From: Spirochaetia bacterium
GTDB taxonomy: Bacteria; Spirochaetota; Spirochaetia; SZUA-6; Bin103
Direction of reading: 5' to 3'
DNA length: 64,000 bases
Assembly: GCA_965208575.1 (NCBI GenBank)
Contig: CBDBOV010000004.1
Span: 96,001-160,000, forward strand
In this document: positions 1 through 64,000 of the stretch, piece by piece
Layout: the number at the start of each line of letters is the position of its first letter
How positions within the stretch are numbered: position 1 is the first letter of the stretch
The notes under the pieces: model-generated
What the model saw: only the letters and a program-made list of their open reading frames with translations
Database searches by the model: none
What the model was told of the DNA's origin: nothing
Position numbers and translations under genes: made by a program

Positions 1-9
1 CGACGGTTC

Positions 10-1047
10 ATGAAGGCGCACGGCCTGGCGCGACGCCCGCGGCGCGGCGCCCGCAACACGGTCGGCGCCGAGCGTGCCGCGGCGCGCCTGGAGGAGCGCG
101 AGGTGCGCAGCTACGAAGTCGAATACGTCGGCGGTTTGTGGCACTGGGACTACCATCACGGCTCCCTGAAGGTGGTGACCGCGCAAGGCGAGTGGGAGAG
201 GCCGCTGATGTTCGGCGTGCTGGACGACCGCTCGCGCCTTGCCTGCCACGTGCAATGGTATCTGGGCGAGACCGCGGAGAACACGGCGCACGGACTGATG
301 CAGGCGTTCGCCAAGCGTGGCCTGCCGCGCGCCGGCATGAGTGACAACGGCGGTGCGATGACGGCGGCTGAGATCGTCGAGGGACTGCCCCGATTGGGCA
401 TCGTGCATGAGACCACGCTGCCCTACAGCCCCTACCAGAACGGCAAGCAGGAAGCGTTCTGGGGCCAAGTCGAGGGGCGACTGCTGGCGATGCTTGAAGG
501 CGTCGGGGACCTGAGCCTGGCGCTGCTGAACGAGGCCACCCAGGCGTGGGTGGAACGGGAATACAACCGCAAACGGCATGCCGAGACCGGGCAAACGCCG
601 GCGGCACGCTGGCTGGCGGGCCCGGAGGTATTGCGCGCGGCGCCCGCCAGTGCGGCGTTGCGGATCGCCTTCACGCGCGCCGCGACCCGCACCCTGCGGC
701 GCAGCGACGCCACGGTTTCAATCGAGGGCCGCCGCTTCGAGGTGCCCAACCGCTACCGGCACCTGCGGCGCATCGCGGTGCGCTATGCCGCCTGGGATCT
801 CACTACCGTGCATCAGGTCGACGAGCACACCGGCACCGTGCTGTGCCGCCTGTACCCGCAGGACAAAACCAGCAACGCCAGTGGCCTGCGCCGCGCGCTC
901 GAGCCGGTCTCCGACGAACCGCCCGCACCACCGGCTGCGCCGGCGACCCGGATGGCGCCGCTGCTTGCCAAACTGATCGCCGAACGCGCCGCCAGCGGCC
1001 TGCCGCCGGCCTATCTGCCCAAGGACGAACAAGGAGCCGCCCAATGA
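10..1047 (+). CDS. DDE (rve/Mu-like) transposase, 5'-partial
   Basis: Motifs WHWD, LDDRSR, SDNG and PYQNGKQE; frame is open from the window start. Confidence 0.9.
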   Translation: MKAHGLARRPRRGARNTVGAERAAARLEEREVRSYEVEYVGGLWHWDYHHGSLKVVTAQGEWERPLMFGVLDDRSRLACHVQWYLGETAENTAHGLMQAFAKRGLPRAGMSDNGGAMTAAEIVEGLPRLGIVHETTLPYSPYQNGKQEAFWGQVEGRLLAMLEGVGDLSLALLNEATQAWVEREYNRKRHAETGQTPAARWLAGPEVLRAAPASAALRIAFTRAATRTLRRSDATVSIEGRRFEVPNRYRHLRRIAVRYAAWDLTTVHQVDEHTGTVLCRLYPQDKTSNASGLRRALEPVSDEPPAPPAAPATRMAPLLAKLIAERAASGLPPAYLPKDEQGAAQ

Positions 1048-1883
1048 ACCGAAAGCTGTTGTCTCTCTACGGTCTGAAATGGAACCCGTTTGGTCCCGAC
1101 GTGCCGACCGAGGCGCTGCATGTCAGCCCCGCCGTCGAGTCCTTCTGCTGGCGCATCGCGCAGCTCTCCGGCGAAGGCGGCTTTGCGCTCGTCACCGGCA
1201 GTCCCGGCACCGGCAAGTCGGTCACCCTGCGCATTCTCGCTGACCGGCTCATGGCTCAGCGCGACGTCAAGGTCGGCGTCCTGTCCCGGCCACAGGCTGG
1301 CCTGCATGACTTCTACCGCGAGATGGGCGACCTGTTCGGCGTCGAGTTGCGACCCCACAACCGCTGGGCCGGCGCCAAGCTCCTGCGCAATCGCTGGCAG
1401 ACCCATATCGACTCTGCTCTGCTGCGTCCTGTCCTGCTCGTCGATGAGGCGCAGGAGACCGCGCCGTCGGTGTTGAATGAACTGCGCCTGCTGTGCCAGG
1501 CACAACTCGACTCCCATCTCCTGCTCACCGTCATCCTGGCCGGCGACCGCCGCCTCAGCCAGCGCCTGGAGGCGGAGGAACTGCTGCCCCTGGACAGCCG
1601 TATCAGGGTCCGCCTCTCATTGTCTCGCGCCAGCTCCGAACAACTGCTCGCCTGCCTCCGCCATGCCCTCTCCAAGGCCGGCGCGGCGCCGCTCATCACC
1701 CCTGAACTATGCGCAACCCTGTGTGACCACGCAGCCGGCAACTATCGCGCTCTGTTCAACATGGCCGGCGAGTTGCTGGCCGTCGCCGCACACCATGACC
1801 TCGACCGTCTTGATGAGAACCTGTTCCTGGAGACCTTCGCGGCGCCTCCCTCCGACGCCGACGGCGCCGGGCGCTGGCGATGA
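1044..1883 (+). CDS. ExeA/TniB-like AAA ATPase
   Basis: MNRKLLSLYGLKWNPF start, Walker A GSPGTGKS, Walker B LLVDEAQ; ATGA overlap with the transposase stop. Confidence 0.9.
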   Translation: MNRKLLSLYGLKWNPFGPDVPTEALHVSPAVESFCWRIAQLSGEGGFALVTGSPGTGKSVTLRILADRLMAQRDVKVGVLSRPQAGLHDFYREMGDLFGVELRPHNRWAGAKLLRNRWQTHIDSALLRPVLLVDEAQETAPSVLNELRLLCQAQLDSHLLLTVILAGDRRLSQRLEAEELLPLDSRIRVRLSLSRASSEQLLACLRHALSKAGAAPLITPELCATLCDHAAGNYRALFNMAGELLAVAAHHDLDRLDENLFLETFAAPPSDADGAGRWR

Positions 1884-2851
1884 ACCTCCTCCCCGTCGTC
1901 CCCGCCCATCGCCTCGCCGTCCGCCCCGAGCAGCACCGCTGGCTGGTCACCGGTCTCTGGGCCGAGCAGGCGGTGGGTATTGTCGGAGGCGAGCCCAAGT
2001 CCTATAAATCATTCCTGGCTCTCGACCTCGCCGTCGCCGTCGCGGCCGGCTCCCCGTGCCTGCGCCGCTTCCCCGTGCCCACCCCAGGTCGCGTCCTGCT
2101 CTACGCCGCTGAGGACGCCCTCGAGGTCGTCCGTCTCCGCCTCGACGGCATCTGCGGCGCCGCAGGCGTCCCCCTCCGCGGCCTCGACCTCCAGGTCATC
2201 ACCGCCCCCTCCCTCCGCCTTGATCTGCCCGCCGATCGCCTCCGCCTCGAACACACCGTCGCCTCTCTGGGGCCGCGCCTGCTCATCCTCGATCCCTTCG
2301 TCCGACTGCATTGCGGCGATGAAAACTCGGCCGCCGAGGTCGCTCCCTTGCTCGCCTTTCTGCGCCATCTCCAGCGTCAACATCATCTCGCCGTCGTCGT
2401 CGTCCATCACGCCAAGAAGGGCGCCGGCCGCCTCCGCGACGGCCAGGCTCTGCGCGGCTCTTCGGAGTTCCACGCCTGGGGCGACTGCAACCTCTTTCTC
2501 CGCCGTCACCGCGATGATCTCACTCTCTCCGTCGAGCATCGCGCTGCTCCTTCTCCTGACCCGATCCCGCTCACCCTCTCCGCCGACGGTGACGCGCTCG
2601 CCTTGGCCGTCACCGACCGCACCGCTCTCACCAACCCTTCCTCGATGTCACTCGATGACCGCATCACCGCCGTTCTCGCCGATTCCGCCGCTCCCCTCCC
2701 CGTCGCACAACTGCGCCCACTCTGCCGCGTCCGCAACGCCACCCTTTACCGCCGTCTCGCTGCACTCTGCCGCGACGGCATTCTCGTCAAGTCGACCGCC
2801 GGCTACCGCCTCGCTTCTCCACCGGCCGCTACCGCTTCCCGTCCCCTCTAG
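1880..2851 (+). CDS. AAA_25 / RepA-like (RecA-fold) ATPase with probable C-terminal winged helix
   Basis: GEPKSYKS, AAED, LLILDP, VVHH and LRGSS motifs. Confidence 0.85.
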   Translation: MNLLPVVPAHRLAVRPEQHRWLVTGLWAEQAVGIVGGEPKSYKSFLALDLAVAVAAGSPCLRRFPVPTPGRVLLYAAEDALEVVRLRLDGICGAAGVPLRGLDLQVITAPSLRLDLPADRLRLEHTVASLGPRLLILDPFVRLHCGDENSAAEVAPLLAFLRHLQRQHHLAVVVVHHAKKGAGRLRDGQALRGSSEFHAWGDCNLFLRRHRDDLTLSVEHRAAPSPDPIPLTLSADGDALALAVTDRTALTNPSSMSLDDRITAVLADSAAPLPVAQLRPLCRVRNATLYRRLAALCRDGILVKSTAGYRLASPPAATASRPL

Positions 2852-2935
2852 GCCGCCCGGGAACGGCATTCGGGAACACCATCAATTTCCGTGCTCACCA
2901 CCCCATCCATGAGCGCGCTCACGCTCACCCGTACA

Positions 2936-3599
2936 GCGGCCAGGTGAAGTGGTAGCGGTCCCACGAGTCGCCGTATTGCTCGCGGTAGCGCGCCGGGCAG
3001 TCGAACGGCTCGTGCGGGTCGAACACCTCCAGGTGCAGGTGCCAGTCCCGGGCGTCGTGGTTGCGGTCGATGAAGTCGATGGCGCGCGCGAAGCACTGCG
3101 GCGTCGAGTAGTCCTCGTCACGCTCCATGGGTGCCCAGGTCTGGTTGCGCCAGTAGCCCCAGCGGCACGGCCCCTCCAGGCCGCGCGCCCCCTCCGGCTT
3201 GGCCGGCTCCTGCACCAGCGGCCGCCAAGTGTCGCCCTCCTGCCCGCGCACGAACTCCCACGAGCTGTAGATGGTGTTGTAGCCCTCGCCGCCGGAGTGG
3301 AAGTAGTGGTAGTGGTCGGTGATCATGTGGCTGTACACGCCGCGCCGCTCGCGCAGCATGGCCGGCAGGCACTCGTCCCACGGCTGCACCGGGCTCCACG
3401 GCGTCTCCAGGAAGTTGACCCGCCCGGTCAGCATCTCGCGCCGCGCCGGCATGCACGGCAGCGAGCCGGCGAAGTGGTTGTCGAATACCGTCCCCCGTTC
3501 CGCCAGCCGGTCGATGTTGGGCGTGATGGCGAACTCGTTCCCGTAGCAGCGCAGGTAATGCCGGTTCAGCGAATCCATGATGATGAAGATCGTTCTCAC
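2936..3599 (-). pseudogene. Sulfatase N-terminal half, truncated by the transposon
   Basis: IIMDSL, CMPAR and DPHEPF motifs; only ~220 aa before running into the transposon end. Confidence 0.85.
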
Positions 3600-3766
3600 G
3601 TTGTGGTCCTCGTGGGCGGATGACTCCGGTCCGCCGCAGCGTGTCGGCTGTCCGCCGGCGCCGTGCGGTGCGGCGCGCCATGATTAGCGGCGGAGCGCAT
3701 TATGCCATACACTGTCCGCAACTGACCGCACGCGACGTACGCGCGCTGTGGCGAGGAGGCATAGGA

Positions 3767-5839
3767 ATGACGAAACGGATCGCGATTCGGGTGCCCGTGG
3801 CGGCGGCCCTGGTGGCGCTGGCGGCGGCAGCAGCCTTCGCCGGCGGCGCCGACGAGGGCACGCAGGCGGCGGGCGAAGCCGTTGGCGGAACGCTGGCGGC
3901 GGGGGCCGGCATGACCTTCGACCACGAGTGGGACTCGCTGCGCACGTTCGTGACGGTGTCCGAGTACGCCACCCAGACCGGCAACGCCGTGGGCGAGTAC
4001 CATGAAGCACCGGAGCTGGCGGCGCGGGTAGCGGAGGGATCGCTGCCGCCGGTCGCGGACCGGTTGCCCGACGATCCGGCGCTGGTGGTGCCCTACCACG
4101 AGATCGGCCAGTACGGCGGCACCGCGTTCATCGGCCGCATGAGCCGGCTGAACTGGTCCGACGCACAGATGATAGGTATCAGCTACGAACCGGTCACGCG
4201 GCTCGCCTCCGACCACCGCTCGGTGGTGTGCAACGTGTGCGCGGCGTGGGAGATGAGCGACGACGCGCAGACCGTGACCATCCACCTGCGGCCCGGCATG
4301 CACTGGTCGGACGGCGACGGCTTCGACGCCGACGACATCATGTTCTGGTACCAGGACGTGATGCTCAACGAAGAGCTGACCCCGCGCCAGCCACGCCGCT
4401 GGGCTCCCGGCGGCAGCTTCGTGCAGGTGGAGAAGGTGGGCGACCACACCGTGACCCTGAACTTCGCGGCGCCGTTTCCCAACTGGGCGCCGTCGATGGC
4501 CACCACCATGGGCGGCGACATGCTGCTGCCGCGCCACTACCTGGAGGGCTTCCACGCCGACTACACCGACCGCGCGAAGCTGGAGGAGCGTGCCAAGGAG
4601 GAGGGTTTCGAGTCGTGGACCAAGTTCTTCGGCCAGACCAAGCAGTCCTGGGCCACCATCGTGCCGCGCTACAATCCCGAACTGCCCACAATCCTGCCGT
4701 TCCATCTCACCGAGTACGCCACCGACGTCTCGCAGTGGCAGCGCAATCCCTACTACTGGAAGGTGGACCCGGCCGGCAACCAGCTCCCCTACATGGAACG
4801 CATCGTGGTCACCAACGTCGAGGACCTGGAGGTGTGGAACGGCAAGACCCTGGCCGGCGAGTATACCATGAGCGGCTTCCTCACCTCGGTGGAGGACTTC
4901 GCCCTGTTCAAGGAGAACGAGGAGGACGGCGACTACCGGGTGATCAACTGGCCCACCGCGTTCGCGGCCGCGGTCAACTACGAGCCCAACCTCACCGCTC
5001 CCGACATGGACCTGCGCCCCATCTTCCAGGACGTGCGATTCCGCCGCGCCCTGTCGCTGGCGATCAACCGCGACGAGATCAACCAGGTGGTGTTCTTCGG
5101 CCTTGGCGAGCCGGCGCAGATGACCCTGCTGCCCACCTCCAAGTACTACGAGGAGAGCTTCGCGCAGTCGTGGGCGCAGTACGACCCCGACGCCGCCAAC
5201 GCGTTGCTGGACGAGATGGGGCTGGAGTGGGACGCGCGCAACGAGCACCGGCTGCTGCCGAACGGCAAGCGGCTCTCCTTCGCCGTCGAGTACATCAACG
5301 TGGAGACGCCCAAGACGCGCGTCTCGGAGTTGGTGGCCGAGCACTGGGCGGCGATCGGCGTGGAGGCGATCCTCAAGGAGGAGGGGCGGCGGCTGGTCAA
5401 CGAGCGGGTGGCCGCCAACCAGATCTCCTTCAGCCTCGCGCACGGTTTCGGCAGCAACGATCTGCACTTCGAGTCGGGGCGTATGCAGTGGTTCGTGCCC
5501 ACCTCGGTGGGTTGGGCCAATCCGTGGGCCGTGGAGTGGGGGCGCTGGTACCAGTCCGGCGGCGCCGAGGGCGAGGAGCCTCCGGCCGAGATCCAGGAGC
5601 TGCAGCGGCTGCGCGACCAGTTCCTGATCGAGCCGGACGAGGCGGAAAGGATCCGCATCGGCAAGCAGATCCTGCAGTCGCAGGCGGACAACCTGTGGAC
5701 CATCGGCACGGTGCGCCTGATCCCGCAGCCACTGGTGATCAAGAACCGCGTCGGCAACTTTCCCGAGCGCGGGCTGTGGGGCTACAGCGTGATCTGGACC
5801 TTCCCGCACCATCCCGAGCAGTTCTACCTCAAGCAGTAG
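3767..5839 (+). CDS. ABC transporter substrate-binding protein, family 5
   Basis: GAGGAGG RBS; signal peptide ending AFAGG; GSLPPVADRLP, WSDG and RNPYYWKVD motifs. Confidence 0.92.
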   Translation: MTKRIAIRVPVAAALVALAAAAAFAGGADEGTQAAGEAVGGTLAAGAGMTFDHEWDSLRTFVTVSEYATQTGNAVGEYHEAPELAARVAEGSLPPVADRLPDDPALVVPYHEIGQYGGTAFIGRMSRLNWSDAQMIGISYEPVTRLASDHRSVVCNVCAAWEMSDDAQTVTIHLRPGMHWSDGDGFDADDIMFWYQDVMLNEELTPRQPRRWAPGGSFVQVEKVGDHTVTLNFAAPFPNWAPSMATTMGGDMLLPRHYLEGFHADYTDRAKLEERAKEEGFESWTKFFGQTKQSWATIVPRYNPELPTILPFHLTEYATDVSQWQRNPYYWKVDPAGNQLPYMERIVVTNVEDLEVWNGKTLAGEYTMSGFLTSVEDFALFKENEEDGDYRVINWPTAFAAAVNYEPNLTAPDMDLRPIFQDVRFRRALSLAINRDEINQVVFFGLGEPAQMTLLPTSKYYEESFAQSWAQYDPDAANALLDEMGLEWDARNEHRLLPNGKRLSFAVEYINVETPKTRVSELVAEHWAAIGVEAILKEEGRRLVNERVAANQISFSLAHGFGSNDLHFESGRMQWFVPTSVGWANPWAVEWGRWYQSGGAEGEEPPAEIQELQRLRDQFLIEPDEAERIRIGKQILQSQADNLWTIGTVRLIPQPLVIKNRVGNFPERGLWGYSVIWTFPHHPEQFYLKQ

Positions 5840-5844
5840 CGCTG

Positions 5845-5870
5845 CCCGGAGCCGCCGGCGGCTCCCGGGC
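5845..5870. other. GC-rich intergenic hairpin after the SBP gene (possible mRNA-stabilising or attenuating stem)
   Basis: Perfect palindrome GGAGCCGCCGGCGGCTCC at 5848-5865; no U-tract. Confidence 0.5.
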
Positions 5871-5905
5871 CGCTTCCGGGACCGCCGGCGCGGGTTGAGA
5901 GAGCG

Positions 5906-6901
5906 ATGGCCGCTTACGTCGTCCGGCGGGTGATCTACGCCGTGGTCACGCTGCTGGTGATCTCGGTGGTAGCATACGTCATCATCCAGTTGCCGCCCGG
6001 CGACTATCTCACTTCCTACATCATGCGCCTGGAGATGCAGGGCGGCGAGGTGACCGACGCCGAGGTGGAGACCCTGAAGCGCGAGTACGGCTTCGACCTG
6101 CCGCCGCACCTGCGCTACTTCAAGTGGATGGCCAACCTGCTGCGCGGCGACCTCGGGCGATCCTTCTTCTACAACCGGCCGGTGCTGGAGCTGCTCGCCG
6201 AGCGGCTGCCGCTGAGCCTCCTGGTGTCGTTGCTGGCGCTGCTGTTCACCTACTTGGTGTCGATCCCGGTCGGCATCTACTCCGCCACCCACCAGTACTC
6301 GCTGTGGGACTACACGCTGAGCCTCGTCGGCTTCGTCGGTCTGGCCACGCCCAATTTCATCCTCGCCCTGCTGTTGATGTTCTTCTTTTTCAAGACCTTC
6401 GGCCTCAGCATCGGCGGCCTGTTCTCGCCCGAGTACCTGCTGGAGCCGTGGAGCTGGGGCAAGTTCGTGGATCTGCTCAAGCATCTGCCGGTGCCGGTGA
6501 TCGTGATCGGCACCGCCGGCACCGCCGGCCTGATCCGGGTAATGCGCGGACTGATGCTGGACGAGATGGCCAAGCAGTATGTGGTCACTGCCCGCGCCAA
6601 GGGGGTGGCGGAGCGGCGCCTGCTGTTCAAGTACCCGGTACGGGTTTCGCTGAACCCGATAGTCAGCACCATCGGCTGGACGCTGCCGGCGATCGTGTCG
6701 GGGCAGACCATCACCGCCATCGTGCTCAGCCTGCCCACGGTGGGACCGCTGCTGCTGGAAGCGCTGGTCAACGAGGACATCATCCTGGCCGGCAGCGTGG
6801 TGATGATCCTCAGCTTCCTGACCGTGCTCGGTACGCTGCTGTCCGACCTGCTGCTGGTGGTGCTGGACCCGCGCATCCGCTTCGAGGGCGGCAGCCGCTG
6901 A
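5906..6901 (+). CDS. ABC permease (DppB/OppB-like)
   Basis: LPPGD, GDLGRS, TARAKG and LDPRIR motifs. Confidence 0.93.
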   Translation: MAAYVVRRVIYAVVTLLVISVVAYVIIQLPPGDYLTSYIMRLEMQGGEVTDAEVETLKREYGFDLPPHLRYFKWMANLLRGDLGRSFFYNRPVLELLAERLPLSLLVSLLALLFTYLVSIPVGIYSATHQYSLWDYTLSLVGFVGLATPNFILALLLMFFFFKTFGLSIGGLFSPEYLLEPWSWGKFVDLLKHLPVPVIVIGTAGTAGLIRVMRGLMLDEMAKQYVVTARAKGVAERRLLFKYPVRVSLNPIVSTIGWTLPAIVSGQTITAIVLSLPTVGPLLLEALVNEDIILAGSVVMILSFLTVLGTLLSDLLLVVLDPRIRFEGGSR

Positions 6902-6920
6902 TGCGTCCGGGGACGGGGTC

Positions 6921-8051
6921 GTGAGGCTCCGCACCACCGCCCGCGCCGGGGCGGCGGCACCGTCGGCGAGCGAGCGCTACTACCTGGCCTCGCAGTGGCA
7001 GCTCGCCTGGCGCAAGCTGATCCGCCACCGGCTGGCGCTGGTGGGAGGCGGCGTGCTGCTTCTGCTGTACGTGGCGGCGCTGTTCGCCGGGTTCGTCGCG
7101 CCCTACGGCCCGTTCACCCGCAACAACGACTTCATCAACGCACCGCCGACTCGGCTGCGCTTCCTGTCCGAGGATGGGCTGCACCTGCGTCCGTTCGTGT
7201 ACGCCGTGCGCGGCGAGGTCGACATGGAGTCGCTGCGCCGGCTCTACGCGGAGGACACCTCGCGCCGCTATCCGCTGTCCCTACTGGTGCGCGGCGAGCC
7301 GTACCGGCTGTTGGGGTTGATCGAGACCGACCGCCGCCTGTTCGGGGTGGAGGCGCCGGGCGTGATCTACCTGTTCGGCACCGACGACCTGGGCCGCGAC
7401 ATGTTCGCCCGCGTGCTGCACGCCGGCCGCATCTCGCTGTCGATCGGCCTCCTGGGGGTCGCGTTCAGCTTCGTGCTCGGCCTGCTGTTCGGTGGCCTGT
7501 CCGGCTATTACGGCGGCGCCGTCGACCTGGTGATCCAGCGCGTGGTGGAGTTCCTGATCAGCATCCCGCAGATCCCGCTGTGGATGGCGTTGAGCGCCGC
7601 GCTGCCGGCCAACTGGCCGCCGCTCCGGGTCTACTTCGGCATCACGCTGATTCTGTCGATCGTCGGCTGGACCGGCCTGGCGCGGGTGGTTCGCGGCAAG
7701 CTGCTGGAGCTGCGCGAGAGCGACTTCGTGATGGCCGCACGGGTGGCCGGCGCGCTGGACGGCGCCATCATTCGTCGCCACCTGCTACCGTCGTTCATGA
7801 GCTACCTCATTGTCAGCCTCACCCTGGCGGTGCCCGGCATGATCCTGGGCGAGACCGCGCTGAGCTTCCTGGGCCTGGGTCTGCGGCCGCCGGTAGTGAG
7901 CTGGGGCGTGCTGCTACAGAAGGCGCAGAACCTGCGCACCGTGGCGCTGCACCCCTGGCTGCTGATCCCGGCCGGCTTCGTGGTCGTCACGGTGCTGGCC
8001 TTCAACTTCCTCGGCGACGGCCTGCGCGACGCCGCCGATCCTTACAAGTAG
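6921..8051 (+). CDS. ABC permease (DppC/OppC-like)
   Basis: FGTDDLGRD, ETALSFLGLG and GDGLRDAADP motifs. Confidence 0.93.
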   Translation: MRLRTTARAGAAAPSASERYYLASQWQLAWRKLIRHRLALVGGGVLLLLYVAALFAGFVAPYGPFTRNNDFINAPPTRLRFLSEDGLHLRPFVYAVRGEVDMESLRRLYAEDTSRRYPLSLLVRGEPYRLLGLIETDRRLFGVEAPGVIYLFGTDDLGRDMFARVLHAGRISLSIGLLGVAFSFVLGLLFGGLSGYYGGAVDLVIQRVVEFLISIPQIPLWMALSAALPANWPPLRVYFGITLILSIVGWTGLARVVRGKLLELRESDFVMAARVAGALDGAIIRRHLLPSFMSYLIVSLTLAVPGMILGETALSFLGLGLRPPVVSWGVLLQKAQNLRTVALHPWLLIPAGFVVVTVLAFNFLGDGLRDAADPYK

Positions 8052-8156
8052 TACAAGCCCGGCAAGGACGGTGCCGAGCTTGGCGGCCGCAACGATGGGT
8101 GCTATTGTTGGTGAACACGGCTGAGAGATGGTTACCCTCGGGCCGTGCACTTAGGC

Positions 8157-10157
8157 ATGTCAGGAACGAGGACAACCTCTCCAGCCAATACAAGTGGTCT
8201 ACCGATTTCTCTGGAGGACCTGGTCCACGCCAAGTCTGTTGAGGACAATCGGCGAGAGTTCAAGGCAGCTTGGAACCCTGCGACCCAGACGGCGGTCGTG
8301 CGCACGATCTGCGCCTTCGCCAACGACTTGTTGAACCTCAATGGTGGCTATGTACTGCTTGGGATCGAGACCGACGAGTTCGGCAGACCTGTGCTCCCGC
8401 CCCGAGGCTTGGAAGACGTGGACCTTGACAGGGTGCAGCGCGAACTGCGCGGCCAGTGTAAGCGAATCAACCCAAACTATTCGCCGCGCGTCTTCCCCAT
8501 GTCATTTGAAGATCGGTCGATTCTGGTAATCTGGTGTCCGGGAGGAGACAATCGTCCCTACGAAGCACCGAAGTCAGCAACGTCCGGTGAGCGCGCCTAC
8601 TACGTCCGTGAAGGGTCACAGACGGTCGTGGCCAAGGGTGCTCTCCTCTCTCAACTGCTCGACCAGGCTGCGAAGATTCCATTCGACGACCGGATCAACA
8701 GGTCGATGGGACTGGACGACGTTTCCGCCCGATTGGTGAAAGACTTTCTGGCGGACGTCGGGAGCGACATTGGTCGTACCGTTCCATTCAATCGCCACGT
8801 CTATTCGAGTATGCAACTTACCGCACCTCTCAATGGCGATGATGCGCCACGCAATGTCGCGATTCTGTTCTTTGTAGACGATCCCGACCGTGAGTTTCCG
8901 GGGGCGCAAATCGATGTGGTGCAGTTTGCGGATGACGCCGGCGGAAACCTCATCGAGGAGAAGACGATCCGCGGTCCGCTCCATCATCAGGTCAGGCAGA
9001 CTCTGACCTACCTGGAGTCTCTCGGCAGCACGATCATCGAAAAGATCCCGGGCCGAGCCGAGGTGGACCGGATGGTCACGTATCCCTATGAGGCGATCCG
9101 GGAAGCTGTGGTCAACGCCGTATATCACCGCTCCTATCAGGAGGTCGAGCCAACGAAGATCTACCTTTACCCGGACCGAATGGAGGTCACCAGCTATCCG
9201 GGCCCGGTTCGGGGAATCGAACTGCACCACTTTGCCGGCGGCGGAGCAATCCCGGCAGTGCCCGCTCGCAACCGGAGGATAGGCGGATTCCTCAAGGAGC
9301 TCAAACTCGCAGAGTCTCGAGGCACCGGCGTTCCCAAGATGCGCCGACACATGATCGAGAGCGGGTCATCGGATCCGCGCTTCGACTTCGACGAAGGGCG
9401 CACCTACTTCCGGGTGATCCTGCCCGTTCATCCCCGCTATCGGGTTATCCATGCGCTACGTGAGAGCGCATTGATGTGGGCTACGGGGAAGCGGAACGAC
9501 GCTCTCAACCACCTGTTGCGCGCGGCGGGAGATCAGCCGGGATCAGGTGCAGTCACTGGACAAGTGATTGAGTACGCCGGTGCCATGGACGATCTCGAAC
9601 TTGCCAGGGAGTACCTCGAACGTTTCGAGTCAGCAAGAGCCCGAACCGAAGGCTCGCTACCCTACTTGCGCTACGCAGCGGTCTTGTTGAATAGAGGCGA
9701 CAGCGAGGAAGCGCGGAAGTGGCTTCGCCGTATTCCGCCGGCGAGTGGGTACAGTGATCTTCTTGACGCGGCGATTCTGAGCAAGCGAGCGAGAAACTAC
9801 CGTGAGGCACACCGTATGTTCGAGCGGCTGTATGCCCGTGCGAACGACGACGCCAAGGTGGTACAGGAGTTCGCCCAGACCAAGCTTGCACTTGCGCGCG
9901 CCGCACACTATCGAGACTTGCCTACGAAGAAGAGGCTGAATCGACAGGGTGCGGAACTGCTCCGCAGAGCGATCCAGTTGACCGATGATCCGACGCGTAA
10001 GGCTTGGTGCTGGTTCGATCTCGCGCGAACAATCGCCTGGCTGCGTGAACCGGAGAGCGATGTCGAGCAGGCATACCTGCATGCGATGTCACTGAAGCCG
10101 AATGAAGACCGGTTTCGGGACTCCCACCGCCAGTGGCAGATCAGGCGAGGCCGGTAG
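8157..10157 (+). CDS. Schlafen/AlbA_2 + HATPase_c_4 + C-terminal TPR-like protein
   Basis: REFK...ICAFAN...GGYVLLGI; EAVVNAVYHRSY, RNRRI and ESRGTG; helical-repeat C-terminus; lower GC than neighbours. Confidence 0.85.
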   Translation: MSGTRTTSPANTSGLPISLEDLVHAKSVEDNRREFKAAWNPATQTAVVRTICAFANDLLNLNGGYVLLGIETDEFGRPVLPPRGLEDVDLDRVQRELRGQCKRINPNYSPRVFPMSFEDRSILVIWCPGGDNRPYEAPKSATSGERAYYVREGSQTVVAKGALLSQLLDQAAKIPFDDRINRSMGLDDVSARLVKDFLADVGSDIGRTVPFNRHVYSSMQLTAPLNGDDAPRNVAILFFVDDPDREFPGAQIDVVQFADDAGGNLIEEKTIRGPLHHQVRQTLTYLESLGSTIIEKIPGRAEVDRMVTYPYEAIREAVVNAVYHRSYQEVEPTKIYLYPDRMEVTSYPGPVRGIELHHFAGGGAIPAVPARNRRIGGFLKELKLAESRGTGVPKMRRHMIESGSSDPRFDFDEGRTYFRVILPVHPRYRVIHALRESALMWATGKRNDALNHLLRAAGDQPGSGAVTGQVIEYAGAMDDLELAREYLERFESARARTEGSLPYLRYAAVLLNRGDSEEARKWLRRIPPASGYSDLLDAAILSKRARNYREAHRMFERLYARANDDAKVVQEFAQTKLALARAAHYRDLPTKKRLNRQGAELLRRAIQLTDDPTRKAWCWFDLARTIAWLREPESDVEQAYLHAMSLKPNEDRFRDSHRQWQIRRGR

Positions 10158-10241
10158 AGTTGGCTGATTAGACCAGGGTGCTCAGGGGCCATCCGGTCAC
10201 CCCGCCTTGCTCAAAGCGACTCATTCCGGCTGAATATCGAC

Positions 10242-11600
10242 ATGGCGAAGCCGAAGGGGTGGTGGACGAGCCACCCGACTATTCTCACGGTAACGGTGGC
10301 GGGGTGCTGGGACTCGAACGGTGACGGGATCGGAGACTTCGAGGGTATCCGCCGCCATCTCGGCGAGCTCGTCGAAATGGGCATTTCCGGGCTGCGTTTC
10401 CAGCACGTGACGCGCTTCGGCGACGACTTCGAGTGGTTCGGGCTGGTGGCGCAGGACTGGTTCGACGTCGACCCGGTGTACGGCACCATGGCCGACTTCG
10501 ACCGGCTTGTCGCGGACTGCCGCGCGCGCGACGTGGCGCTCATGGTGATGGCCGTGCCCGAGTACCTGGGCTGGCGCCATCCCGACTACCTGGCGGCGCG
10601 CGATGCCCGTGCGGCGGGCCGCGACGATGCACGCATCGGCTGGTTTGGTTGGGAGGATGACGGCAGCGTGGCGCTGACCTGGAGCCATCCCGGACCCGAT
10701 CTCGCCAACGAGTCCTACGTGGATGCCTACCTGAAGCACGTGGCGTTCTGGATGGACAGGGGCATCTCCGGCTGGGACGTCGATGCGCCGAGCACCTGGC
10801 GCAACCTGAACCTGGGCGCGCTGCGTGCGATCACCGGCGTCGTCAAGGAGGGCGGCGGCTTCGTGACCAGCGAGAACCGGGCGCTGGAGCACGACCTCAT
10901 CCGCCAGGGCGAGTTCAACGCCGGCACCGGCATCCGCCGCACCCAGCTCTACAATGAGCTGGCGGCGATACTCGAAGGCGACGCGGACTACATTCGCCGC
11001 GGCATGGCGCGGCGGCGGCAGCTTATCGAGGCCGGCATGTTCCCGTTCCAGCAGTTCGGCGACGACATGTACGACCAGTACAGCGGCAAGAACCTGCCCT
11101 GGAAGCTGCAGATGTTCCGCCTGCAGGTGGCCTTCAACGCCGCGCTGCCCGACCAGGTGTGGGCGTTGGCCAACGCCATCGCCTTTCCTACCGAAGAGCT
11201 GCAGCCGCTGCCGTCGCTCGATTGCGTGTGCTGGGGACAGCTCGACCTGCCGGCCATCGAGCGCCAGAAGGCCGATCCGCACTCTCCGTTCGGCTTCTTC
11301 AAGCGCATGATGGCGCTGCGGGCACGCGAGAAGGCGCTGGCGATCGGGGACATGCAGGAGCTGCCCACCGACCTCCGAAAGCCGGTGTTTGCCGCGCTGC
11401 GCACCAGCGCGGACGGCACCGGACGTGCGGTGACCGTGTTCAACTTCAGCGCCCACCCGTGCCGGGTGCGGGTCAAGCTCGGCGTGGGTGTCACCGCGCT
11501 GCGCAATTACCTCAGCGACGAGGTGGTCCGACCCGAGGACGGAACCCTGACCCTGGACCTGGGCCGCTACGGATTCAAGCTGTTCCGCGTGGTCGAGTGA
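10242..11600 (+). CDS. Alpha-amylase (GH13)-like glycosidase
   Basis: DSNGDGIGDFEGI, VDPVYGTMADF, FWMDRGISGWDVDA; C-terminal beta domain. Confidence 0.8.
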   Translation: MAKPKGWWTSHPTILTVTVAGCWDSNGDGIGDFEGIRRHLGELVEMGISGLRFQHVTRFGDDFEWFGLVAQDWFDVDPVYGTMADFDRLVADCRARDVALMVMAVPEYLGWRHPDYLAARDARAAGRDDARIGWFGWEDDGSVALTWSHPGPDLANESYVDAYLKHVAFWMDRGISGWDVDAPSTWRNLNLGALRAITGVVKEGGGFVTSENRALEHDLIRQGEFNAGTGIRRTQLYNELAAILEGDADYIRRGMARRRQLIEAGMFPFQQFGDDMYDQYSGKNLPWKLQMFRLQVAFNAALPDQVWALANAIAFPTEELQPLPSLDCVCWGQLDLPAIERQKADPHSPFGFFKRMMALRAREKALAIGDMQELPTDLRKPVFAALRTSADGTGRAVTVFNFSAHPCRVRVKLGVGVTALRNYLSDEVVRPEDGTLTLDLGRYGFKLFRVVE

Positions 11601-11606
11601 CCGAGG

Positions 11607-12470
11607 CTATCCCTTGACGGCGCCCATGGTCATGCCGGCGATGAAGTAGCGCTGGAAGAACAGGAACACCAGCAGGGTCGGCAGGCTGGCCAGCAGCGAC
11701 AGCGCGCCCTGCACGCCCCAGGCCACCGTGTACTGGCCGCGCAGCGACACGATGCCGAGCATGATGGTGCGCTTGCTGTCGCTTTGCGTGAAGATCAGCG
11801 GCCACAGGAAGTCGTTCCAGATCCAGGTAAACTGCAGGGTGCCGAGCACTGCCAGCGCGGGCAGGCTGACCGGCAGCGCCACTCCGGTCAGCACGCGCCA
11901 CTCGCTGGCGCCTTCCACGATGGCCGCTTCGCGCAGCGCGGCCGGCACGGTGGCGAAGAAGTTGCGCATCAGCAGGGTGCAGATCGGGATGCCCATGGCG
12001 ATGTGCACGATGATCATCGGCCACAGCGTGTCGAGCAGGCGGATCCGGTTGAACAGCCGGAACAGCGGAATCAGGATGATCTGCGGCGGAAAGAACATCC
12101 CCGACACCATTACCAGGAACAGGATCTCGCTGCCCCGGAACGGCAGCTTCGAGAACACGTATCCGGCCAGAATGCCGAGCGCGATCGAGCCGGCGGTGGC
12201 GGGCGCGGTGACCAGGAACGTGTTGACGAAGTAGAACGTGACCGACGGGTGGGCGAGCGCCACCTGGAAGTTGGACAGGTCGAGGGTGCGCGGGATCGCC
12301 CACAGCGTGCCGAACGCGATGTCGCGCGTGCTCTTCAGGGCGCTCAGGATCACTCCCACGGTGGGGGTCAGGAACAGCACCGCCAGCAGCGTCAGGCACA
12401 CCAGCAGCACGCCGGTCGTGGCGGACAGCCGCCGGCGGCGCGGCGGCGCGGCGACCGCGGTGTCAGTCAT
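11607..12470 (-). CDS. Carbohydrate ABC permease
   Basis: EAAIVEGA and WNDFLWPL motifs. Confidence 0.93.
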   Translation of the reverse strand: MTDTAVAAPPRRRRLSATTGVLLVCLTLLAVLFLTPTVGVILSALKSTRDIAFGTLWAIPRTLDLSNFQVALAHPSVTFYFVNTFLVTAPATAGSIALGILAGYVFSKLPFRGSEILFLVMVSGMFFPPQIILIPLFRLFNRIRLLDTLWPMIIVHIAMGIPICTLLMRNFFATVPAALREAAIVEGASEWRVLTGVALPVSLPALAVLGTLQFTWIWNDFLWPLIFTQSDSKRTIMLGIVSLRGQYTVAWGVQGALSLLASLPTLLVFLFFQRYFIAGMTMGAVKG

Positions 12471-13344
12471 ACAGTTCGTCCAGCTTCTTGAGCTGGCGGA
12501 AGTAGACGGCGATCACGCTCAGCGTCATCAGGAACAGGATCACCGAGATCGAGCTGCCGTAGCCGATCCGGTACTTCTTGAACGACTCGCTGTACATGTA
12601 CATCGCGAGCGTGTCGGAGGAGTGGAACGGTCCGCCTCCGGTCATGATGAACAGGATGTCGAACGCCTTCAGCGAGTTGATCACGCTCAGCGCCACCGCC
12701 ACCACGGTGGCCGGACGCAGCAGGGCCAGCACCACGTGGCGGATGCGCTGGCCGCGCGAGGCGCCTTCGATTTCGGCCGCCTCCAGCAGGTGGGTAGGAA
12801 TCGAGGTGAGGCCGGCCAGGAAGATCACCATCGCCAGTCCCATCTGCTGCCACGACCAGGCCACGATCACCGAGTAGAGGGCGGTCTCCGGCTCCGCCAG
12901 CCAGGCGAATGTGGGCGGCGTGCCGGTGACCGCCGTTATGGCGGCGTTGAGCAGGCCCCAGTCGGGCTGGTAGATCCAGATCCAGATCTGGCCCACCACC
13001 ACCGCGGCCAGGCAGATCGGCAGGTAGAACACCGACTTGAACGCCTTGGCGCCCGGCACCTGGGTGTCGAGCATCAGTGCCAGCGTCAGCCCGCCGGCGG
13101 TGGGCAGCACGATCGCCAGCGCGGTCCAGATCAGCGTGTTGATGGTGGCATTCCTGAACAGGCGGTCGGTCACCACCCCGGCGAAGTTGTCCAGCCCCAC
13201 GAACCGGTAGTCGCGGCTGAAGCCGTTCCAGTTCGTGAAGCTGTAGTAGAAGGTATCGAGCAGCGGCCAGATGACGAACACGCCGAACACCGCAACCGGC
13301 AGGAACAGCAGCGCGATCCGCCAGAACAGCTCTTTTTGCTTCAT
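12463..13344 (-). CDS. Carbohydrate ABC permease
   Basis: FVGLDNF, EAAEIEGA and TGGGP motifs; GGAGG RBS before ATG at 13344. Confidence 0.93.
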   Translation of the reverse strand: MKQKELFWRIALLFLPVAVFGVFVIWPLLDTFYYSFTNWNGFSRDYRFVGLDNFAGVVTDRLFRNATINTLIWTALAIVLPTAGGLTLALMLDTQVPGAKAFKSVFYLPICLAAVVVGQIWIWIYQPDWGLLNAAITAVTGTPPTFAWLAEPETALYSVIVAWSWQQMGLAMVIFLAGLTSIPTHLLEAAEIEGASRGQRIRHVVLALLRPATVVAVALSVINSLKAFDILFIMTGGGPFHSSDTLAMYMYSESFKKYRIGYGSSISVILFLMTLSVIAVYFRQLKKLDELYD

Positions 13345-13410
13345 CCTCCGTCCGCCCGGAGAGCGCACCGCGCGGTGAGCGCGCGGCGTGGTGCTCTCCG
13401 CCTGGTGAGC

Positions 13411-14769
13411 CTACTGACTCTCGAACACCCCTCGGGCACCCTCTTCGGTGTCGGCCAGGTGCTGCATGTAGTCGCCCGGGCTGTCCATGAAGCGCGAGAA
13501 CATGTCCAGGCCGAACTCGGCCGCCGGCGGCGTGGTCGCCAGGTCGTAGTTGAAGGCAAACGTATCGGCGTTGCCGACCGCCTCCAGTGCCCGCTGCATC
13601 ACCGGCGTGTAGGTGCTGACGTCCACGTTGACGTTGGCCGACAGCGCGCCCTGGATCTGCGCCCACTTGGCCTGCACCTCGGCGTCGCTGGCCAGGAACG
13701 AGACCAGCGCTTCGGCGTTGGCCCGGTTGGGGGCGTTGGCCGAGATCAGCCAGCCGTCGACCGGCCCCACCACGGCGTTCGGGACGCCGGCGTCGATCGC
13801 CGGGAACTCGAAGAAGTCGTAGTCGTCGCCGGCCATCATGCCCTGGCCGTTCCAGTAGCCGGTAATCCAGGTGCCCATCAGCGTCATCGCCGCGTCGCCG
13901 CGCGCCACCTTGTCGGAGGCGTCGGTCCAGTCGTCGGCGTTGGCGTTGGGTGCGAAGTAGCCGGCGTCCACCAGATCTTTCCACAACTCCATGGCCCGCT
14001 GCACCTCGGGATCGGTGTAGGAGGCATCGCCCGCCATCAGGGCGGCTCGGTAGTCGGGTCCGGCGGTGCGCAGCAGCAGGTAGTCGAACCAGAACTGGCC
14101 CGGCCAACGCGCCTTGGTGCCGAGCGCGATCGGGGTGATGCCCTGCGACTTGAGGTTCTCGCACAGCGCCATGAACCCGTCCCAGTCGGCCGGGAATTCG
14201 GTGACCCCGGCTTCCGCCATCACCTTGGCGTTGTAGAACATGCCCGCGTAGTGGTAGCCGAACGGCACCAGGTGGCGGCTGCCGTCGTACATGGTGGCGC
14301 CGTCCGCCACCGACTTGGCTATCACGGCGTCCAGGCCATTGGCCGCCCACATGTCGTCGATTGCCGCGATGTTGCCGCCGTCGACCACGAACTGCGTGCG
14401 CGCCCCCGCCCAGTAGCTGAACACGTCCGGCAGGTTGCCGCCCGCGGCGCGGACCAGGATGCCGTCCTTGAAGTCCTCGTGCCCGATCGGGCTGTCGACC
14501 ACGGTGACCCCTGACTGCTCCTTGAAGCTACCGAAGATCTCCTCCAGGCCGGCGCGCCCGAGGTCGCCTCCGAAGTAGTGGGTAATGGTGACCTCCTGCG
14601 AGTCCATTCCCGCCTCTCCGGCCGGGCTGGCCCAGGCCAGGCTCGCGACCAGTCCCAGCGCGAGGATGAGTCCCCCCGCCCTGGTCGCCGTCGTAACCCG
14701 CGTGCCGCGGGTGCTGCAGGAACGCCGTGCAGCATTCGCCCCAGGGTAAAAAATGAAAGAGTGATACAT
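13411..14769 (-). CDS. Sugar ABC substrate-binding protein (true start probably further downstream)
   Basis: Signal-like segment; PDVFSYWAG, FYN and GITPIALG motifs. Confidence 0.88.
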   Translation of the reverse strand: MYHSFIFYPGANAARRSCSTRGTRVTTATRAGGLILALGLVASLAWASPAGEAGMDSQEVTITHYFGGDLGRAGLEEIFGSFKEQSGVTVVDSPIGHEDFKDGILVRAAGGNLPDVFSYWAGARTQFVVDGGNIAAIDDMWAANGLDAVIAKSVADGATMYDGSRHLVPFGYHYAGMFYNAKVMAEAGVTEFPADWDGFMALCENLKSQGITPIALGTKARWPGQFWFDYLLLRTAGPDYRAALMAGDASYTDPEVQRAMELWKDLVDAGYFAPNANADDWTDASDKVARGDAAMTLMGTWITGYWNGQGMMAGDDYDFFEFPAIDAGVPNAVVGPVDGWLISANAPNRANAEALVSFLASDAEVQAKWAQIQGALSANVNVDVSTYTPVMQRALEAVGNADTFAFNYDLATTPPAAEFGLDMFSRFMDSPGDYMQHLADTEEGARGVFESQ

Positions 14770-14893
14770 GAAGTACCTCCGTCCCGCTGTTATGGTACCG
14801 AAGCGGGGACGCTGTCAATGATACCGTAGCCTTGGCCGCGTTGGCGACGAAGTACGCGGTCAGCGAGGAACAACAAGAGGGAGGGTCTGAGTC

Positions 14894-15979
14894 TTGGACA
14901 CTATCGGGGTGGGCATAATCGGCACCGGCCGCATTTCCGACCTGCACGCCATCGAGTACCGGCGCAACCCGCACACCCGGATCGTCGCCCTGTGCGACCG
15001 GGACCGGGAGCTCGCGGCCGGCCGCCGGCGTGCGTGGGGGGTGCCCGGTGCGTTGATCACCACCGACTACCACGAACTTCTGGCGCAGGAGGCGGTCGAC
15101 CTGGTGGAGATTCTGCTGCCGCACCACCTGCACGCGGAGGCCGCGCTGGCGGCATTCGCCGCCGGCAAGGCGGTCTCGCTGCAAAAGCCGATGACCACCA
15201 CGCTCGCCGACGCGGACCGTCTGGTCGCGGCGGCCGAGCGGACCGGCGTTTCGTTTCGGGTGTTCGAGAACTTCATCTTCTACCCGCCGGTGATGCGCGC
15301 CAAGGAACTGGTGGACGCCGGCGCCATCGGCACGCCGCTGAGCATCCGCATCAAGAGCAACCCGGGCAGCCGCCAGTTCGCGTGGGACGTACCGCCCGGC
15401 GCGCAGGCGTGGCGCCAGAACCGCTCACAGTCGGGCGGCGGGCCGCTGGTGTTCGACGACGGCCACCACAAGTTCGCCCTGGCCCGGCACTTCATGGGGC
15501 CGCCGCAGGAGGTGCACGCGTGGATCGGATCGACGGTCGGGGAGGGCGGCTACCGGTTCGACGCCCCGGCCATGGTCTCGTTTCGCTTTTCCGGCGGGCG
15601 CGTCGGCAACCTGGAGGTGGTGTACTCGCCGGGACTGCAGGTCGACACCGAGCACTACGCGCAGGACGACCGCGTGGAGATCACCGGCACCGAGGGGGTG
15701 CTCCTGATCAACCGCGGCCACGGCCAGCTCGGCGACGTGGTGCCGCTGCAGCACTACCGGGACGGGCGCTGGACCGATCACCGGGACCTGGAAACCGGCT
15801 GGGAGCGCAGCTTCGTGCATGCCACGCGGCACGCGGTCGACGCGCTGCGCGCCGGCTCCCAGCCGCTCCTGTCCGGGCCCGAAGCCCGTGAAGTCTTGCG
15901 CTTCGCGCTCGCCGCCGAGGCGTCCGCCCGCCGCGGCGGCCCGGTGGCGGTCGACGACCACAATGCGGCGGCCGGGTAG
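14894..15979 (+). CDS. Gfo/Idh/MocA oxidoreductase
   Basis: GIIGTGRI, LQKPM and DDGHH motifs. Confidence 0.9.
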   Translation: MDTIGVGIIGTGRISDLHAIEYRRNPHTRIVALCDRDRELAAGRRRAWGVPGALITTDYHELLAQEAVDLVEILLPHHLHAEAALAAFAAGKAVSLQKPMTTTLADADRLVAAAERTGVSFRVFENFIFYPPVMRAKELVDAGAIGTPLSIRIKSNPGSRQFAWDVPPGAQAWRQNRSQSGGGPLVFDDGHHKFALARHFMGPPQEVHAWIGSTVGEGGYRFDAPAMVSFRFSGGRVGNLEVVYSPGLQVDTEHYAQDDRVEITGTEGVLLINRGHGQLGDVVPLQHYRDGRWTDHRDLETGWERSFVHATRHAVDALRAGSQPLLSGPEAREVLRFALAAEASARRGGPVAVDDHNAAAG

Positions 15980-16313
15980 CGTGCCACGGCTCGGCGCCGG
16001 TGTCCGCGCACCCGTGCCCGCGACAACCGCGGCTCGGGAGGTGGCGGCTCAGCCGGTCACCGCGAAGAACTGGAGGTGTATACTGACGTGGACCCGATAG
16101 GTTGGACAGTGGATGGGATATTGTAGAGTGCATCTCGTTCGTTGTCAACCCACCCTCCTGGTCGAGATGATCAGGCGGCGGTAATGGGGGTGGGGTCCGG
16201 GGAGGGGGTGAGCGAGCCTGTGGATATGTGGATACTTCGTCCCCACTGCTCGCGCTCCCGTTGGTCCTCGGATGCCCTTGCACCCCATGCCAACCGCCTG
16301 CCGTTCCTGTTCG

Positions 16314-17150
16314 CTACGCCACCTCCTGCTGTTGTTCCGCCACCCCGTCGCGGTACGCTTCCGCGGGCGTACGCCCGCCGAGCGCCGAGTGTGGTCGGGT
16401 CTCGTTGTAGAATGCCATCCACCCGTCGATCACCCGCTGCGCCTCGAAGCCATCCTCCAAATCGTGCAGGTATACCGACTCGTACTTCAGCGAGCGCCAC
16501 AACCGTTCGATGAATACGTTATCCAGACAACGACCGCGCCCGTCCATCGAGCACCGTATCCCGGTCGCCTCCAACTGGCCGGTGAACGCGATGCTGGTGA
16601 ACTGGCTGCCCTGATCGGTGTTGAAGATCTCGGGAATGCCGAAGTCTTCCAGAGCGTCCGCCAACGCCTCCAGGCAGAAGGAGGTGTCCATCGTGTTGGA
16701 CAGCCGCCAGGCCAACACCCGCCGGCTCGCCCAGTCCATGATCGCCACCAGGTACAGAAATCCTCCCTGCACCGGGATGTAGGTCAGGTCCGCGCACCAC
16801 ACCTGGTTCGGGCGCTCAATCGTAAGCCCTCGCAGCAGATACGGATACACCCGATGGTCCGGGTGCGCGACGCTGGTGCGTGGCTTGCGGTAGATCGCCT
16901 CCAGCCCCAACAGCCGCATCAGCCGCCGCACCCGGTGCCGACCGACCCGCTTTCCCTCGCGTGCCAGATGGCGCATCATCTGCCGGCTGCCGTAGAACGG
17001 ACATTCCAGATAAAGTTCGTCGATGCGGCGCATCAACGCGAGCGTGTCAGCGCTCTCGCCCACCGCTCGGTAGTACAGCGTCGACCGGTTCAGCCCGATC
17101 AGGCGGCACTGCCGGCTGATGCTCAGACCCTCGTGCTCGCGGTCGATCAT
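16314..17150 (-). CDS. IS3 OrfB (DDE domain)
   Basis: WCADLTYI, NTDQGSQF and DNVFIERLWRSLKYE motifs. Confidence 0.93.
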   Translation of the reverse strand: MIDREHEGLSISRQCRLIGLNRSTLYYRAVGESADTLALMRRIDELYLECPFYGSRQMMRHLAREGKRVGRHRVRRLMRLLGLEAIYRKPRTSVAHPDHRVYPYLLRGLTIERPNQVWCADLTYIPVQGGFLYLVAIMDWASRRVLAWRLSNTMDTSFCLEALADALEDFGIPEIFNTDQGSQFTSIAFTGQLEATGIRCSMDGRGRCLDNVFIERLWRSLKYESVYLHDLEDGFEAQRVIDGWMAFYNETRPHSALGGRTPAEAYRDGVAEQQQEVA

Positions 17151-17158
17151 CTCTCGTC

Positions 17159-17198
17159 GCTCGGCCCGGCTCAGCGCCCGAGCCCGCGTGCTAAAAAA
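17159..17198 (-). promoter_or_regulatory. Probable -1 ribosomal frameshift signal
   Basis: T-TTT-TTA at the end of orfA followed by a GCTCGG...CCGAGC stem. Confidence 0.7.
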
Positions 17199-17455
17199 TC
17201 GCGCTCCACGGTCAACTCCCCGATCTTGGCATGCAGGTCGTGAATGGTCTCATCGTGCTCCTTCTGCCGCCGGCTCCGGCCGTCGGCGAACAGGTCCCGC
17301 AGACCGGTCTGAGCCTGCCGCTTCCAACTGCTGATCTGGTTCGGATGTATTTCGTGCTTGGCCGCGATCGCCTGGATCGTACGGTCTCCCCGCAGCGCCT
17401 CAATCACTACCTTCGCCTTGAACTCCGCTGTGAACCGACGCCTCTTCGTCGCCAT
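17171..17455 (-). CDS. IS3 OrfA (HTH)
   Basis: RRFTAEFKAKVV...IHPNQISSWK...GELTVERDFL. Confidence 0.92.
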   Translation of the reverse strand: MATKRRRFTAEFKAKVVIEALRGDRTIQAIAAKHEIHPNQISSWKRQAQTGLRDLFADGRSRRQKEHDETIHDLHAKIGELTVERDFLARGLGR

Positions 17456-17615
17456 CTTGCTGGCCCTCCTCGTGGCCTTGGATACACTCTACCATACCGT
17501 CCGTTTTTCCGGGACCAGCTCATACCAAGGTCTGTCCCGGCTGCAGGGGGCACCACGTCGGCGCCCGGACTCAGGAACTTCACCACCTCCATAGTTGCAG
17601 CCGGAGGAATTGAAC

Positions 17616-18143
17616 ATGGAGAATCCTCAAAACGTATGTGATGAACAGCGGCTCATGAGGCGCTACGATTTTATAGTTGTGCCATTCGGTACGAGAGTCG
17701 ATGAAGAACACATTACTGTGTGGGCCGAGAATCGTGGTCGGGCGTTCACGATGGCGGTTTTTGCGTCGGAAGACCCTGCGAACGTGTGGACGGCTACGCT
17801 GATCAGAGATGGTGGCCAACCGGTTAACGTGGCTGATATTGAGGAAGTCTCTGTGGACGAGCGGTATATAACACCGATCCTTAGAAACAACGATTGCAAC
17901 CCAACTAGATACAGTGATGGACGCAATTATGTTGTGAGGCTGACATTATTTGGCTTAGCAGAAACTGACGAGATCGTGAAGGTTCGTCACCGTGCATTTG
18001 CCTTTACTGAGGCCGCTATACGCTCAATGACCCCCGATTCCGTTTGCCGCGCACAATTGGTGGCCGTCGCCACTAGTGCCCGTCGCGTGACGGACATCAA
18101 TCCAATGGAGAGATACGGCGGAATTACGACCGATTTGGTGTAG
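17616..18143 (+). CDS. Low-GC orphan hypothetical protein
   Basis: GGAGG RBS; open 175-codon frame with atypical composition. Confidence 0.6.
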   Translation: MENPQNVCDEQRLMRRYDFIVVPFGTRVDEEHITVWAENRGRAFTMAVFASEDPANVWTATLIRDGGQPVNVADIEEVSVDERYITPILRNNDCNPTRYSDGRNYVVRLTLFGLAETDEIVKVRHRAFAFTEAAIRSMTPDSVCRAQLVAVATSARRVTDINPMERYGGITTDLV

Positions 18144-18431
18144 TCCGGTCTTACATGACTTTCCTTGACCGAAACCTCGATCTTCGAATCACACAAGACT
18201 CGCTGCGAGCGACTCTCTGACATAGGACAACATAGGTTCGGCCTTGTCAGGTGGACAGGGACCGGATGACGATGCCAAGCGATCACAGACAGCGGGGTTG
18301 CCGGCAAGGAAGGAGGATTCCACGGGCCGGAGCTGGCGACAAAGCGGCAGGTAGCCGGATTCGCCGCCGCTGTACGGCCACCGTGTCGCATGTGCCGGCG
18401 GAGGCGGAGGAGCGGCGCTCCGGGCTTCGGC

Positions 18432-19202
18432 TCAGCCGCTCACTGTGAAGGAACTGGCGGTGTATACCAGGCCCTGGCCCGGCTGCAGGGGCACCACGTC
18501 GGTGCCGGGACTGAGGAACTTCACCTGCCGGGTCAGCTCCTCGATGTCGGCGGGCTGGCCGAGCGCCTCGCTGTAGTGACAGGGAATGACCACGTCGGCA
18601 CGGACCAGGCTGGCCGCGCGCGCTCCCTCCCGCACGCCCATGGTGAACTTGCCGCCGACCGGCAGGATCGCCACCTGCGGGCCGTACATCTGGCTGATCA
18701 ACTGCATGTCGCTGAACAGGCAGGTGTCGCCGGCGTCGTACACGGTGATGCCGTTGTCGTACGCCATCACGTAGCCGGCCACCGCCCCGCCGGTGTGGTA
18801 CAGCACCCCCTCCGGCAGCGGGCGCGGCAGCACGTGGTCGGACAGCGAGTGCGAGTGGTGCGCCTGGGTCATGGTGATCTCGACGTCTTCGATCGACGTC
18901 GTGCCGCCGGGATTGAGATGGTGCACGTTGTCGGCCGCCACGCCCACCTGCATCGCCACCTCGCACAGTTCATAGTGACCGACGAAGGCGGCACCCGTGC
19001 GCCGGCAGATCTCGTAGCAGTCGCCGATGTGGTCCACGTGGCCGTGGGTGGCGAGCACGATGTCCGCCCTGTCCACCTCGGCGGCGGCCATGGTGGCCGT
19101 GGGGTTGCCGTCGAGCCACGGGTCGAAGTAGCTGACCGTGCCGCGTTCCGACTCGAACCGGAACGAGGCGTGTCCGAGAAAGGTGATGGTGAGTTGTGCC
19201 AT
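18432..19202 (-). CDS. Metal-dependent hydrolase, metallo-beta-lactamase fold (UPF0173-like)
   Basis: LGHAS, DPWL, THGHVDH, AGDT and IPCHY motifs. Confidence 0.92.
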   Translation of the reverse strand: MAQLTITFLGHASFRFESERGTVSYFDPWLDGNPTATMAAAEVDRADIVLATHGHVDHIGDCYEICRRTGAAFVGHYELCEVAMQVGVAADNVHHLNPGGTTSIEDVEITMTQAHHSHSLSDHVLPRPLPEGVLYHTGGAVAGYVMAYDNGITVYDAGDTCLFSDMQLISQMYGPQVAILPVGGKFTMGVREGARAASLVRADVVIPCHYSEALGQPADIEELTRQVKFLSPGTDVVPLQPGQGLVYTASSFTVSG

Positions 19203-19234
19203 GGGGTAGTCCCTCCTGCTTGGCCAAGGTAGTG

Positions 19235-19606
19235 TCAGCGACGCTGGAACAGTTGCAGCAGCACGCCGCCGGGGCCGCGGAAGAACGCCAGCCGCAGTTC
19301 CCCGGGGGCGTCGAACGGCTCCTTCTCCAGCGTCACTCCCCGCTCGCGCAGGGCGGCCGCGGCGGCATCCACGTCGGCGACCCAAAACGACAGGTGATGG
19401 AACCCCGGCGCGACGCCCATCGCCTTCCGCGGCATCAGTTCCAGCGTGGCCGGTCCGGCGTGCAGCATTACGTAGTCTTCGTCGTCGGCACCGGTGCCGC
19501 TCGGAATGCGCTTGGCCACGGTCAGGCCGAGCACCTCGGTGTAGAACCGTTCCGCTTCGGCCACGCTGTCGACCACCACGGCCGCCTTGTGCAAGTCGCC
19601 GATCAT
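19235..19606 (-). CDS. VOC/glyoxalase family protein
   Basis: FYTEVLGL, LELM, HLSFWVAD and FFRGPGG motifs. Confidence 0.85.
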   Translation of the reverse strand: MIGDLHKAAVVVDSVAEAERFYTEVLGLTVAKRIPSGTGADDEDYVMLHAGPATLELMPRKAMGVAPGFHHLSFWVADVDAAAAALRERGVTLEKEPFDAPGELRLAFFRGPGGVLLQLFQRR

Positions 19607-19918
19607 GGCCGGCAGTCTATCCCACATCGCCCCCGAGCGGCGAGCTTGCCGAAGTGCGCCTCCGGCGCTGCCGATGCGGGCGCGTGGGCGGCACGAGGGC
19701 GGCGGTCCGCGGTGGGCGCAGTGCCCCGGGAAGGCTATAGTCGGGCGTAATGCAGGTGTGTGAGTCAACGAGCGCCGGAGCGAGCGCATCGCGTCCGATG
19801 CGCGGTATGCAACGGCGTACGTCGCCTGCCGCAGCGTGGCAGGTAACGCGGGCGATCGTAGAACGGGTGTTCACTATGGAGCGCCGCCGGGCGAGCGGAT
19901 GGCGCCGGGGAGCGCGCC

Positions 19919-21130
19919 GTGCATGAGCTCGGTGTCGGCGCGGTAGGCTGCGGGGCGCGGGGAAGGCGCATACTGCAGCAGTTGCAAGCCACGGGCCGGG
20001 TGCGCATCGCCGCCCTGTACGATCCGGCGGACGACGCTGCCGCGCTTGCGCGGTCGGAACTTGCGCCCGGGCCGGAGCTGGTCGCCGGCTACCGGGAGGT
20101 GGTGGAGCGCGACGACGTCGACCTCGTGGTAGTCGCTTCGCCCGACCATGCCCACCGCGAGCCGGCGGTTGCCGCGTTCGAGCACGGCAAGCACGTGTTC
20201 TGCGAGAAGCCGATGGCGACCACCGTGGCAGACTGCCAGGCGATCTGGCACGCTGCGCGCGCCGCTGACCGGCACCTGTTTGTCGGCTTCGTGCTGCGCC
20301 ACGCGCCGTTCTACCGCGGCATCAAGGCGCGTATCGACCGCGGCGACCTGGGACGGGTGGTAAGCATCGAGGCAAACGAAAACCTGAGCGCCACCCAGGG
20401 AGCGTTTTTCCACCGCGACTGGCGCCGGTTCCGCAAGTTCACCGGCAGCTACCTGCTGGAGAAGTGCTGCCACGACCTCGACATTCTCACCTGGTTCGCC
20501 GGCGCACTGCCGCGCCGCGTGGCGTCGTTCGGCGGGCGGACGGTGTTCACCCCGCGCCCGTCCGCGCCGCTCTACTGCCGAGACTGCGACCTGGACTGCG
20601 CCCATCGCCTGCGCCTGGACGATCCGCCGCCGAAGCCCGCCGCTCGCGCCGAGATCGAGATGAATCACGGCCGCCGGCTCGACCTGTGCTGCTTCAACTC
20701 GGACAAGGACATCGTCGATCACCAAGTGGCGATTATCGAGTACGACAACGGCGTGCGCGCCACCTTTCACTCCAATCAGAACGGCGGCATGCCGAGCCGC
20801 CGCATGTACGTCGCGGGCGAGGCCGGCTGCATCGAGGGCGACCTGTACTGGGGCCACTTCCAGTATGCGCCGGTGGCCTGGTCGCCGCACTTCGAAGGCA
20901 GCGCGTGGCAACGGTCGAAGGTGGGCAACATCGGCCAGCATGGCGGCGGCGACGCACGGCAACTGGCCGCCTGCGTGGCCACGCTGCTGGACGGCGCGCC
21001 GCCGCCGGTGGGGGGACACGCCGGGCTGGTTGCCAGCGTCACCGCGCTGGCGATCGACGAGGCGCGGCTGCACGGCCGCGTGGTCGACCTGGGTGACCGC
21101 TGGCGCGGTCTGGGGCTGGCGGCTGCATGA
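19919..21130 (+). CDS. Gfo/Idh/MocA oxidoreductase
   Basis: GCGARG, CEKPM and EKCCHDLD motifs. Confidence 0.92.
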   Translation: MHELGVGAVGCGARGRRILQQLQATGRVRIAALYDPADDAAALARSELAPGPELVAGYREVVERDDVDLVVVASPDHAHREPAVAAFEHGKHVFCEKPMATTVADCQAIWHAARAADRHLFVGFVLRHAPFYRGIKARIDRGDLGRVVSIEANENLSATQGAFFHRDWRRFRKFTGSYLLEKCCHDLDILTWFAGALPRRVASFGGRTVFTPRPSAPLYCRDCDLDCAHRLRLDDPPPKPAARAEIEMNHGRRLDLCCFNSDKDIVDHQVAIIEYDNGVRATFHSNQNGGMPSRRMYVAGEAGCIEGDLYWGHFQYAPVAWSPHFEGSAWQRSKVGNIGQHGGGDARQLAACVATLLDGAPPPVGGHAGLVASVTALAIDEARLHGRVVDLGDRWRGLGLAAA

Positions 21131-22746
21131 GCGCTGCCGCGCCGCCCGCGCAACGGCCCGAACGGCCCAACGTGCTGGTGTTCGTGACCGATCAGCAGCG
21201 TGCCGATTGGCTCGGCTGCGCCGGCAACGAGGTCCTGCACACGCCGCACATCGACCGCATCGCCGCCTCCGGGGTGCGCTTCTCGCGCGCCTACTGCGCC
21301 AATCCGGTGTGCATGCCGTCGCGCGCCACGCTGGTTACCGGTCTGCTGCCGAGCGACCACGGGGTGCGCGCGAACGGCATCAACCTGTCACCGCACGCGG
21401 TGGTGCTGCCGGAGATTCTGCGCCGCGCCGGCTACCGTACCGCGCTGGTGGGCAAGCCGCACTTTTCCTGCTGGTGGGCGACACCCGAGCGTACGCCCAA
21501 CATCGACTGCTACGATCCGGCCGCCCTGCCGGAGTCGCGCCACCTCTGGGACCGGCGCGTCGTAACCCGGCTGCCGGCGCCTTACTTCGGCTTCGAGGAG
21601 TCGGCGTTCGTCGGCGGCCACAGCGCGAGCGTGTTCGGCGAGTACCTGCACTGGCTCGAGGACCATCATCCGCACGCCGCGGCCGACATCGCCGCGCGCG
21701 CGAGCGTGCGTTCGAGCCTGCACCGCGAGAGCTACTATTCGCCGATTCCCGAGGAGCTGTATTACACCGAGTGGATCACCGAGCGCACCGTGCAGGCGAT
21801 CGACCGATGCAGCGGTGCAGCACCGTTCTTCCTGTGGTGTTCCTACCCCGACCCGCACCAGCCGTTCGGGCCGCCGGCCCCGTGGCACTCCCGCTACCAC
21901 GCGCACGACATGCCGCGCCCGGAGGCGTGGGACGACGACCGCTCCCTGATGCCTCCCCACCATCAGTTCGACTACTACGCGCACCGGGCGTGGGTGGCCG
22001 GCGGACCGGTACCGGCCGACGACCGCTCGCTGGCGCAGATTGCCGAGATGCGCGCCCTGGCCTACGGGATGATGGGGCTGGTCGACCGGGGGGTGGGGCG
22101 CATCCTCGATCACCTGCAGCACAACGGCCTGTTCGACAACACCATCGTGGTGTTCCTGTCCGACCATGGCGAGTTGATGGGCGACCACGGCATCCTGTTC
22201 AAGGGTCCGTACCACTACCAGGGCGTGCTGCGCGTGCCGCTGCTGGTGAGTTGGCCGGGAGGCGGGGTGCGCGCCGGCCACGCCGCCGGCGGCCTGGTCA
22301 GCCTGCTCGACCTGGTACCGACGCTGCTGGAGCTTACCGGCGTACCGTACCCCGAGGAGCCGTTCGACGACTGGCGCGGTCCCGAGGCGGCGCAGGCCGC
22401 CGGCGAGCGCAGCATGTACGATGGCGTGCCGCGGCTGCCGGGCAAGTCCCTGGTGCCGCTGCTGACCGGCGCGGCCGGCGCGGTGCAGGACGCGGTGCTG
22501 ATCGAGAACGACGAAGACTATCGCGCCGTGTCGCTGCGCACCCTGGTGGCCGACCACGCCATCTACACGCGCTATCGCGGCAACCGGCATGGCGAGTTGT
22601 TTGATCTGGCCGAGGATCCCGTGCAACGATTCAACCGCTGGGCCGACCCGGGCGCCGCCGCGCTGCGCAGCGAGATGGAGGGCCGGCTGCTGGACAAGAT
22701 CGTCGACACCCAGGCGCGCCACGTGCGCCACGTGGCGGTCGCATGA
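21127..22746 (+). CDS. Sulfatase
   Basis: PNVLVFVTDQQR, CMPSR, GKPH and SDHG motifs. Confidence 0.93.
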   Translation: MSAAAPPAQRPERPNVLVFVTDQQRADWLGCAGNEVLHTPHIDRIAASGVRFSRAYCANPVCMPSRATLVTGLLPSDHGVRANGINLSPHAVVLPEILRRAGYRTALVGKPHFSCWWATPERTPNIDCYDPAALPESRHLWDRRVVTRLPAPYFGFEESAFVGGHSASVFGEYLHWLEDHHPHAAADIAARASVRSSLHRESYYSPIPEELYYTEWITERTVQAIDRCSGAAPFFLWCSYPDPHQPFGPPAPWHSRYHAHDMPRPEAWDDDRSLMPPHHQFDYYAHRAWVAGGPVPADDRSLAQIAEMRALAYGMMGLVDRGVGRILDHLQHNGLFDNTIVVFLSDHGELMGDHGILFKGPYHYQGVLRVPLLVSWPGGGVRAGHAAGGLVSLLDLVPTLLELTGVPYPEEPFDDWRGPEAAQAAGERSMYDGVPRLPGKSLVPLLTGAAGAVQDAVLIENDEDYRAVSLRTLVADHAIYTRYRGNRHGELFDLAEDPVQRFNRWADPGAAALRSEMEGRLLDKIVDTQARHVRHVAVA

Positions 22747-22766
22747 ACGATCACGGAGGCTGAGCG

Positions 22767-23555
22767 ATGGGAATTCGCGGAATCGGAATTGACGGGCGGG
22801 CCGCGCTGGTTACGGGGGCCGGACACGGCATAGGACGCGGGATTGCGTACGCGCTGGCACGCGAGGGGGCGCGCGTGGTGGTGAACTGGTCGCGCGACGA
22901 GGCGGCCGCCGCGCACACGGTGGGGCGCATCGCCGCCGCCGGCGGTCAGGCGGTCGCCGTCAAGGCGGACGTCGGCGACATCGACCAGTGCAAGGAGCTG
23001 GTACGCCGTTCCGAGGAGGCGTTCGGGCCGGTGGAGATCCTGATCAGCAACGCCGGCATCGGGCAGCCGCATCACATCGTCGATACGCCCGACGAGGAGT
23101 GGGAGCGGGTCATCAACGTCAACCTGCGCGCCACCTTCGCGCTGGCGCGGGCCGTCATGCCGTCGATGATCGAACACCGCTACGGGCGCGTGGTGACCAT
23201 CTCCTCCAATATCGGTTTCTTCGGCAAGGGCGGCGCGTCGTTCGCCACCTACGGCGCCTCCAAGGCGGGCCTGATCGCCCTCACCAAGGGCATCGCCCAC
23301 GAAGGCGCACCCTACATCACCGCCAACGCCATCGTGCCGGGCGGCACCAACCGGCAGACCGCCGACGAGCGCGGCGAACGGTGGCCGCCGCCGCCCGCCC
23401 ACGACGACAAGTTCTTTCTCGGCTGGCGGGTGCCGCTGAACCGCGTCGGCACCCCGGAGGACATCGCCGCCGCGGTGCTGTACTTCGTATCCGACGCCGG
23501 CTGCTACGTCACCGGCCAGTCGCTGCACGTCAGCGGCGGCTCGCTGATGCCGTAG
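22767..23555 (+). CDS. SDR family oxidoreductase
   Basis: TGAGHGIG, NAG and YGASK motifs. Confidence 0.93.
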   Translation: MGIRGIGIDGRAALVTGAGHGIGRGIAYALAREGARVVVNWSRDEAAAAHTVGRIAAAGGQAVAVKADVGDIDQCKELVRRSEEAFGPVEILISNAGIGQPHHIVDTPDEEWERVINVNLRATFALARAVMPSMIEHRYGRVVTISSNIGFFGKGGASFATYGASKAGLIALTKGIAHEGAPYITANAIVPGGTNRQTADERGERWPPPPAHDDKFFLGWRVPLNRVGTPEDIAAAVLYFVSDAGCYVTGQSLHVSGGSLMP

Positions 23556-23676
23556 ACTCAGTCGGCCGCGGTCAAGTTGCGGCCACCGTCGCGCCGAGCG
23601 CCGCCCGGGTCGCGCGTGTTGTAGATGCCGCCGGCGGTTACGCAACGGGAGGCGGTCAGTTCTTCAAAGCCGGATG

Positions 23677-24483
23677 TCACGTGGCGGTTCCGGAGTCTTG
23701 GTCTCTCGCCCGCTTGAGCAGCTTGATCAGCGTCCCGCGCGCCTCGTCGGGGCTCTGCAGCGGCTCGGGAAATGCGACCCGCGCCAGGCGCGGGCCGCCG
23801 GAAGTGTGGGCGCGCAGGGTCACGCCGTACCGGTCGACCCCCACCATGGCGGCGCCCGTTGCGTCGTCGAGACCCGCCAGGGCGGTGACGTACAACAGGT
23901 TGGCGTCGGCGTGGTCGTCGTTCATGTGGCTGATGATGGCGCCGGCGTCCTGCGCCAGAGGGTCGACCGCCGCGTCGGCGTAGTCGTTCGCCGTGACCCA
24001 GCTCATGTGTCCGAAGCCGCCCACGAAGCGGCACTTCTCCACGTCGAGCCGCCAGAAACTGAAGTCCGAGAAGTCGACGTAGGAAGCTGCGTACGGGTGG
24101 CGTTCCAGGTACGCGTCGCGCGGGGCGGCCTGGTCTTCGGCGCACCGCAGCCTGCCCAACAGGGTCAGGCGGGCGCTGCCGAGCGGGTCGCCGTCGCGCG
24201 GCGCGGCCGCGGCGGCGAGCATGCTTGCCCGGTCGTCGCCGCGCGCATTGACGGTATGCTCGGCCAGCTCTGAGATCAACAGCAGTGGTGCCCCGCCGCC
24301 ATCCACGGCGTAGGAAACCACGCTCCCGTATGGGTAGCCGTCCGCGGTCAACGTGCACAGGGTGGCCTGCCGCTGTCCTGCGGTCAGCGTGCGCGACAGC
24401 TCTGCATCACTGGGAAACGATTCGGGTGTGCCGGCGATCGGCGGCCCGCGGCGGCCGCCGCCATGTTCACTCGGGCGTGCCAT
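23677..24483 (-). CDS. HugZ / pyridoxamine 5'-phosphate oxidase-like protein with DUF2470
   Basis: PYGSVV, SELAEHTVN, VGGFG and HMNDDH motifs. Confidence 0.88.
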   Translation of the reverse strand: MARPSEHGGGRRGPPIAGTPESFPSDAELSRTLTAGQRQATLCTLTADGYPYGSVVSYAVDGGGAPLLLISELAEHTVNARGDDRASMLAAAAAPRDGDPLGSARLTLLGRLRCAEDQAAPRDAYLERHPYAASYVDFSDFSFWRLDVEKCRFVGGFGHMSWVTANDYADAAVDPLAQDAGAIISHMNDDHADANLLYVTALAGLDDATGAAMVGVDRYGVTLRAHTSGGPRLARVAFPEPLQSPDEARGTLIKLLKRARDQDSGTAT

Positions 24484-24590
24484 GTTCGCAGGGCAGAGTA
24501 GTGATCCGCCCGCCGCGTGTCGACAACAACGACCGCCGACGGTCGAACCGGCCGCACACCCGGGCAACAACTCGGCCCGGGGCGGCGTGG

Positions 24591-24604
24591 CGATGGAGGT
24601 GGCG
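24591..24604. repeat. Island att site: displaced copy of the tmRNA 3' end
   Basis: CGATGGAGGTGGCG is identical to 56941-56954. Confidence 0.88.
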
Positions 24605-24777
24605 TCCATTCCTATAGTGTTTCCCTTGATTTCGTCCACGGTCAGGAAGTTACTACATAAAATAAAAATAAAGAGCTATTCTGTCTCTTGACGTTTCACA
24701 TCATACCCCTTAAGGTACTATAGAAAGTGGTACCATAAGGTATGCCATACGTCTGATAGTTAGGAGGGTATCGAACT

Positions 24778-25956
24778 ATGAAGCGTCCGAAGCGACTTAG
24801 CGCCACCTTCGTCAGGACGGTCAATGTGCCAGGCCGTTACGGCGAAGGACGCGGCGGCTTTGGTCTTTCCCTACTGGTCAAGCCGCGAGCGGGTGGCGGA
24901 CTGTCGAAGGCTTGGGCTCAACGGTTACGTATCAACGGCAAGCCATGCAACTTCGGGCTCGGCACTTACCCAATTGTGACGCTCGCGGAAGCGCGTGCGA
25001 AAGCGTTGGAGAACGCCAGGGCCGTCGCGAAAGGGAGCGACCCCCGGAATCGACCTCACGTTCCTACATTCGAGCAGGCGGCTGAGAACGTGATCCGGCT
25101 CCACGAGCCGACGTGGCGCCTTGGCGGCGGTGCGCCCTCGGACAAAGTCTGGCGTTCTTCGCTGACGCGCCACGTCTTCCCACGGCTCGGAGCCAAGCTT
25201 GTGAGTGAAATCACGACTGCCGATGTGCTCAGTGTGCTGGTGCCGATCTGGCAGGCCAAGGCTGAGACGGCACGTCGGGTGAAGGGGCGCATCTCGACAA
25301 TCATGCGCTGGTGCATAGCGCATGGCCACATAGAGAATAACCCGGCGGGCGATGCCGTGGCCGCGGCATTGCCGAACAACCGTACCCCGCAAGCGCATCA
25401 CCGGGCTCTGGCTCACCATGATGTTGCCGGCGCGCTTGCCAAGGTGCGCGAGTCCGGCGCAAGTCGGGCCGCGAAGCTATTGTTTTCGTTCATCACGCTA
25501 ACAGCATCCCGATCTGGCGAGGCGCGCCTTGCCGATTGGTCAGAGGTCAACTTTGAGGGGCGCGTGTGGACCGTGCCGGGGGCGCGCATGAAGGCCAACC
25601 GAGATCACCGTGTGCCGCTCGCCACATCAGTGGTCGTGCTGCTGGCGGAGGCGCGGGAGCTGTCGGACGGCTCCGGGCTGCTGTTTCCGTCGCCCTCGGG
25701 GCAGCGGCCGCTAAGCAACAACACTTTGATAAAGCTTTGCCATGACCTACGGCTGGGATGTACACCGCACGGGATGAGGACCAGTTTCAGAACGTGGTGC
25801 GGCGAGACGGGGCAATCGCGGGAGCTGGCCGAGCAAGCGCTCGCACACGTCAACCCGAACAAGGTCGAGGTAGCATACATGCGAAGTGATCTGTTTGAGC
25901 GGCGACGGAACCTGATGGAGCAGTGGGCGGAATATATTGGGAGCTTATATACCTGA
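24778..25956 (+). CDS. P4-type tyrosine integrase with arm-binding domain
   Basis: GLGTYPIVTLAEAR; catalytic SRSGE, HGMR, LAH and AY motifs intact. Confidence 0.95.
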   Translation: MKRPKRLSATFVRTVNVPGRYGEGRGGFGLSLLVKPRAGGGLSKAWAQRLRINGKPCNFGLGTYPIVTLAEARAKALENARAVAKGSDPRNRPHVPTFEQAAENVIRLHEPTWRLGGGAPSDKVWRSSLTRHVFPRLGAKLVSEITTADVLSVLVPIWQAKAETARRVKGRISTIMRWCIAHGHIENNPAGDAVAAALPNNRTPQAHHRALAHHDVAGALAKVRESGASRAAKLLFSFITLTASRSGEARLADWSEVNFEGRVWTVPGARMKANRDHRVPLATSVVVLLAEARELSDGSGLLFPSPSGQRPLSNNTLIKLCHDLRLGCTPHGMRTSFRTWCGETGQSRELAEQALAHVNPNKVEVAYMRSDLFERRRNLMEQWAEYIGSLYT

Positions 25957-26020
25957 GTGCCCAGGCCCTGGGAGGCCCGGCGGGACGATCTGCGTCCGCC
26001 GGGCCATGCGCCTCCTTCGG

Positions 26021-26455
26021 TTAGCTCAGATCGTCGATGTACGCTGCGACCTCGGCGGTGGCCACGTCGAAGGTTTCTTGCGCCTGCCGCGATGACACGC
26101 TCAGGTACTGTTTTATCTTCGGCGTTGCACACTCCTGGAGCTTCTGGGCGGCCTCTTGAAAAGTAAGGCCTTTCTGGTAGAGAAAACGGCGGATCACGGT
26201 GTCCGCGGTCATCTTCTCTAAGGAGAAAATGACCTTTGCCGAAACTGAGGCGCCCTCTTTCTCGCTCCAACTTGCTTCCACGGCGGCGTCGACTTTCGAC
26301 TTCACCTGTTTGTCGCTAAGTTCTTGGGCGCACCACGCGATCTCGTCGCGTACCACGCGCTCCAGGCGTTGCCTCTCGTCCTCGCAACCCATCAGAGCGA
26401 TGGCAAACGCCAGAGTCGCCATCGCGACGAATGGCGTCCTCCTGAAATTGATCAT
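26021..26455 (-). CDS. Hypothetical lipoprotein
   Basis: GGGAGG RBS; signal peptide with LMGC lipobox. Confidence 0.7.
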   Translation of the reverse strand: MINFRRTPFVAMATLAFAIALMGCEDERQRLERVVRDEIAWCAQELSDKQVKSKVDAAVEASWSEKEGASVSAKVIFSLEKMTADTVIRRFLYQKGLTFQEAAQKLQECATPKIKQYLSVSSRQAQETFDVATAEVAAYIDDLS

Positions 26456-27103
26456 TCTGATCCTCCCGGTTGCGGCGGCTTGGTCTTGGTGGGTCCACCG
26501 CAACCCACCGTCCACGATACCATTGCGTGCCCGGTAGTCAAGCACTTGTCCTATAATCTTGCTAACCTCATTCTAAATAATGAGTTAGGGCAGAACAGCA
26601 GGAGGAGGCGCTTGTCACGACCTGCCGCGCTGTGGTTAGCTGCGGCTGCCATGAGCAAGAAGAAGGGGACCCAGGGAAAGGGCGAGCAGGGAGCTCAGCT
26701 GAAGAAGAACGTCAGGGGTGACTCTGTCCGACGATCTGCCGGACGTATCCAAGGTGGTCCAGCGCGCCGCATCAGGGGCCAACAGGTGCCATCACCGAAG
26801 CCGCTCCAGGGGCGAATAGGGTGTTGACGCCCGCGATCTGGTAGATGGGGATGCCGCGATCTGGTCGGCGATGATTCCCGGTGTCCGGTGTTATTCCCGA
26901 ATTGAGTGAGGTAGCCAAGTTCGCCTCATACATGCTGGACGGCGCCAGCGACGCACACAGAGGACCGACAATCTTCTTTCGGTTCGGGTTGGTGAAGGAG
27001 CAGAGCGCGGATCACCCTCAGTACGCGCCCTTGGGGTCCTGCCAAAATACGTCAATTCGGGAAAATCGGCCCGATTCGCTGACCAGAGCGCGGGCACTGA
27101 CAG

Positions 27104-27216
27104 CTACTTCGGCGGCAAGGAGAAGAACAAGCACTCGAACAAGAAGCTCCGCTTGGGCCGCGGGCGGTCGGCAAGACGGTGGTCGCTGCCGCGCGCGACC
27201 GCGAGACCAACCAGAT
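27104..27216 (+). pseudogene. IS1595 transposase internal fragment
   Basis: Encodes YFGGKEKNKHSNKKL..GKTVVAAARDRETNQI, similar to 39785-39905. Confidence 0.75.
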
Positions 27217-27237
27217 CAGATCAGATCAGATCAGATC
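27212..27237. repeat. (CAGAT)5 microsatellite
   Basis: Five perfect pentamers at the truncation point. Confidence 0.9.
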
Positions 27238-27274
27238 GGCTCCGGTCAAGGTTCGGTGGGGTAGCCTTGCCGAG

Positions 27275-27466
27275 TTGGCTGACAAGGCGAGGGATAGGAA
27301 GCGTACCCTGCGACCGTAGCGGCGGCGCTTCACACAGGAGGAGTTCGACGAGCTGTGGACCCTGGGCGTCTCGCCCGAGGTCCTCGCACAGGCTGTGCTG
27401 AGCGCGCCCGGCAAGCCGCGCGGCGGCGTATCGAGGATCGGAGGTACAACCCAAATCCTCGCCTAA
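27275..27466 (+). pseudogene. Small-protein paralogue of 54910-55062 with internal TAG
   Basis: ADKA...F.QE.FDELWT..VSPE.LA.AVL..P.KPR shared between the two. Confidence 0.65.
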
Positions 27467-27648
27467 GGCCGTATCCCAAGGGTTGGAGACGGTCGAAGCC
27501 TGTAAGTGCCTTCCAGTACATCATTTATGAGTATGGTTGTGCTCCCCCACTTCCACAGGTCTGTTGCATCTCTATAAGAGAAGGCTGGCGTAAGTCCCTA
27601 CCTGCGCACGTGTTAGCGACTCTCCGGCGCGTAACGCGAGGATCAAGG
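27453..27648 (+). repeat. Dispersed 196-bp repeat, copy A
   Basis: Ungapped match (~77% by hand count) to the reverse complement of 47850-48045. Confidence 0.85.
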
Positions 27649-27786
27649 TACAAGTTATGGGCTTGACGCCCCCGAGTCAAGCGCCGGCGCCGGGGCCACC
27701 CAGCGGGAGTTCGCGCTGGAGCTTGAGCCGTCGGCCTACGATGCCAGGCGTGGCGAACCCGTAGCCCTCCAGGATTTCATCGACCG

Positions 27787-28755
27787 TCAGTATCTCATGG
27801 CCGGGTATTCCAGCCCGCCCAGCTTAACGACACCGGCCTCGGCCACGAAACGCTTGAAATTACGTTCCTTGGCGGCGCTCAGCGGCTCCAGGACGATCAA
27901 CCCGGCCATGACCACCGCCAGTTCGTCTTCGAGCACGCCGCGTAGCTGCCTCAGCACGCCGATACCGATGTTCTTCCCGCCCTTCACTTCGATGATCATG
28001 GACTGAATGTCCGCGCCTTCGTACTCCGAGAAGTACAGGCGCCGTCGATCCCACCGTCCGCCGTCTTCTTGTTGGAGGCGAAACCGTGCACTCGCTCGAT
28101 TGCCCAGCACTAAAAGTGGTGCGTATCGCGCTGCCATAGCACGCGCGCACCTTCGATGGTCTCCGGTACGCCGTCGACCACGAAGTCGGTACCCTCCACC
28201 AGACCGCAGCGGTCTTCGAGCCGCGTCTGCTTCACCCGCTTGATGGCGTGCAACGCGATGTGTATGCCGATCCACTGGCGCCCCAGGTTGTTTGCCGCTT
28301 CCAATGTGGTGGCGCAACCGCAGAACGGGTCCAAAACAAGGTCTCCCGAATCGGTACACGACGAAATCAGACGCTCAAGCAACGCCACTGGTTTCTGCGT
28401 GGCGTAGCCCATACGCTCGGCTCTGTTTCAGCCCATAGTGGAAAGTCCAGGAACATCGGCAATTGTATCTTGAAGCGGCACCCCCTTAGCTTCCGACAGG
28501 TATCTTTTGAGTTTCGGCCATGCTCCGACTGTCTCCGGCCAGAATATCCGCCCGTCGTCGTCCATGGCGGGACAATTCATCAGGCGGCACCATCCAATGC
28601 CGGCCCTTGTCGGTAGGATCGAACCCTCGCCACGGTTGCCCGGTAGCGCCACGTCGTTCGCCGCTACCGGTCATGTCTCCGGTCCAATACAATCCGCGCC
28701 CGTCGTCATCGTTGTACCTGAAATAGCGCTCAATGTATGCCGGATCGTAGGGTTG
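27787..28755 (-). pseudogene. Decayed DNA methyltransferase fused to an Mrr-like endonuclease domain
   Basis: Fragments KRYLSE..GVP, GYATQKPVALLER, VLDPFCGC and IIEVKGG lie in several frames; N-terminal half is missing. Confidence 0.85.
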
Positions 28756-28810
28756 CCGAACGTTCGACCACTTGTGCCTGTTACCGGCCGCGCCAGTCTC
28801 GCCTGGCCGG

Positions 28811-28933
28811 CTACCGGAAGTGTCGCCACTTGCGCCACTTCCGGTACTTCACGATCAGCACGATAATCCCGACCACGAACGGCAGCGTTACTAGGTTCAC
28901 CCACTCCCAGCCCGGTATGACCAGCTTCACCAT
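28811..28933 (-). CDS. 40-aa single-TM peptide with basic tail
   Basis: MVKLVIPGWEWVNLVTLPFVVGIIVLIVKYRKWRKWRHFR; TAATG coupling to the upstream ORF. Confidence 0.5.
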   Translation of the reverse strand: MVKLVIPGWEWVNLVTLPFVVGIIVLIVKYRKWRKWRHFR

Positions 28934-29387
28934 TACTGAGGCTCGCTACTCGACCAATCCGTGAAACCGTGGATGCTGTGCCCGTCAGCGCAGTCCAGGT
29001 CCCATGGATCGCATCCCGCATCGAACGGCAGCGATACCCCTGGAGATGAGGATGGCGGCGGCGGTGGCGGTGGGTCTGGCGTGCATACGATCCGTTCGTA
29101 GGTCACCTTCTTGTGAGTCTTGACCCGAACCGTGGTCCAACAACAGCTCAGCGTCCCCGCCGGCCGTCCGCGCAGCAGGTCACTGAAAGTGCCCTTGGAG
29201 ACCGTGCACTTGTAGACTCGCCTGCTCTCTATCGTCGCACCCACTTCGACTCCTTCACGACTTTGCAGCCGGCGTACACCGTTACCGCGGCGAACAGCGC
29301 CATCTCCGCAACCATCACGAACGCAACCAGCCGCGGCGCTACCCGCCGAAGCACTGCCTTGCGAGGGGGAGCCAGCCTGGGGCGCAT
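28933..29387 (-). pseudogene. Secreted Cys/Pro-rich protein, apparently frameshifted near 29235
   Basis: Signal-peptide-like frame from ATG 29387 stops at ~29230; a Cys-rich poly-Pro frame continues to 28933. Confidence 0.45.
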
Positions 29388-29469
29388 CTGCGTCGCGGCG
29401 TGTCAACCCCTTCGTCTGAGGAATTACGCGGAATAGCAACCAGAGGCTGATCGTGACGCGCTTCCCGGC

Positions 29470-30405
29470 TTATGCGAATGCGGGCAACTGCTGCTGTACT
29501 TCGATTGGCGAGAATCGGCGGTGGGAATCTTCCCAGTACCCACGGTCCTTCTCGACCGAGATCCACCTCCTGCCAAGTGATTCGGCGACCATACCGGTAG
29601 TGTTGGAGCCGGCAAACGGATCAACCACCAGATCTCCGGGATCGGTGCAGAAGCTGACAAAGAACCGTGGCAATTCGGCAGGGAATCTTGCCGGATGAAT
29701 CTTTCGCCCGTTCGCCTTCGCGCCGTTGATGTACTCACTGTTGCTCTCGTTGTTTCCGCATTGGAACAAGTTTGGAGGTATGGACCCGCCGTTATTGGAC
29801 GAGAAGGTCTGCCGAATGACGTGGCCGGAGGGTCTGGTCGTCTCGATTACGCCACGCGCTATAAGTCGTTCCATGTCTTTAGAATAGGAACGCAACACCT
29901 TCGCGTTGTTCGCCTTTGGAAATGCCTCCTTGCCGAGCCAGAAAATATACTCCACGGAATCCTTCACGCGGATACGGCGGACGTTCACCCATTCCGCAGG
30001 AGCAGGGAGCTTGGCCGGGTTGAACCAGAAGAATTCCTGGCACAGGTGGAACCCAATCTCCTCGCATAGATGCAACAACACCTTGAAATGATACAAGGAT
30101 CGTGTAGGAGCACCCGGCGTCCAAGCACCCCCAATGTTCAAAGCGAGGCTGCCGGTGGGCTTGAGCACCCGGAGTATCTGTTCGCAGAAAGGGCTGATCC
30201 AATCAACGTAGTCTTCCTGGTCTGCGTTCCCGTACTCCTTCTTGAAGTGCAGCGCATAGGGCGGCGACGTGACCACTAGGTCTACGGTGCTGCTTTCCAT
30301 ATCGGAGAGCACGTTGATCGCGTCGGCGCGGTGTGCGATCCCAAGACTGGTAGAGTAGGACGTCACGATCCTTGCTCCAACAGGTCTCGTAGTGACCGAT
30401 ACCAC
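29470..30405 (-). CDS. Site-specific DNA methyltransferase (beta class, probably N4-cytosine)
   Basis: VTSPPY, HPARFP and VDPFAGSNTTG motifs. Confidence 0.93.
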   Translation of the reverse strand: MVSVTTRPVGARIVTSYSTSLGIAHRADAINVLSDMESSTVDLVVTSPPYALHFKKEYGNADQEDYVDWISPFCEQILRVLKPTGSLALNIGGAWTPGAPTRSLYHFKVLLHLCEEIGFHLCQEFFWFNPAKLPAPAEWVNVRRIRVKDSVEYIFWLGKEAFPKANNAKVLRSYSKDMERLIARGVIETTRPSGHVIRQTFSSNNGGSIPPNLFQCGNNESNSEYINGAKANGRKIHPARFPAELPRFFVSFCTDPGDLVVDPFAGSNTTGMVAESLGRRWISVEKDRGYWEDSHRRFSPIEVQQQLPAFA

Positions 30406-30980
30406 GCCGGTGATAGCTCCTTCTTCGGCATCGGCACCCGCTGCATCGCTCGCAACTTCCCGGGGTGGGTTTGGTGTTCGAGCAGATCACTGGACCTGAT
30501 GAACAGGAAATCCGACCACCGCCCCGTCTTCTTTCCGAGACAAACGGCCAAAATGTCGAAGTACCCTACGTCGTAGAAACGGGTGCGGGGATCATCGTTT
30601 GATGTCCGTGTCTTCTGGACTTCGACCTTGTATGCTACCAGTTCGCCTTTCGTCCGGTAGCCTTGGTTCGCATCCCGAACCGTCTTGCACTCCACGGTGA
30701 GCTGGTCTCCGCCCAGGAGATTAATCGTACAATCGGGGTACCCGTCCCGGTCGTGCTCCTCGTAGCCTGCGATGGCCCCTTCTGATGTGAGCCGGCTAAG
30801 AATCTTGTCGAGATGAACTTCAGCGACCGCGCCTTCGAGGGCTACCCTGGCACGGAATCTACGGTTGATCGCATCCAGTAGTTCGGACGCGGTAAGGCCG
30901 TATCTCCTCTCTAGTTCATGAGATGGCTCGTTGGCGAGCGAGTCAGCAGGGCGCTTCTGTCCTTGGGGTCCGATGGGCAT
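30363..30980 (-). CDS. Probable PD-(D/E)XK restriction endonuclease
   Basis: GAVAE, YPD...VECK and FDILAVCL motifs; adjacent to the MTase; AGGAGG RBS. Confidence 0.7.
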   Translation of the reverse strand: MPIGPQGQKRPADSLANEPSHELERRYGLTASELLDAINRRFRARVALEGAVAEVHLDKILSRLTSEGAIAGYEEHDRDGYPDCTINLLGGDQLTVECKTVRDANQGYRTKGELVAYKVEVQKTRTSNDDPRTRFYDVGYFDILAVCLGKKTGRWSDFLFIRSSDLLEHQTHPGKLRAMQRVPMPKKELSPAWYRSLRDLLEQGS

Positions 30981-31241
30981 GTGGCCTCCTATGCGTCCGA
31001 ATGTGCTATACCCCGCACCGATGGTGCCGTGACCGCAGCACCGCCCGGGCGAGCAGAACCGTATCCATGTCCAGCGGCTCCAACCAGGGACCCTCTCTTG
31101 GGTCGAGCTACTTGGTCTGCTTGGGGCGGGCTGCCTCTCGGTCGTGCTTCACCACGTCCACAGGGTAATCGAGCCGAGCGGTGGGTGACAACCCGCCCAA
31201 ATCGGCGCGTCAGGCGCCGCCTACGCGGCCCTGGCGGGCTC

Positions 31242-31730
31242 TCATCCCGGCCCACAGTCCTTGAGCGAAGGGTTGCCCAGCATCTGTCCATCACCGATCC
31301 CAACGACAGTCACACGGTCGCCTTTGCTCAGGGTCATCACGAAATCCTCATCTTTCGTCCGGCAAGCCACAGTGCTGAATCCCTCGGCTTCCAAGGAGAT
31401 GGTATACCCTCCGAATACTTCCTGTTCGTTGATGCTGAACACATAGCCCTCCACCTGCATCCACTTGCCCTTGAACAAACGGTTCCCGCGAGCCTCGTTT
31501 TCCCTGTAGGCAGCCGAAAGCTCTTCTGCGGTAACGCGCACTTCGATTTCTGTGGGCTTCTCTGGAGCCGACGCAGTCTTCTGCGGCCGGGGTCGGCTAT
31601 CCGACTCAGGAGCAAGGAGCCCGATCACCATGAATAGGACGAACAGAGACCCGAATGCGATCCCGACGATCGATAACGCGCGTCGGCAACCTTTCTTCTT
31701 CTCAGATGCGGGGTCGGCAGGGCTACTCAC
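31242..31730 (-). CDS. Membrane-anchored OB-fold (tRNA_anti-like) protein
   Basis: N-terminal TM; VTAEELSAAYRENE...FKGK.MQVEG.V; LSKGDRVTVVG. Confidence 0.8.
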   Translation of the reverse strand: MSSPADPASEKKKGCRRALSIVGIAFGSLFVLFMVIGLLAPESDSRPRPQKTASAPEKPTEIEVRVTAEELSAAYRENEARGNRLFKGKWMQVEGYVFSINEQEVFGGYTISLEAEGFSTVACRTKDEDFVMTLSKGDRVTVVGIGDGQMLGNPSLKDCGPG

Positions 31731-31861
31731 AAGGCCCCCGTCGCCCCTGGCGGACGAGGCCGATGAGGGCGTTCCGAATACGGTCGAAGCGATGAGCGGC
31801 AGAGGTGCCGATCCCAGGACCCGACATGCGACTGGTGGTGGCCATGTGGCGCCTCCTGTCG

Positions 31862-32028
31862 CCCGGCCCGCAAAGGTGCCGGGCTGGTTCGCAAGAGGCA
31901 CTACGATCGCGCAGTTACTCTGAGGCCCTGATGTATTCGCGCCGCGTCCGGGTAGCTACTCCCTTCCGCTGGTGGCGCTGTTGTATTCGATCAGCAGCCC
32001 GGCTCGGGCGCGATCGAGTACCTCTTGC
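31862..32028 (-). ncRNA. Candidate structured RNA / 5' leader, copy 1
   Basis: 138-nt domain closed by a ~21-bp stem plus a 3' hairpin; 119/138 identical to copy 2, with compensatory changes. Confidence 0.65.
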
Positions 32029-32037
32029 AGATTGGCC

Positions 32038-32065
32038 AGTGTATCGAGGAGCGAGCGCGTGTCAA
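32038..32065 (-). promoter_or_regulatory. Sigma70-type promoter TTGACA-N16-TACACT
   Basis: Same hexamers and spacing as 54554-54581, with an unrelated spacer sequence. Confidence 0.75.
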
Positions 32066-32162
32066 CGCTCAGCCAAAGCCCACTATCCCAAGTTTAACGG
32101 GCGAAGGATCGTTTTCGCCGATTTTGGAGGAAAGTGTGCTGATTTGACGGCCTGTAGATGCT

Positions 32163-34149
32163 CTAATCCGAGGTTTGAGAGGCCGTTCTTGTAACTGTTT
32201 CCTATTACAGGAATTAGCGTGTTCATGGGTGTAAATCGTGTCCATGTAAATAGTCCTGTGGTTCAGCGTTAATTTTCTCTCATCTGGTTGACATGTAATT
32301 ATTAAATGATCTACCATTCCCTCCGTAGGGTGCCCATGTACATCGACACCGTCCCCAACCGCAACTCTCCCCCAGCCGTCCTCCTCCGCGAGTCCTTCCG
32401 CCAGCACGGCAAGGTCAAAAAACGCACCATCGCCAACCTCTCCAAGTGGCCCGATCACCTCGTCGAGGGTTTGCGCGTCCTCCTCAACGGCGGTATCGCT
32501 CTGCGCTCTCCCAACGAACTGCTCTCCATCTTGCGCAGCTATCCCCACGGCCACGTCGCCGCCGTCCTCGGTTCCCTCCGCAAGCTCTCCCTCCATTCCC
32601 TCGTCGCTCGTCCCGCCTCCCGTGAACGCGACCTGGTCGTCGCCATGATCGTCGCTCGCGTCGTCGACGCTCGCTCCAAACTCGCCACCGCTCGCGGCCT
32701 CAACCCCGAAAGCGCCGTCTCCTCCCTCGGCCACCTGCTGCAGTTGGGAGCCGTCGACGAGAATGAGCTGTATGCCGCCATGGATTGGCTGCTCGCTCGC
32801 CAGCACGGCATCGAGCAGCGCTTGGCCAAGCGCCATCTGCATGACAACACGCTCATGTTGTACGACCTGACTTCCAGTTACTTCCATGGCCACACCTGCC
32901 CGTTGGCGCGCCGTGGTCACAGCCGCGACGGCAAACGCGGCACCTTGCAGATCGTGTTCGGCCTGCTGTGTACCGCAGACGGCTGTCCCATCGCCGTCGA
33001 GGTATTCGAGGGCTCCACCAGTGACCCCAAGACGGTCGCCGCTCAGGTCGACAAGATTCGCAACCGTTTCGGCTTGCAGCGCGTCGTGCTGGTCGGCGAC
33101 CGCGGCATGCTCACCGGCGCGCGCATCCGCGAGGACCTGCAGGGGATCGACGGCCTGCGCTGGATCACGACCCTGCGGGCGCCCACCATCCGCAAGCTGA
33201 TCGAGGCCGGCGAAGTGGCGCAGACCATGTTCGACGAGCGTGACCTGGCGGAGATCAGCTCACCCGAGTTCCCCGGCGAGCGGCTGATCGTGTGCCGCAA
33301 CCCGATCCTGGCCGAGCAACGGCAGCGCAAGAGGCAGAAGTTGCTGGCCTCCACGGAGGAGGAACTGACGCCGATCGTGACGGCCACGCAGCGCGCCAAA
33401 AAGCCGCTGCGCGGCGCCGCCGCGATCGGCCTGCGGGTGGGCAAGGTGATCAACCACTACAAGGTGGGCAAGCATTTCACCACCACCATCACCGACGACT
33501 CGTTCTCGTTCGTGCGTGACCTGGACAAGATCGCGGCCGAGGAAGAACTGGACGGGCTCTACATCGTGCGCTCCAACGTGGAGCCGGAGCTGTTCGACGC
33601 CGAGCAGACGGTGACGGCGTACAAGGACTTGGCCAAGGTGGAACGTGCGTTCCGCAGCATGAAGACGGTGGATCTGAAGGTGCGACCGATCTATCACCGC
33701 AGCGCAGACCGGGTGCGGGCGCACGTGTTCCTGTGCATGCTGGCCTACTACGTGGAGTGGCACATGCGCAGCAAGCTGGCGCCGGTGCTGTTCGACGACC
33801 ACGACCGCGCCGCCGGCGAGGCGCTGCGCGAGTCGGTGGTGCAACCGGCGGAACGCTCACCGGCCGCACACCGGAAGGCGGCGAGCAAGCGTACCGACGA
33901 CGGTCTGCCGGTGCACAGCTTTCGCAGCCTGATGAGCGAGTTGGGGACGCTGACGGCCAACCGCGTGCGGATAGTGGATAGCGGCGCCACGTTCACCATG
34001 CACAGCGAACCGACCGCGCTGCAGCAGCGCTGTTTCGATCTCCTGGAGGTCAGCGCCCAAGTGTAGCCAGTAACGGACATCGGCTGTTGAGCGCAATTTT
34101 CAGATCAATAACGAATTAACAAGATTCCCGCTCTGGAACTTCGGTCTAA
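32163..34149 (+). mobile_element. IS1634-family element A, copy 1
   Basis: IRs TCCGAGGTTTGAGAG / CTCTGGAACTTCGG, flanked by CTAA on both sides. Confidence 0.88.
32336..34066 (+). CDS. IS1634-family transposase
   Basis: YDLTSSYF, GHSRD, VGDRGM, VERAFRSMK and RPIYH motifs. Confidence 0.93.
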   Translation: MYIDTVPNRNSPPAVLLRESFRQHGKVKKRTIANLSKWPDHLVEGLRVLLNGGIALRSPNELLSILRSYPHGHVAAVLGSLRKLSLHSLVARPASRERDLVVAMIVARVVDARSKLATARGLNPESAVSSLGHLLQLGAVDENELYAAMDWLLARQHGIEQRLAKRHLHDNTLMLYDLTSSYFHGHTCPLARRGHSRDGKRGTLQIVFGLLCTADGCPIAVEVFEGSTSDPKTVAAQVDKIRNRFGLQRVVLVGDRGMLTGARIREDLQGIDGLRWITTLRAPTIRKLIEAGEVAQTMFDERDLAEISSPEFPGERLIVCRNPILAEQRQRKRQKLLASTEEELTPIVTATQRAKKPLRGAAAIGLRVGKVINHYKVGKHFTTTITDDSFSFVRDLDKIAAEEELDGLYIVRSNVEPELFDAEQTVTAYKDLAKVERAFRSMKTVDLKVRPIYHRSADRVRAHVFLCMLAYYVEWHMRSKLAPVLFDDHDRAAGEALRESVVQPAERSPAAHRKAASKRTDDGLPVHSFRSLMSELGTLTANRVRIVDSGATFTMHSEPTALQQRCFDLLEVSAQV

Positions 34150-34234
34150 TGAGCCCGAATGTCCATTGTAGTGCCATAATCGTAGGCTGCCCCATTGACC
34201 CCCTCCTCCGCGCCTCGTACCTTCCCTCCAAGCC

Positions 34235-36067
34235 ATGTTCGTGCGCCGTACTCAAACCCGCTCCACCGCCAGCGGCGACCACTATTTCACCTTTCGCCTC
34301 GTCCACTCCCAACGCGTCGGCGCTCGCGTCCGCCAACGCACCCTGCTCAATCTCGGTCGCCACTTCCACATCCCGCAGGATGATTGGCCTCTGCTTTGTG
34401 TCCGCCTCGAACAACTTCTCAGCCCTCAGCAAACCCTCATCCCGGCCACGGTCGCGCCCGCCGTCGAGCAGGAAGCACAACGCATCGCCGCGCAGTTGCT
34501 CGCCCGCCAGGTGTCGCTCGCGCCGACCGCTGCCAAACCGACCGACGGCAACGCCGAGTGCCTGTTCGAGCGCGTCGATGTCGCTTCCCTGGCGTTGCTG
34601 CGACCACGTAGCGTTGGCGTCGAACAGGTCGCCCTGTGGGCCATCCAGCAGGTGCAGCTGATTCCGTTGTTGCAACGACTGGGACTCAACGGTCCCCAGC
34701 GCGCCGCCGCCGTCGGCTCGATCATCGGCCGCATGGCCGCGCCAGGCTCGGAACGCGCTACCTATCGCTGGCTGTGTCAGCGGAGCGCTCTCGGTGAGTT
34801 GCTGGAGGTGGATTTCGAGACCATGAGCATGATGCGCCTGTACCGCGCCGCCGATGCCCTGGTCCGCCACCAGCAGCAGATCGAACGGCATCTGTTCGAC
34901 CAGGTGACCGAGTTGTTCGGATTGCAGACGACCGTCACGTTATACGATCTGACCAACACCTACTTCGAGGGCGTGGCGGCCGCGCAGCCACTGGCCAGCC
35001 ACGGCCATTCCAAGGAGAAGCGCAGCGACTGCCCGTTGTTAACCCTGGCCCTGGTGCTCGATGGCAGCGGCTTCGTGCGCCGCAGCGAGGTGATGGCCGG
35101 CAAGATCTCCGAAGGAGCGGTACTGCGGGGCGTGCTGGAACGTCTTGAAGTACCGAAGGGAGCGCTGATCGTGATGGATTGCGGGGCGGCCACGGAGGAC
35201 AATCTGAACTGGCTGCGCGAGCAGGGGTACCGCTACCTGGTGGTCAGCCTGGAACGCACCCGGCGCTTCGACGCGGCGGCTGCGGTGAGCTTGACGACGG
35301 CGGGCCAGCTGCAGGTACAAGTACAGCAAGTACACAGCGACGATGGCCCGGAGGTACGGCTGTACTGCTACTCGCCGGCACGCGAAGGCAAGGAGCAGGC
35401 GATGCTGAACAAGGCGCGCGCCCGCTTCGAGAAAGCGCTGCAGGAGTTGCACGAGGGGCTGTCGCGACCACGCACGCACAAGAAGACCGAGGCGGTGTGG
35501 CGCCGCATCGGGCGCTTGAAGAGCACCAGCAGCGGTGCCGGACAGCACTACCAGATCAAGGTCGCCACCGACGACAGCGGCCAGCGGGCCACCGCGGTCA
35601 CCTGGGAGCTGCGCCCGGTGGCCGGTTCGAAGCTGACCGATCCGGGGGTGTACTGCCTGCGCAGCAACCAGACCGACTGGGACGCCGAGGCGATGTGGCG
35701 CACCTACATCATGCTCACCGACCTGGAAGCGGTGTTTCGGTCCCTGAAGTCGGAACTGGGGTTGCGCCCGATCTATCACCAGACGGAGGAACGCTCCAAC
35801 GGCCACCTGTTCATCACCGTGCTGGCCTACCAGTTGGTACAGGTGATTCGGCGGCGCCTGCGAGAGCAGCGGGAGAGCCGGTCCTGGAGCAGCCTGCGCG
35901 AGATCCTCGCCGGCCAGCAGCGCGTCACCGCCAGCTTTCGTCGCGCTGATGGCAGCACGTTGCACGTCCGCAAGGCGACGGTGGCCGAGCCCGAACAACG
36001 CGCCCTATACGATGCGTTGGGCGTCGATGCCGCTCCCGGCGGCGTCAAGAAGCTGGTGGTAGCGTAG
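34235..36067 (+). CDS. IS1634-family transposase (different subgroup)
   Basis: YDLTNTYFEG, GHSKEKRSD and EAVFRSLKSELGLRPIYH motifs; second Asp motif reads MDCG. Confidence 0.92.
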   Translation: MFVRRTQTRSTASGDHYFTFRLVHSQRVGARVRQRTLLNLGRHFHIPQDDWPLLCVRLEQLLSPQQTLIPATVAPAVEQEAQRIAAQLLARQVSLAPTAAKPTDGNAECLFERVDVASLALLRPRSVGVEQVALWAIQQVQLIPLLQRLGLNGPQRAAAVGSIIGRMAAPGSERATYRWLCQRSALGELLEVDFETMSMMRLYRAADALVRHQQQIERHLFDQVTELFGLQTTVTLYDLTNTYFEGVAAAQPLASHGHSKEKRSDCPLLTLALVLDGSGFVRRSEVMAGKISEGAVLRGVLERLEVPKGALIVMDCGAATEDNLNWLREQGYRYLVVSLERTRRFDAAAAVSLTTAGQLQVQVQQVHSDDGPEVRLYCYSPAREGKEQAMLNKARARFEKALQELHEGLSRPRTHKKTEAVWRRIGRLKSTSSGAGQHYQIKVATDDSGQRATAVTWELRPVAGSKLTDPGVYCLRSNQTDWDAEAMWRTYIMLTDLEAVFRSLKSELGLRPIYHQTEERSNGHLFITVLAYQLVQVIRRRLREQRESRSWSSLREILAGQQRVTASFRRADGSTLHVRKATVAEPEQRALYDALGVDAAPGGVKKLVVA

Positions 36068-36229
36068 TGCAACCGCGCGGTTGGTCGGCGAATGTAGTGC
36101 CACACGCGACTTTCCGAATCCCTAACTTCTTCACTTACAAAAAGATAATTTTCGCCCCGTTAACTAGCCCCCTCGGGGCTTTTCATGGGCTCGCTCACGC
36201 GCCGATAATGCAGGCATGGGCGATGAGCT

Positions 36230-37111
36230 ACAGAGGCAGACGACCGCGCGCTGCGCCGTCTGTGCGGCTGGGAGAGTATCCGTGCGCTGCCCAGCGAGGC
36301 GACCTTCTCGCGCGTCTTTGCCGGGTTCGCTGAGGGTACCTTGCCGAGCCGCCTGCACGAGGCGCTGATCGAGAACACCATGGCCGAGCAGTTGGTCGGT
36401 CATGTGTCACGCGATGCGACGGCAATCGAGGGGCGCGAGAAGCCGACGCCGAAGCCCAAGCAGCCAGCCAAACCGAAGCGCAAGCGCGGGCGTCCCCGCA
36501 AGGGCGAGGAACGGCCCAAGGAGCCGAGCCGTCTTGAGCGTCAGCCGCAGATGACGCTGGCCGAGATGCTCGACGACCTGCCGCACGCCTGTGATGTGGG
36601 GACCAAGCGCAACGCCAAGGGAAATAAGGAATCCTGGATCGGCTACAAGCTGCATATCGACGCGGGAGACGGCGGGATTCCGCTCAGTTGCATCCTCACC
36701 TCGGCCTCGGTGCATGACAGCCAAGTCGCGATTCCGTTGGCCACCATGACCGCGGCACGGGTCACCAACCTGTACGACCTGATGGACGCAGCCTACGATG
36801 CCGCCGAGATCAGAGCGCACAGCGCGGCGCTCGGACATGTGCCGATCATCGATGTCAATCCGCGCAACAACGGGTGCCGCATTCAAACGGGAACTGAAGC
36901 AGGAAGCGAAAGCGAGCGCACACTCGGCCAACCGTACGCCAAGGAGGTGCGCTACCGGGAGCGGTCGACGGTGGAGCGCGTCAACGGTCGGCTGAAGGAC
37001 GAATTCGGCGCCCGGCAGGTACGCGTGCGCGGCCACAGCAAGGTGCTGTGCCACCTGATGTTCGGGGTGCTGGCGTTAACCGTGGACCAGTTGCTGCGCC
37101 TGGTGAACTGA
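36230..37111 (+). pseudogene. IS5/IS1182-like DDE transposase, 5'-truncated with local frameshifts
   Basis: PSEATFSR, SRDATAI, GYKLH, LMDAAYD and RSTVERVNGRLK motifs; scrambled segment near 36870-36920. Confidence 0.8.
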
Positions 37112-37325
37112 ACCCGCCGCTCCGCCCACCTACCGCCGACCGCAAGCTGATCTCCGGCAGAAGATAACGGACAGCTCTGCCCGCGCCCTGCCACGGACGC
37201 CGCAATGATCTGTGCATTCTGGCCGACTTGGGGTGCCGCTGACGCCATGACGGAGACATTTCCTTATTGAGTATCGACTTAAATGGTTCAACCACTTGAC
37301 AACCACGCCATATTATTGGTTACCA

Positions 37326-39313
37326 TTAGTCCGAAGTTCCAGAGTCGGAATCGTGGTAATCGTTATTGAAGTGACAATTACGATCAACAGCCGATGTCCG
37401 TTACTGGCTACACTTGGGCGCTGACCTCCAGGAGATCGAAGCAGCGCTGCTGCAGCGCGGTCGGTTCGCTGTGCATGGTGAACGTGGCGCCGCTGTCCAC
37501 CATCCGCACGCGGTTGGCCGTCAGCGTCCCCAACTCGCTCATCAGGCTGCGAAAGCTGTGCACCGGCAGACCGTCGTCGGTGCGCTTGTTCGCCGCCTTC
37601 CGGCGCGCCGCCGGTGAGCGTTGCGCCGGTTGCACCACCGACTCGCGCAACTGCTCGCCAGCGGCGGGATCGTGGTCGTCGAACAGCACCGGCGCCAGCT
37701 TGCTACGCATGTGCCACTCCACGTAGTAGGCGAGCATGCACAGGAACACGTGCGACCGCACCCGGTCAGCGCTACGGTGGTAGATCGGTCGCACCTTCAG
37801 ATCCACCGTCTTCATGCTGCGGAACGCACGTTCCACCTTGGCCAGGTCCTTGTACGCCGTCACCGTCTGCTCGGCGTCGAACAGCTCCGGCTCCACGTTG
37901 GAGCGCACGATGTAGAGCCCGTCCAGTTCTTCCTCGGCCGCGATCTTGTCCAGATCACGCGCGAACGAGAACGAGTCGTCGGTGATGGTGGTGATGAAAT
38001 GCTTGCCCACCTTGTAGTGGTTGATCACCTTGCCCACCCGCAGGCCGATCGCGCCGGCGCCGCGCAGCGGCTCCTTGGTGCGCTGCGTGGCCGTCACGAT
38101 CGGCGTCAGTTCCTCCTCCGTGGAGGCCAGCAACGCCTGCCTCTTGCGCTGCCGTTGCTCGGCCAGTATCGGGTTGCGGCACACGATCAGCCGCTCGCCC
38201 GGGAACTCGGGTGAACTGATCTCCGCCAGGTCACGCTCGTCGAACATGGTCTGCGCCACTTCACCGGCCTCGATCAGCTTGCGGATGGTGGGCGCCCGCA
38301 GGGTCGTGATCCAGCGCAGACCGTCGATCCCCTGCAGGTCCTCGCGGATGCGCGCGCCGGTGAGCATGCCGCGGTCGCCGACCAGGACGACGCGCTGCAA
38401 GCCGAAGCGGTTGCGAATCTTGTCGACCTGAGCGGCGACCGTCTTGGGATCGCCGGTGGAGCCTTCGAACACCTCGACGGCGATGGGGCAGCCGGCGGCG
38501 GTACACAGCAGCCCGAACACGATCTGCAAGGTGCCGCGCTTGCCGTCACGGCTGTGACCGCGGCGCGCCAACGGGCAGGTGTGTCCCTCGAAGTAACTGG
38601 AAGTCAGGTCGTACAACATGAGCGTGTTGTCATGCAGATGGCGCTTGGCCAAGCGCTGCTCGATGCCGTGCTGGCGAGCGAGTAGCCAGTCTATGGCGCT
38701 GTACAGCTCATTCTCGTCGACGGTGTCCAACTGCAGCAGGTGGCCGAGGGAGGAGACGGCGCTTTCGGGGTTGAGGCCGCGAGCGGTGGCGAGCTTGGAG
38801 CGAGCGTCGACGACGCGAGCGACGATCATGGCGACGACCAGGTCGCGCTCCCGGGAGGCGGGACGAGCGACGAGGGAATGGAGGGAGAGTTTGCGGAGGG
38901 AACCGAGGACGGCGGCGACGTGGCCGTGGGGATAGCTGCGCAAGATGGAAAGCAGTTCGTTGGGAGAGCGGAGAGCGATACCGCCGTTGAGGAGGACGCG
39001 CAAACCATCGACGAGGTGATCGGGCCACTTGGAGAGGTTGGCGATGGTACGTTTTCGGACCTTGCCGTGCTGGCGGAAGGACTCGCGGAGGAGGACGGCT
39101 GGGGGAGAGTTGCGGTTAGGGACGGTGTCGATGTACATGGGCACCCTTTCGGAGGGAAGGGTAGATCATTTAATAATTGACTGTCAATTAGATGAGAGAA
39201 AAAGACCGCTGAAAAACAAGGACTATTTACATGGACACGATTTGCACCCATTATCACGCTAAGTCCTGTTATAGAAAACAGTTACAAGAACGGCCTCTCA
39301 AACCTCGGATTAG
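37326..39313 (-). mobile_element. IS1634-family element A, copy 2 (inverted)
   Basis: Same IRs; TTAG at 37326-29 and 39310-13; sits just upstream of the IS1595 start codon. Confidence 0.88.
37408..39138 (-). CDS. IS1634-family transposase
   Basis: Near-identical protein to 32336-34066. Confidence 0.93.
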   Translation of the reverse strand: MYIDTVPNRNSPPAVLLRESFRQHGKVRKRTIANLSKWPDHLVDGLRVLLNGGIALRSPNELLSILRSYPHGHVAAVLGSLRKLSLHSLVARPASRERDLVVAMIVARVVDARSKLATARGLNPESAVSSLGHLLQLDTVDENELYSAIDWLLARQHGIEQRLAKRHLHDNTLMLYDLTSSYFEGHTCPLARRGHSRDGKRGTLQIVFGLLCTAAGCPIAVEVFEGSTGDPKTVAAQVDKIRNRFGLQRVVLVGDRGMLTGARIREDLQGIDGLRWITTLRAPTIRKLIEAGEVAQTMFDERDLAEISSPEFPGERLIVCRNPILAEQRQRKRQALLASTEEELTPIVTATQRTKEPLRGAGAIGLRVGKVINHYKVGKHFITTITDDSFSFARDLDKIAAEEELDGLYIVRSNVEPELFDAEQTVTAYKDLAKVERAFRSMKTVDLKVRPIYHRSADRVRSHVFLCMLAYYVEWHMRSKLAPVLFDDHDPAAGEQLRESVVQPAQRSPAARRKAANKRTDDGLPVHSFRSLMSELGTLTANRVRMVDSGATFTMHSEPTALQQRCFDLLEVSAQV

Positions 39314-39319
39314 TCCATA

Positions 39320-40316
39320 ATGAAAACCCAACCCACGCAGGGACCGAAGCAGGGCGGGCCGGGGCGGCACTACCGGAACGGCATCTCGCTGATGGAGTTG
39401 ATGGGCCTGTTCCCTGACGACGATGCGGCCGAGCAGTGGTTCATCAAGACCCGCTGGCCGATCGGCATCCGGTGCCCGCGGTGCGACTCCGACAGCGTGC
39501 AGGAGCGCACCACCCACCCGACGATGCACCACCGGTGCCGGCCCTGCCGGAAGTTCTTCTCGGTCAAGACCGGGACCTCGATGGACTCGTCGAACACCGG
39601 CTACCGCGAGTGGGCGGTCGGGATCTACCTGTTCGCCACCGGGCTGAAGGGCACGTCCAGCATGAAGCTCCGACGGGACCTCGGGCTGGGCCAGAAGGCC
39701 ACTTGGTTCATGGCGCATAGAATCCGTGAGAATTTCAACCGCAACCCGTACCTGTTCGAGGGGCCGGTGGAGCTGGACGAGGCGTACTTCGGCGGGCTCG
39801 AAAAGAATAAGCACGCTAGTAGCAAGAAGCTACCGGGCCGGGCGTGGCGGCGTCGGCAAGACCGTGGTGGCCGGCGCTCGCGACCACGCGACCAGCGAAA
39901 TCAGCGCAGCGGTCGTGACCGGGACGTCACGACAGGAGCTGGAGCCGTTCGCTGAGGAGCGGGTCGCCCCGGACGCCGACATCTACACGGACGATCATGG
40001 TGCCTACCAGCGAAGGCCGAACCGATACACGGTGCGCCACTCCGTCGGCGAGTACGTCAACGATCAGGCGCACGTCAACGGCATGGAGTCCTTCTGGGGA
40101 ATGATGAAGCGGGGCTACCATGGCACCTACCACCGGATGAGTCCCGCTCACCTGCAGCGCTACGTCAACGAGTTCACCGGACGGCATAACCAGCGCGACT
40201 GCGATACCGAGTTGCAGATGCGAATGATGGCGCAGGGCATGGTCGGCAGACGGCTACCCTACAAGCGGCTCACGGCCGGCCGCCGGCGCGACCCTCATTC
40301 CCACATCGCTACCTGA
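39320..40316 (+). pseudogene. IS1595-family transposase, frameshifted near 39830
   Basis: Zn ribbon CPRC..CRPC and ELDEAYFGG in one frame; YTDD, NGMESFW and YVNEF in another. Confidence 0.88.
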
Positions 40317-40760
40317 GACCGCACCACTCGTCCAATTCATCGTCGTCCTCGTTCGTCTGCGCACACCGATCTTGCCATTCATCATCTTCGAGCTGACGTA
40401 TGTAGGCTTCCTCCGCCTCTCGTTGGTAATCATCATCCTCCTCCGCTTCCTGTTGCCGACGCCATTCGTCATATTCGGCCTCTTCGACTCGGCGACGGTA
40501 GGCTTCCTCTTCCATGCGACGTCGTTCATCGCGCTCGGTGGTTTCTGAGGGCCTTGGTACGGCGCGACGACCACGCACGACAGCGACACGGCCATCAGAC
40601 CGGCGCACGACTACAACACGGCGTTCGGGACGGCGTACTACTACAACACGGCGTTCGGGACGGCGTACTACTACAACACGGCGGGGACGGCGTACTACTA
40701 CAACACGGCGGGGACGGCGGAACACCACTGTCGTAGAGCCATCGGTCTTTCGTTCATGAA
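40309..40760 (-). CDS. Low-complexity hypothetical protein (basic repeats plus acidic tail); start uncertain
   Basis: Open frame through the tandem repeats into a D/E-rich C-terminus. Confidence 0.4.
40601..40719. repeat. Tandem repeat, 30+30+27+27 bp
   Basis: CGGCGTACTACTACAACACGGCG(TTC)GGGA-type units. Confidence 0.92.
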
Positions 40761-41128
40761 GCACGCCTATGCACAAGTTCGGAGGCCCGTTGCTCATAGG
40801 TCGCCTTGATCTCCGATACCCTGGCACGCATCTGCGAGCGCATCTTCTCATCCTCTTTCATCGCGGCCAGCAGATCAAACAACGCAAAGAAAGTGTACTC
40901 ACCCAGCGCTTCGATGTTATCTAGCCGTTGACATACCTCCTGCTCGAACCTGTCGAAACGCTGGTCGACCTCATCGAAACGCCTCAGCACCTCCTGTTCG
41001 AACGCGCGCTGGCGTTGGTCTATTGCATCCAGACGCTGGACGATCACGCTCTGGCTCTGCTCGAACGCCCTTTGACGCTCGCCCATTGCATCCAGGCGCT
41101 GAAGCACCTCCCGCTCAAACTCACTCAC
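40754..41128 (-). CDS. Small coiled-coil repeat protein
   Basis: Repeated FE.EVL.R.DA.DQRQ; GGAGGG RBS; upstream TTGACA-N17-TATGAT. Confidence 0.7.
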   Translation of the reverse strand: MSEFEREVLQRLDAMGERQRAFEQSQSVIVQRLDAIDQRQRAFEQEVLRRFDEVDQRFDRFEQEVCQRLDNIEALGEYTFFALFDLLAAMKEDEKMRSQMRARVSEIKATYEQRASELVHRRAS

Positions 41129-41189
41129 GGCAGCCCTCCAATCTCCACATCTGCATCATATCAATGCGCGTAGCACTTGTCAATAGGTA

Positions 41190-42627
41190 GGGTGCGAACG
41201 CCGAAAGCGGTAGCAAATCATTGACTCTGAGGCGGAAAAAAGGTCTACCTACCCCACGACACCACACCATGGGGAGGTAGACCATGAATACGGAAGGACT
41301 TATAACGGCCGCCGAGGGCCTTGTCAAGGAGTTGCAAGGGCGCATCAACGGCGGCCGGATGGATCTCCAGGAGGCGGAAGCCAAGATCCTTGAGATGGTG
41401 AACTGGATCGGCGACGAGATGGTGCAGGAAGTGGTAGCCGGACTCGCGGAGCCGACATCCGCCAACCAGATCACGGTTGGCGGTGAGGTGGCAGTGTTCG
41501 AGCGGGTGCGTAACCTGCGGTTCATCAACCGCTTCGGCGAAGAAGTGGTGCACCCGCGGCGCTGCTACCGGTACCGGCACCGGAGCGGAGGCGTGGCGCC
41601 GCTGGATGTGAAGCTGGGGATCGACGGGTGCTTCGGATTCTCACCGCTGATGACGTACCTGATCTGCATGCTGGGCGCGGATGAGTCGTATGCCGGTGCA
41701 GCGGCAAAACTGGAGGCGATGCTCGGGTTCAAGGTGAGCTCGACGGCGGTGCAGCGCACTACCGAGAAGACGGGAGAGCGGATACCCGATACCCCCGACG
41801 ATCTAATTGATGAGCAGCGTCAGCGGCAGCCATGTTCCCTGATGGTGGTCGAGGTAGACGGAACGACGAGCCCGCAGATCACGGAGCAGGAAGGGATTAC
41901 TGGTCTTGCCAGCCTCCGGGCGCCGACCTGTTACAAGGAGTGCAACCTGATAGTCATCGAGAAGCACGATGATGGCAAGGTGATCGACCGCTGGACCGGA
42001 GGACGCTATGGACCACGCGGTGAGTTTGCCGGCTACGCCGAGCAGGCTGGACTGCGAATGGGCTTCCTGGACGCTCCACGAACGCTGTTCCTCGGTGATG
42101 GTGCACACCACAACTGGGAACTGCAGCAGACCCACTTCCCCGGCGCGATACCGATCCTGGACTACTACCACGCGGCTGAGCACCTCGCCGATTACTGCAA
42201 GCTGCTGTCTGCTACGCTACGCGATGCCGTCGAGCGCAGCTTGTCCACGATGATGTGGGAAGGCGAGGTGCTGCAGATGATCCACGAGATGAAGCGTTCA
42301 CTGTCGAAGGTCACCGATACTGACGAAGCGTGGAAGCAGATCAACTACTTCACGAACAACCAGGACCGTATGGACTATGCCCGTTACCGCGATCTCGGGT
42401 GGCCGATCGGCAGTGGCTTGGTCGAAGGGCAGTGCAAATTGGTTGTCGGTCGACGCTTCAAGGGCAACGGGATGAGATGGCGACCGCACGACAACCGCTG
42501 CGTGCTACGCACCCGTCTGGCTCTGCTCAACGGCGACCTCAAGCGCTATTTCAGTCCTCCTGACGACTGCGAGATCAAAGCGGCCTGATCGTGTCAACCC
42601 CTGTTACCGCTTTTGGCATTGGCACCC
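41190..42627 (+). mobile_element. ISKra4/ISLre2-like element 1
   Basis: TIRs GGGTGCGAACGCCGAAAGCGGTA / GGGTGCCAATGCCAAAAGCGGTA; 8-bp TSD AATAGGTA. Confidence 0.9.
41284..42588 (+). CDS. ISKra4/ISLre2-like transposase
   Basis: EVDG, GDGA, LDYYHA and PIGSGLVEG motifs. Confidence 0.9.
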   Translation: MNTEGLITAAEGLVKELQGRINGGRMDLQEAEAKILEMVNWIGDEMVQEVVAGLAEPTSANQITVGGEVAVFERVRNLRFINRFGEEVVHPRRCYRYRHRSGGVAPLDVKLGIDGCFGFSPLMTYLICMLGADESYAGAAAKLEAMLGFKVSSTAVQRTTEKTGERIPDTPDDLIDEQRQRQPCSLMVVEVDGTTSPQITEQEGITGLASLRAPTCYKECNLIVIEKHDDGKVIDRWTGGRYGPRGEFAGYAEQAGLRMGFLDAPRTLFLGDGAHHNWELQQTHFPGAIPILDYYHAAEHLADYCKLLSATLRDAVERSLSTMMWEGEVLQMIHEMKRSLSKVTDTDEAWKQINYFTNNQDRMDYARYRDLGWPIGSGLVEGQCKLVVGRRFKGNGMRWRPHDNRCVLRTRLALLNGDLKRYFSPPDDCEIKAA

Positions 42628-42645
42628 AATAGGTAGGTAGGCTGA

Positions 42646-44179
42646 GGGTGCATTCCGTCAGTGTGGTAGCGGTCAGGCAGCCTCAAGCTGGATCTGGTTG
42701 GATTCTGGGGTGGGCGATGAGGGCAACAGGCTCTCGAAATCGTCCCAGAAGCGACGGCTCTTCGCCGAAGCGCGGAGCTGAAGCATCTCCTTGGCTCCGT
42801 CCAGCGACCAAGTCATCCCACTCTGCTTCATGCGCTTGGCGACGACGTTCTTGCAGGCTCCCTCGACTACACCGCTGCCGATCGGCAGACCGCACGATCG
42901 ATACAGCGGGTAGTCCATGCGGTGCTGGTTGGCCGTGAAGTAGTTGATCTCGCCCTGGAGGTCGTAGCACTGCTTCTCGCTGTAGCGGCCACTGACGTGC
43001 AGTTCCTGCAGTTCCTTGATTACGGCGGCGACGCAGCCCTTGCGCAGCAGGCTGCGCCAGCGCTTGAAGGATCTCTTGAACTGCTCGCTGCCCTCGCCGT
43101 ACAACACCTTGCCGATCTTCCCCAAGTGGTCGCAGGCATGCCAGAAATCGAGGATGTGCCAGACCTTCTGCCCGGGTTCGGACAGCTGGGAGACCCGGTC
43201 CCATATCCAATGCGCTCCATCGCCCAGAATCACCAGCACCAGCGCTGCCAGGTGAGCGCTGCGCCGGCTCATTTCCACCTCGATCCGGGGAAAGAACTCA
43301 TCAGCATGCTCGATCCCGGTGACACAGGAGGTCTTGGTGCAGTGCGCTGCACCCTCCCGGTCCACCTTCACCGCTGATACCGTCGCTACCTTGGAGTCCC
43401 GAAACACGCGATCGTAACTCTTTTTCCCATCTTCAGTTACCCGCTCGTTCGCGCGTGTCGCCACCTTCCCCGCGTCGATGCCCACGACCATCGTCCCGGT
43501 GATCTCTTCGCGCACCGCCACCGGCTCGTCGGCACGCTCGACAATCTCCCGCTGGCGTTGCTCCGCCAACCCGTCAGTAACCGCCCGCACCATCTCGAAC
43601 GCCTTGTTCATCGACACCAGCTCCCGCCCGTCAGGCCGCAACACCTCGTGGAATTGCGCCAGACCCTGCTCGTAGGACTGCTCGGCGCACCACCGCGCCA
43701 TGAAGTACTGGCACCCAGGCGTGTACCCGCCCGCGATACCCAGTTGCTCTGTCAGCGGCACCCACCCCTTGCCACCGCCACCGAGCGGCGCGTAGTAGGC
43801 GCGCACCAAGGTGATCACGCCGAACAGCCCATGCAGCGTCTTCCGCCGTCTCCCGACAAAGCGGTACCGAACCTCGCCGCGGGTTGCGCGCGCACCGACA
43901 TACCCATCACCGACTTGCTCACACCAGCGTTGCATCGCTGCACGTCCCGCAGCCACCAGGCACTTCAGCATACCGAGCTCCGCGGCGAGCAGATCCCGTG
44001 GTCCGCTGCACGGGTTCAGGTCAATCCCGCACCGGGTCTTGCAAAACCGGAGCAACTCCGTTACCAAGGTCTCACTCATTTTGGTCCCCTCCCAGAGACA
44101 GGTCGATGTTTACCACATCACCGAATCTCTGGTCTCTGGGAGGGTTCCTATTCCGCTACCACAGAGAAAGAATGCACCC
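42646..44179 (-). mobile_element. ISKra4-like element 2, copy 1
   Basis: TIR GGGTGCATTC; 9-bp TSD GTAGGCTGA. Confidence 0.92.
42673..44079 (-). CDS. ISKra4-like transposase
   Basis: GDGAHWIW, LDFWHA and GLPIGSGVVEGACK motifs. Confidence 0.92.
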   Translation of the reverse strand: MSETLVTELLRFCKTRCGIDLNPCSGPRDLLAAELGMLKCLVAAGRAAMQRWCEQVGDGYVGARATRGEVRYRFVGRRRKTLHGLFGVITLVRAYYAPLGGGGKGWVPLTEQLGIAGGYTPGCQYFMARWCAEQSYEQGLAQFHEVLRPDGRELVSMNKAFEMVRAVTDGLAEQRQREIVERADEPVAVREEITGTMVVGIDAGKVATRANERVTEDGKKSYDRVFRDSKVATVSAVKVDREGAAHCTKTSCVTGIEHADEFFPRIEVEMSRRSAHLAALVLVILGDGAHWIWDRVSQLSEPGQKVWHILDFWHACDHLGKIGKVLYGEGSEQFKRSFKRWRSLLRKGCVAAVIKELQELHVSGRYSEKQCYDLQGEINYFTANQHRMDYPLYRSCGLPIGSGVVEGACKNVVAKRMKQSGMTWSLDGAKEMLQLRASAKSRRFWDDFESLLPSSPTPESNQIQLEAA

Positions 44180-44188
44180 GTAGGCTGA

Positions 44189-44758
44189 GGGTGCGAACGC
44201 CGAAAGCGGTAGCAAATCATTGACTCTGGGGCAGAAAAAAGGTCTACCTACCCCACGACACCACACCATGGGGAGGTAGACCATGAATACGGAAGGACTT
44301 ATAGCGGCCGCCGAGGGCCTTGTCAAGGAGTTGCAAGGGCGCATCAACGGCGGCCGGATGGATCTCCAGGAGGCGGAAGCCAAGATCCTTGAGATGGTGA
44401 ACTGGATCGGCGACGAGATGGTGCAGGAAGTGGTTGCCGGACTCGCTGAGCCGACATCCGCCAACCAGATCACGGTTGGCGGTGAGGTGGCCAGGACCGT
44501 ATGGACTATGCCCGTTACCGCGATCTCGGGTGGCCGATCGGCAGTGGCTTGGTCGAAGGGCAGTGCAAATTGGTTGTCGGTCGGCGCTTCAAGGGCAACG
44601 GGATGAGATGGCGACCGCACGACAACCGCTGCGTGCTACGCACCCGTCTGGCTCTGCTCAACGGCGATCTCAAGCGTTACTTCAGTCCTCCTGACGACTG
44701 CCAGATCAAAGCCGCCTGATCGTGTCAACCCCTGTTGCCGCTTTTGGCATTGGCACCC
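44189..44758 (+). mobile_element. Internally deleted (non-autonomous) copy of element 1
   Basis: Both ends intact; ~868 bp of the transposase removed; flanks GTAGGCTGA / GTAGGCTGG. Confidence 0.9.
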
Positions 44759-44772
44759 GTAGGCTGGCACCT

Positions 44773-45980
44773 CAGCAATTCTCGGTGAGCGGCGGTTGAC
44801 GGCCTGAGGCGGATGTCTGGGGCGCCGGCACGGCAAGGTGGTGGCGAGAGCACGTCGGCAGAACGAACCGGGCGGCGCAAACGGGCGGATTCCGGGTAGG
44901 ACTCGGTTCAGCGAGCCGTTTCTGACGATGGATGGCACGTTTCGACCGCTGGGAGAGATGCGTTGCAAGGTTGTCGGGGCGCACCGGTCGGTGGCCGTGG
45001 CATGAATCGGGACAAGCTGGGGCACTAGCGATCCTGATAGGGCGGCAACGGCTGCGGTGGCGAGTTCATGCGCACCAGCACCTGGTCCCAGGAGGTAAAC
45101 AGAAACAGCCGGAAGGCGGAGCGCACCTCGTCCCAGAACGCACGGCGGGAACTGAAGAAGGTGCGGACGCGCTGATACAGGCCGTCCACCAGTTCAAAGA
45201 TCTGGTGCATGAAGAAGGCGAGCAGGTTGAGCGTAAACAACGCCTCTGACAGGTGCTGGTGGCCGTGGCCGAAGTTGTGCTCCAGGTGATAGCCCTGGTT
45301 CTTGAGCGTGTTGAAGCCTTCGTTCTCGATCTTCCAGCGTGCCCGCGCGGCGCGCACCAGTTGCACGATGTTGTCGGCGGTGGGCACCAGGTCGGTGACC
45401 CAGGCGTTGCGAAGGTTCACCTTGCCACTGTCTGCGACGATCCGGAACTGGATGAAGTTGATGCGCGGAGCGTTGCGGCTGCCGTTCAGGGGCACATCGG
45501 TGACCCACTCGTACTCGCGGCGTTCGCCGCGGTGGTGGGTATGGTGGCGGTCCAGCAGGTTGCCGCGGCGCAGGCCGTCGATATCCTGGTAGAGGGATTT
45601 ATGGTCTCCTTCTTTGGCGACCAGCAGGAACGAGAAGCGCGCCGCGCGCAACCGCTCGACGAAGGGCTGCTTGGAGTAAAGACTGTCGGCGACGATAATT
45701 GCCGCCATGCGCGGGTAGTCGCCACGGAGCCGCTCCAGCATCCGGCAGCCGGCATTGATTTCGCAATCCTGCTTGTGGTACTTGCCGCCTCTGCCGTCAC
45801 TGTTGCGGATGAACTCGGGAGCAAGGGGGAGCACTTGGCGCTTGTCCGGGTGCACGATGGCGGCCTGCAGGATGTCATGGTGATAACTCGTGACGCCGGC
45901 TTTGGTGGTGGTCAGGCAGTGCTCGCAGTGGACCGAGTCGGAGTCGAAATAACGTGACCCATCGAGCGTGATATCACGCT
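44773..45980 (-). pseudogene. 5'-truncated ISNCY/IS4-like DDE transposase with intact downstream end
   Basis: LDGS, CEHC, KQDCE, ADSLYS and RARWKIENEGFNTLK motifs (stop at 45025); end-like GAGAATTGCTG at 44773. Confidence 0.8.
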
Positions 45981-46172
45981 GAAAGATTCGTGATCTGACT
46001 GGGGGCTGGGCTGGGCTCGACAGTGCGTCAGTTTGAAATCTACACCGCCTCCTGGTGCTTGCGGTGTACGGTGGTAAGTGATACGTTCGACTCACAACGC
46101 ATTGTAGCTACGCCGCCTGAGGCCCCCCTTGTTGTACGTCGGAAAGGCCAGCGACCCGCCTCGTATAGCTTG

Positions 46173-47645
46173 TCAGGTTTTGTCGGCAAACAACTCGTCT
46201 GCTTCCGGCATTGCGTGTTGCGCGTCAGGCTCTGATCCGTTCTTCGCAACCAGCGCGGCTTGCGTCTCTCGGTACTCTCTCGCCTCCGGGATAAGAGTAA
46301 ACTGGGCCGTTACACCTTTGGCACGAATAAACGACTCAACTTCGCCCAGAGACACGTTGCAGAAGTACTCCTTTCTGTAGTTCACGAGATTTACGCGACG
46401 GTCCTCAAAGTGTTCGTGTAGAGACCGCTCCAACGCAGGTGCATCCTCGGAGAACATCATCACATGCATATCAAACGGAAACGGAACCGAGGCGTCGCTA
46501 AGCTCTTTGACACGATCCATGGGCTCCATCCTCCGTGTCATACCAATCTTCACCACATCATCGCCAAAAGACCCCTTGTTCGAGAGCACATAAACGAACC
46601 CAGACCTTGTTAGCTGTGCTCGTGCTTTCACTCGTTCCCGTCGGCCGTGTGCCTCTCCTACTTTGTGCTCTAAGGAGGCGATCTGCTTTATGAGCCTTTT
46701 CAGCTGCTCTCCTGTTGCCGCGTCCGCTTCGGATCGCGCCTTAGCCAGCGCCGCTAGTTGTCGTTCTTCCTCGCGTGCTGCTTCTGCCTCGGCCTTCGCT
46801 AGTTCCCGTTCGGATCGTGCCTGCTCTCGCATTTGTGTTCGATGCTCGCGCTCTTGCTCCTTTTCCTCGTTTCTCTTGTCTTGGTACTCGTGTGTCAGCC
46901 TGATTTCGGTGAGTTTCTCCTTCAGATAGGTAGTGGAAATCGACATCTTCATGACTTCGCCCAGCTTATTGATGTCGGCATAGGATTTCTCTACGCGCCT
47001 CACCATTTTAGTTGCGTTGTTCCATCTGACCTTTGCTACGGCGGAGTCACATTCTCCATTGAATGCACGAAGCATCACCTTGGTGTACTGCCTCTCCATT
47101 CTTTTCCCGGCCGCTCGGCTTCCCTCAACGGTCCAATTTCCGGGCGTCCGTACCGCTCCACCCTTGCGGATCAGCTGCCGCTGCCGATCTCGGCAACTCT
47201 TCAGAGCAACCTTGTAGTCCTCAGACGTATCGAAAGTGAAATGCGGTCGGTATAGTCCGAAGGAGACGTCCTCCAGGTTTTCTTCAAGAAGCGCTATTTC
47301 TTCCTCTAATCGCGTGTACTTGTGTCGTGCTTTCCTGTACTGGTTCGTAAGTTCTGTCCGCTTTTGTCTTTCCTCAGCAACGATGGACTGATGGCGTTTT
47401 CGTTCCGTTAGATGATGCTTCTCCGCACGCTCAATTTCTCCTTTTATTTCTTCAGTCTGTGCGCGCAAACGCTGCTGGACGACTTCCGCCTCCGCTTCCA
47501 GGTCGATGATGGCGCTAAACCGCTTTGCGAATGACGCATGTTCCGCTCTCTCTGCTTTCAGCATCGCCAAGCACCTGAACCAAGCGACGGTCAGTCCGGC
47601 TATCCCCGCTAATGCGACGAAAACAGCGATCATCGTCTCATCCAC
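46173..47645 (-). CDS. TM + coiled coil + DUF4041 + T5orf172/GIY-YIG nuclease
   Basis: N-terminal TM; LRAFNGECD; GFVYVLSNKGSFG..VVKIGMTRR..P.DRVKELSDASVPFPFD. Confidence 0.92.
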   Translation of the reverse strand: MDETMIAVFVALAGIAGLTVAWFRCLAMLKAERAEHASFAKRFSAIIDLEAEAEVVQQRLRAQTEEIKGEIERAEKHHLTERKRHQSIVAEERQKRTELTNQYRKARHKYTRLEEEIALLEENLEDVSFGLYRPHFTFDTSEDYKVALKSCRDRQRQLIRKGGAVRTPGNWTVEGSRAAGKRMERQYTKVMLRAFNGECDSAVAKVRWNNATKMVRRVEKSYADINKLGEVMKMSISTTYLKEKLTEIRLTHEYQDKRNEEKEQEREHRTQMREQARSERELAKAEAEAAREEERQLAALAKARSEADAATGEQLKRLIKQIASLEHKVGEAHGRRERVKARAQLTRSGFVYVLSNKGSFGDDVVKIGMTRRMEPMDRVKELSDASVPFPFDMHVMMFSEDAPALERSLHEHFEDRRVNLVNYRKEYFCNVSLGEVESFIRAKGVTAQFTLIPEAREYRETQAALVAKNGSEPDAQHAMPEADELFADKT

Positions 47646-47849
47646 AAATCATCTCCCGCTTTCCGGTCGCAAGCCTCTTGCCTACCATCGCCGGGCGGCA
47701 CGGAACACGGCGCGGCGAGTCACCCGCGCGGCAAGGGGAAACACAGCATGCGCGCCAGTCGTCACATCGCTGCCTGGAATGAGGACTTTCTCTACTCGCT
47801 GCTCACTACTTGAGTAAATCCACTCAGTCGATTGCCCTGAGATACGCTC

Positions 47850-48045
47850 CCTTGATCCTCGCGTTACATACCGGAGACCCGTTATCATGTGCACAGGTAG
47901 GGACTTGCGCCAGCGATCTCTTATAGAGATACAACGGATCGCCGGGAGCGGAGGAGCGCTGCCATGCTCATAAATGATGTAAGGAACTGTACTTACAAGC
48001 GTCGACTGCCTCCGGTCCTTCGGAAGGCGGCTTAGGCGAGGATTT
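47850..48045 (-). repeat. Dispersed 196-bp repeat, copy B (inverted)
   Basis: Matches 27453-27648. Confidence 0.85.
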
Positions 48046-48055
48046 AGGCGCTCCG

Positions 48056-49589
48056 GGGTGCATTCTTTCTCTGTGGTAGCGGAATAGGAACCCTCCCAGA
48101 GACCAGAGATTCGGTGATGTGGTAAACATCGACCTGTCTCTGGGAGGGGACCAAAATGAGTGAGACCTTGGTAACGGAGTTGCTCCGGTTTTGCAAGACC
48201 CGGTGCGGGATTGACCTGAACCCGTGCAGCGGACCACGGGATCTGCTCGCCGCGGAGCTCGGTATGCTGAAGTGCCTGGTGGCTGCGGGACGTGCAGCGA
48301 TGCAACGCTGGTGTGAGCAAGTCGGTGATGGGTATGTCGGTGCGCGCGCAACCCGCGGCGAGGTTCGGTACCGCTTTGTCGGGAGACGGCGGAAGACGCT
48401 GCATGGGCTGTTCGGCGTGATCACCTTGGTGCGCGCCTACTACGCGCCGCTCGGTGGCGGTGGCAAGGGGTGGGTGCCGCTGACAGAGCAACTGGGTATC
48501 GCGGGCGGGTACACGCCTGGGTGCCAGTACTTCATGGCGCGGTGGTGCGCCGAGCAGTCCTACGAGCAGGGTCTGGCGCAATTCCACGAGGTGTTGCGGC
48601 CTGACGGGCGGGAGCTGGTGTCGATGAACAAGGCGTTCGAGATGGTGCGGGCGGTTACTGACGGGTTGGCGGAGCAACGCCAGCGGGAGATTGTCGAGCG
48701 TGCCGACGAGCCGGTGGCGGTGCGCGAAGAGATCACCGGGACGATGGTCGTGGGCATCGACGCGGGGAAGGTGGCGACACGCGCGAACGAGCGGGTAACT
48801 GAAGATGGGAAAAAGAGTTACGATCGCGTGTTTCGGGACTCCAAGGTAGCGACGGTATCAGCGGTGAAGGTGGACCGGGAGGGTGCAGCGCACTGCACCA
48901 AGACCTCCTGTGTCACCGGGATCGAGCATGCTGATGAGTTCTTTCCCCGGATCGAGGTGGAAATGAGCCGGCGCAGCGCTCACCTGGCAGCGCTGGTGCT
49001 GGTGATTCTGGGCGATGGAGCGCATTGGATATGGGACCGGGTCTCCCAGCTGTCCGAACCCGGGCAGAAGGTCTGGCACATCCTCGATTTCTGGCATGCC
49101 TGCGACCACTTGGGGAAGATCGGCAAGGTGTTGTACGGCGAGGGCAGCGAGCAGTTCAAGAGATCCTTCAAGCGCTGGCGCAGCCTGCTGCGCAAGGGCT
49201 GCGTCGCCGCCGTAATCAAGGAACTGCAGGAACTGCACGTCAGTGGCCGCTACAGCGAGAAGCAGTGCTACGACCTCCAGGGCGAGATCAACTACTTCAC
49301 GGCCAACCAGCACCGCATGGACTACCCGCTGTATCGATCGTGCGGTCTGCCGATCGGCAGCGGTGTAGTCGAGGGAGCCTGCAAGAACGTCGTCGCCAAG
49401 CGCATGAAGCAGAGTGGGATGACTTGGTCGCTGGACGGAGCCAAGGAGATGCTTCAGCTCCGCGCTTCGGCGAAGAGCCGTCGCTTCTGGGACGATTTCG
49501 AGAGCCTGTTGCCCTCATCGCCCACCCCAGAATCCAACCAGATCCAGCTTGAGGCTGCCTGACCGCTACCACACTGACGGAATGCACCC
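48056..49589 (+). mobile_element. ISKra4-like element 2, copy 2
   Basis: Same 1534-bp length and TIRs as copy 1; 9-bp TSD GGCGCTCCG. Confidence 0.93.
48156..49562 (+). CDS. ISKra4-like transposase
   Basis: Protein identical to 42673-44079. Confidence 0.92.
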   Translation: MSETLVTELLRFCKTRCGIDLNPCSGPRDLLAAELGMLKCLVAAGRAAMQRWCEQVGDGYVGARATRGEVRYRFVGRRRKTLHGLFGVITLVRAYYAPLGGGGKGWVPLTEQLGIAGGYTPGCQYFMARWCAEQSYEQGLAQFHEVLRPDGRELVSMNKAFEMVRAVTDGLAEQRQREIVERADEPVAVREEITGTMVVGIDAGKVATRANERVTEDGKKSYDRVFRDSKVATVSAVKVDREGAAHCTKTSCVTGIEHADEFFPRIEVEMSRRSAHLAALVLVILGDGAHWIWDRVSQLSEPGQKVWHILDFWHACDHLGKIGKVLYGEGSEQFKRSFKRWRSLLRKGCVAAVIKELQELHVSGRYSEKQCYDLQGEINYFTANQHRMDYPLYRSCGLPIGSGVVEGACKNVVAKRMKQSGMTWSLDGAKEMLQLRASAKSRRFWDDFESLLPSSPTPESNQIQLEAA

Positions 49590-49758
49590 GGCGCTCCGCC
49601 CCCGCTGGACCTGCTCAAACGAGGTCGATAGAATGGCCTGCAGGGGCCTGCTGGAACCGCTCAGCGTTCGTCATAACCAGTTAGGATTGGAGCCCCGGTC
49701 TCGCTCAATAGGCTGCCGAGCCAAGCCACCGCGCAGAGTACCGCCAGGAACACGACAT

Positions 49759-50397
49759 TCATGTAGCCCCTACTCCGAGGAATATCTTCAATCCTTCCGG
49801 GGCATCGTGAGCGTTCAGCACAAGCCACCCCGGCTCGTAGTCGTGCCGCTCACCATCAAGAACATGCCTCAGCTTCCGCTCGTCGATCAGGATGGTCTCG
49901 CCACGGTCACAGTACACAACGGCCATCAGCGACTCTGCCATCCTTGGAGGCTGGTTCATCATCACGAAGAAGTATCCACTCTTGTCTCGCACGATCACTG
50001 TTGGATCGGGCGGCCCCTCTATGCCGGCCCGGCGCAATCGTTCACGCTCTATCTGGATTCCCTCCTGCCGGCCTCGCTCCATACCTTCTTCCAGCGCTTG
50101 TTGCTTGGTCTGCCTAAGCAGCACCTTCGTGATCCCCACGATGAACCCCTCGATCGCGCCACATCCCAGGATTGCTCCCGAGACGTAGCTGTTCAGGTAC
50201 TCGACAATAGCGCCCAAGAAGTACAAGAGGCTCTCCAGGCACCATCCCTTTCCCTGCTGCACGGTGCTACCTATCGAAAGCACCAGCCCGACAATTACGA
50301 CGGTCTCGACGATCCCCAAATAGAACGGGAAGCGTCGAGCCGACACATCAAGCAACGACACCTGATCGTCACTTCTTCTACCTCGCCCCAACCCCAT
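49759..50397 (-). CDS. Hypothetical membrane protein
   Basis: Hydrophobic N-terminal half; EEGMERGRQEG segment; upstream TTGACA-N17-TAGGTT. Confidence 0.55.
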   Translation of the reverse strand: MGLGRGRRSDDQVSLLDVSARRFPFYLGIVETVVIVGLVLSIGSTVQQGKGWCLESLLYFLGAIVEYLNSYVSGAILGCGAIEGFIVGITKVLLRQTKQQALEEGMERGRQEGIQIERERLRRAGIEGPPDPTVIVRDKSGYFFVMMNQPPRMAESLMAVVYCDRGETILIDERKLRHVLDGERHDYEPGWLVLNAHDAPEGLKIFLGVGAT

Positions 50398-50594
50398 TGT
50401 ACCAGAAAACCACCTGATTCGTATACCACTAACACGTCTAACCCCTGGACTAATAGAGACTTACGGAGACTATGCCTCCAACCTATCACCTTGACCATTT
50501 TCTGTCAAGCTCCCCACCGGGCTTGGTCGGACCGGAGTTGGCATGGGAGAAACACGGGTGCGAGCGTATACTGGGCGACGTAATCTTTGAGGGG

Positions 50595-50780
50595 GGCGCG
50601 AAGTAGGCCGGCGATGCACTGGTGTAGCGCCTGCGGGCGAACCCGTTGTCAAGCTTGGTCCCGAGGCCCGTGGCGTTGTTATTGGTGAGGGTCGACTCGC
50701 GGCGCTGTCGCTGTTGATCCATCCCGATAAGGAGAATGCTCAGTTTGCTTCACGCCTCGGCCGCTCCTCTCATTCCCAGG
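50595..50780 (+). ncRNA. IS110 left non-coding end, putative bridge RNA
   Basis: ~190-nt non-coding stretch directly upstream of an IS110 recombinase; positional inference only. Confidence 0.45.
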
Positions 50781-50788
50781 GAGGAGTC

Positions 50789-51232
50789 ATGGCACGACGC
50801 AAACGCGGAGGCAGACGGAGCGGCAAAGGCAATCGCTCGACGCAACCGCAGGAGGTGCACCCCAACGCGGCCGGATTGGATGTGGGCGCCACCATGGTAT
50901 ATGCGGCGGTACGCGCTGAGCGTGCCGAACAGCCGATCCAATCATTCCCGACGTTCACGTGCGATCTGCATGCCTTGGCCGATTGGCTGAGCGCCTGCCA
51001 AGTAGACACGGTGGCCATGGAGTCGACCGGCGTCTACTGGATTCCGGTCTATCAGATCCTGGAAGCACGCGGCTTCGAGGTGGTGCTGGTCAACGCCCGC
51101 CACGTGCGCTCGGTGCCCGGTCGTAAGAGCGACGTCGAAGACTGCGAGTGGCAGTGTTGTCAGCACTCGGTAGGGTTTCTGCGCGGTTCGTTCCGACCGC
51201 CTGACGAGGTGTGCGCGGTGCGCTCCTTGTTG
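50789..51232 (+). pseudogene. IS110 recombinase, N-terminal DEDD domain only
   Basis: AGLDVG, MESTGVYW, VNARH and RKSDVED motifs; truncated. Confidence 0.9.
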
Positions 51233-51265
51233 GGTAGTGGGTCAATTTGAAAGTGACCCACTACC
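51233..51265. repeat. 12-bp inverted repeat at the IS110 truncation point
   Basis: GGTAGTGGGTCA-N9-TGACCCACTACC. Confidence 0.8.
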
Positions 51266-51362
51266 GCGTCGCTGGTAGAGTTGACCGGCGCTCGGACCCG
51301 CTCTTACCTTTCCTGCGGGTCGCCTGGAACCACCAAGTAGCCGAGCGGCTCGGGAGGATTAC

Positions 51363-52100
51363 TTGGCCGCCGGCAAACCGGGCTTGACCGTAGAGGAGTT
51401 TCTCGCCACCGGGTGGCCCGGACGCCCTTCTGGCGCGGCGCCCTCGCAGCCACCGGCGCCCAAGGAGCGCAAGAGCGACCGCGTCAGGAAGTGGCTCGGG
51501 ACGCTCGCTACAGTAGTCCTGGCGGTCGCTGCAGTCGTCGGGACGGTCGTGGCAGTTGGAACCTTCATGGTCTCAGTCTCACCTCCCTCAAGCTCCCCGC
51601 CGGAGGGCAGCCCGGTGTCGGCTCCAGCAGAGACCATCCGTACCCCCGTCGAGGGCGAGCCTGAGTTGCATCCGCCCGTATCAGGCTACGGCGATGAGCC
51701 CATCGCCTCAATCCCGGCCACGGAGTCCTACGATGGCGTTCCCGTCACGGTAGTCAAGGCCGGGTTCATCCATTATGTGTTCCTGAGCCGTTTGTGGCCG
51801 GGGGAGTATGCAGGCCTCGTCTCCGCCGAGTCAGTTACGCCTGCCATCTTCTCGATCGAGGAGAAGAAGCGTGGCTGGGTGATCGTGCGGGGAGAGAGCG
51901 AAGGGATCGGCTGGCTCAGTGTGGTCGCCGAAGACTTCCGCGGGCGCAGATACAGGGCGTCCGTGCCAGTGCACGTCCGGAGCGGCTTGCCCCGAGTGCG
52001 CGCCGGCCTGAAATCAGACCGATTGGATAGGAAGCGGAATGGACTCTCCGTCCCGCGCAGACTACGCCTGCGCCCAACCTCTCGTCAACACCGACGATGA
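51363..52100 (+). CDS. Hypothetical single-TM protein with Pro/Ser linker and beta-rich domain
   Basis: TM at residues ~43-68; C-terminus possibly frameshifted. Confidence 0.55.
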   Translation: MAAGKPGLTVEEFLATGWPGRPSGAAPSQPPAPKERKSDRVRKWLGTLATVVLAVAAVVGTVVAVGTFMVSVSPPSSSPPEGSPVSAPAETIRTPVEGEPELHPPVSGYGDEPIASIPATESYDGVPVTVVKAGFIHYVFLSRLWPGEYAGLVSAESVTPAIFSIEEKKRGWVIVRGESEGIGWLSVVAEDFRGRRYRASVPVHVRSGLPRVRAGLKSDRLDRKRNGLSVPRRLRLRPTSRQHRR

Positions 52101-52316
52101 AACTCTCGCCCTCGCCGCGCACTACGCCTCGGTCATGACCCGGATGGTTCGACGCGGAAGGCTCTGCCGGCACGGCGCGCGGACCTCATTTGCCGCTTGG
52201 TCGCGCTCCGATCTCGGATTCCCGTATGTCATTTCTGGGGAGAGAATTATCTGCTGAAGTTTCGCCGAACTACTATACATTTGTCTGGTAATGGTAACTC
52301 GTTATTCTGGCAAACG

Positions 52317-53384
52317 ATGGGTGGCGGGCCAGGCAACTCCTTCCGGCGCGGAATCACGCTGGTGCAGCTCATGGAGATGTACCCGGACGACGCCACCGCG
52401 GAGGCTTGGTTCATCGCGCAACGCTGGCCAGACGGCATCCGCTGTCCGCACTGTGGCTCCGCCAACGTCCAGGAGAAGGCCGCCCACAAGTCCATGCCGC
52501 ACCGCTGCCGCGCCTGCCGCAAGCGCTTCTCCGTCCGCATCGGCACTCCCCTGCAGGAGTCGAAGCTCGGCTACCGGACCTGGGCGATGGCGATCTACCT
52601 GATGGCCGCCGGCGTGAAGGGGACCAGCTCCATGCGGCTCCACCGGGACCTCGGGATCACGCAGAAGACCGCCTGGTTCCTCGGCCATCGCATCCGCGAG
52701 GCGTTCCGCGAACAGGGCACCGACCAGTTCGACGGCTCCGGCCCGGTGGAGATCGACGAGGCGTATGTCGGGGGCAAGGAGCGGAACAAGCACGCGAAGA
52801 AGCGGCTTGGGAGGGAGGATACCTACTGGGGCAAGACGATCGTCCGCGCAGTCCGCGACCGGCCATCGAACCGGATCACCGCGTCGGTGATCCCGCACAC
52901 CGGGCGGGGCGTGATCCACCCCTTCGCCAAGGAGCGCATCGCGGAGGACACCATGATCGTGCCCGACGAGCTGGGCTCGTACCGGGCGCTCTCCAACCAC
53001 TACGCGGTGAACCACAGCCGCGGCCTGTACGTCGACTGGCTGGCGCACACGAACGGCCTCGAGAGCTTCTGGGCGCTTTTCCGGAGGGCGTACCACGGCA
53101 CCTACCATCACTGGAGCCGGCGCCACATCCAGCGTTACCTGGACGAAATGGCCGGCCGGCACAACCTCCGCCCGCTCGACACCGAGATGCGGATGATCGT
53201 GATGGTGCAGCAGATGGTCGGGAAGGTGCTGCCCTTTCCGCAAGCAAGCTGGCGCCGCGGCGCCTGCGGCAGTTCATCCTGCTCCCGACCTGGTCCCCGA
53301 AAGCTACCTTTCGGAGACCCATCAGCCGCCCCCCGAAGCTACCTGGCCGGCCTTGCCTCAAGCTCCCTGATTCGGCGTTCGTGA
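52317..53384 (+). CDS. IS1595-family transposase (C-terminal tail probably frameshifted near 53237)
   Basis: CPHC..CRAC, EIDEAYVGG, PDE, TNGLESFW and YLDE motifs. Confidence 0.88.
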   Translation: MGGGPGNSFRRGITLVQLMEMYPDDATAEAWFIAQRWPDGIRCPHCGSANVQEKAAHKSMPHRCRACRKRFSVRIGTPLQESKLGYRTWAMAIYLMAAGVKGTSSMRLHRDLGITQKTAWFLGHRIREAFREQGTDQFDGSGPVEIDEAYVGGKERNKHAKKRLGREDTYWGKTIVRAVRDRPSNRITASVIPHTGRGVIHPFAKERIAEDTMIVPDELGSYRALSNHYAVNHSRGLYVDWLAHTNGLESFWALFRRAYHGTYHHWSRRHIQRYLDEMAGRHNLRPLDTEMRMIVMVQQMVGKVLPFPQASWRRGACGSSSCSRPGPRKLPFGDPSAAPRSYLAGLASSSLIRRS

Positions 53385-53575
53385 TCCGCATGGGCAGCCT
53401 CGGTGCGGTCCCAGCGGTCTTCGTTGTCCCGGTCGATCTTGTCGAAGCGCTGGTTCACTTCCTCGAAGCGGCGGTCCATCTTGTCTTCAAGCCGGTCGAA
53501 ACGGACGTTCAGCACGCTCATCGCATCATCAAGGTACGCCTTCAGTTCTGCGTCGGCATTGAGGAGCGGGTCCAC
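53339..53575 (-). CDS. Small coiled-coil protein
   Basis: RFDRLEDKMDRRFEEVNQRFDKID heptads; starts immediately after the upstream stop. Confidence 0.65.
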   Translation of the reverse strand: MDPLLNADAELKAYLDDAMSVLNVRFDRLEDKMDRRFEEVNQRFDKIDRDNEDRWDRTEAAHADHERRIRELEARPAR

Positions 53576-54358
53576 TCAGCACTCCATCGCGGGGTCGCTA
53601 CTCAAGAACATCCAGGTCCTTCCCGAGTCCAGCCATACGTATCCGCTCGTGTAGTTCTCGCGGCCGTCGGCGTCTACCAGCGACGCCCACGGCACACCAA
53701 GCACCGCCGACGTGACCTGCGTGCCGTCTGGCTCGATCATGGTGAACTGCATATACCTCGGTTCATACTGCCACCGGCCATGACCAATGAGTCCACAGTT
53801 CGGGTTCACCATGGTGGCCGTGCCATCCTCGAAGACCCGAATGTAACCCATTCTGGGGGCGTTTTTGGCCTCTGTCTGCCTGACAGACCAAACGCCAACA
53901 GGGCGGAATCTCTCGATGGCCTCTCTTTCGCGGGTGATTTGGCCGGCGAGATGGCCCATGGCATCCATGTCTCGTCGGTAATTTCGCGATTTGGGCTCTG
54001 TTTCGGGCTCGGTTGCGGCAGGCGGGTCGGGAGGGTCTGGCTGGGTGGCCGGTTGGAGGGAAACCCCTTCACCGTCTGATTCGGGCGGCCCAGCGGCCTT
54101 ATCGGGCTCTGGGCGGAACGCAGGCACTTCGTTTTCCTGCTCGGCTGCCCGCTCCTCCCCCGTAGCGGACGGCGCCGCGTAAGCGACGGTGGCTACTGGT
54201 TTTACTGGCGATTCTTGCGCGTCGGTCGGCGTGTCGGAAATCCCAACACCTACCCCGATCAGGAAGGCGAACAGGGCAACGACGAAATACGAGCCGATGC
54301 GCAGCAGTTTTCGGAACAGGCGCCGGAGAGGACGCTTCTTCGGTTGATTCTCGTTCAT
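53576..54358 (-). CDS. Membrane-anchored hypothetical protein
   Basis: GAGG RBS; basic N-terminus, TM, Pro/Glu linker, beta-rich domain. Confidence 0.7.
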   Translation of the reverse strand: MNENQPKKRPLRRLFRKLLRIGSYFVVALFAFLIGVGVGISDTPTDAQESPVKPVATVAYAAPSATGEERAAEQENEVPAFRPEPDKAAGPPESDGEGVSLQPATQPDPPDPPAATEPETEPKSRNYRRDMDAMGHLAGQITREREAIERFRPVGVWSVRQTEAKNAPRMGYIRVFEDGTATMVNPNCGLIGHGRWQYEPRYMQFTMIEPDGTQVTSAVLGVPWASLVDADGRENYTSGYVWLDSGRTWMFLSSDPAMEC

Positions 54359-54373
54359 GGATCACCTCTCGTC

Positions 54374-54543
54374 CCCGGCCCGCAACAAAGGTGCCGGGCT
54401 GGTTCGCAAGAGGCACCACGATCACGCAGTTACTCTGAACTTCTGACCTATTCACGCCACGGCCGGGTAGCTACTCCCATTCGTTGACGACGCTGTTGTA
54501 TTCGACCAGCAGCCCGGCTCGGGCGTGATCGAGTACCTCTTGC
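54374..54543 (-). ncRNA. Candidate structured RNA / 5' leader, copy 2
   Basis: See copy 1; ends at the RBS of the ORF starting at 54358. Confidence 0.65.
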
Positions 54544-54553
54544 TTGAAGGGTC

Positions 54554-54581
54554 AGTGTAGCGCCGGACCGGCATCTGTCAA
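54554..54581 (-). promoter_or_regulatory. Sigma70-type promoter TTGACA-N16-TACACT
   Basis: Conserved with 32038-32065. Confidence 0.75.
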
Positions 54582-54667
54582 CCGGCTGGTTTACTTACAC
54601 TTGGCCATACGTGGGGCACACTTGGGGCAAGGCGGCCGCCACCAAATCACAGGCCGGGAGGATCACA

Positions 54668-54858
54668 TGATGACGAAAGAGGACAAGGCGTGGATCGCAG
54701 CACTGCTCGACGAGAAGCTCGCTCCGATCCATGCGCGGCTCGACGGCGTGGACAGGACGAATCAAGCGTTGGTCACGGCCGTGACAGACCTACTGGAAGC
54801 CATGCAGAGCCCCCTCGCGTTCCAGATCAAGCGGAATCTGGAACGCGAGTTGGCCTGA
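54668..54858 (+). CDS. Small helical hypothetical protein
   Basis: GGGAGG RBS; MMTKEDKAWIAALLDEKLAPIHARLD. Confidence 0.6.
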
Positions 54859-54909
54859 CGAGCCGGAGGCGGTTGACCGGCGGCGTTGGGTGGCGGTAGC
54901 CTTGCCCCG

Positions 54910-55062
54910 ATGGCTGACAAGGCGAAGACGAGGAAGGCCGCGAAGCGACCGCGGCGGAGCTTCATCCAGGAGGACTTCGACGAGCTGTGGACTCCGTTGG
55001 CCGTCTCGCCGGAGGCCCTGGCGAAGGCCGTCCTGCGGACTCCAGCGAAGCCGCGCAGTTAG
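54910..55062 (+). CDS. 50-aa small protein
   Basis: Paralogue at 27275; TAGCCT -10-like box 7 nt before the ATG. Confidence 0.6.
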   Translation: MADKAKTRKAAKRPRRSFIQEDFDELWTPLAVSPEALAKAVLRTPAKPRS

Positions 55063-55385
55063 CCTCCGGAGACCTCCTTCCAGGCAGCAGCCTCTGCCTC
55101 GACCAGTTCTTGCCTCGCGGCGGCGTAGTTGTTGACCGCCTCCAGAACGCTGTCCGAGTTAGGAAGCCTGTGCAGCCGGACGGTGGCCTCCGCGCCTTTG
55201 TAAAGAACGGACCGAAGTCCTGAGACAACCCAGAAAAGTCCTTGGACATCTCCTCCAGCCGCGCTTGAGTGCTGGTATGGGCGCTTGGCGTCCTGGAGTC
55301 GGCGGTGCGCTGCGCCGATCGCCTTGATGGTAGGTGCCACGCGCGGCAGCTTACCAGCCACGGCGGGCCAGGGCCAGTGGGCCAC
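55059..55385 (-). CDS. Hypothetical protein
   Basis: ORF only; start uncertain. Confidence 0.3.
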   Translation of the reverse strand: MAHWPWPAVAGKLPRVAPTIKAIGAAHRRLQDAKRPYQHSSAAGGDVQGLFWVVSGLRSVLYKGAEATVRLHRLPNSDSVLEAVNNYAAARQELVEAEAAAWKEVSGG

Positions 55386-55916
55386 TCACCTATATGAGTC
55401 CCCAAAGGTTACGGTGAATCGAGGCGACCTTCAACACGTCCTGGCGATTGGCGATTGGCGATTGTCGAGCGAACACGGGTCAGAAACCGCCAACTGGAAC
55501 AAGCCTGCCTCCATCTGCTGGACGTGATAGCTCATCAGGCGAACATCGTTCAGCAGCGACAGAAAGCGTTGGCCAGCCTTCCACCGCTGCCGGACGATTG
55601 GGACTGATGGCTTGCCGTCGATGGACGACGTGCCGGTGCCGATGAATCTGCGGGATAGACCTGGCGGCGGAAGGCTTGCGGGGCCCCGGGTGAGGGGTGG
55701 ATAATTATGCACCCACCTCGATCCCCATGCACCCCTGTCAACTAACTATATTATATCCCCAGAGCTAGGTCCCGTCCGGGCAGCAGTTTCACATTGGCTC
55801 TTTCCCCCGGACGGGTGGCTTCCTAGAAATCGGATCGGTGGCTCTATTGCACCGGATTATGCGTATTTCGAATACCCTAAGTTGACTATAGGTGAGTGAT
55901 ATGCCATATTCTGCGT

Positions 55917-56321
55917 ATGGCACAAGAGAACCGCCGGCAGATATCGCTCCGTACGTCCGTTTGGAAGAAGGCATCGCAGATACGGGACACACTGTCTACG
56001 ATGAGCAGCCGCAAAATGACGATCTCGGACACGATCGATCGGGCGCTTGTCTGTTTGGAGGATGCTCACTCTCGCGGTGCGTGGCTGTCGCCAAAGGAAG
56101 CCGCACCAATGGTTGAAGAGCGGATGAGAAAGGAAGTCATCTCCGTGCTCACCCAGTTTGTAGCGCGGGCGTTGCCCAACAGCGTGGTTCGAGGGGTGAC
56201 ATTCCACCCGGAAGGAGTGCCGGGAGGCGGAGGGACGTTATTCGTGCACCTTGATGACAAGGCTGTACCGGTGCTCATAGGAGCAGGTGAAGTAGGCGCC
56301 GTGGGTCTGGCTGATGGCTGA
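55917..56321 (+). CDS. Hypothetical protein, possible ribbon-helix-helix N-terminus
   Basis: RRQISLRTSVWKKA...TISDTIDRAL; TTGACT-N17-CATATT promoter; overlaps alpA. Confidence 0.6.
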   Translation: MAQENRRQISLRTSVWKKASQIRDTLSTMSSRKMTISDTIDRALVCLEDAHSRGAWLSPKEAAPMVEERMRKEVISVLTQFVARALPNSVVRGVTFHPEGVPGGGGTLFVHLDDKAVPVLIGAGEVGAVGLADG

Positions 56322-56499
56322 TACTCCCACAATCCTGCGGCTACCGGCCGTGATCGCGATGGTTGGCGTTAGCAGGGTCTCAATATGGCGCTGGGTGAGG
56401 GCCGGGACTTTCCCACGCCCAGTTCGCCTTGGGGCACGCGCAGTCGGCTGGCGCGCTAGCGACTTACAACGGTGGGTGGAGTCGCGGCCGTCGGCATGA
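56314..56499 (+). CDS. alpA: AlpA-family excisionase/regulator
   Basis: ILRLPAVIAMVGVSRVSIWRWVRAGTFPRPVRLGARAVGW. Confidence 0.92.
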   Translation: MADTPTILRLPAVIAMVGVSRVSIWRWVRAGTFPRPVRLGARAVGWRASDLQRWVESRPSA

Positions 56500-56544
56500 C
56501 ACCCTCCGCCAACGGCGCGAACGGATACGACCGGAAGTCGAGTC

Positions 56545-56750
56545 TCCAAGGGTTCGCGCCGACCATCCTGTGCGCCATCATGCGCATCTGGACCTCCGTG
56601 TCCAACGGCCGCTGGTTGTGACGACCGACAAACTCGTCGATGTACCGCTGGAGGTGGACCAGGGCTCATGCGGTGGTAGGTGCCGTAGTAGCCCCGCTTG
56701 AGCAGTGCGCCCAGAACGACTCCATGACGTTGACGTGCGCTTGGTCCTCC
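56545..56750 (-). pseudogene. IS1595 transposase C-terminal remnant
   Basis: DQAHVNVMESFW..KRGYYGTYHRMS..LQRYIDEFVGRHN with frameshifts. Confidence 0.8.
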
Positions 56751-56943
56751 AATTCATTCTGACGTGGAATCGGAGGGCGCACTACACTCGGGACCGTGTG
56801 GCGACTTCCCTGGTGCGGAGCAGCCTCAACCGGCGTAAAGCACCTATGGTGGAGAACTTCGTAAAGTGGCAACAGTAGTGATACCGTCTGCCACCACGAT
56901 AGTATAAGATATTATCCTGCAATCGATTATACAACTGCGACGA

Positions 56944-57291
56944 TGGAGGTGGCGGGAATCGAACCCGCGTCCTGAAAGGTGCGCGTACGGCGTCTACAGG
57001 TTTAGCCGGACTGTTGCGTTCTTGGCGCCGCCTTTGCGAGCCGGCTCACGGGCGGCGGTGCAGCCCGCTGTTTGTCTTTCCCGCCGCACCCGCAGGCCGA
57101 TGCGGCGGTGAGTCCTGAATGGCGTCGGGGATGCTCGTCGCTCAGGACCGCACTTCAAGTCCCCGTGGCTACGTGATTTAGGCAGCCAGTGCTAGATCTG
57201 TATCGGCAGATCAAATTGTCCAGGTTAAGGAGGCTGGACTCCACCTGCAACCGTAAACGTCATGCCTCCCAGTCGAGGCCTTGTCACCCCC
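56944..57291 (-). ncRNA. ssrA: tmRNA; tag peptide ADTDLALAA* (57207-57178)
   Basis: GGGGGTG/CACCTCC-A acceptor stem with G3.U pair; GGTTCGATTCC T-arm; tag ends LAA; adjacent to smpB; CCA not encoded. Confidence 0.96.
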
Positions 57292-57344
57292 TAAAGAGCA
57301 GGGTCACCCCCAAAAAGCCATGGGGTCACCCGCACGTTGTAAGG

Positions 57345-57833
57345 TCACAAGCTCCGCTGCCCGCTGCGCACCTGGCGGTCCAGGTCGCGGTCCAGGTCGC
57401 GGCGCTTGATGTCTTCGCGCTTGTCGAAGGTCTTCTTGCCGCGGCACACGCCGAGCTCGACCTTGACCAGCCCGCTCTTAACGTAGAAGCGCAGGGGGAT
57501 GAGCGTCAACCCGCGCTCGGTGACCCGCCGGCGCAGGCGCCGAATCTCGTCGCGGTGGGCGAGCAGCTTGCGCACGCGCGTGGGGTGGTGGTTGAACTGG
57601 TTGCCGAACGCGTACGGGGTAATGTGCAGCCCCACCAGCAACAGCTCTCCGTCGGCGATGCGCGCGTAGGAATCGGTAAACGAGAACTGCGCCGCCTTGA
57701 CCGACTTCACCTCGGTGCCGCGCAACGCAATGCCGCACTCCATGCGGTCGTCGACGTGGTAGAAGTGGCGCGCCCGGCGGTTGGTGGCGAGCGTCTTGAC
57801 CGCCTCGGCGCCGGTCCCGGATCGGCGGCTCAC
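57345..57833 (-). CDS. smpB: SsrA-binding protein
   Basis: NRRARH, GIALRGTEVKS, RKLLAH and GKKTFDKR motifs. Confidence 0.97.
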   Translation of the reverse strand: MSRRSGTGAEAVKTLATNRRARHFYHVDDRMECGIALRGTEVKSVKAAQFSFTDSYARIADGELLLVGLHITPYAFGNQFNHHPTRVRKLLAHRDEIRRLRRRVTERGLTLIPLRFYVKSGLVKVELGVCRGKKTFDKREDIKRRDLDRDLDRQVRSGQRSL

Positions 57834-59470
57834 GACCGCACCAGCGCCAATCGAAAGCCGAGTACCGGCGTGCACCATTCGGCCGGCTGCGAACCACGGG
57901 TATGCACGGTGACCACGCGTGGATCGGAGGTAAACGCCCCGCCGCGCACCGCGCGCCGGCTGCCGACCTCCGGCAGCGCGTGCGTGTGCGCCGCCGCTGC
58001 GCCACCCGCGGCGAACAGGTAACGCGTCGGCGAGTACCAGTCCGCCGTCCACTCCCACACGCTGCCGAGCATGTCCTGCAGCCCGTAACCGTTGGGCGGC
58101 GAATACCCGGCCGGCAGCAGTCCGGCGCCGGGGGCGGCGACATGGCCCTGCGCACGGTCGCCGCCGGGGTACAGCCGACCGTGCAGGCCGCCGCGCGCGG
58201 CGTACTCCCACTGCGCTTCGGATGGCAGCCGCACTTGCCAGTGGCCGCCGTTCGGCGCGGCGGCGAGTTGTTCGCCGACCCATGCGGCAAATGCCTCGGC
58301 CGCCGGCGCCGATACGTACACCACCGGCTCCCGTTCCCGCCCCGCCGGCGGCGCCCCGTTCTCCCAGTCCGCCAGGTAGTCCTGTGCGACGACGCCGCGC
58401 GCCACCAGGGCGGCCCGGTTCGCGGGCGACCACTCCGGGCGCGCTGCCACGAAGCGGGCGAACGCGGCCTTGGTCACCTCTCGTTGCTGCAGGTAGTACG
58501 ATTCCACGGCAAGGCGGTGCGGCCAGGTCTCGAACGGCAGCACCGGTTCCTGCTCGCCGGTCAGCCGCCGCGCGTCGCCCATCACGAACGTGCCCGCGGG
58601 GATGCGGTGGAACACCATGCCGGCGGCGGTCACGGTGTCCTCCGGCGACTCGACCGGCCGGTCCGCCGCGGGTTGCTCGGCAGCGAGGCGCCGGCCCTGC
58701 TCGACGGCCGCGCCGTACCAGTCGGAAGCGAGCAGTTCGGAGCGCGGCTGCTGCGGGAGCAGGGCGGCGAGCCACAGCGGCAGGCTCGGACTGTCGGCGG
58801 CGAGCCGCGCCAGGTCTCGCAGCAGCCGCTGCAGTCCCGCGGCCGACGGCGGCGAACCGCCCGCGAGCCGGGCATGGGCGGCGAGCAGTGCGGCGAGCCC
58901 CGCTTCGTCCTCGATCAGAAGCATCGCATTGCGCATCAGGCGCTCGCCCAATTCCCGTGACGGTTCGCCGGCAAGCACAAGATCGCTCGCGGCATCGGTG
59001 ACGATGCGAGCCACGGTCGGATTGCGGGCAAGATCGAGCAGCGCATGACGCAGCAATCCTTGCGGGTCGGCGGGCGCCAACTCGACGTGGCGCGCGTCGC
59101 TCCGTGGCAGCGGCCAACTCAGCAGGATGCGTCCGCCCACCTCCAGCGGCAGCTCCCGGGGATGGAAGTAGTCCTTGGCCACGGTCACGGTCCGTGCACC
59201 GGCAGCGACGCGCACCACCTGCGGGGTGACGCCGGCGAAGCGTCCGTCCACCGAGACCGTGGCGCCGGGCGGCGAGGAGGTGAACTCGATCACCGTGCCC
59301 GACCAGCGCAGGCCGGGCAATACCAGAATGGCGAACAGCAGCGCCGCGGCCGCACACCCGTACAGCACGGTGAGATAGGTGCCCGGTGCGATACCGGCCA
59401 CCGTCCGCAGCCGGACCCGGTGGTCCGCCGCGTTGGGGAGCGTGGTGTTGCGTGCGCGCCGCGCGTGCAT
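57830..59470 (-). CDS. PEGA + formylglycine-generating-enzyme-like (SUMF1) domain protein
   Basis: SSPPGATVSVDG; RLPSEAQWEYAARGG, GSVWEW and GFR motifs. Confidence 0.88.
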   Translation of the reverse strand: MHARRARNTTLPNAADHRVRLRTVAGIAPGTYLTVLYGCAAAALLFAILVLPGLRWSGTVIEFTSSPPGATVSVDGRFAGVTPQVVRVAAGARTVTVAKDYFHPRELPLEVGGRILLSWPLPRSDARHVELAPADPQGLLRHALLDLARNPTVARIVTDAASDLVLAGEPSRELGERLMRNAMLLIEDEAGLAALLAAHARLAGGSPPSAAGLQRLLRDLARLAADSPSLPLWLAALLPQQPRSELLASDWYGAAVEQGRRLAAEQPAADRPVESPEDTVTAAGMVFHRIPAGTFVMGDARRLTGEQEPVLPFETWPHRLAVESYYLQQREVTKAAFARFVAARPEWSPANRAALVARGVVAQDYLADWENGAPPAGREREPVVYVSAPAAEAFAAWVGEQLAAAPNGGHWQVRLPSEAQWEYAARGGLHGRLYPGGDRAQGHVAAPGAGLLPAGYSPPNGYGLQDMLGSVWEWTADWYSPTRYLFAAGGAAAAHTHALPEVGSRRAVRGGAFTSDPRVVTVHTRGSQPAEWCTPVLGFRLALVRS

Positions 59471-59563
59471 GGTTCGCCAAGTATAGGTATGCGCCCAACG
59501 CCGCGCATAGCTCGATGCGTGCCCATTGCCGAGGCAACGGCGGTTCCACTACCTTACCGGAGC

Positions 59564-60589
59564 GTGAGCAGGACGCCGTCGCCGACCCGGTCCGCAGACT
59601 TCTCCAGCGCGTGGCAGCGCTGGCAGCACGGAGTGGTGGCGGTTACCGAACGGTACCTGTCCTGGCGTCGCCTGCGGCGCGTGCGCCGCAAGATTCGCAT
59701 GCAGGGCAAGCATCCGCTGCTCGATTGGGCGGAGGCGATCGGGTCGGCGATCCTGATCGTGCTGGTCATCAACCAGTTCCTGCTGCAGGCGTACCGCATT
59801 CCGTCCGAGTCGATGGTGCCGACCCTGCTGGTGGGCGACCGCATATTCGTGAACAAGCTGATCTACGGGCCCGAACTGATACCGGGATCGGTCAAGCTGC
59901 CGAGCCCGCGGCGGCCGCGCCGCGGCGAGGTGATCATCTTCGAGAACCCCACCTACGCGCCGGTCGGACCGGCGCTCGAACTGGTGCAGCGCGTCATCTA
60001 CATGGCCACCCTGTCGCTGGTCAACATCGATACCGACGAGCAGGGCCGGCCGCGCGCTCACTTTCTCATCAAGAGAGCCGTCGGCATGCCTGGCGACCGG
60101 GTGCGGGTGCGCGGCGGCGACGTGGAGATCATGGTCGCGGGAGCGGGGCCGTGGCGACCGGAACGGGAGCTGATGCAGGAACTGGGATTGCCGTACAACG
60201 TGCGGCGGCTGTTCCCGCGGGACAGCTACGCCGATCTGCGGCTCGCCTCGATGGCGCGGGTGCGGGCAGCCGCGGGCGTGCGGGTGTCGGCCGCCGAGGC
60301 GCTTGCCGCCGAGCGCATCCGCGACATCGGACGGGTCGACTACAGTTTCTCCAACACCTGGATCGCCCGCGCCCGCTACCAGTTGGATCCACACAGCCAC
60401 GCGCTCGCGCGCGACTGGCGGCGCCTGGAGCATGGCTGGCAGGTGCCTTCCGATGCGTTCATGCCGATGGGCGACAACCGCGACGACTCCCGCGACAGCC
60501 GAGACTTCGGGCCCGTAAAGCTGGACAAGGTGTTGGGGAAGGCCCTGTTCCACTACTGGCCGCCGTCGCGCTGGGCGGCGGTGCGCTGA
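59564..60589 (+). CDS. lepB: Signal peptidase I
   Basis: IPSESMVPTL, IKRAVG and GDNRDDSRDSR motifs. Confidence 0.93.
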   Translation: MSRTPSPTRSADFSSAWQRWQHGVVAVTERYLSWRRLRRVRRKIRMQGKHPLLDWAEAIGSAILIVLVINQFLLQAYRIPSESMVPTLLVGDRIFVNKLIYGPELIPGSVKLPSPRRPRRGEVIIFENPTYAPVGPALELVQRVIYMATLSLVNIDTDEQGRPRAHFLIKRAVGMPGDRVRVRGGDVEIMVAGAGPWRPERELMQELGLPYNVRRLFPRDSYADLRLASMARVRAAAGVRVSAAEALAAERIRDIGRVDYSFSNTWIARARYQLDPHSHALARDWRRLEHGWQVPSDAFMPMGDNRDDSRDSRDFGPVKLDKVLGKALFHYWPPSRWAAVR

Positions 60590-60599
60590 CCGCCGCCCG

Positions 60600-61844
60600 A
60601 TGAACGAGACGCCGCGGCGCGCGCCGGTGGCGTACTACGTCCACGTGCCGTTCTGTGCGGCGCATTGCCCCTATTGCGACTATCCGATTACCGTCGGCAG
60701 CCTGGACCGGGCGGCTGAGCTGGTGTCTGCCGTGTTGAGCGAAGTGGAGACCCTGCGCGGCGCTCTGGCAGACCGCCCGGTTGCGGCGCTGTACGTAGGC
60801 GGCGGCACGCCCAGCTTCCTGCCGCTCGGCGAGTTGCGGCGGCTGCTCACCGGACTGGCCCGCGCCCTGCGCACGCCGGCGGCGGGCGGCAGCACCGGGC
60901 AGCACTTCGAGTGCACCCTGGAGGCGAACCCGGAGGACGTGACCCCCGAGCTGCTCGACGTGTGCGCGACCGCCGGCATCAATCGCCTCTCGGTCGGCGT
61001 GCAGTCGTTCGCCGGGCCCGTGCTGCGTCGCCTTGGAAGGCGCTGCACCGGAGGCGGTGTGCGGGCCGCCATGGAGTTGCTCTTCCGACGGTGGCGCGGC
61101 CGGCTGAACATCGACCTGCTGGTCGGGGTGCCCGGTCAGCGGTGGGCGGACGTGCGGGCGGACCTGGAACAGGCCGCCGACCTGGGCGTAGGCCACGTCA
61201 CGCTGCTGCAATTGGCGGATCCGCCGGCCGGCGGGCCGCAACCGAGTACGGACGCCGATGACCTGTGGCTGGCCGCCGGCGAGGCACTGCGCTCGCGCGG
61301 ATACGCCGACTACGAGGTCAGCCACTTCGCCCGGGGCGGCGACCATTCGCACTATTTGTGCCATGCCCTGCAATTGCAACCGGTGGCGGCGGCCGGTCCC
61401 GGATCGGCCGGCACGCTGCCGGCAGCGGCCGCCGCTCACTACGGCGGCGCGGTCGCCACCGAGTCGGGCGCCGTGCGCTGCACCCACACCGCGGACCTCG
61501 ACCGCTATCTGGCCGGCTGCGACGACGGCTGGGGATGTGCCACCGAACCCGTGTCCGCGCGCGACCTGCTGGTGGAACACCTCCTGCAGGGGCTCCGGTT
61601 CACTGCCGGCATCGCCGCCGTGTCGGCCTGGTTCCGTCCACCGCCGGGCACGCTGCTCGGTGAGCTGTGGCGGCGGTGGCGGCGGCACGGACTGGCGCAC
61701 CGGCAGAGCGAGCGGCTGGCGCTGACTGCCCGCGGACGCCTGCAGCTCGACGGGTTGATGGCGATGGCGATCGACCATCTCGATCAGGCGGCGCGCACCG
61801 GCGAACGGATCGTCGCCTCCTGGCCGGACGGCGCCGGCTCCTGA
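60600..61844 (+). CDS. hemW: HemN/HemW-like radical SAM protein
   Basis: YVHVPFCAAHCPYCD, GGGTPS and EANP motifs. Confidence 0.85.
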   Translation: MNETPRRAPVAYYVHVPFCAAHCPYCDYPITVGSLDRAAELVSAVLSEVETLRGALADRPVAALYVGGGTPSFLPLGELRRLLTGLARALRTPAAGGSTGQHFECTLEANPEDVTPELLDVCATAGINRLSVGVQSFAGPVLRRLGRRCTGGGVRAAMELLFRRWRGRLNIDLLVGVPGQRWADVRADLEQAADLGVGHVTLLQLADPPAGGPQPSTDADDLWLAAGEALRSRGYADYEVSHFARGGDHSHYLCHALQLQPVAAAGPGSAGTLPAAAAAHYGGAVATESGAVRCTHTADLDRYLAGCDDGWGCATEPVSARDLLVEHLLQGLRFTAGIAAVSAWFRPPPGTLLGELWRRWRRHGLAHRQSERLALTARGRLQLDGLMAMAIDHLDQAARTGERIVASWPDGAGS

Positions 61845-61909
61845 CTCGGCGGCTGGCGGGCGAACAGAATTCACCGGACACGGGCGGCGGCGCGGGCCGG
61901 CGCGCGTGT

Positions 61910-63193
61910 CTACGGCCGGCGGTGGGCCGCGAAGCGGTGCTCGCTGCGCCGCAGCGGCAGCAGCGCGAGCGTGCCGAGCACCACAAAGCCGGTGGCGATC
62001 CAGGCCACCAGTTCGGCGCCGGCGCGGCTGGCCAGTTGGATGCCGACCGTGGCGCCGAGCATCATGCGCATGCCGGTGGCAAAGGTGTGCGCCGACATGT
62101 ACGCAGCCGTATTCTCGCGGTCGGCAAAGCGGGTTACCCACAAGCTCCAGGCCAACATCCCGCCGGCGTTGAACGCCCCCATCAGCGCCGCCCCGATAAT
62201 GGCCGCCGGCACGCTGTGCAACTGAAAGAACAGCACGATGCTGAGCACCGAGCACATGTTCAGGCCGACCCGCACCGTGATGAAGTTGAAACGGTCGAAC
62301 AGGTTTGCCCAGATCGGCGTGCACACCAGGCGCATGATGTCCGGTACGGTGCCGGCGATGAACGCGACCTGGACGGCCGGCAGGTCGAAACCGTAGCGCG
62401 GCTCGGTCAGAAACAGGATGCGCAGCGGCGCAACCAGCAGGCTGCCGAGGCCGAACAGAAACCACGCCCCGACGGTCAGGCCGAACGTGCGGTCGCGCCA
62501 CAACAGCGCCAGCGCCGCCAACGGAGAGACCGCCCGCGCAGCACGGGCGGTCCGTCGCGGGCGCCGCGACGGCACGAACACCATCGCCACGGCCGCGACC
62601 AGATTCGCGATGCCATAGGCGGCTATGACGGTGTGGTAGCGGTCGCCGGAACTCTCCAGAATGGCGCCGCCGACGACGTGGAACAGTGCCGAGCCCAGCA
62701 TCGCCAGCACCAATTCGACGGCCACCAGTCGGCCGCGCAGGCGCGCCGGGTAGTTCTCCTTGATGATCGCGGTGTACAACGGCAGGGTCACCGCGCCGGT
62801 GGCCGCCGCCGGAATCAGCCACAGGACGTGCCAAGTGAGGGAGGCTGCGCCCGCCGCGGCAAAGAATCCGGCCGCCGCCAGTGCCATCGCCCCGGCCACC
62901 ACCAGGTTGCGCCGCACGGGCAGGCGCGCCAGGTAGGCCACCGCCAGCAGAGCCGCAATCAGGCCGAATGCCTGCGGCAGCGACACCAGTGTCTTGACGG
63001 CGTCGCCGGCGTCGAAGTGGCGCACCGCAATCAGCAGGAAGAAGGTCTTCGGACCTGATTCCAGGATGCCGAAGGCGAAACTGCGGATGGAGCCGAATAC
63101 CAGCGTGCGGCGTGCCAGCAGCGGTACGTGGACCGCACCGCGGAACCGGCTGCCGCGAGGAGTGGCGCCGGAGGAGGTACGGTGCGTGCGCAT
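61910..63193 (-). CDS. MFS transporter
   Basis: About 12 hydrophobic segments; YPARLRGR motif. Confidence 0.85.
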   Translation of the reverse strand: MRTHRTSSGATPRGSRFRGAVHVPLLARRTLVFGSIRSFAFGILESGPKTFFLLIAVRHFDAGDAVKTLVSLPQAFGLIAALLAVAYLARLPVRRNLVVAGAMALAAAGFFAAAGAASLTWHVLWLIPAAATGAVTLPLYTAIIKENYPARLRGRLVAVELVLAMLGSALFHVVGGAILESSGDRYHTVIAAYGIANLVAAVAMVFVPSRRPRRTARAARAVSPLAALALLWRDRTFGLTVGAWFLFGLGSLLVAPLRILFLTEPRYGFDLPAVQVAFIAGTVPDIMRLVCTPIWANLFDRFNFITVRVGLNMCSVLSIVLFFQLHSVPAAIIGAALMGAFNAGGMLAWSLWVTRFADRENTAAYMSAHTFATGMRMMLGATVGIQLASRAGAELVAWIATGFVVLGTLALLPLRRSEHRFAAHRRP

Positions 63194-63321
63194 GCTCGCC
63201 GCCGATTCTACCGTACGCGTTGTCTGCCCGTCAGCGGACCGCGCGGCCCGGCCCTCCCGACCACCCCGCGTTGACGCGCATCAATGGCGGCTGGTAGGGT
63301 GCATGAACAGGAGTCAGAATA

Positions 63322-64000
63322 TTGTCAGGCCACAGCAAATGGCACTCGATACGCCACAAGAAGGGCGCCACGGATGCTAAACGCGGCAAGATCTTCACCA
63401 AGCTGATCCGGGAGATCACCGTCGCCGCCCGCCTCGGCGGCGGCGACCCCGATGCGAATCCGCGCCTGCGCACGGTGATGCTCAAGGCCCGCGAGGCAAA
63501 CATGCCGCGCGACAACATCGATCGCGCGATCAAGAAAGGGTCCGGCGGCGGCGAGGGGTCCGACTTCCACGAGCTGCTCTACGAAGCGTACGGCCCCGGC
63601 GGGGTCGCGTTGCTGATCCAGGTGCTCACCGACAACAAGAATCGCTCGGCGGCGGAGATACGCAATATCCTCACCAAGGGGGGCGGCAACCTCGGGGACA
63701 CCGGATCTGTTTCCTATCTGTTTTCCCGTAAAGGAGTAATAGCCTTCGAAGCAGAGCGTTACAACGAAGATCAGGTGATGGAGGTGGTGCTCGAGGGCGG
63801 TGCCGAGGACGTTTCCTCCGACGCCGACACGGTCGAGGTCCTTACCGGGCCGGAGGACTTCCATGCCACGCTCGACGTCGTGGAACGCGCCGGCCTCAAA
63901 CATCGCGTGGCCGAGATCTCCTGGGTTCCGGATGTCAGCATGCCGCTCGACGAGGGCAAGGCGGGCAGCGCCCTGCGGCTGATCGAAGCGCTCGAGGATC
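63322..64000 (+). CDS. yebC: YebC/PmpR family protein, 3'-partial
   Basis: TTG start; MSGHSKW..IRHKK, NPRLR, YEAYGPGG and TDNKNR motifs. Confidence 0.95.
   Translation, partial: MSGHSKWHSIRHKKGATDAKRGKIFTKLIREITVAARLGGGDPDANPRLRTVMLKAREANMPRDNIDRAIKKGSGGGEGSDFHELLYEAYGPGGVALLIQVLTDNKNRSAAEIRNILTKGGGNLGDTGSVSYLFSRKGVIAFEAERYNEDQVMEVVLEGGAEDVSSDADTVEVLTGPEDFHATLDVVERAGLKHRVAEISWVPDVSMPLDEGKAGSALRLIEALED

Follow-up and report, generated by a model that had tools for sequence, protein, structure and literature searches.

A probable horizontally spread mRNA leader related to sRNA-Xcc1 in Spirochaetia and bacteria of other phyla

To our knowledge, sRNA-Xcc1 (RF02221) is a catalogued Xanthomonas small RNA whose mechanism is unknown. 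It has been described as an 88-nt RNA of Xanthomonas campestris, detected by Northern blot (PMC2996969), and in an account of mobile integron cassettes it is placed upstream of symE (bioRxiv 10.1101/2025.06.18.660453). As presented in PMC5320573, RNase P releases the C4 antisense RNA (RF01695) from a longer transcript, cutting where the first stem begins at its 5' end, and the loops of the excised RNA then occlude an RBS. For IsrK (RF01394), from the Salmonella Gifsy-1 prophage, PMC4825925 describes a double role, as small RNA and as mRNA leader, in which translation depends on alternative structures. Here we describe a leader RNA present in two copies, A and B, in a 64-kb stretch of DNA (the window) from the Spirochaetia genome GCA_965208575.1. 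The leader is an enlarged, uncatalogued relative of sRNA-Xcc1, and very probably represents a real structured family of cis-leaders related to that RNA.

Both copies are located in an IS-rich island (Table 1). A consensus scan identified exactly one sigma-70-like site in each region, where shuffles expect 0.2, and no terminator-like site in either. The preliminary description of this DNA had reported identical TTGACA-N16-TACACT hexamers with unrelated spacers and a 138-nt domain with 119 of 138 positions identical and no indels. Both observations hold, the 16-nt spacers agreeing at 6 of 16 positions when counted on the printed strings. When the alignment of the copies is read against the structure, no helix position is disrupted: the outer stem has the compensatory G-C to A-U swap and the U-A to U-G change noted earlier, and a second compensatory G-C to A-U swap is found in P4. 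Covariance-model E-values of about 1e-18 for both copies exclude a chance origin, and the structure is assigned to the minus strand because it contains many G-U pairs.

Table 1. Positions in the window of the two leader copies, their parts and the neighbouring genes
Feature	Position	Strand	Remarks
Copy A promoter-like site TTGACA-16-TACACT	32038-32065	minus	consensus scan, 10/12; 0.2 expected from shuffles
Copy A 138-nt domain	32028-31891	minus	
Copy A P1 5' strand	32008-32028	minus	9 nt past the -10 hexamer; contains SD-like AAGAGGU; pairs with 31891-31912
Copy A segment (a), GCCGGGCUG	31995-32003	minus	complement of (b); a:b in the fold without the P1 5' strand
Copy A conserved core	31928-31994	minus	covariation, MFE fold, conservation
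Copy A P2	31990-31994 with 31928-31932	minus	
Copy A J loop, GAAUACAACA	31979-31988	minus	
Copy A P3	31974-31978 with 31939-31943	minus	
Copy A P4 hairpin	31944-31969	minus	loop AGUAGCUA at 31953-31960
Copy A GAAUAC	31933-31938	minus	
Copy A linker, GGCCUCAGAGUAACU	31913-31927	minus	poorly conserved family-wide, pyrimidine/A-rich
Copy A P1 3' strand	31891-31912	minus	contains anti-SD-like GCCUCU; pairs with 32008-32028
Copy A segment (b), CAGCCCGGC, and ACC tail	31875-31886	minus	
Copy A segment (c), GCCGGGC	31861-31867	minus	SD AGGAGG 31852-31857; ATG 31843-31845
Copy A coding region	31242-31845	minus	
Copy A 40-codon ORF	31723-31845	minus	stop overlaps the GTG of the next gene
Copy B promoter-like site TTGACA-16-TACACT	54554-54581	minus	consensus scan, 10/12
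Copy B 138-nt domain	54543-54406	minus	
Copy B P1 5' strand	54523-54543	minus	
Copy B segment (a)	54510-54518	minus	
Copy B core P2-P3-P4	54443-54509	minus	collinear with copy A, offset +22515
Copy B P1 3' strand	54406-54427	minus	without the 5' strand, pairs with SD and AUG of its own gene (fold)
Copy B segment (b) and ACC tail	54390-54401	minus	
Copy B segment (c)	54374-54379	minus	SD GAGAGG 54365-54370; ATG 54356-54358
Copy B gene	53576-54358	minus	260 aa; basic N-terminus and TM
IS1595-family transposase gene	52197-53381	plus	convergent on the copy B cargo gene; PF12762 and zinc ribbon

From its 5' end the RNA consists of an outer helix, P1, a segment (a), a P2-P3-P4 core, a segment (b) located beyond P1, and a hairpin formed by (b) with a segment (c), after which come the SD and the start codon. 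This architecture replaces the bipartite noncoding RNA that had been proposed. P1 is 16-28 bp long, starts at or near the 5' end and has a different sequence in every copy. The invariant elements of the core, GAAUACAACAG, GAAUAS and a UAGCU loop, are unpaired, and AGAGUAACU lies within the poorly conserved linker. The conserved segment (a), GYCGGG, is complementary to (b), CCCGGC-RCC. It had previously been assigned to an inner CCGGG/CCCGG stem, but among 99 sequences GYCGGG can pair with the 5-mer that follows the P4 loop in 30 and with the CCCGGC past P1 in 93. What had been seen as two tandem motif pairs are instead the two strands of one internal loop (GAAUACAACA and GAAUAS) around P3 and the P4 loop, while the CCCGGC/GCCGGG hairpin described beside the RBS is indeed present.

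In 69 sequences, 91.7% of cells are paired, compared to 76.4% after shuffling, and double changes occur in 23 of 27 pairs; the alignments behind these pair counts were model-fitted. The covariation score in the same sequences, 0.466 against 0.200, was reached by none of 500 shuffles, and slid controls gave 0.092 at most. The covariation result likewise holds in sequences from six other phyla. The cognate P1 duplexes average -32.4 kcal/mol, compared to -17.5 kcal/mol for non-cognate strands (mean z -4.2, n=105). When the RNA from (a) to (b) is folded in isolation, the a:b closing helix is part of the MFE structure of 83 of 105 sequences, and copy A without its P1 5' strand folds into the Xcc1 layout. 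The a:b pairing is less proven than P1 to P4 because the helix is mostly invariant or varies by wobble, with few U-A double changes and one position unpaired in 15 of 69 sequences. Alongside the long P1 it would, by a geometric estimate, form a strained pseudoknot, and nested folding gives a probability of 0.74 to b:c and 0.02 to a:b.

The covariance model identified 69 copies in 18 of the 24 genomes of the source genome's family, six of them in the source genome itself, and none in 68 genomes from seven sister families of the same order. Among 39 loci that had been selected by pattern outside the Spirochaetia, in named records from six further phyla, it matched 36 over the full length. The carriers are Spirochaetia, Gamma- and Alphaproteobacteria, Binatota, Acidobacteriota, Chloroflexota, Gemmatimonadota and Thermodesulfobacteriota, which, judging from some of the record titles, may share a habitat. 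The leader RNA is a real multi-copy structured family present in at least seven phyla, probably through horizontal spread. Its roughly 100 sequences and their strong covariation make it a well-supported candidate for inclusion in Rfam as a new family.

In an Infernal cmscan of copies A and B and 20 diverse members, no Rfam family reached its gathering threshold. sRNA-Xcc1 matched weakly, with 24.1 and 23.7 bits for copies A and B and 34.9 bits for the best of the 20 diverse members, where the Rfam gathering cut-off is 53 bits, and the whole source genome contains no RF02221 match above that cut-off. It is the only Rfam family that aligned over the full length, which it did in constant register to both copies and to 6 of the 20 diverse members. 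The earlier claim of a new structured RNA holds in so far as no family is matched at gathering score, but has to be qualified in that the elements of the core are ordered as in sRNA-Xcc1. The ordered elements are a closing helix GCCGG.../...CCGGC and its RCC tail, then a second helix with an internal loop of AAUACAA (5' side) and GAAUA (3' side), then an inner hairpin; both RNAs are multi-copy, mobile and found upstream of a gene. The leader differs in that its inner hairpin has an extension of about 30 nt (J-P4 and the UAGCU loop). Where Xcc1 has its second local hairpin, the leader instead has a strand that forms P1 with the extreme 5' end and crosses the closing helix. It also has no U-run terminator; b:c, the SD and the gene follow directly. 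The stand-alone RNA of about 88 nt ending in a U-run, a trait of sRNA-Xcc1, therefore has no counterpart at copies A and B, which have no terminator-like site.

The likeness to the C4 RNA of phages P1 and P7, and to the C4-like small RNAs of Acinetobacter baumannii, is one of mechanism and not of membership, as neither copies A and B nor the 20 diverse members match C4 at E<=10. C4 forms the upstream part of the transcript it controls, as the leader would, and has copy-specific sequences that pair with a downstream ribosome-binding region; some of the leader copies may do likewise through the P1 3' strand at their own start. The antisense part of the leader is a helix strand whereas that of C4 is two loops, processing of the leader is only putative, and its cargo is surface proteins where that of C4 is phage immunity genes. 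IsrK likewise shows no sequence or model match in the same 22 leaders. It resembles the leader as an island-borne RNA, with the leader possibly serving as small RNA and mRNA leader both, but IsrK depends on read-through of a terminator that copies A and B do not have. The suggested resemblance to the yybP-ykoY Mn2+ riboswitch comes down to the short words GGGAGUAGC and GAAUAC. Architecture and gene context are different, and no riboswitch family, yybP-ykoY included, matches copies A and B or the 20 diverse members even at E<=10.

A promoter-like site lies a median of 7 nt ahead of P1 in 19 of 96 sequences, and in none of the control windows. In most copies an SD and a start codon follow within about 20-45 nt; an SD-preceded ORF of at least 60 aa begins within 110 nt in 76 of 105 sequences, and a called ORF is absent from this distance at 29 of 105 loci. 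At copy A the short first ORF is followed by a gene that starts with GTG, runs to 31242 and encodes a signal-anchor protein with a tRNA_anti-like OB-fold (PF12869, E 2e-19); no Pfam family was found for the 260-aa protein of copy B. Across the family the downstream genes are mutually unrelated, mostly encode lipoproteins or exported proteins (collagen-like, Ig-like, Sel1, LRR, protease and lipoprotein genes) and have no shared metabolic theme. Surface proteins of this kind are thought to mediate host contact. The earlier proposal of a portable covarying leader with its own promoter before unrelated membrane or exported-protein genes is supported.

The IS1595 family includes subgroups with passenger genes (ISfinder). 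Transposase genes of this family adjoin three of the six copies in the source genome, two of which are inside elements bounded by perfect terminal inverted repeats of 21 and 26 bp. On the printed flanks of one of these elements an 8-bp duplication, TTTGAAAA, can be read. In both bounded transposons the RNA lies in the interior, and 0.6-0.8 kb separate it from the terminal repeat. The transposase gene at copy B has the same layout as in these two elements, although no matching right-end repeat was found there, and no IS1595 gene was found near copy A. The association is partial, at 8 of 69 family loci and 1 of 21 copies in five genomes of other phyla. Part of the leader family probably travels as passenger cargo of IS1595-family transposons; with respect to the transposition machinery, the RNA is internal cargo and not visibly part of it.

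One alternative is an element that acts as DNA, such as a MITE, a transposon end or a recombination site, in which the inverted repeats only resemble RNA helices. The repeats are long, multi-copy and cross-phylum, some copies are in IS1595-family transposons, and copies A and B lie among insertion sequences. However, the P1 repeats vary from copy to copy yet stay complementary, the G-U pairs are strand-specific and would become C-A on the opposite strand, the similarity between copies A and B stops in the promoter spacer and skips it, the RNA is not at the ends of either bounded transposon, and its orientation is always toward a start codon. We give this explanation, which includes the MITE considered in the preliminary description, almost no credence. 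In a metabolite or ion riboswitch the P2-P3-P4 core would be the aptamer and P1 the switching helix, on which exposure of the ribosome-binding region would depend. The leader position, the unpaired nucleotides strongly conserved over seven phyla and the alternative partner of the P1 3' strand at the SD and start would fit such a device, but at about -34 kcal/mol a P1 of this length is far above the usual leverage of ligand binding, the cargo proteins have no common substrate, and riboswitch models do not match. Since P1 is long and stable, copies A and B have no terminator and no metabolic theme is found downstream, a classical metabolite riboswitch is very unlikely.

Alternatively, a mainly trans-acting small RNA, such as sRNA-Xcc1 was first described to be, could be released from the leader, its loops acting on shared targets or an RNA-binding protein, with the gene a read-through passenger. 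Kinship to sRNA-Xcc1, an 88-nt species on the Northern blots reported in PMC2996969, points this way, as do the body closed by a:b on its own in most sequences, the loops identical over copies and phyla, and the loci without a called ORF. The absence of a terminator after (b) in copies A and B and the SD and start at a fixed short distance after most copies speak against it, and the copy-specific P1 with complementarity to its own start region favours action in cis. A mainly trans-acting role seems quite unlikely. The leader might also be a constitutive 5' stabiliser or translation enhancer with no switch, in which the helix blocks 5'-end-dependent decay and b:c keeps the RBS clear. P1 starts a median of 7 nt past the -10 hexamer, so that the 5' end would be base-paired, and the full-length folds do not sequester the SD consistently (mean pairing probability 0.54, partners scattered). 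We think this improbable as well: it leaves unexplained the invariant core loops, the a/b complementarity and the complementarity to the start region that is specific to the 3' strand of P1.

As a whole, the best explanation in our view, to which we give an even chance, is an Xcc1-related mobile 5' leader with two-state switching; a two-state mechanism of the C4/IsrK kind is itself at or a little below even. Transcription would begin at the leader's own promoter, and the leader would form about the first 190 nt of the mRNA. As long as P1 is closed, the region where ribosomes bind would be accessible and the gene would be translated. If the P1 5' strand were removed or displaced, either of two alternatives could follow: the body may refold to the a:b-closed, Xcc1-type shape, or the freed P1 3' strand may extend the b:c hairpin over its own SD and start and shut the gene. 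The P1 3' strand does prefer its own SD/start window over others (mean z -0.88, n=76; 12 of 76 below -2, 29 below -1 and 2 above +1), while the 5' strand has no such bias (z 0.01), and anti-SD 4-mers number 49 on the 3' strand versus 13 on the 5' strand. In MFE folds, the SD or start is paired with the P1 3' strand in 6 of 76 full-length leaders and in 32 of 76 without the 5' strand. Masking of the SD is thus statistical and not universal, and the fold of copy A without the 5' strand leaves the SD unmasked.

P1 is made first and is far stabler than the rival pairings, and therefore an active trigger would be required. Our best guess is an endonuclease, which we consider likelier than a small-molecule ligand: RNase P might act at the acceptor-like a:b helix and RCC tail, or RNase III on the P1 duplex. 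Possible marks of RNase P in the sequences are a G-C terminal pair, the RCC tail (72 of 105 sequences) and a U at -1 (46 of 69 family copies). The tail also takes part in the b:c stem and therefore need not signal RNase P. We further speculate, as a doubtful but possible extension, that the leader is a self-addressed antisense device in which RNase P or RNase III clips the P1 5' strand and the copy-specific 3' strand then silences its own mRNA. The invariant core and the acceptor-like a:b-RCC helix would be recognised by a universal enzyme, and with such an enzyme as the trigger the module would work in any bacterium. If true, this would explain its spread, partly on IS1595 elements, as a plug-in controller of surface-protein expression across at least seven phyla.

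The family puts an enlarged Xcc1 core in the putative role of a promoter-proximal mRNA leader, outside the description of Xcc1 as a Xanthomonas small RNA. If the two-state reading is correct, the family would be a regulatory cassette that does not depend on its host and is mobile together with its cargo, and would offer a testable mechanism for a superfamily of Xcc1, C4 and IsrK.

The two minus-strand sites singled out in the preliminary description, here called copies A and B, were borne out on reading the sequence. Each region has a single sigma-70-like site (TTGACA, 16 nt, TACACT; 10/12 matches, with ~0.2 sites expected in shuffles) ahead of a 138-nt domain, and a scan of both regions found no terminator-like site. 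Because the 16-nt promoter spacers of the two copies, counted by hand on the printed strings, are identical at only 6/16 positions, neutral positions are saturated, while the RNA has been kept at 86% (119/138 identical, with zero indels). This pattern favours selection acting on the RNA over a recent duplication of the DNA. Two of the 19 differences between the domains are fully compensatory changes from G-C to A-U, one in the outer stem and one in P4, a further five are wobble-compatible helix changes, and no helix is broken. The invariant loop word of P4, UAGCU(A) (31953-31960 and 54468-54475), is self-complementary (UAGCUA, or at least AGCU), and loop-loop pairing between leader copies is conceivable from the sequence.

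Coordinates of the leader copies and of mobile and island features
Feature	Position	Location	Strand	Size	Basis or remark
Copy A sigma-70-like site	32065-32038	window	minus		consensus scan
Copy A 138-nt domain	32028-31891	window	minus	138 nt	starts 9 bases past the -10 hexamer
Copy B sigma-70-like site	54581-54554	window	minus		consensus scan
Copy B 138-nt domain	54543-54406	window	minus	138 nt	starts 10 bases past the -10 hexamer
Tyrosine integrase gene	24778-25953	window
N6/N4 DNA methylase	29470-30405	window
Second IS1595 transposase gene	39320-40313	window			frameshifted
Further IS1595 fragment	~56559-56740	window
tmRNA gene	56941-57291	window	minus		Rfam gathering threshold
L166 IS1595-family transposon	1037-3770			~2.7 kb	21-bp terminal inverted repeats
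L167 IS1595-family transposon	1040-4299	source genome, another contig		~3.3 kb	26-bp terminal inverted repeats

With copy A as query, BLAST detected one more copy in the same genome, the third and a diverged one, together with weak matches in relatives. A structure derived by hand from 21 sequences was checked and then built into a covariance model, R1, which found 69 matches in 18 of the 24 genomes of the window's family (at most 13 per genome, and six in the source genome) and none in 68 genomes from seven other families of the same order. One genome per prokaryotic species was scanned with a strict two-word pattern, which gave 51 loci. Twelve of these carry Spirochaetia MAG titles and were left out of R1 scoring; among the other 39, the model recognized the full-length leader motif in 36, the remaining three (L116, L146 and L154) being chance pattern matches. 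By record titles and NCBI taxonomy, the 36 loci belong to Gammaproteobacteria (24, including Candidatus Poriferihabitaceae, Rariloculaceae and Azotimanducaceae), Binatota (4), Gemmatimonadota, Thermodesulfobacteriota and Acidobacteriota (2 each), and Alphaproteobacteria and Chloroflexota (1 each). Five genomes of other phyla hold 2-8 leader copies each. Several record titles, taken alone, point to sponge-associated bacteria as bearers. The core had zero blastn matches in plasmid and phage collections, and four pattern matches on viral contigs were dismissed as chance, the model scoring none of them beyond a 22-nt fragment.

From 5' to 3' the leader consists of the 5' strand of the outer helix P1, 0-5 nt, segment (a) (AUGYCGGGYC), P2 (6 bp), GAAUACAACA, P3 (5 bp), ~4 nt, the P4 hairpin with a loop around the invariant UAGCU (AGUAGCUA or GGUAGCUC), P3', GAAUA(C/G), P2', a linker of 7-20 nt, the P1 3' strand, 2-4 nt, segment (b) (GGCCCGGC) followed by RCC, a short loop, segment (c), which complements (b) in a variable register, the SD and the start codon. 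The family alignment of 69 sequences has 91.7% of its cells paired, compared with 76.4% in shuffles, 23 of 27 pairs have double changes, and the covariation score of 0.466 (0.200 in shuffles) is reached by none of 500 shuffles, with slid controls all at or below 0.092. The 36 sequences from other phyla give similar pair statistics, in an alignment with two spurious short rows among its members. Fitting to the model biases both alignments in its favour; an unfitted MAFFT alignment again has 91.7% of cells paired and a covariation score of 0.368, against 0.189. As G-U pairs are frequent (for example, in 32/69 sequences at the first P3 pair), the structure can be assigned to the leader strand.

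P1 cannot be aligned, its sequence being unlike in each copy. In a sampled comparison of 105 sequences its cognate strands average -32.4 kcal/mol and non-cognate strands -17.5 (mean z -4.2), and in 69 sequences P1 reaches -34.4 compared with -19.4 in shuffles. Support for the a:b pairing comes mainly from conservation and wobble changes, with a few U-A double changes and one position unpaired in 15/69 sequences. The inner CCGGG/CCCGG stem of the preliminary description is not supported across the family, being possible in only 30/99 sequences, whereas a:b is possible in 93/99. A T-loop reading of GGUCGAAUAC was also dropped, its UC being part of the covarying P2.

At gathering thresholds a search of the whole window with Rfam 15 found only the tmRNA; for the leaders, first proposed as a candidate new structured RNA, no catalogued family reaches its threshold. 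The likeness to yybP-ykoY suggested at the same time did not survive, this family being absent even at E<=10, and no other riboswitch family appeared at that level for the window copies and 20 diverse members. The sole family aligned over the full length at E<=10 was sRNA-Xcc1 (RF02221), the window copies scoring 24.1 and 23.7 bits and 6 of the 20 diverse members giving weak matches (best 34.9 bits), all under the cut-off of 53. The register of these alignments is constant, with an (a):(b) closing helix followed by P2, the P3 inner hairpin and the RCC tail, and with AAUACAA and GAAUA forming an internal loop. Compared with sRNA-Xcc1, the leader family has an extension of ~30 nt (P4), has the P1 3' strand in place of the second hairpin and lacks the terminator. 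Because of these differences and of scores below 53 bits, we treat the leader family as an enlarged relative of sRNA-Xcc1 that fails the membership score, and not as a member. A whole-genome Rfam search found no bona fide Xcc1 in the source genome. In transferable integron cassettes, sRNA-Xcc1 is found ahead of symE (bioRxiv 10.1101/2025.06.18.660453), and in Xylella it forms tandem multi-copy arrays (PMC12189769). We found no published description of the leader family in the literature on sRNA-Xcc1, on structured RNA motifs of sponge symbionts or under the motif words. That the leader is an uncatalogued cross-phylum leader RNA related to sRNA-Xcc1 is well supported.

IS1595-like DNA lies beside three of the six leader copies in the source genome, always in the order transposase gene, convergent cargo gene, leader. 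Two of these three units have boundaries marked by perfect terminal inverted repeats (21 and 26 bp), which the two share and which occur nowhere else in the genome. In both bounded units, at loci L166 and L167, the cargo gene stands behind the leader RNA and is convergent to the transposase gene, and small divergent ORFs are present as well. The leader itself sits inside the unit, at a distance of 0.6-0.8 kb from its right end. Read by eye from the flanks, TTTGAAAA lies on either side of the L167 transposon. Copy B has a transposase gene in the same arrangement (52197-53381), but no right-end repeat or surrounding terminal inverted repeats were found; the inverted repeat of the bounded transposons is absent from the window, and a word resembling the left end (52242-52261) lacks an inverted partner. 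An IS1595 homologue is found within 1.5 kb at 8/69 family loci, and among 21 copies in the five genomes of other phyla only one has a PF12762 match within 5 kb. Transposon carriage is therefore one route of spread and not the rule.

Copies A and B both lie within a stretch of ~32 kb (24778-57291) that runs from a tyrosine integrase gene to the tmRNA gene, encodes a DUF4041/T5orf172 protein and is dense in transposase genes (IS4/IS1634, two IS1595, IS110 and UPF0236-type). The stretch resembles a genomic island at ssrA. Two IS4/IS1634-type transposase genes, 32306-34063 and 37408-39141, are on opposite strands, and in tblastn the protein of the latter is 96% identical to the DNA of the former over 399 residues. 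Convergent to the frameshifted IS1595 transposase gene is an ORF (40309-40848, minus strand) with four tandem copies of a 27-30-nt unit at 40580-40710, upstream of which the covariance model found no leader RNA.

In 76/105 loci an ORF of 60 codons or more, with an SD ahead of it, begins within 110 nt downstream. By a crude N-terminal test, a lipobox or hydrophobic signal-like start is present at 43/69 family loci and 20/36 other loci. After omission of 19 short or seemingly wrong-frame ORFs, a Pfam scan of the other 57 assigned families to 16, namely trypsin-like peptidase, collagen repeat, Calx-beta, He_PIG, Big_9, PEGA, Borrelia P13, Sel1, OMP barrel and LRR, with a cytoplasmic minority of LuxR-PAS, GTPase and EcoRI-type methylase products. 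Copy B precedes a 260-aa membrane protein without an assigned family, and copy A a 40-codon ORF followed by a signal-anchored tRNA_anti-like OB-fold protein. The stop of the short ORF overlaps the GTG that opens the OB-fold frame (GTGAGTAG, 31723-31729), which could be translational coupling or a frameshift. Unrelated lipoproteins at six loci (L039, L042, L066, L084, L086 and L099) have in common an N-terminal extension of the type F/YAKRRMRHRRPIPI directly before the hydrophobic signal region, and for this reason the portable leader module may extend into the first codons.

Nested folding gives a ground state of P1, core and b:c, with a probability of 0.74 for b:c and 0.02 for a:b. Consistent sequestration of the SD was not found in full-length folds, the mean pairing probability being 0.54 with scattered partners. 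Two features point to a second state. One is that (a) and (c) are rivals for (b); the isolated body is closed by a:b in 83/105 sequences, and the fold of copy A lacking the P1 5' strand has the Xcc1 layout. The other is the order of the P1 3' strand, (b), (c) and SD-start, which would let b:c lengthen into a single long hairpin with the P1 3' strand lying over the ribosome-binding region. P1 3' strands complement their own SD/start window above those of other copies (mean z -0.88; 12/76 below -2, 29/76 below -1 and 2/76 above +1), while the 5' strand has no such bias (z 0.01). In 96 sequences there are 49 anti-SD 4-mers on the 3' strand and 13 on the 5' strand. In minimum free energy folds the SD/start is paired to the P1 3' strand in 6/76 full-length sequences and in 32/76 without the 5' strand (Wilcoxon p ~1e-4), including copy B but not copy A. 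In these folding models, masking by the P1 3' strand is a real effect that is far from universal.

P1 would form first and is very stable, and therefore the 5' strand must be removed or displaced by something. RNase P acting at the a:b helix is one candidate trigger; RNase III acting on the long P1 duplex would be another. A terminal G-C pair with RCC after it, seen in 72/105 sequences, makes the a:b helix resemble a tRNA acceptor end; the 3' end of C4 RNA is reportedly CCA-like. RNase P frees the C4 RNA of phages P1/P7 from a precursor, after which the RNA blocks a ribosome-binding site (PMC5320573). At two loci in Gammaproteobacteria records (L112 and L120), where the gene behind the leader encodes an EcoRI-type adenine methylase, a U-run follows segment (b) and the ribosome-binding site holds a near-repeat of the P1 5' strand; these are the clearest C4-like cases. 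A two-state, processing-triggered mechanism of the leader is plausible but unproven. IsrK is a precedent for an island RNA that serves as small RNA and mRNA leader at once (PMC4825925).
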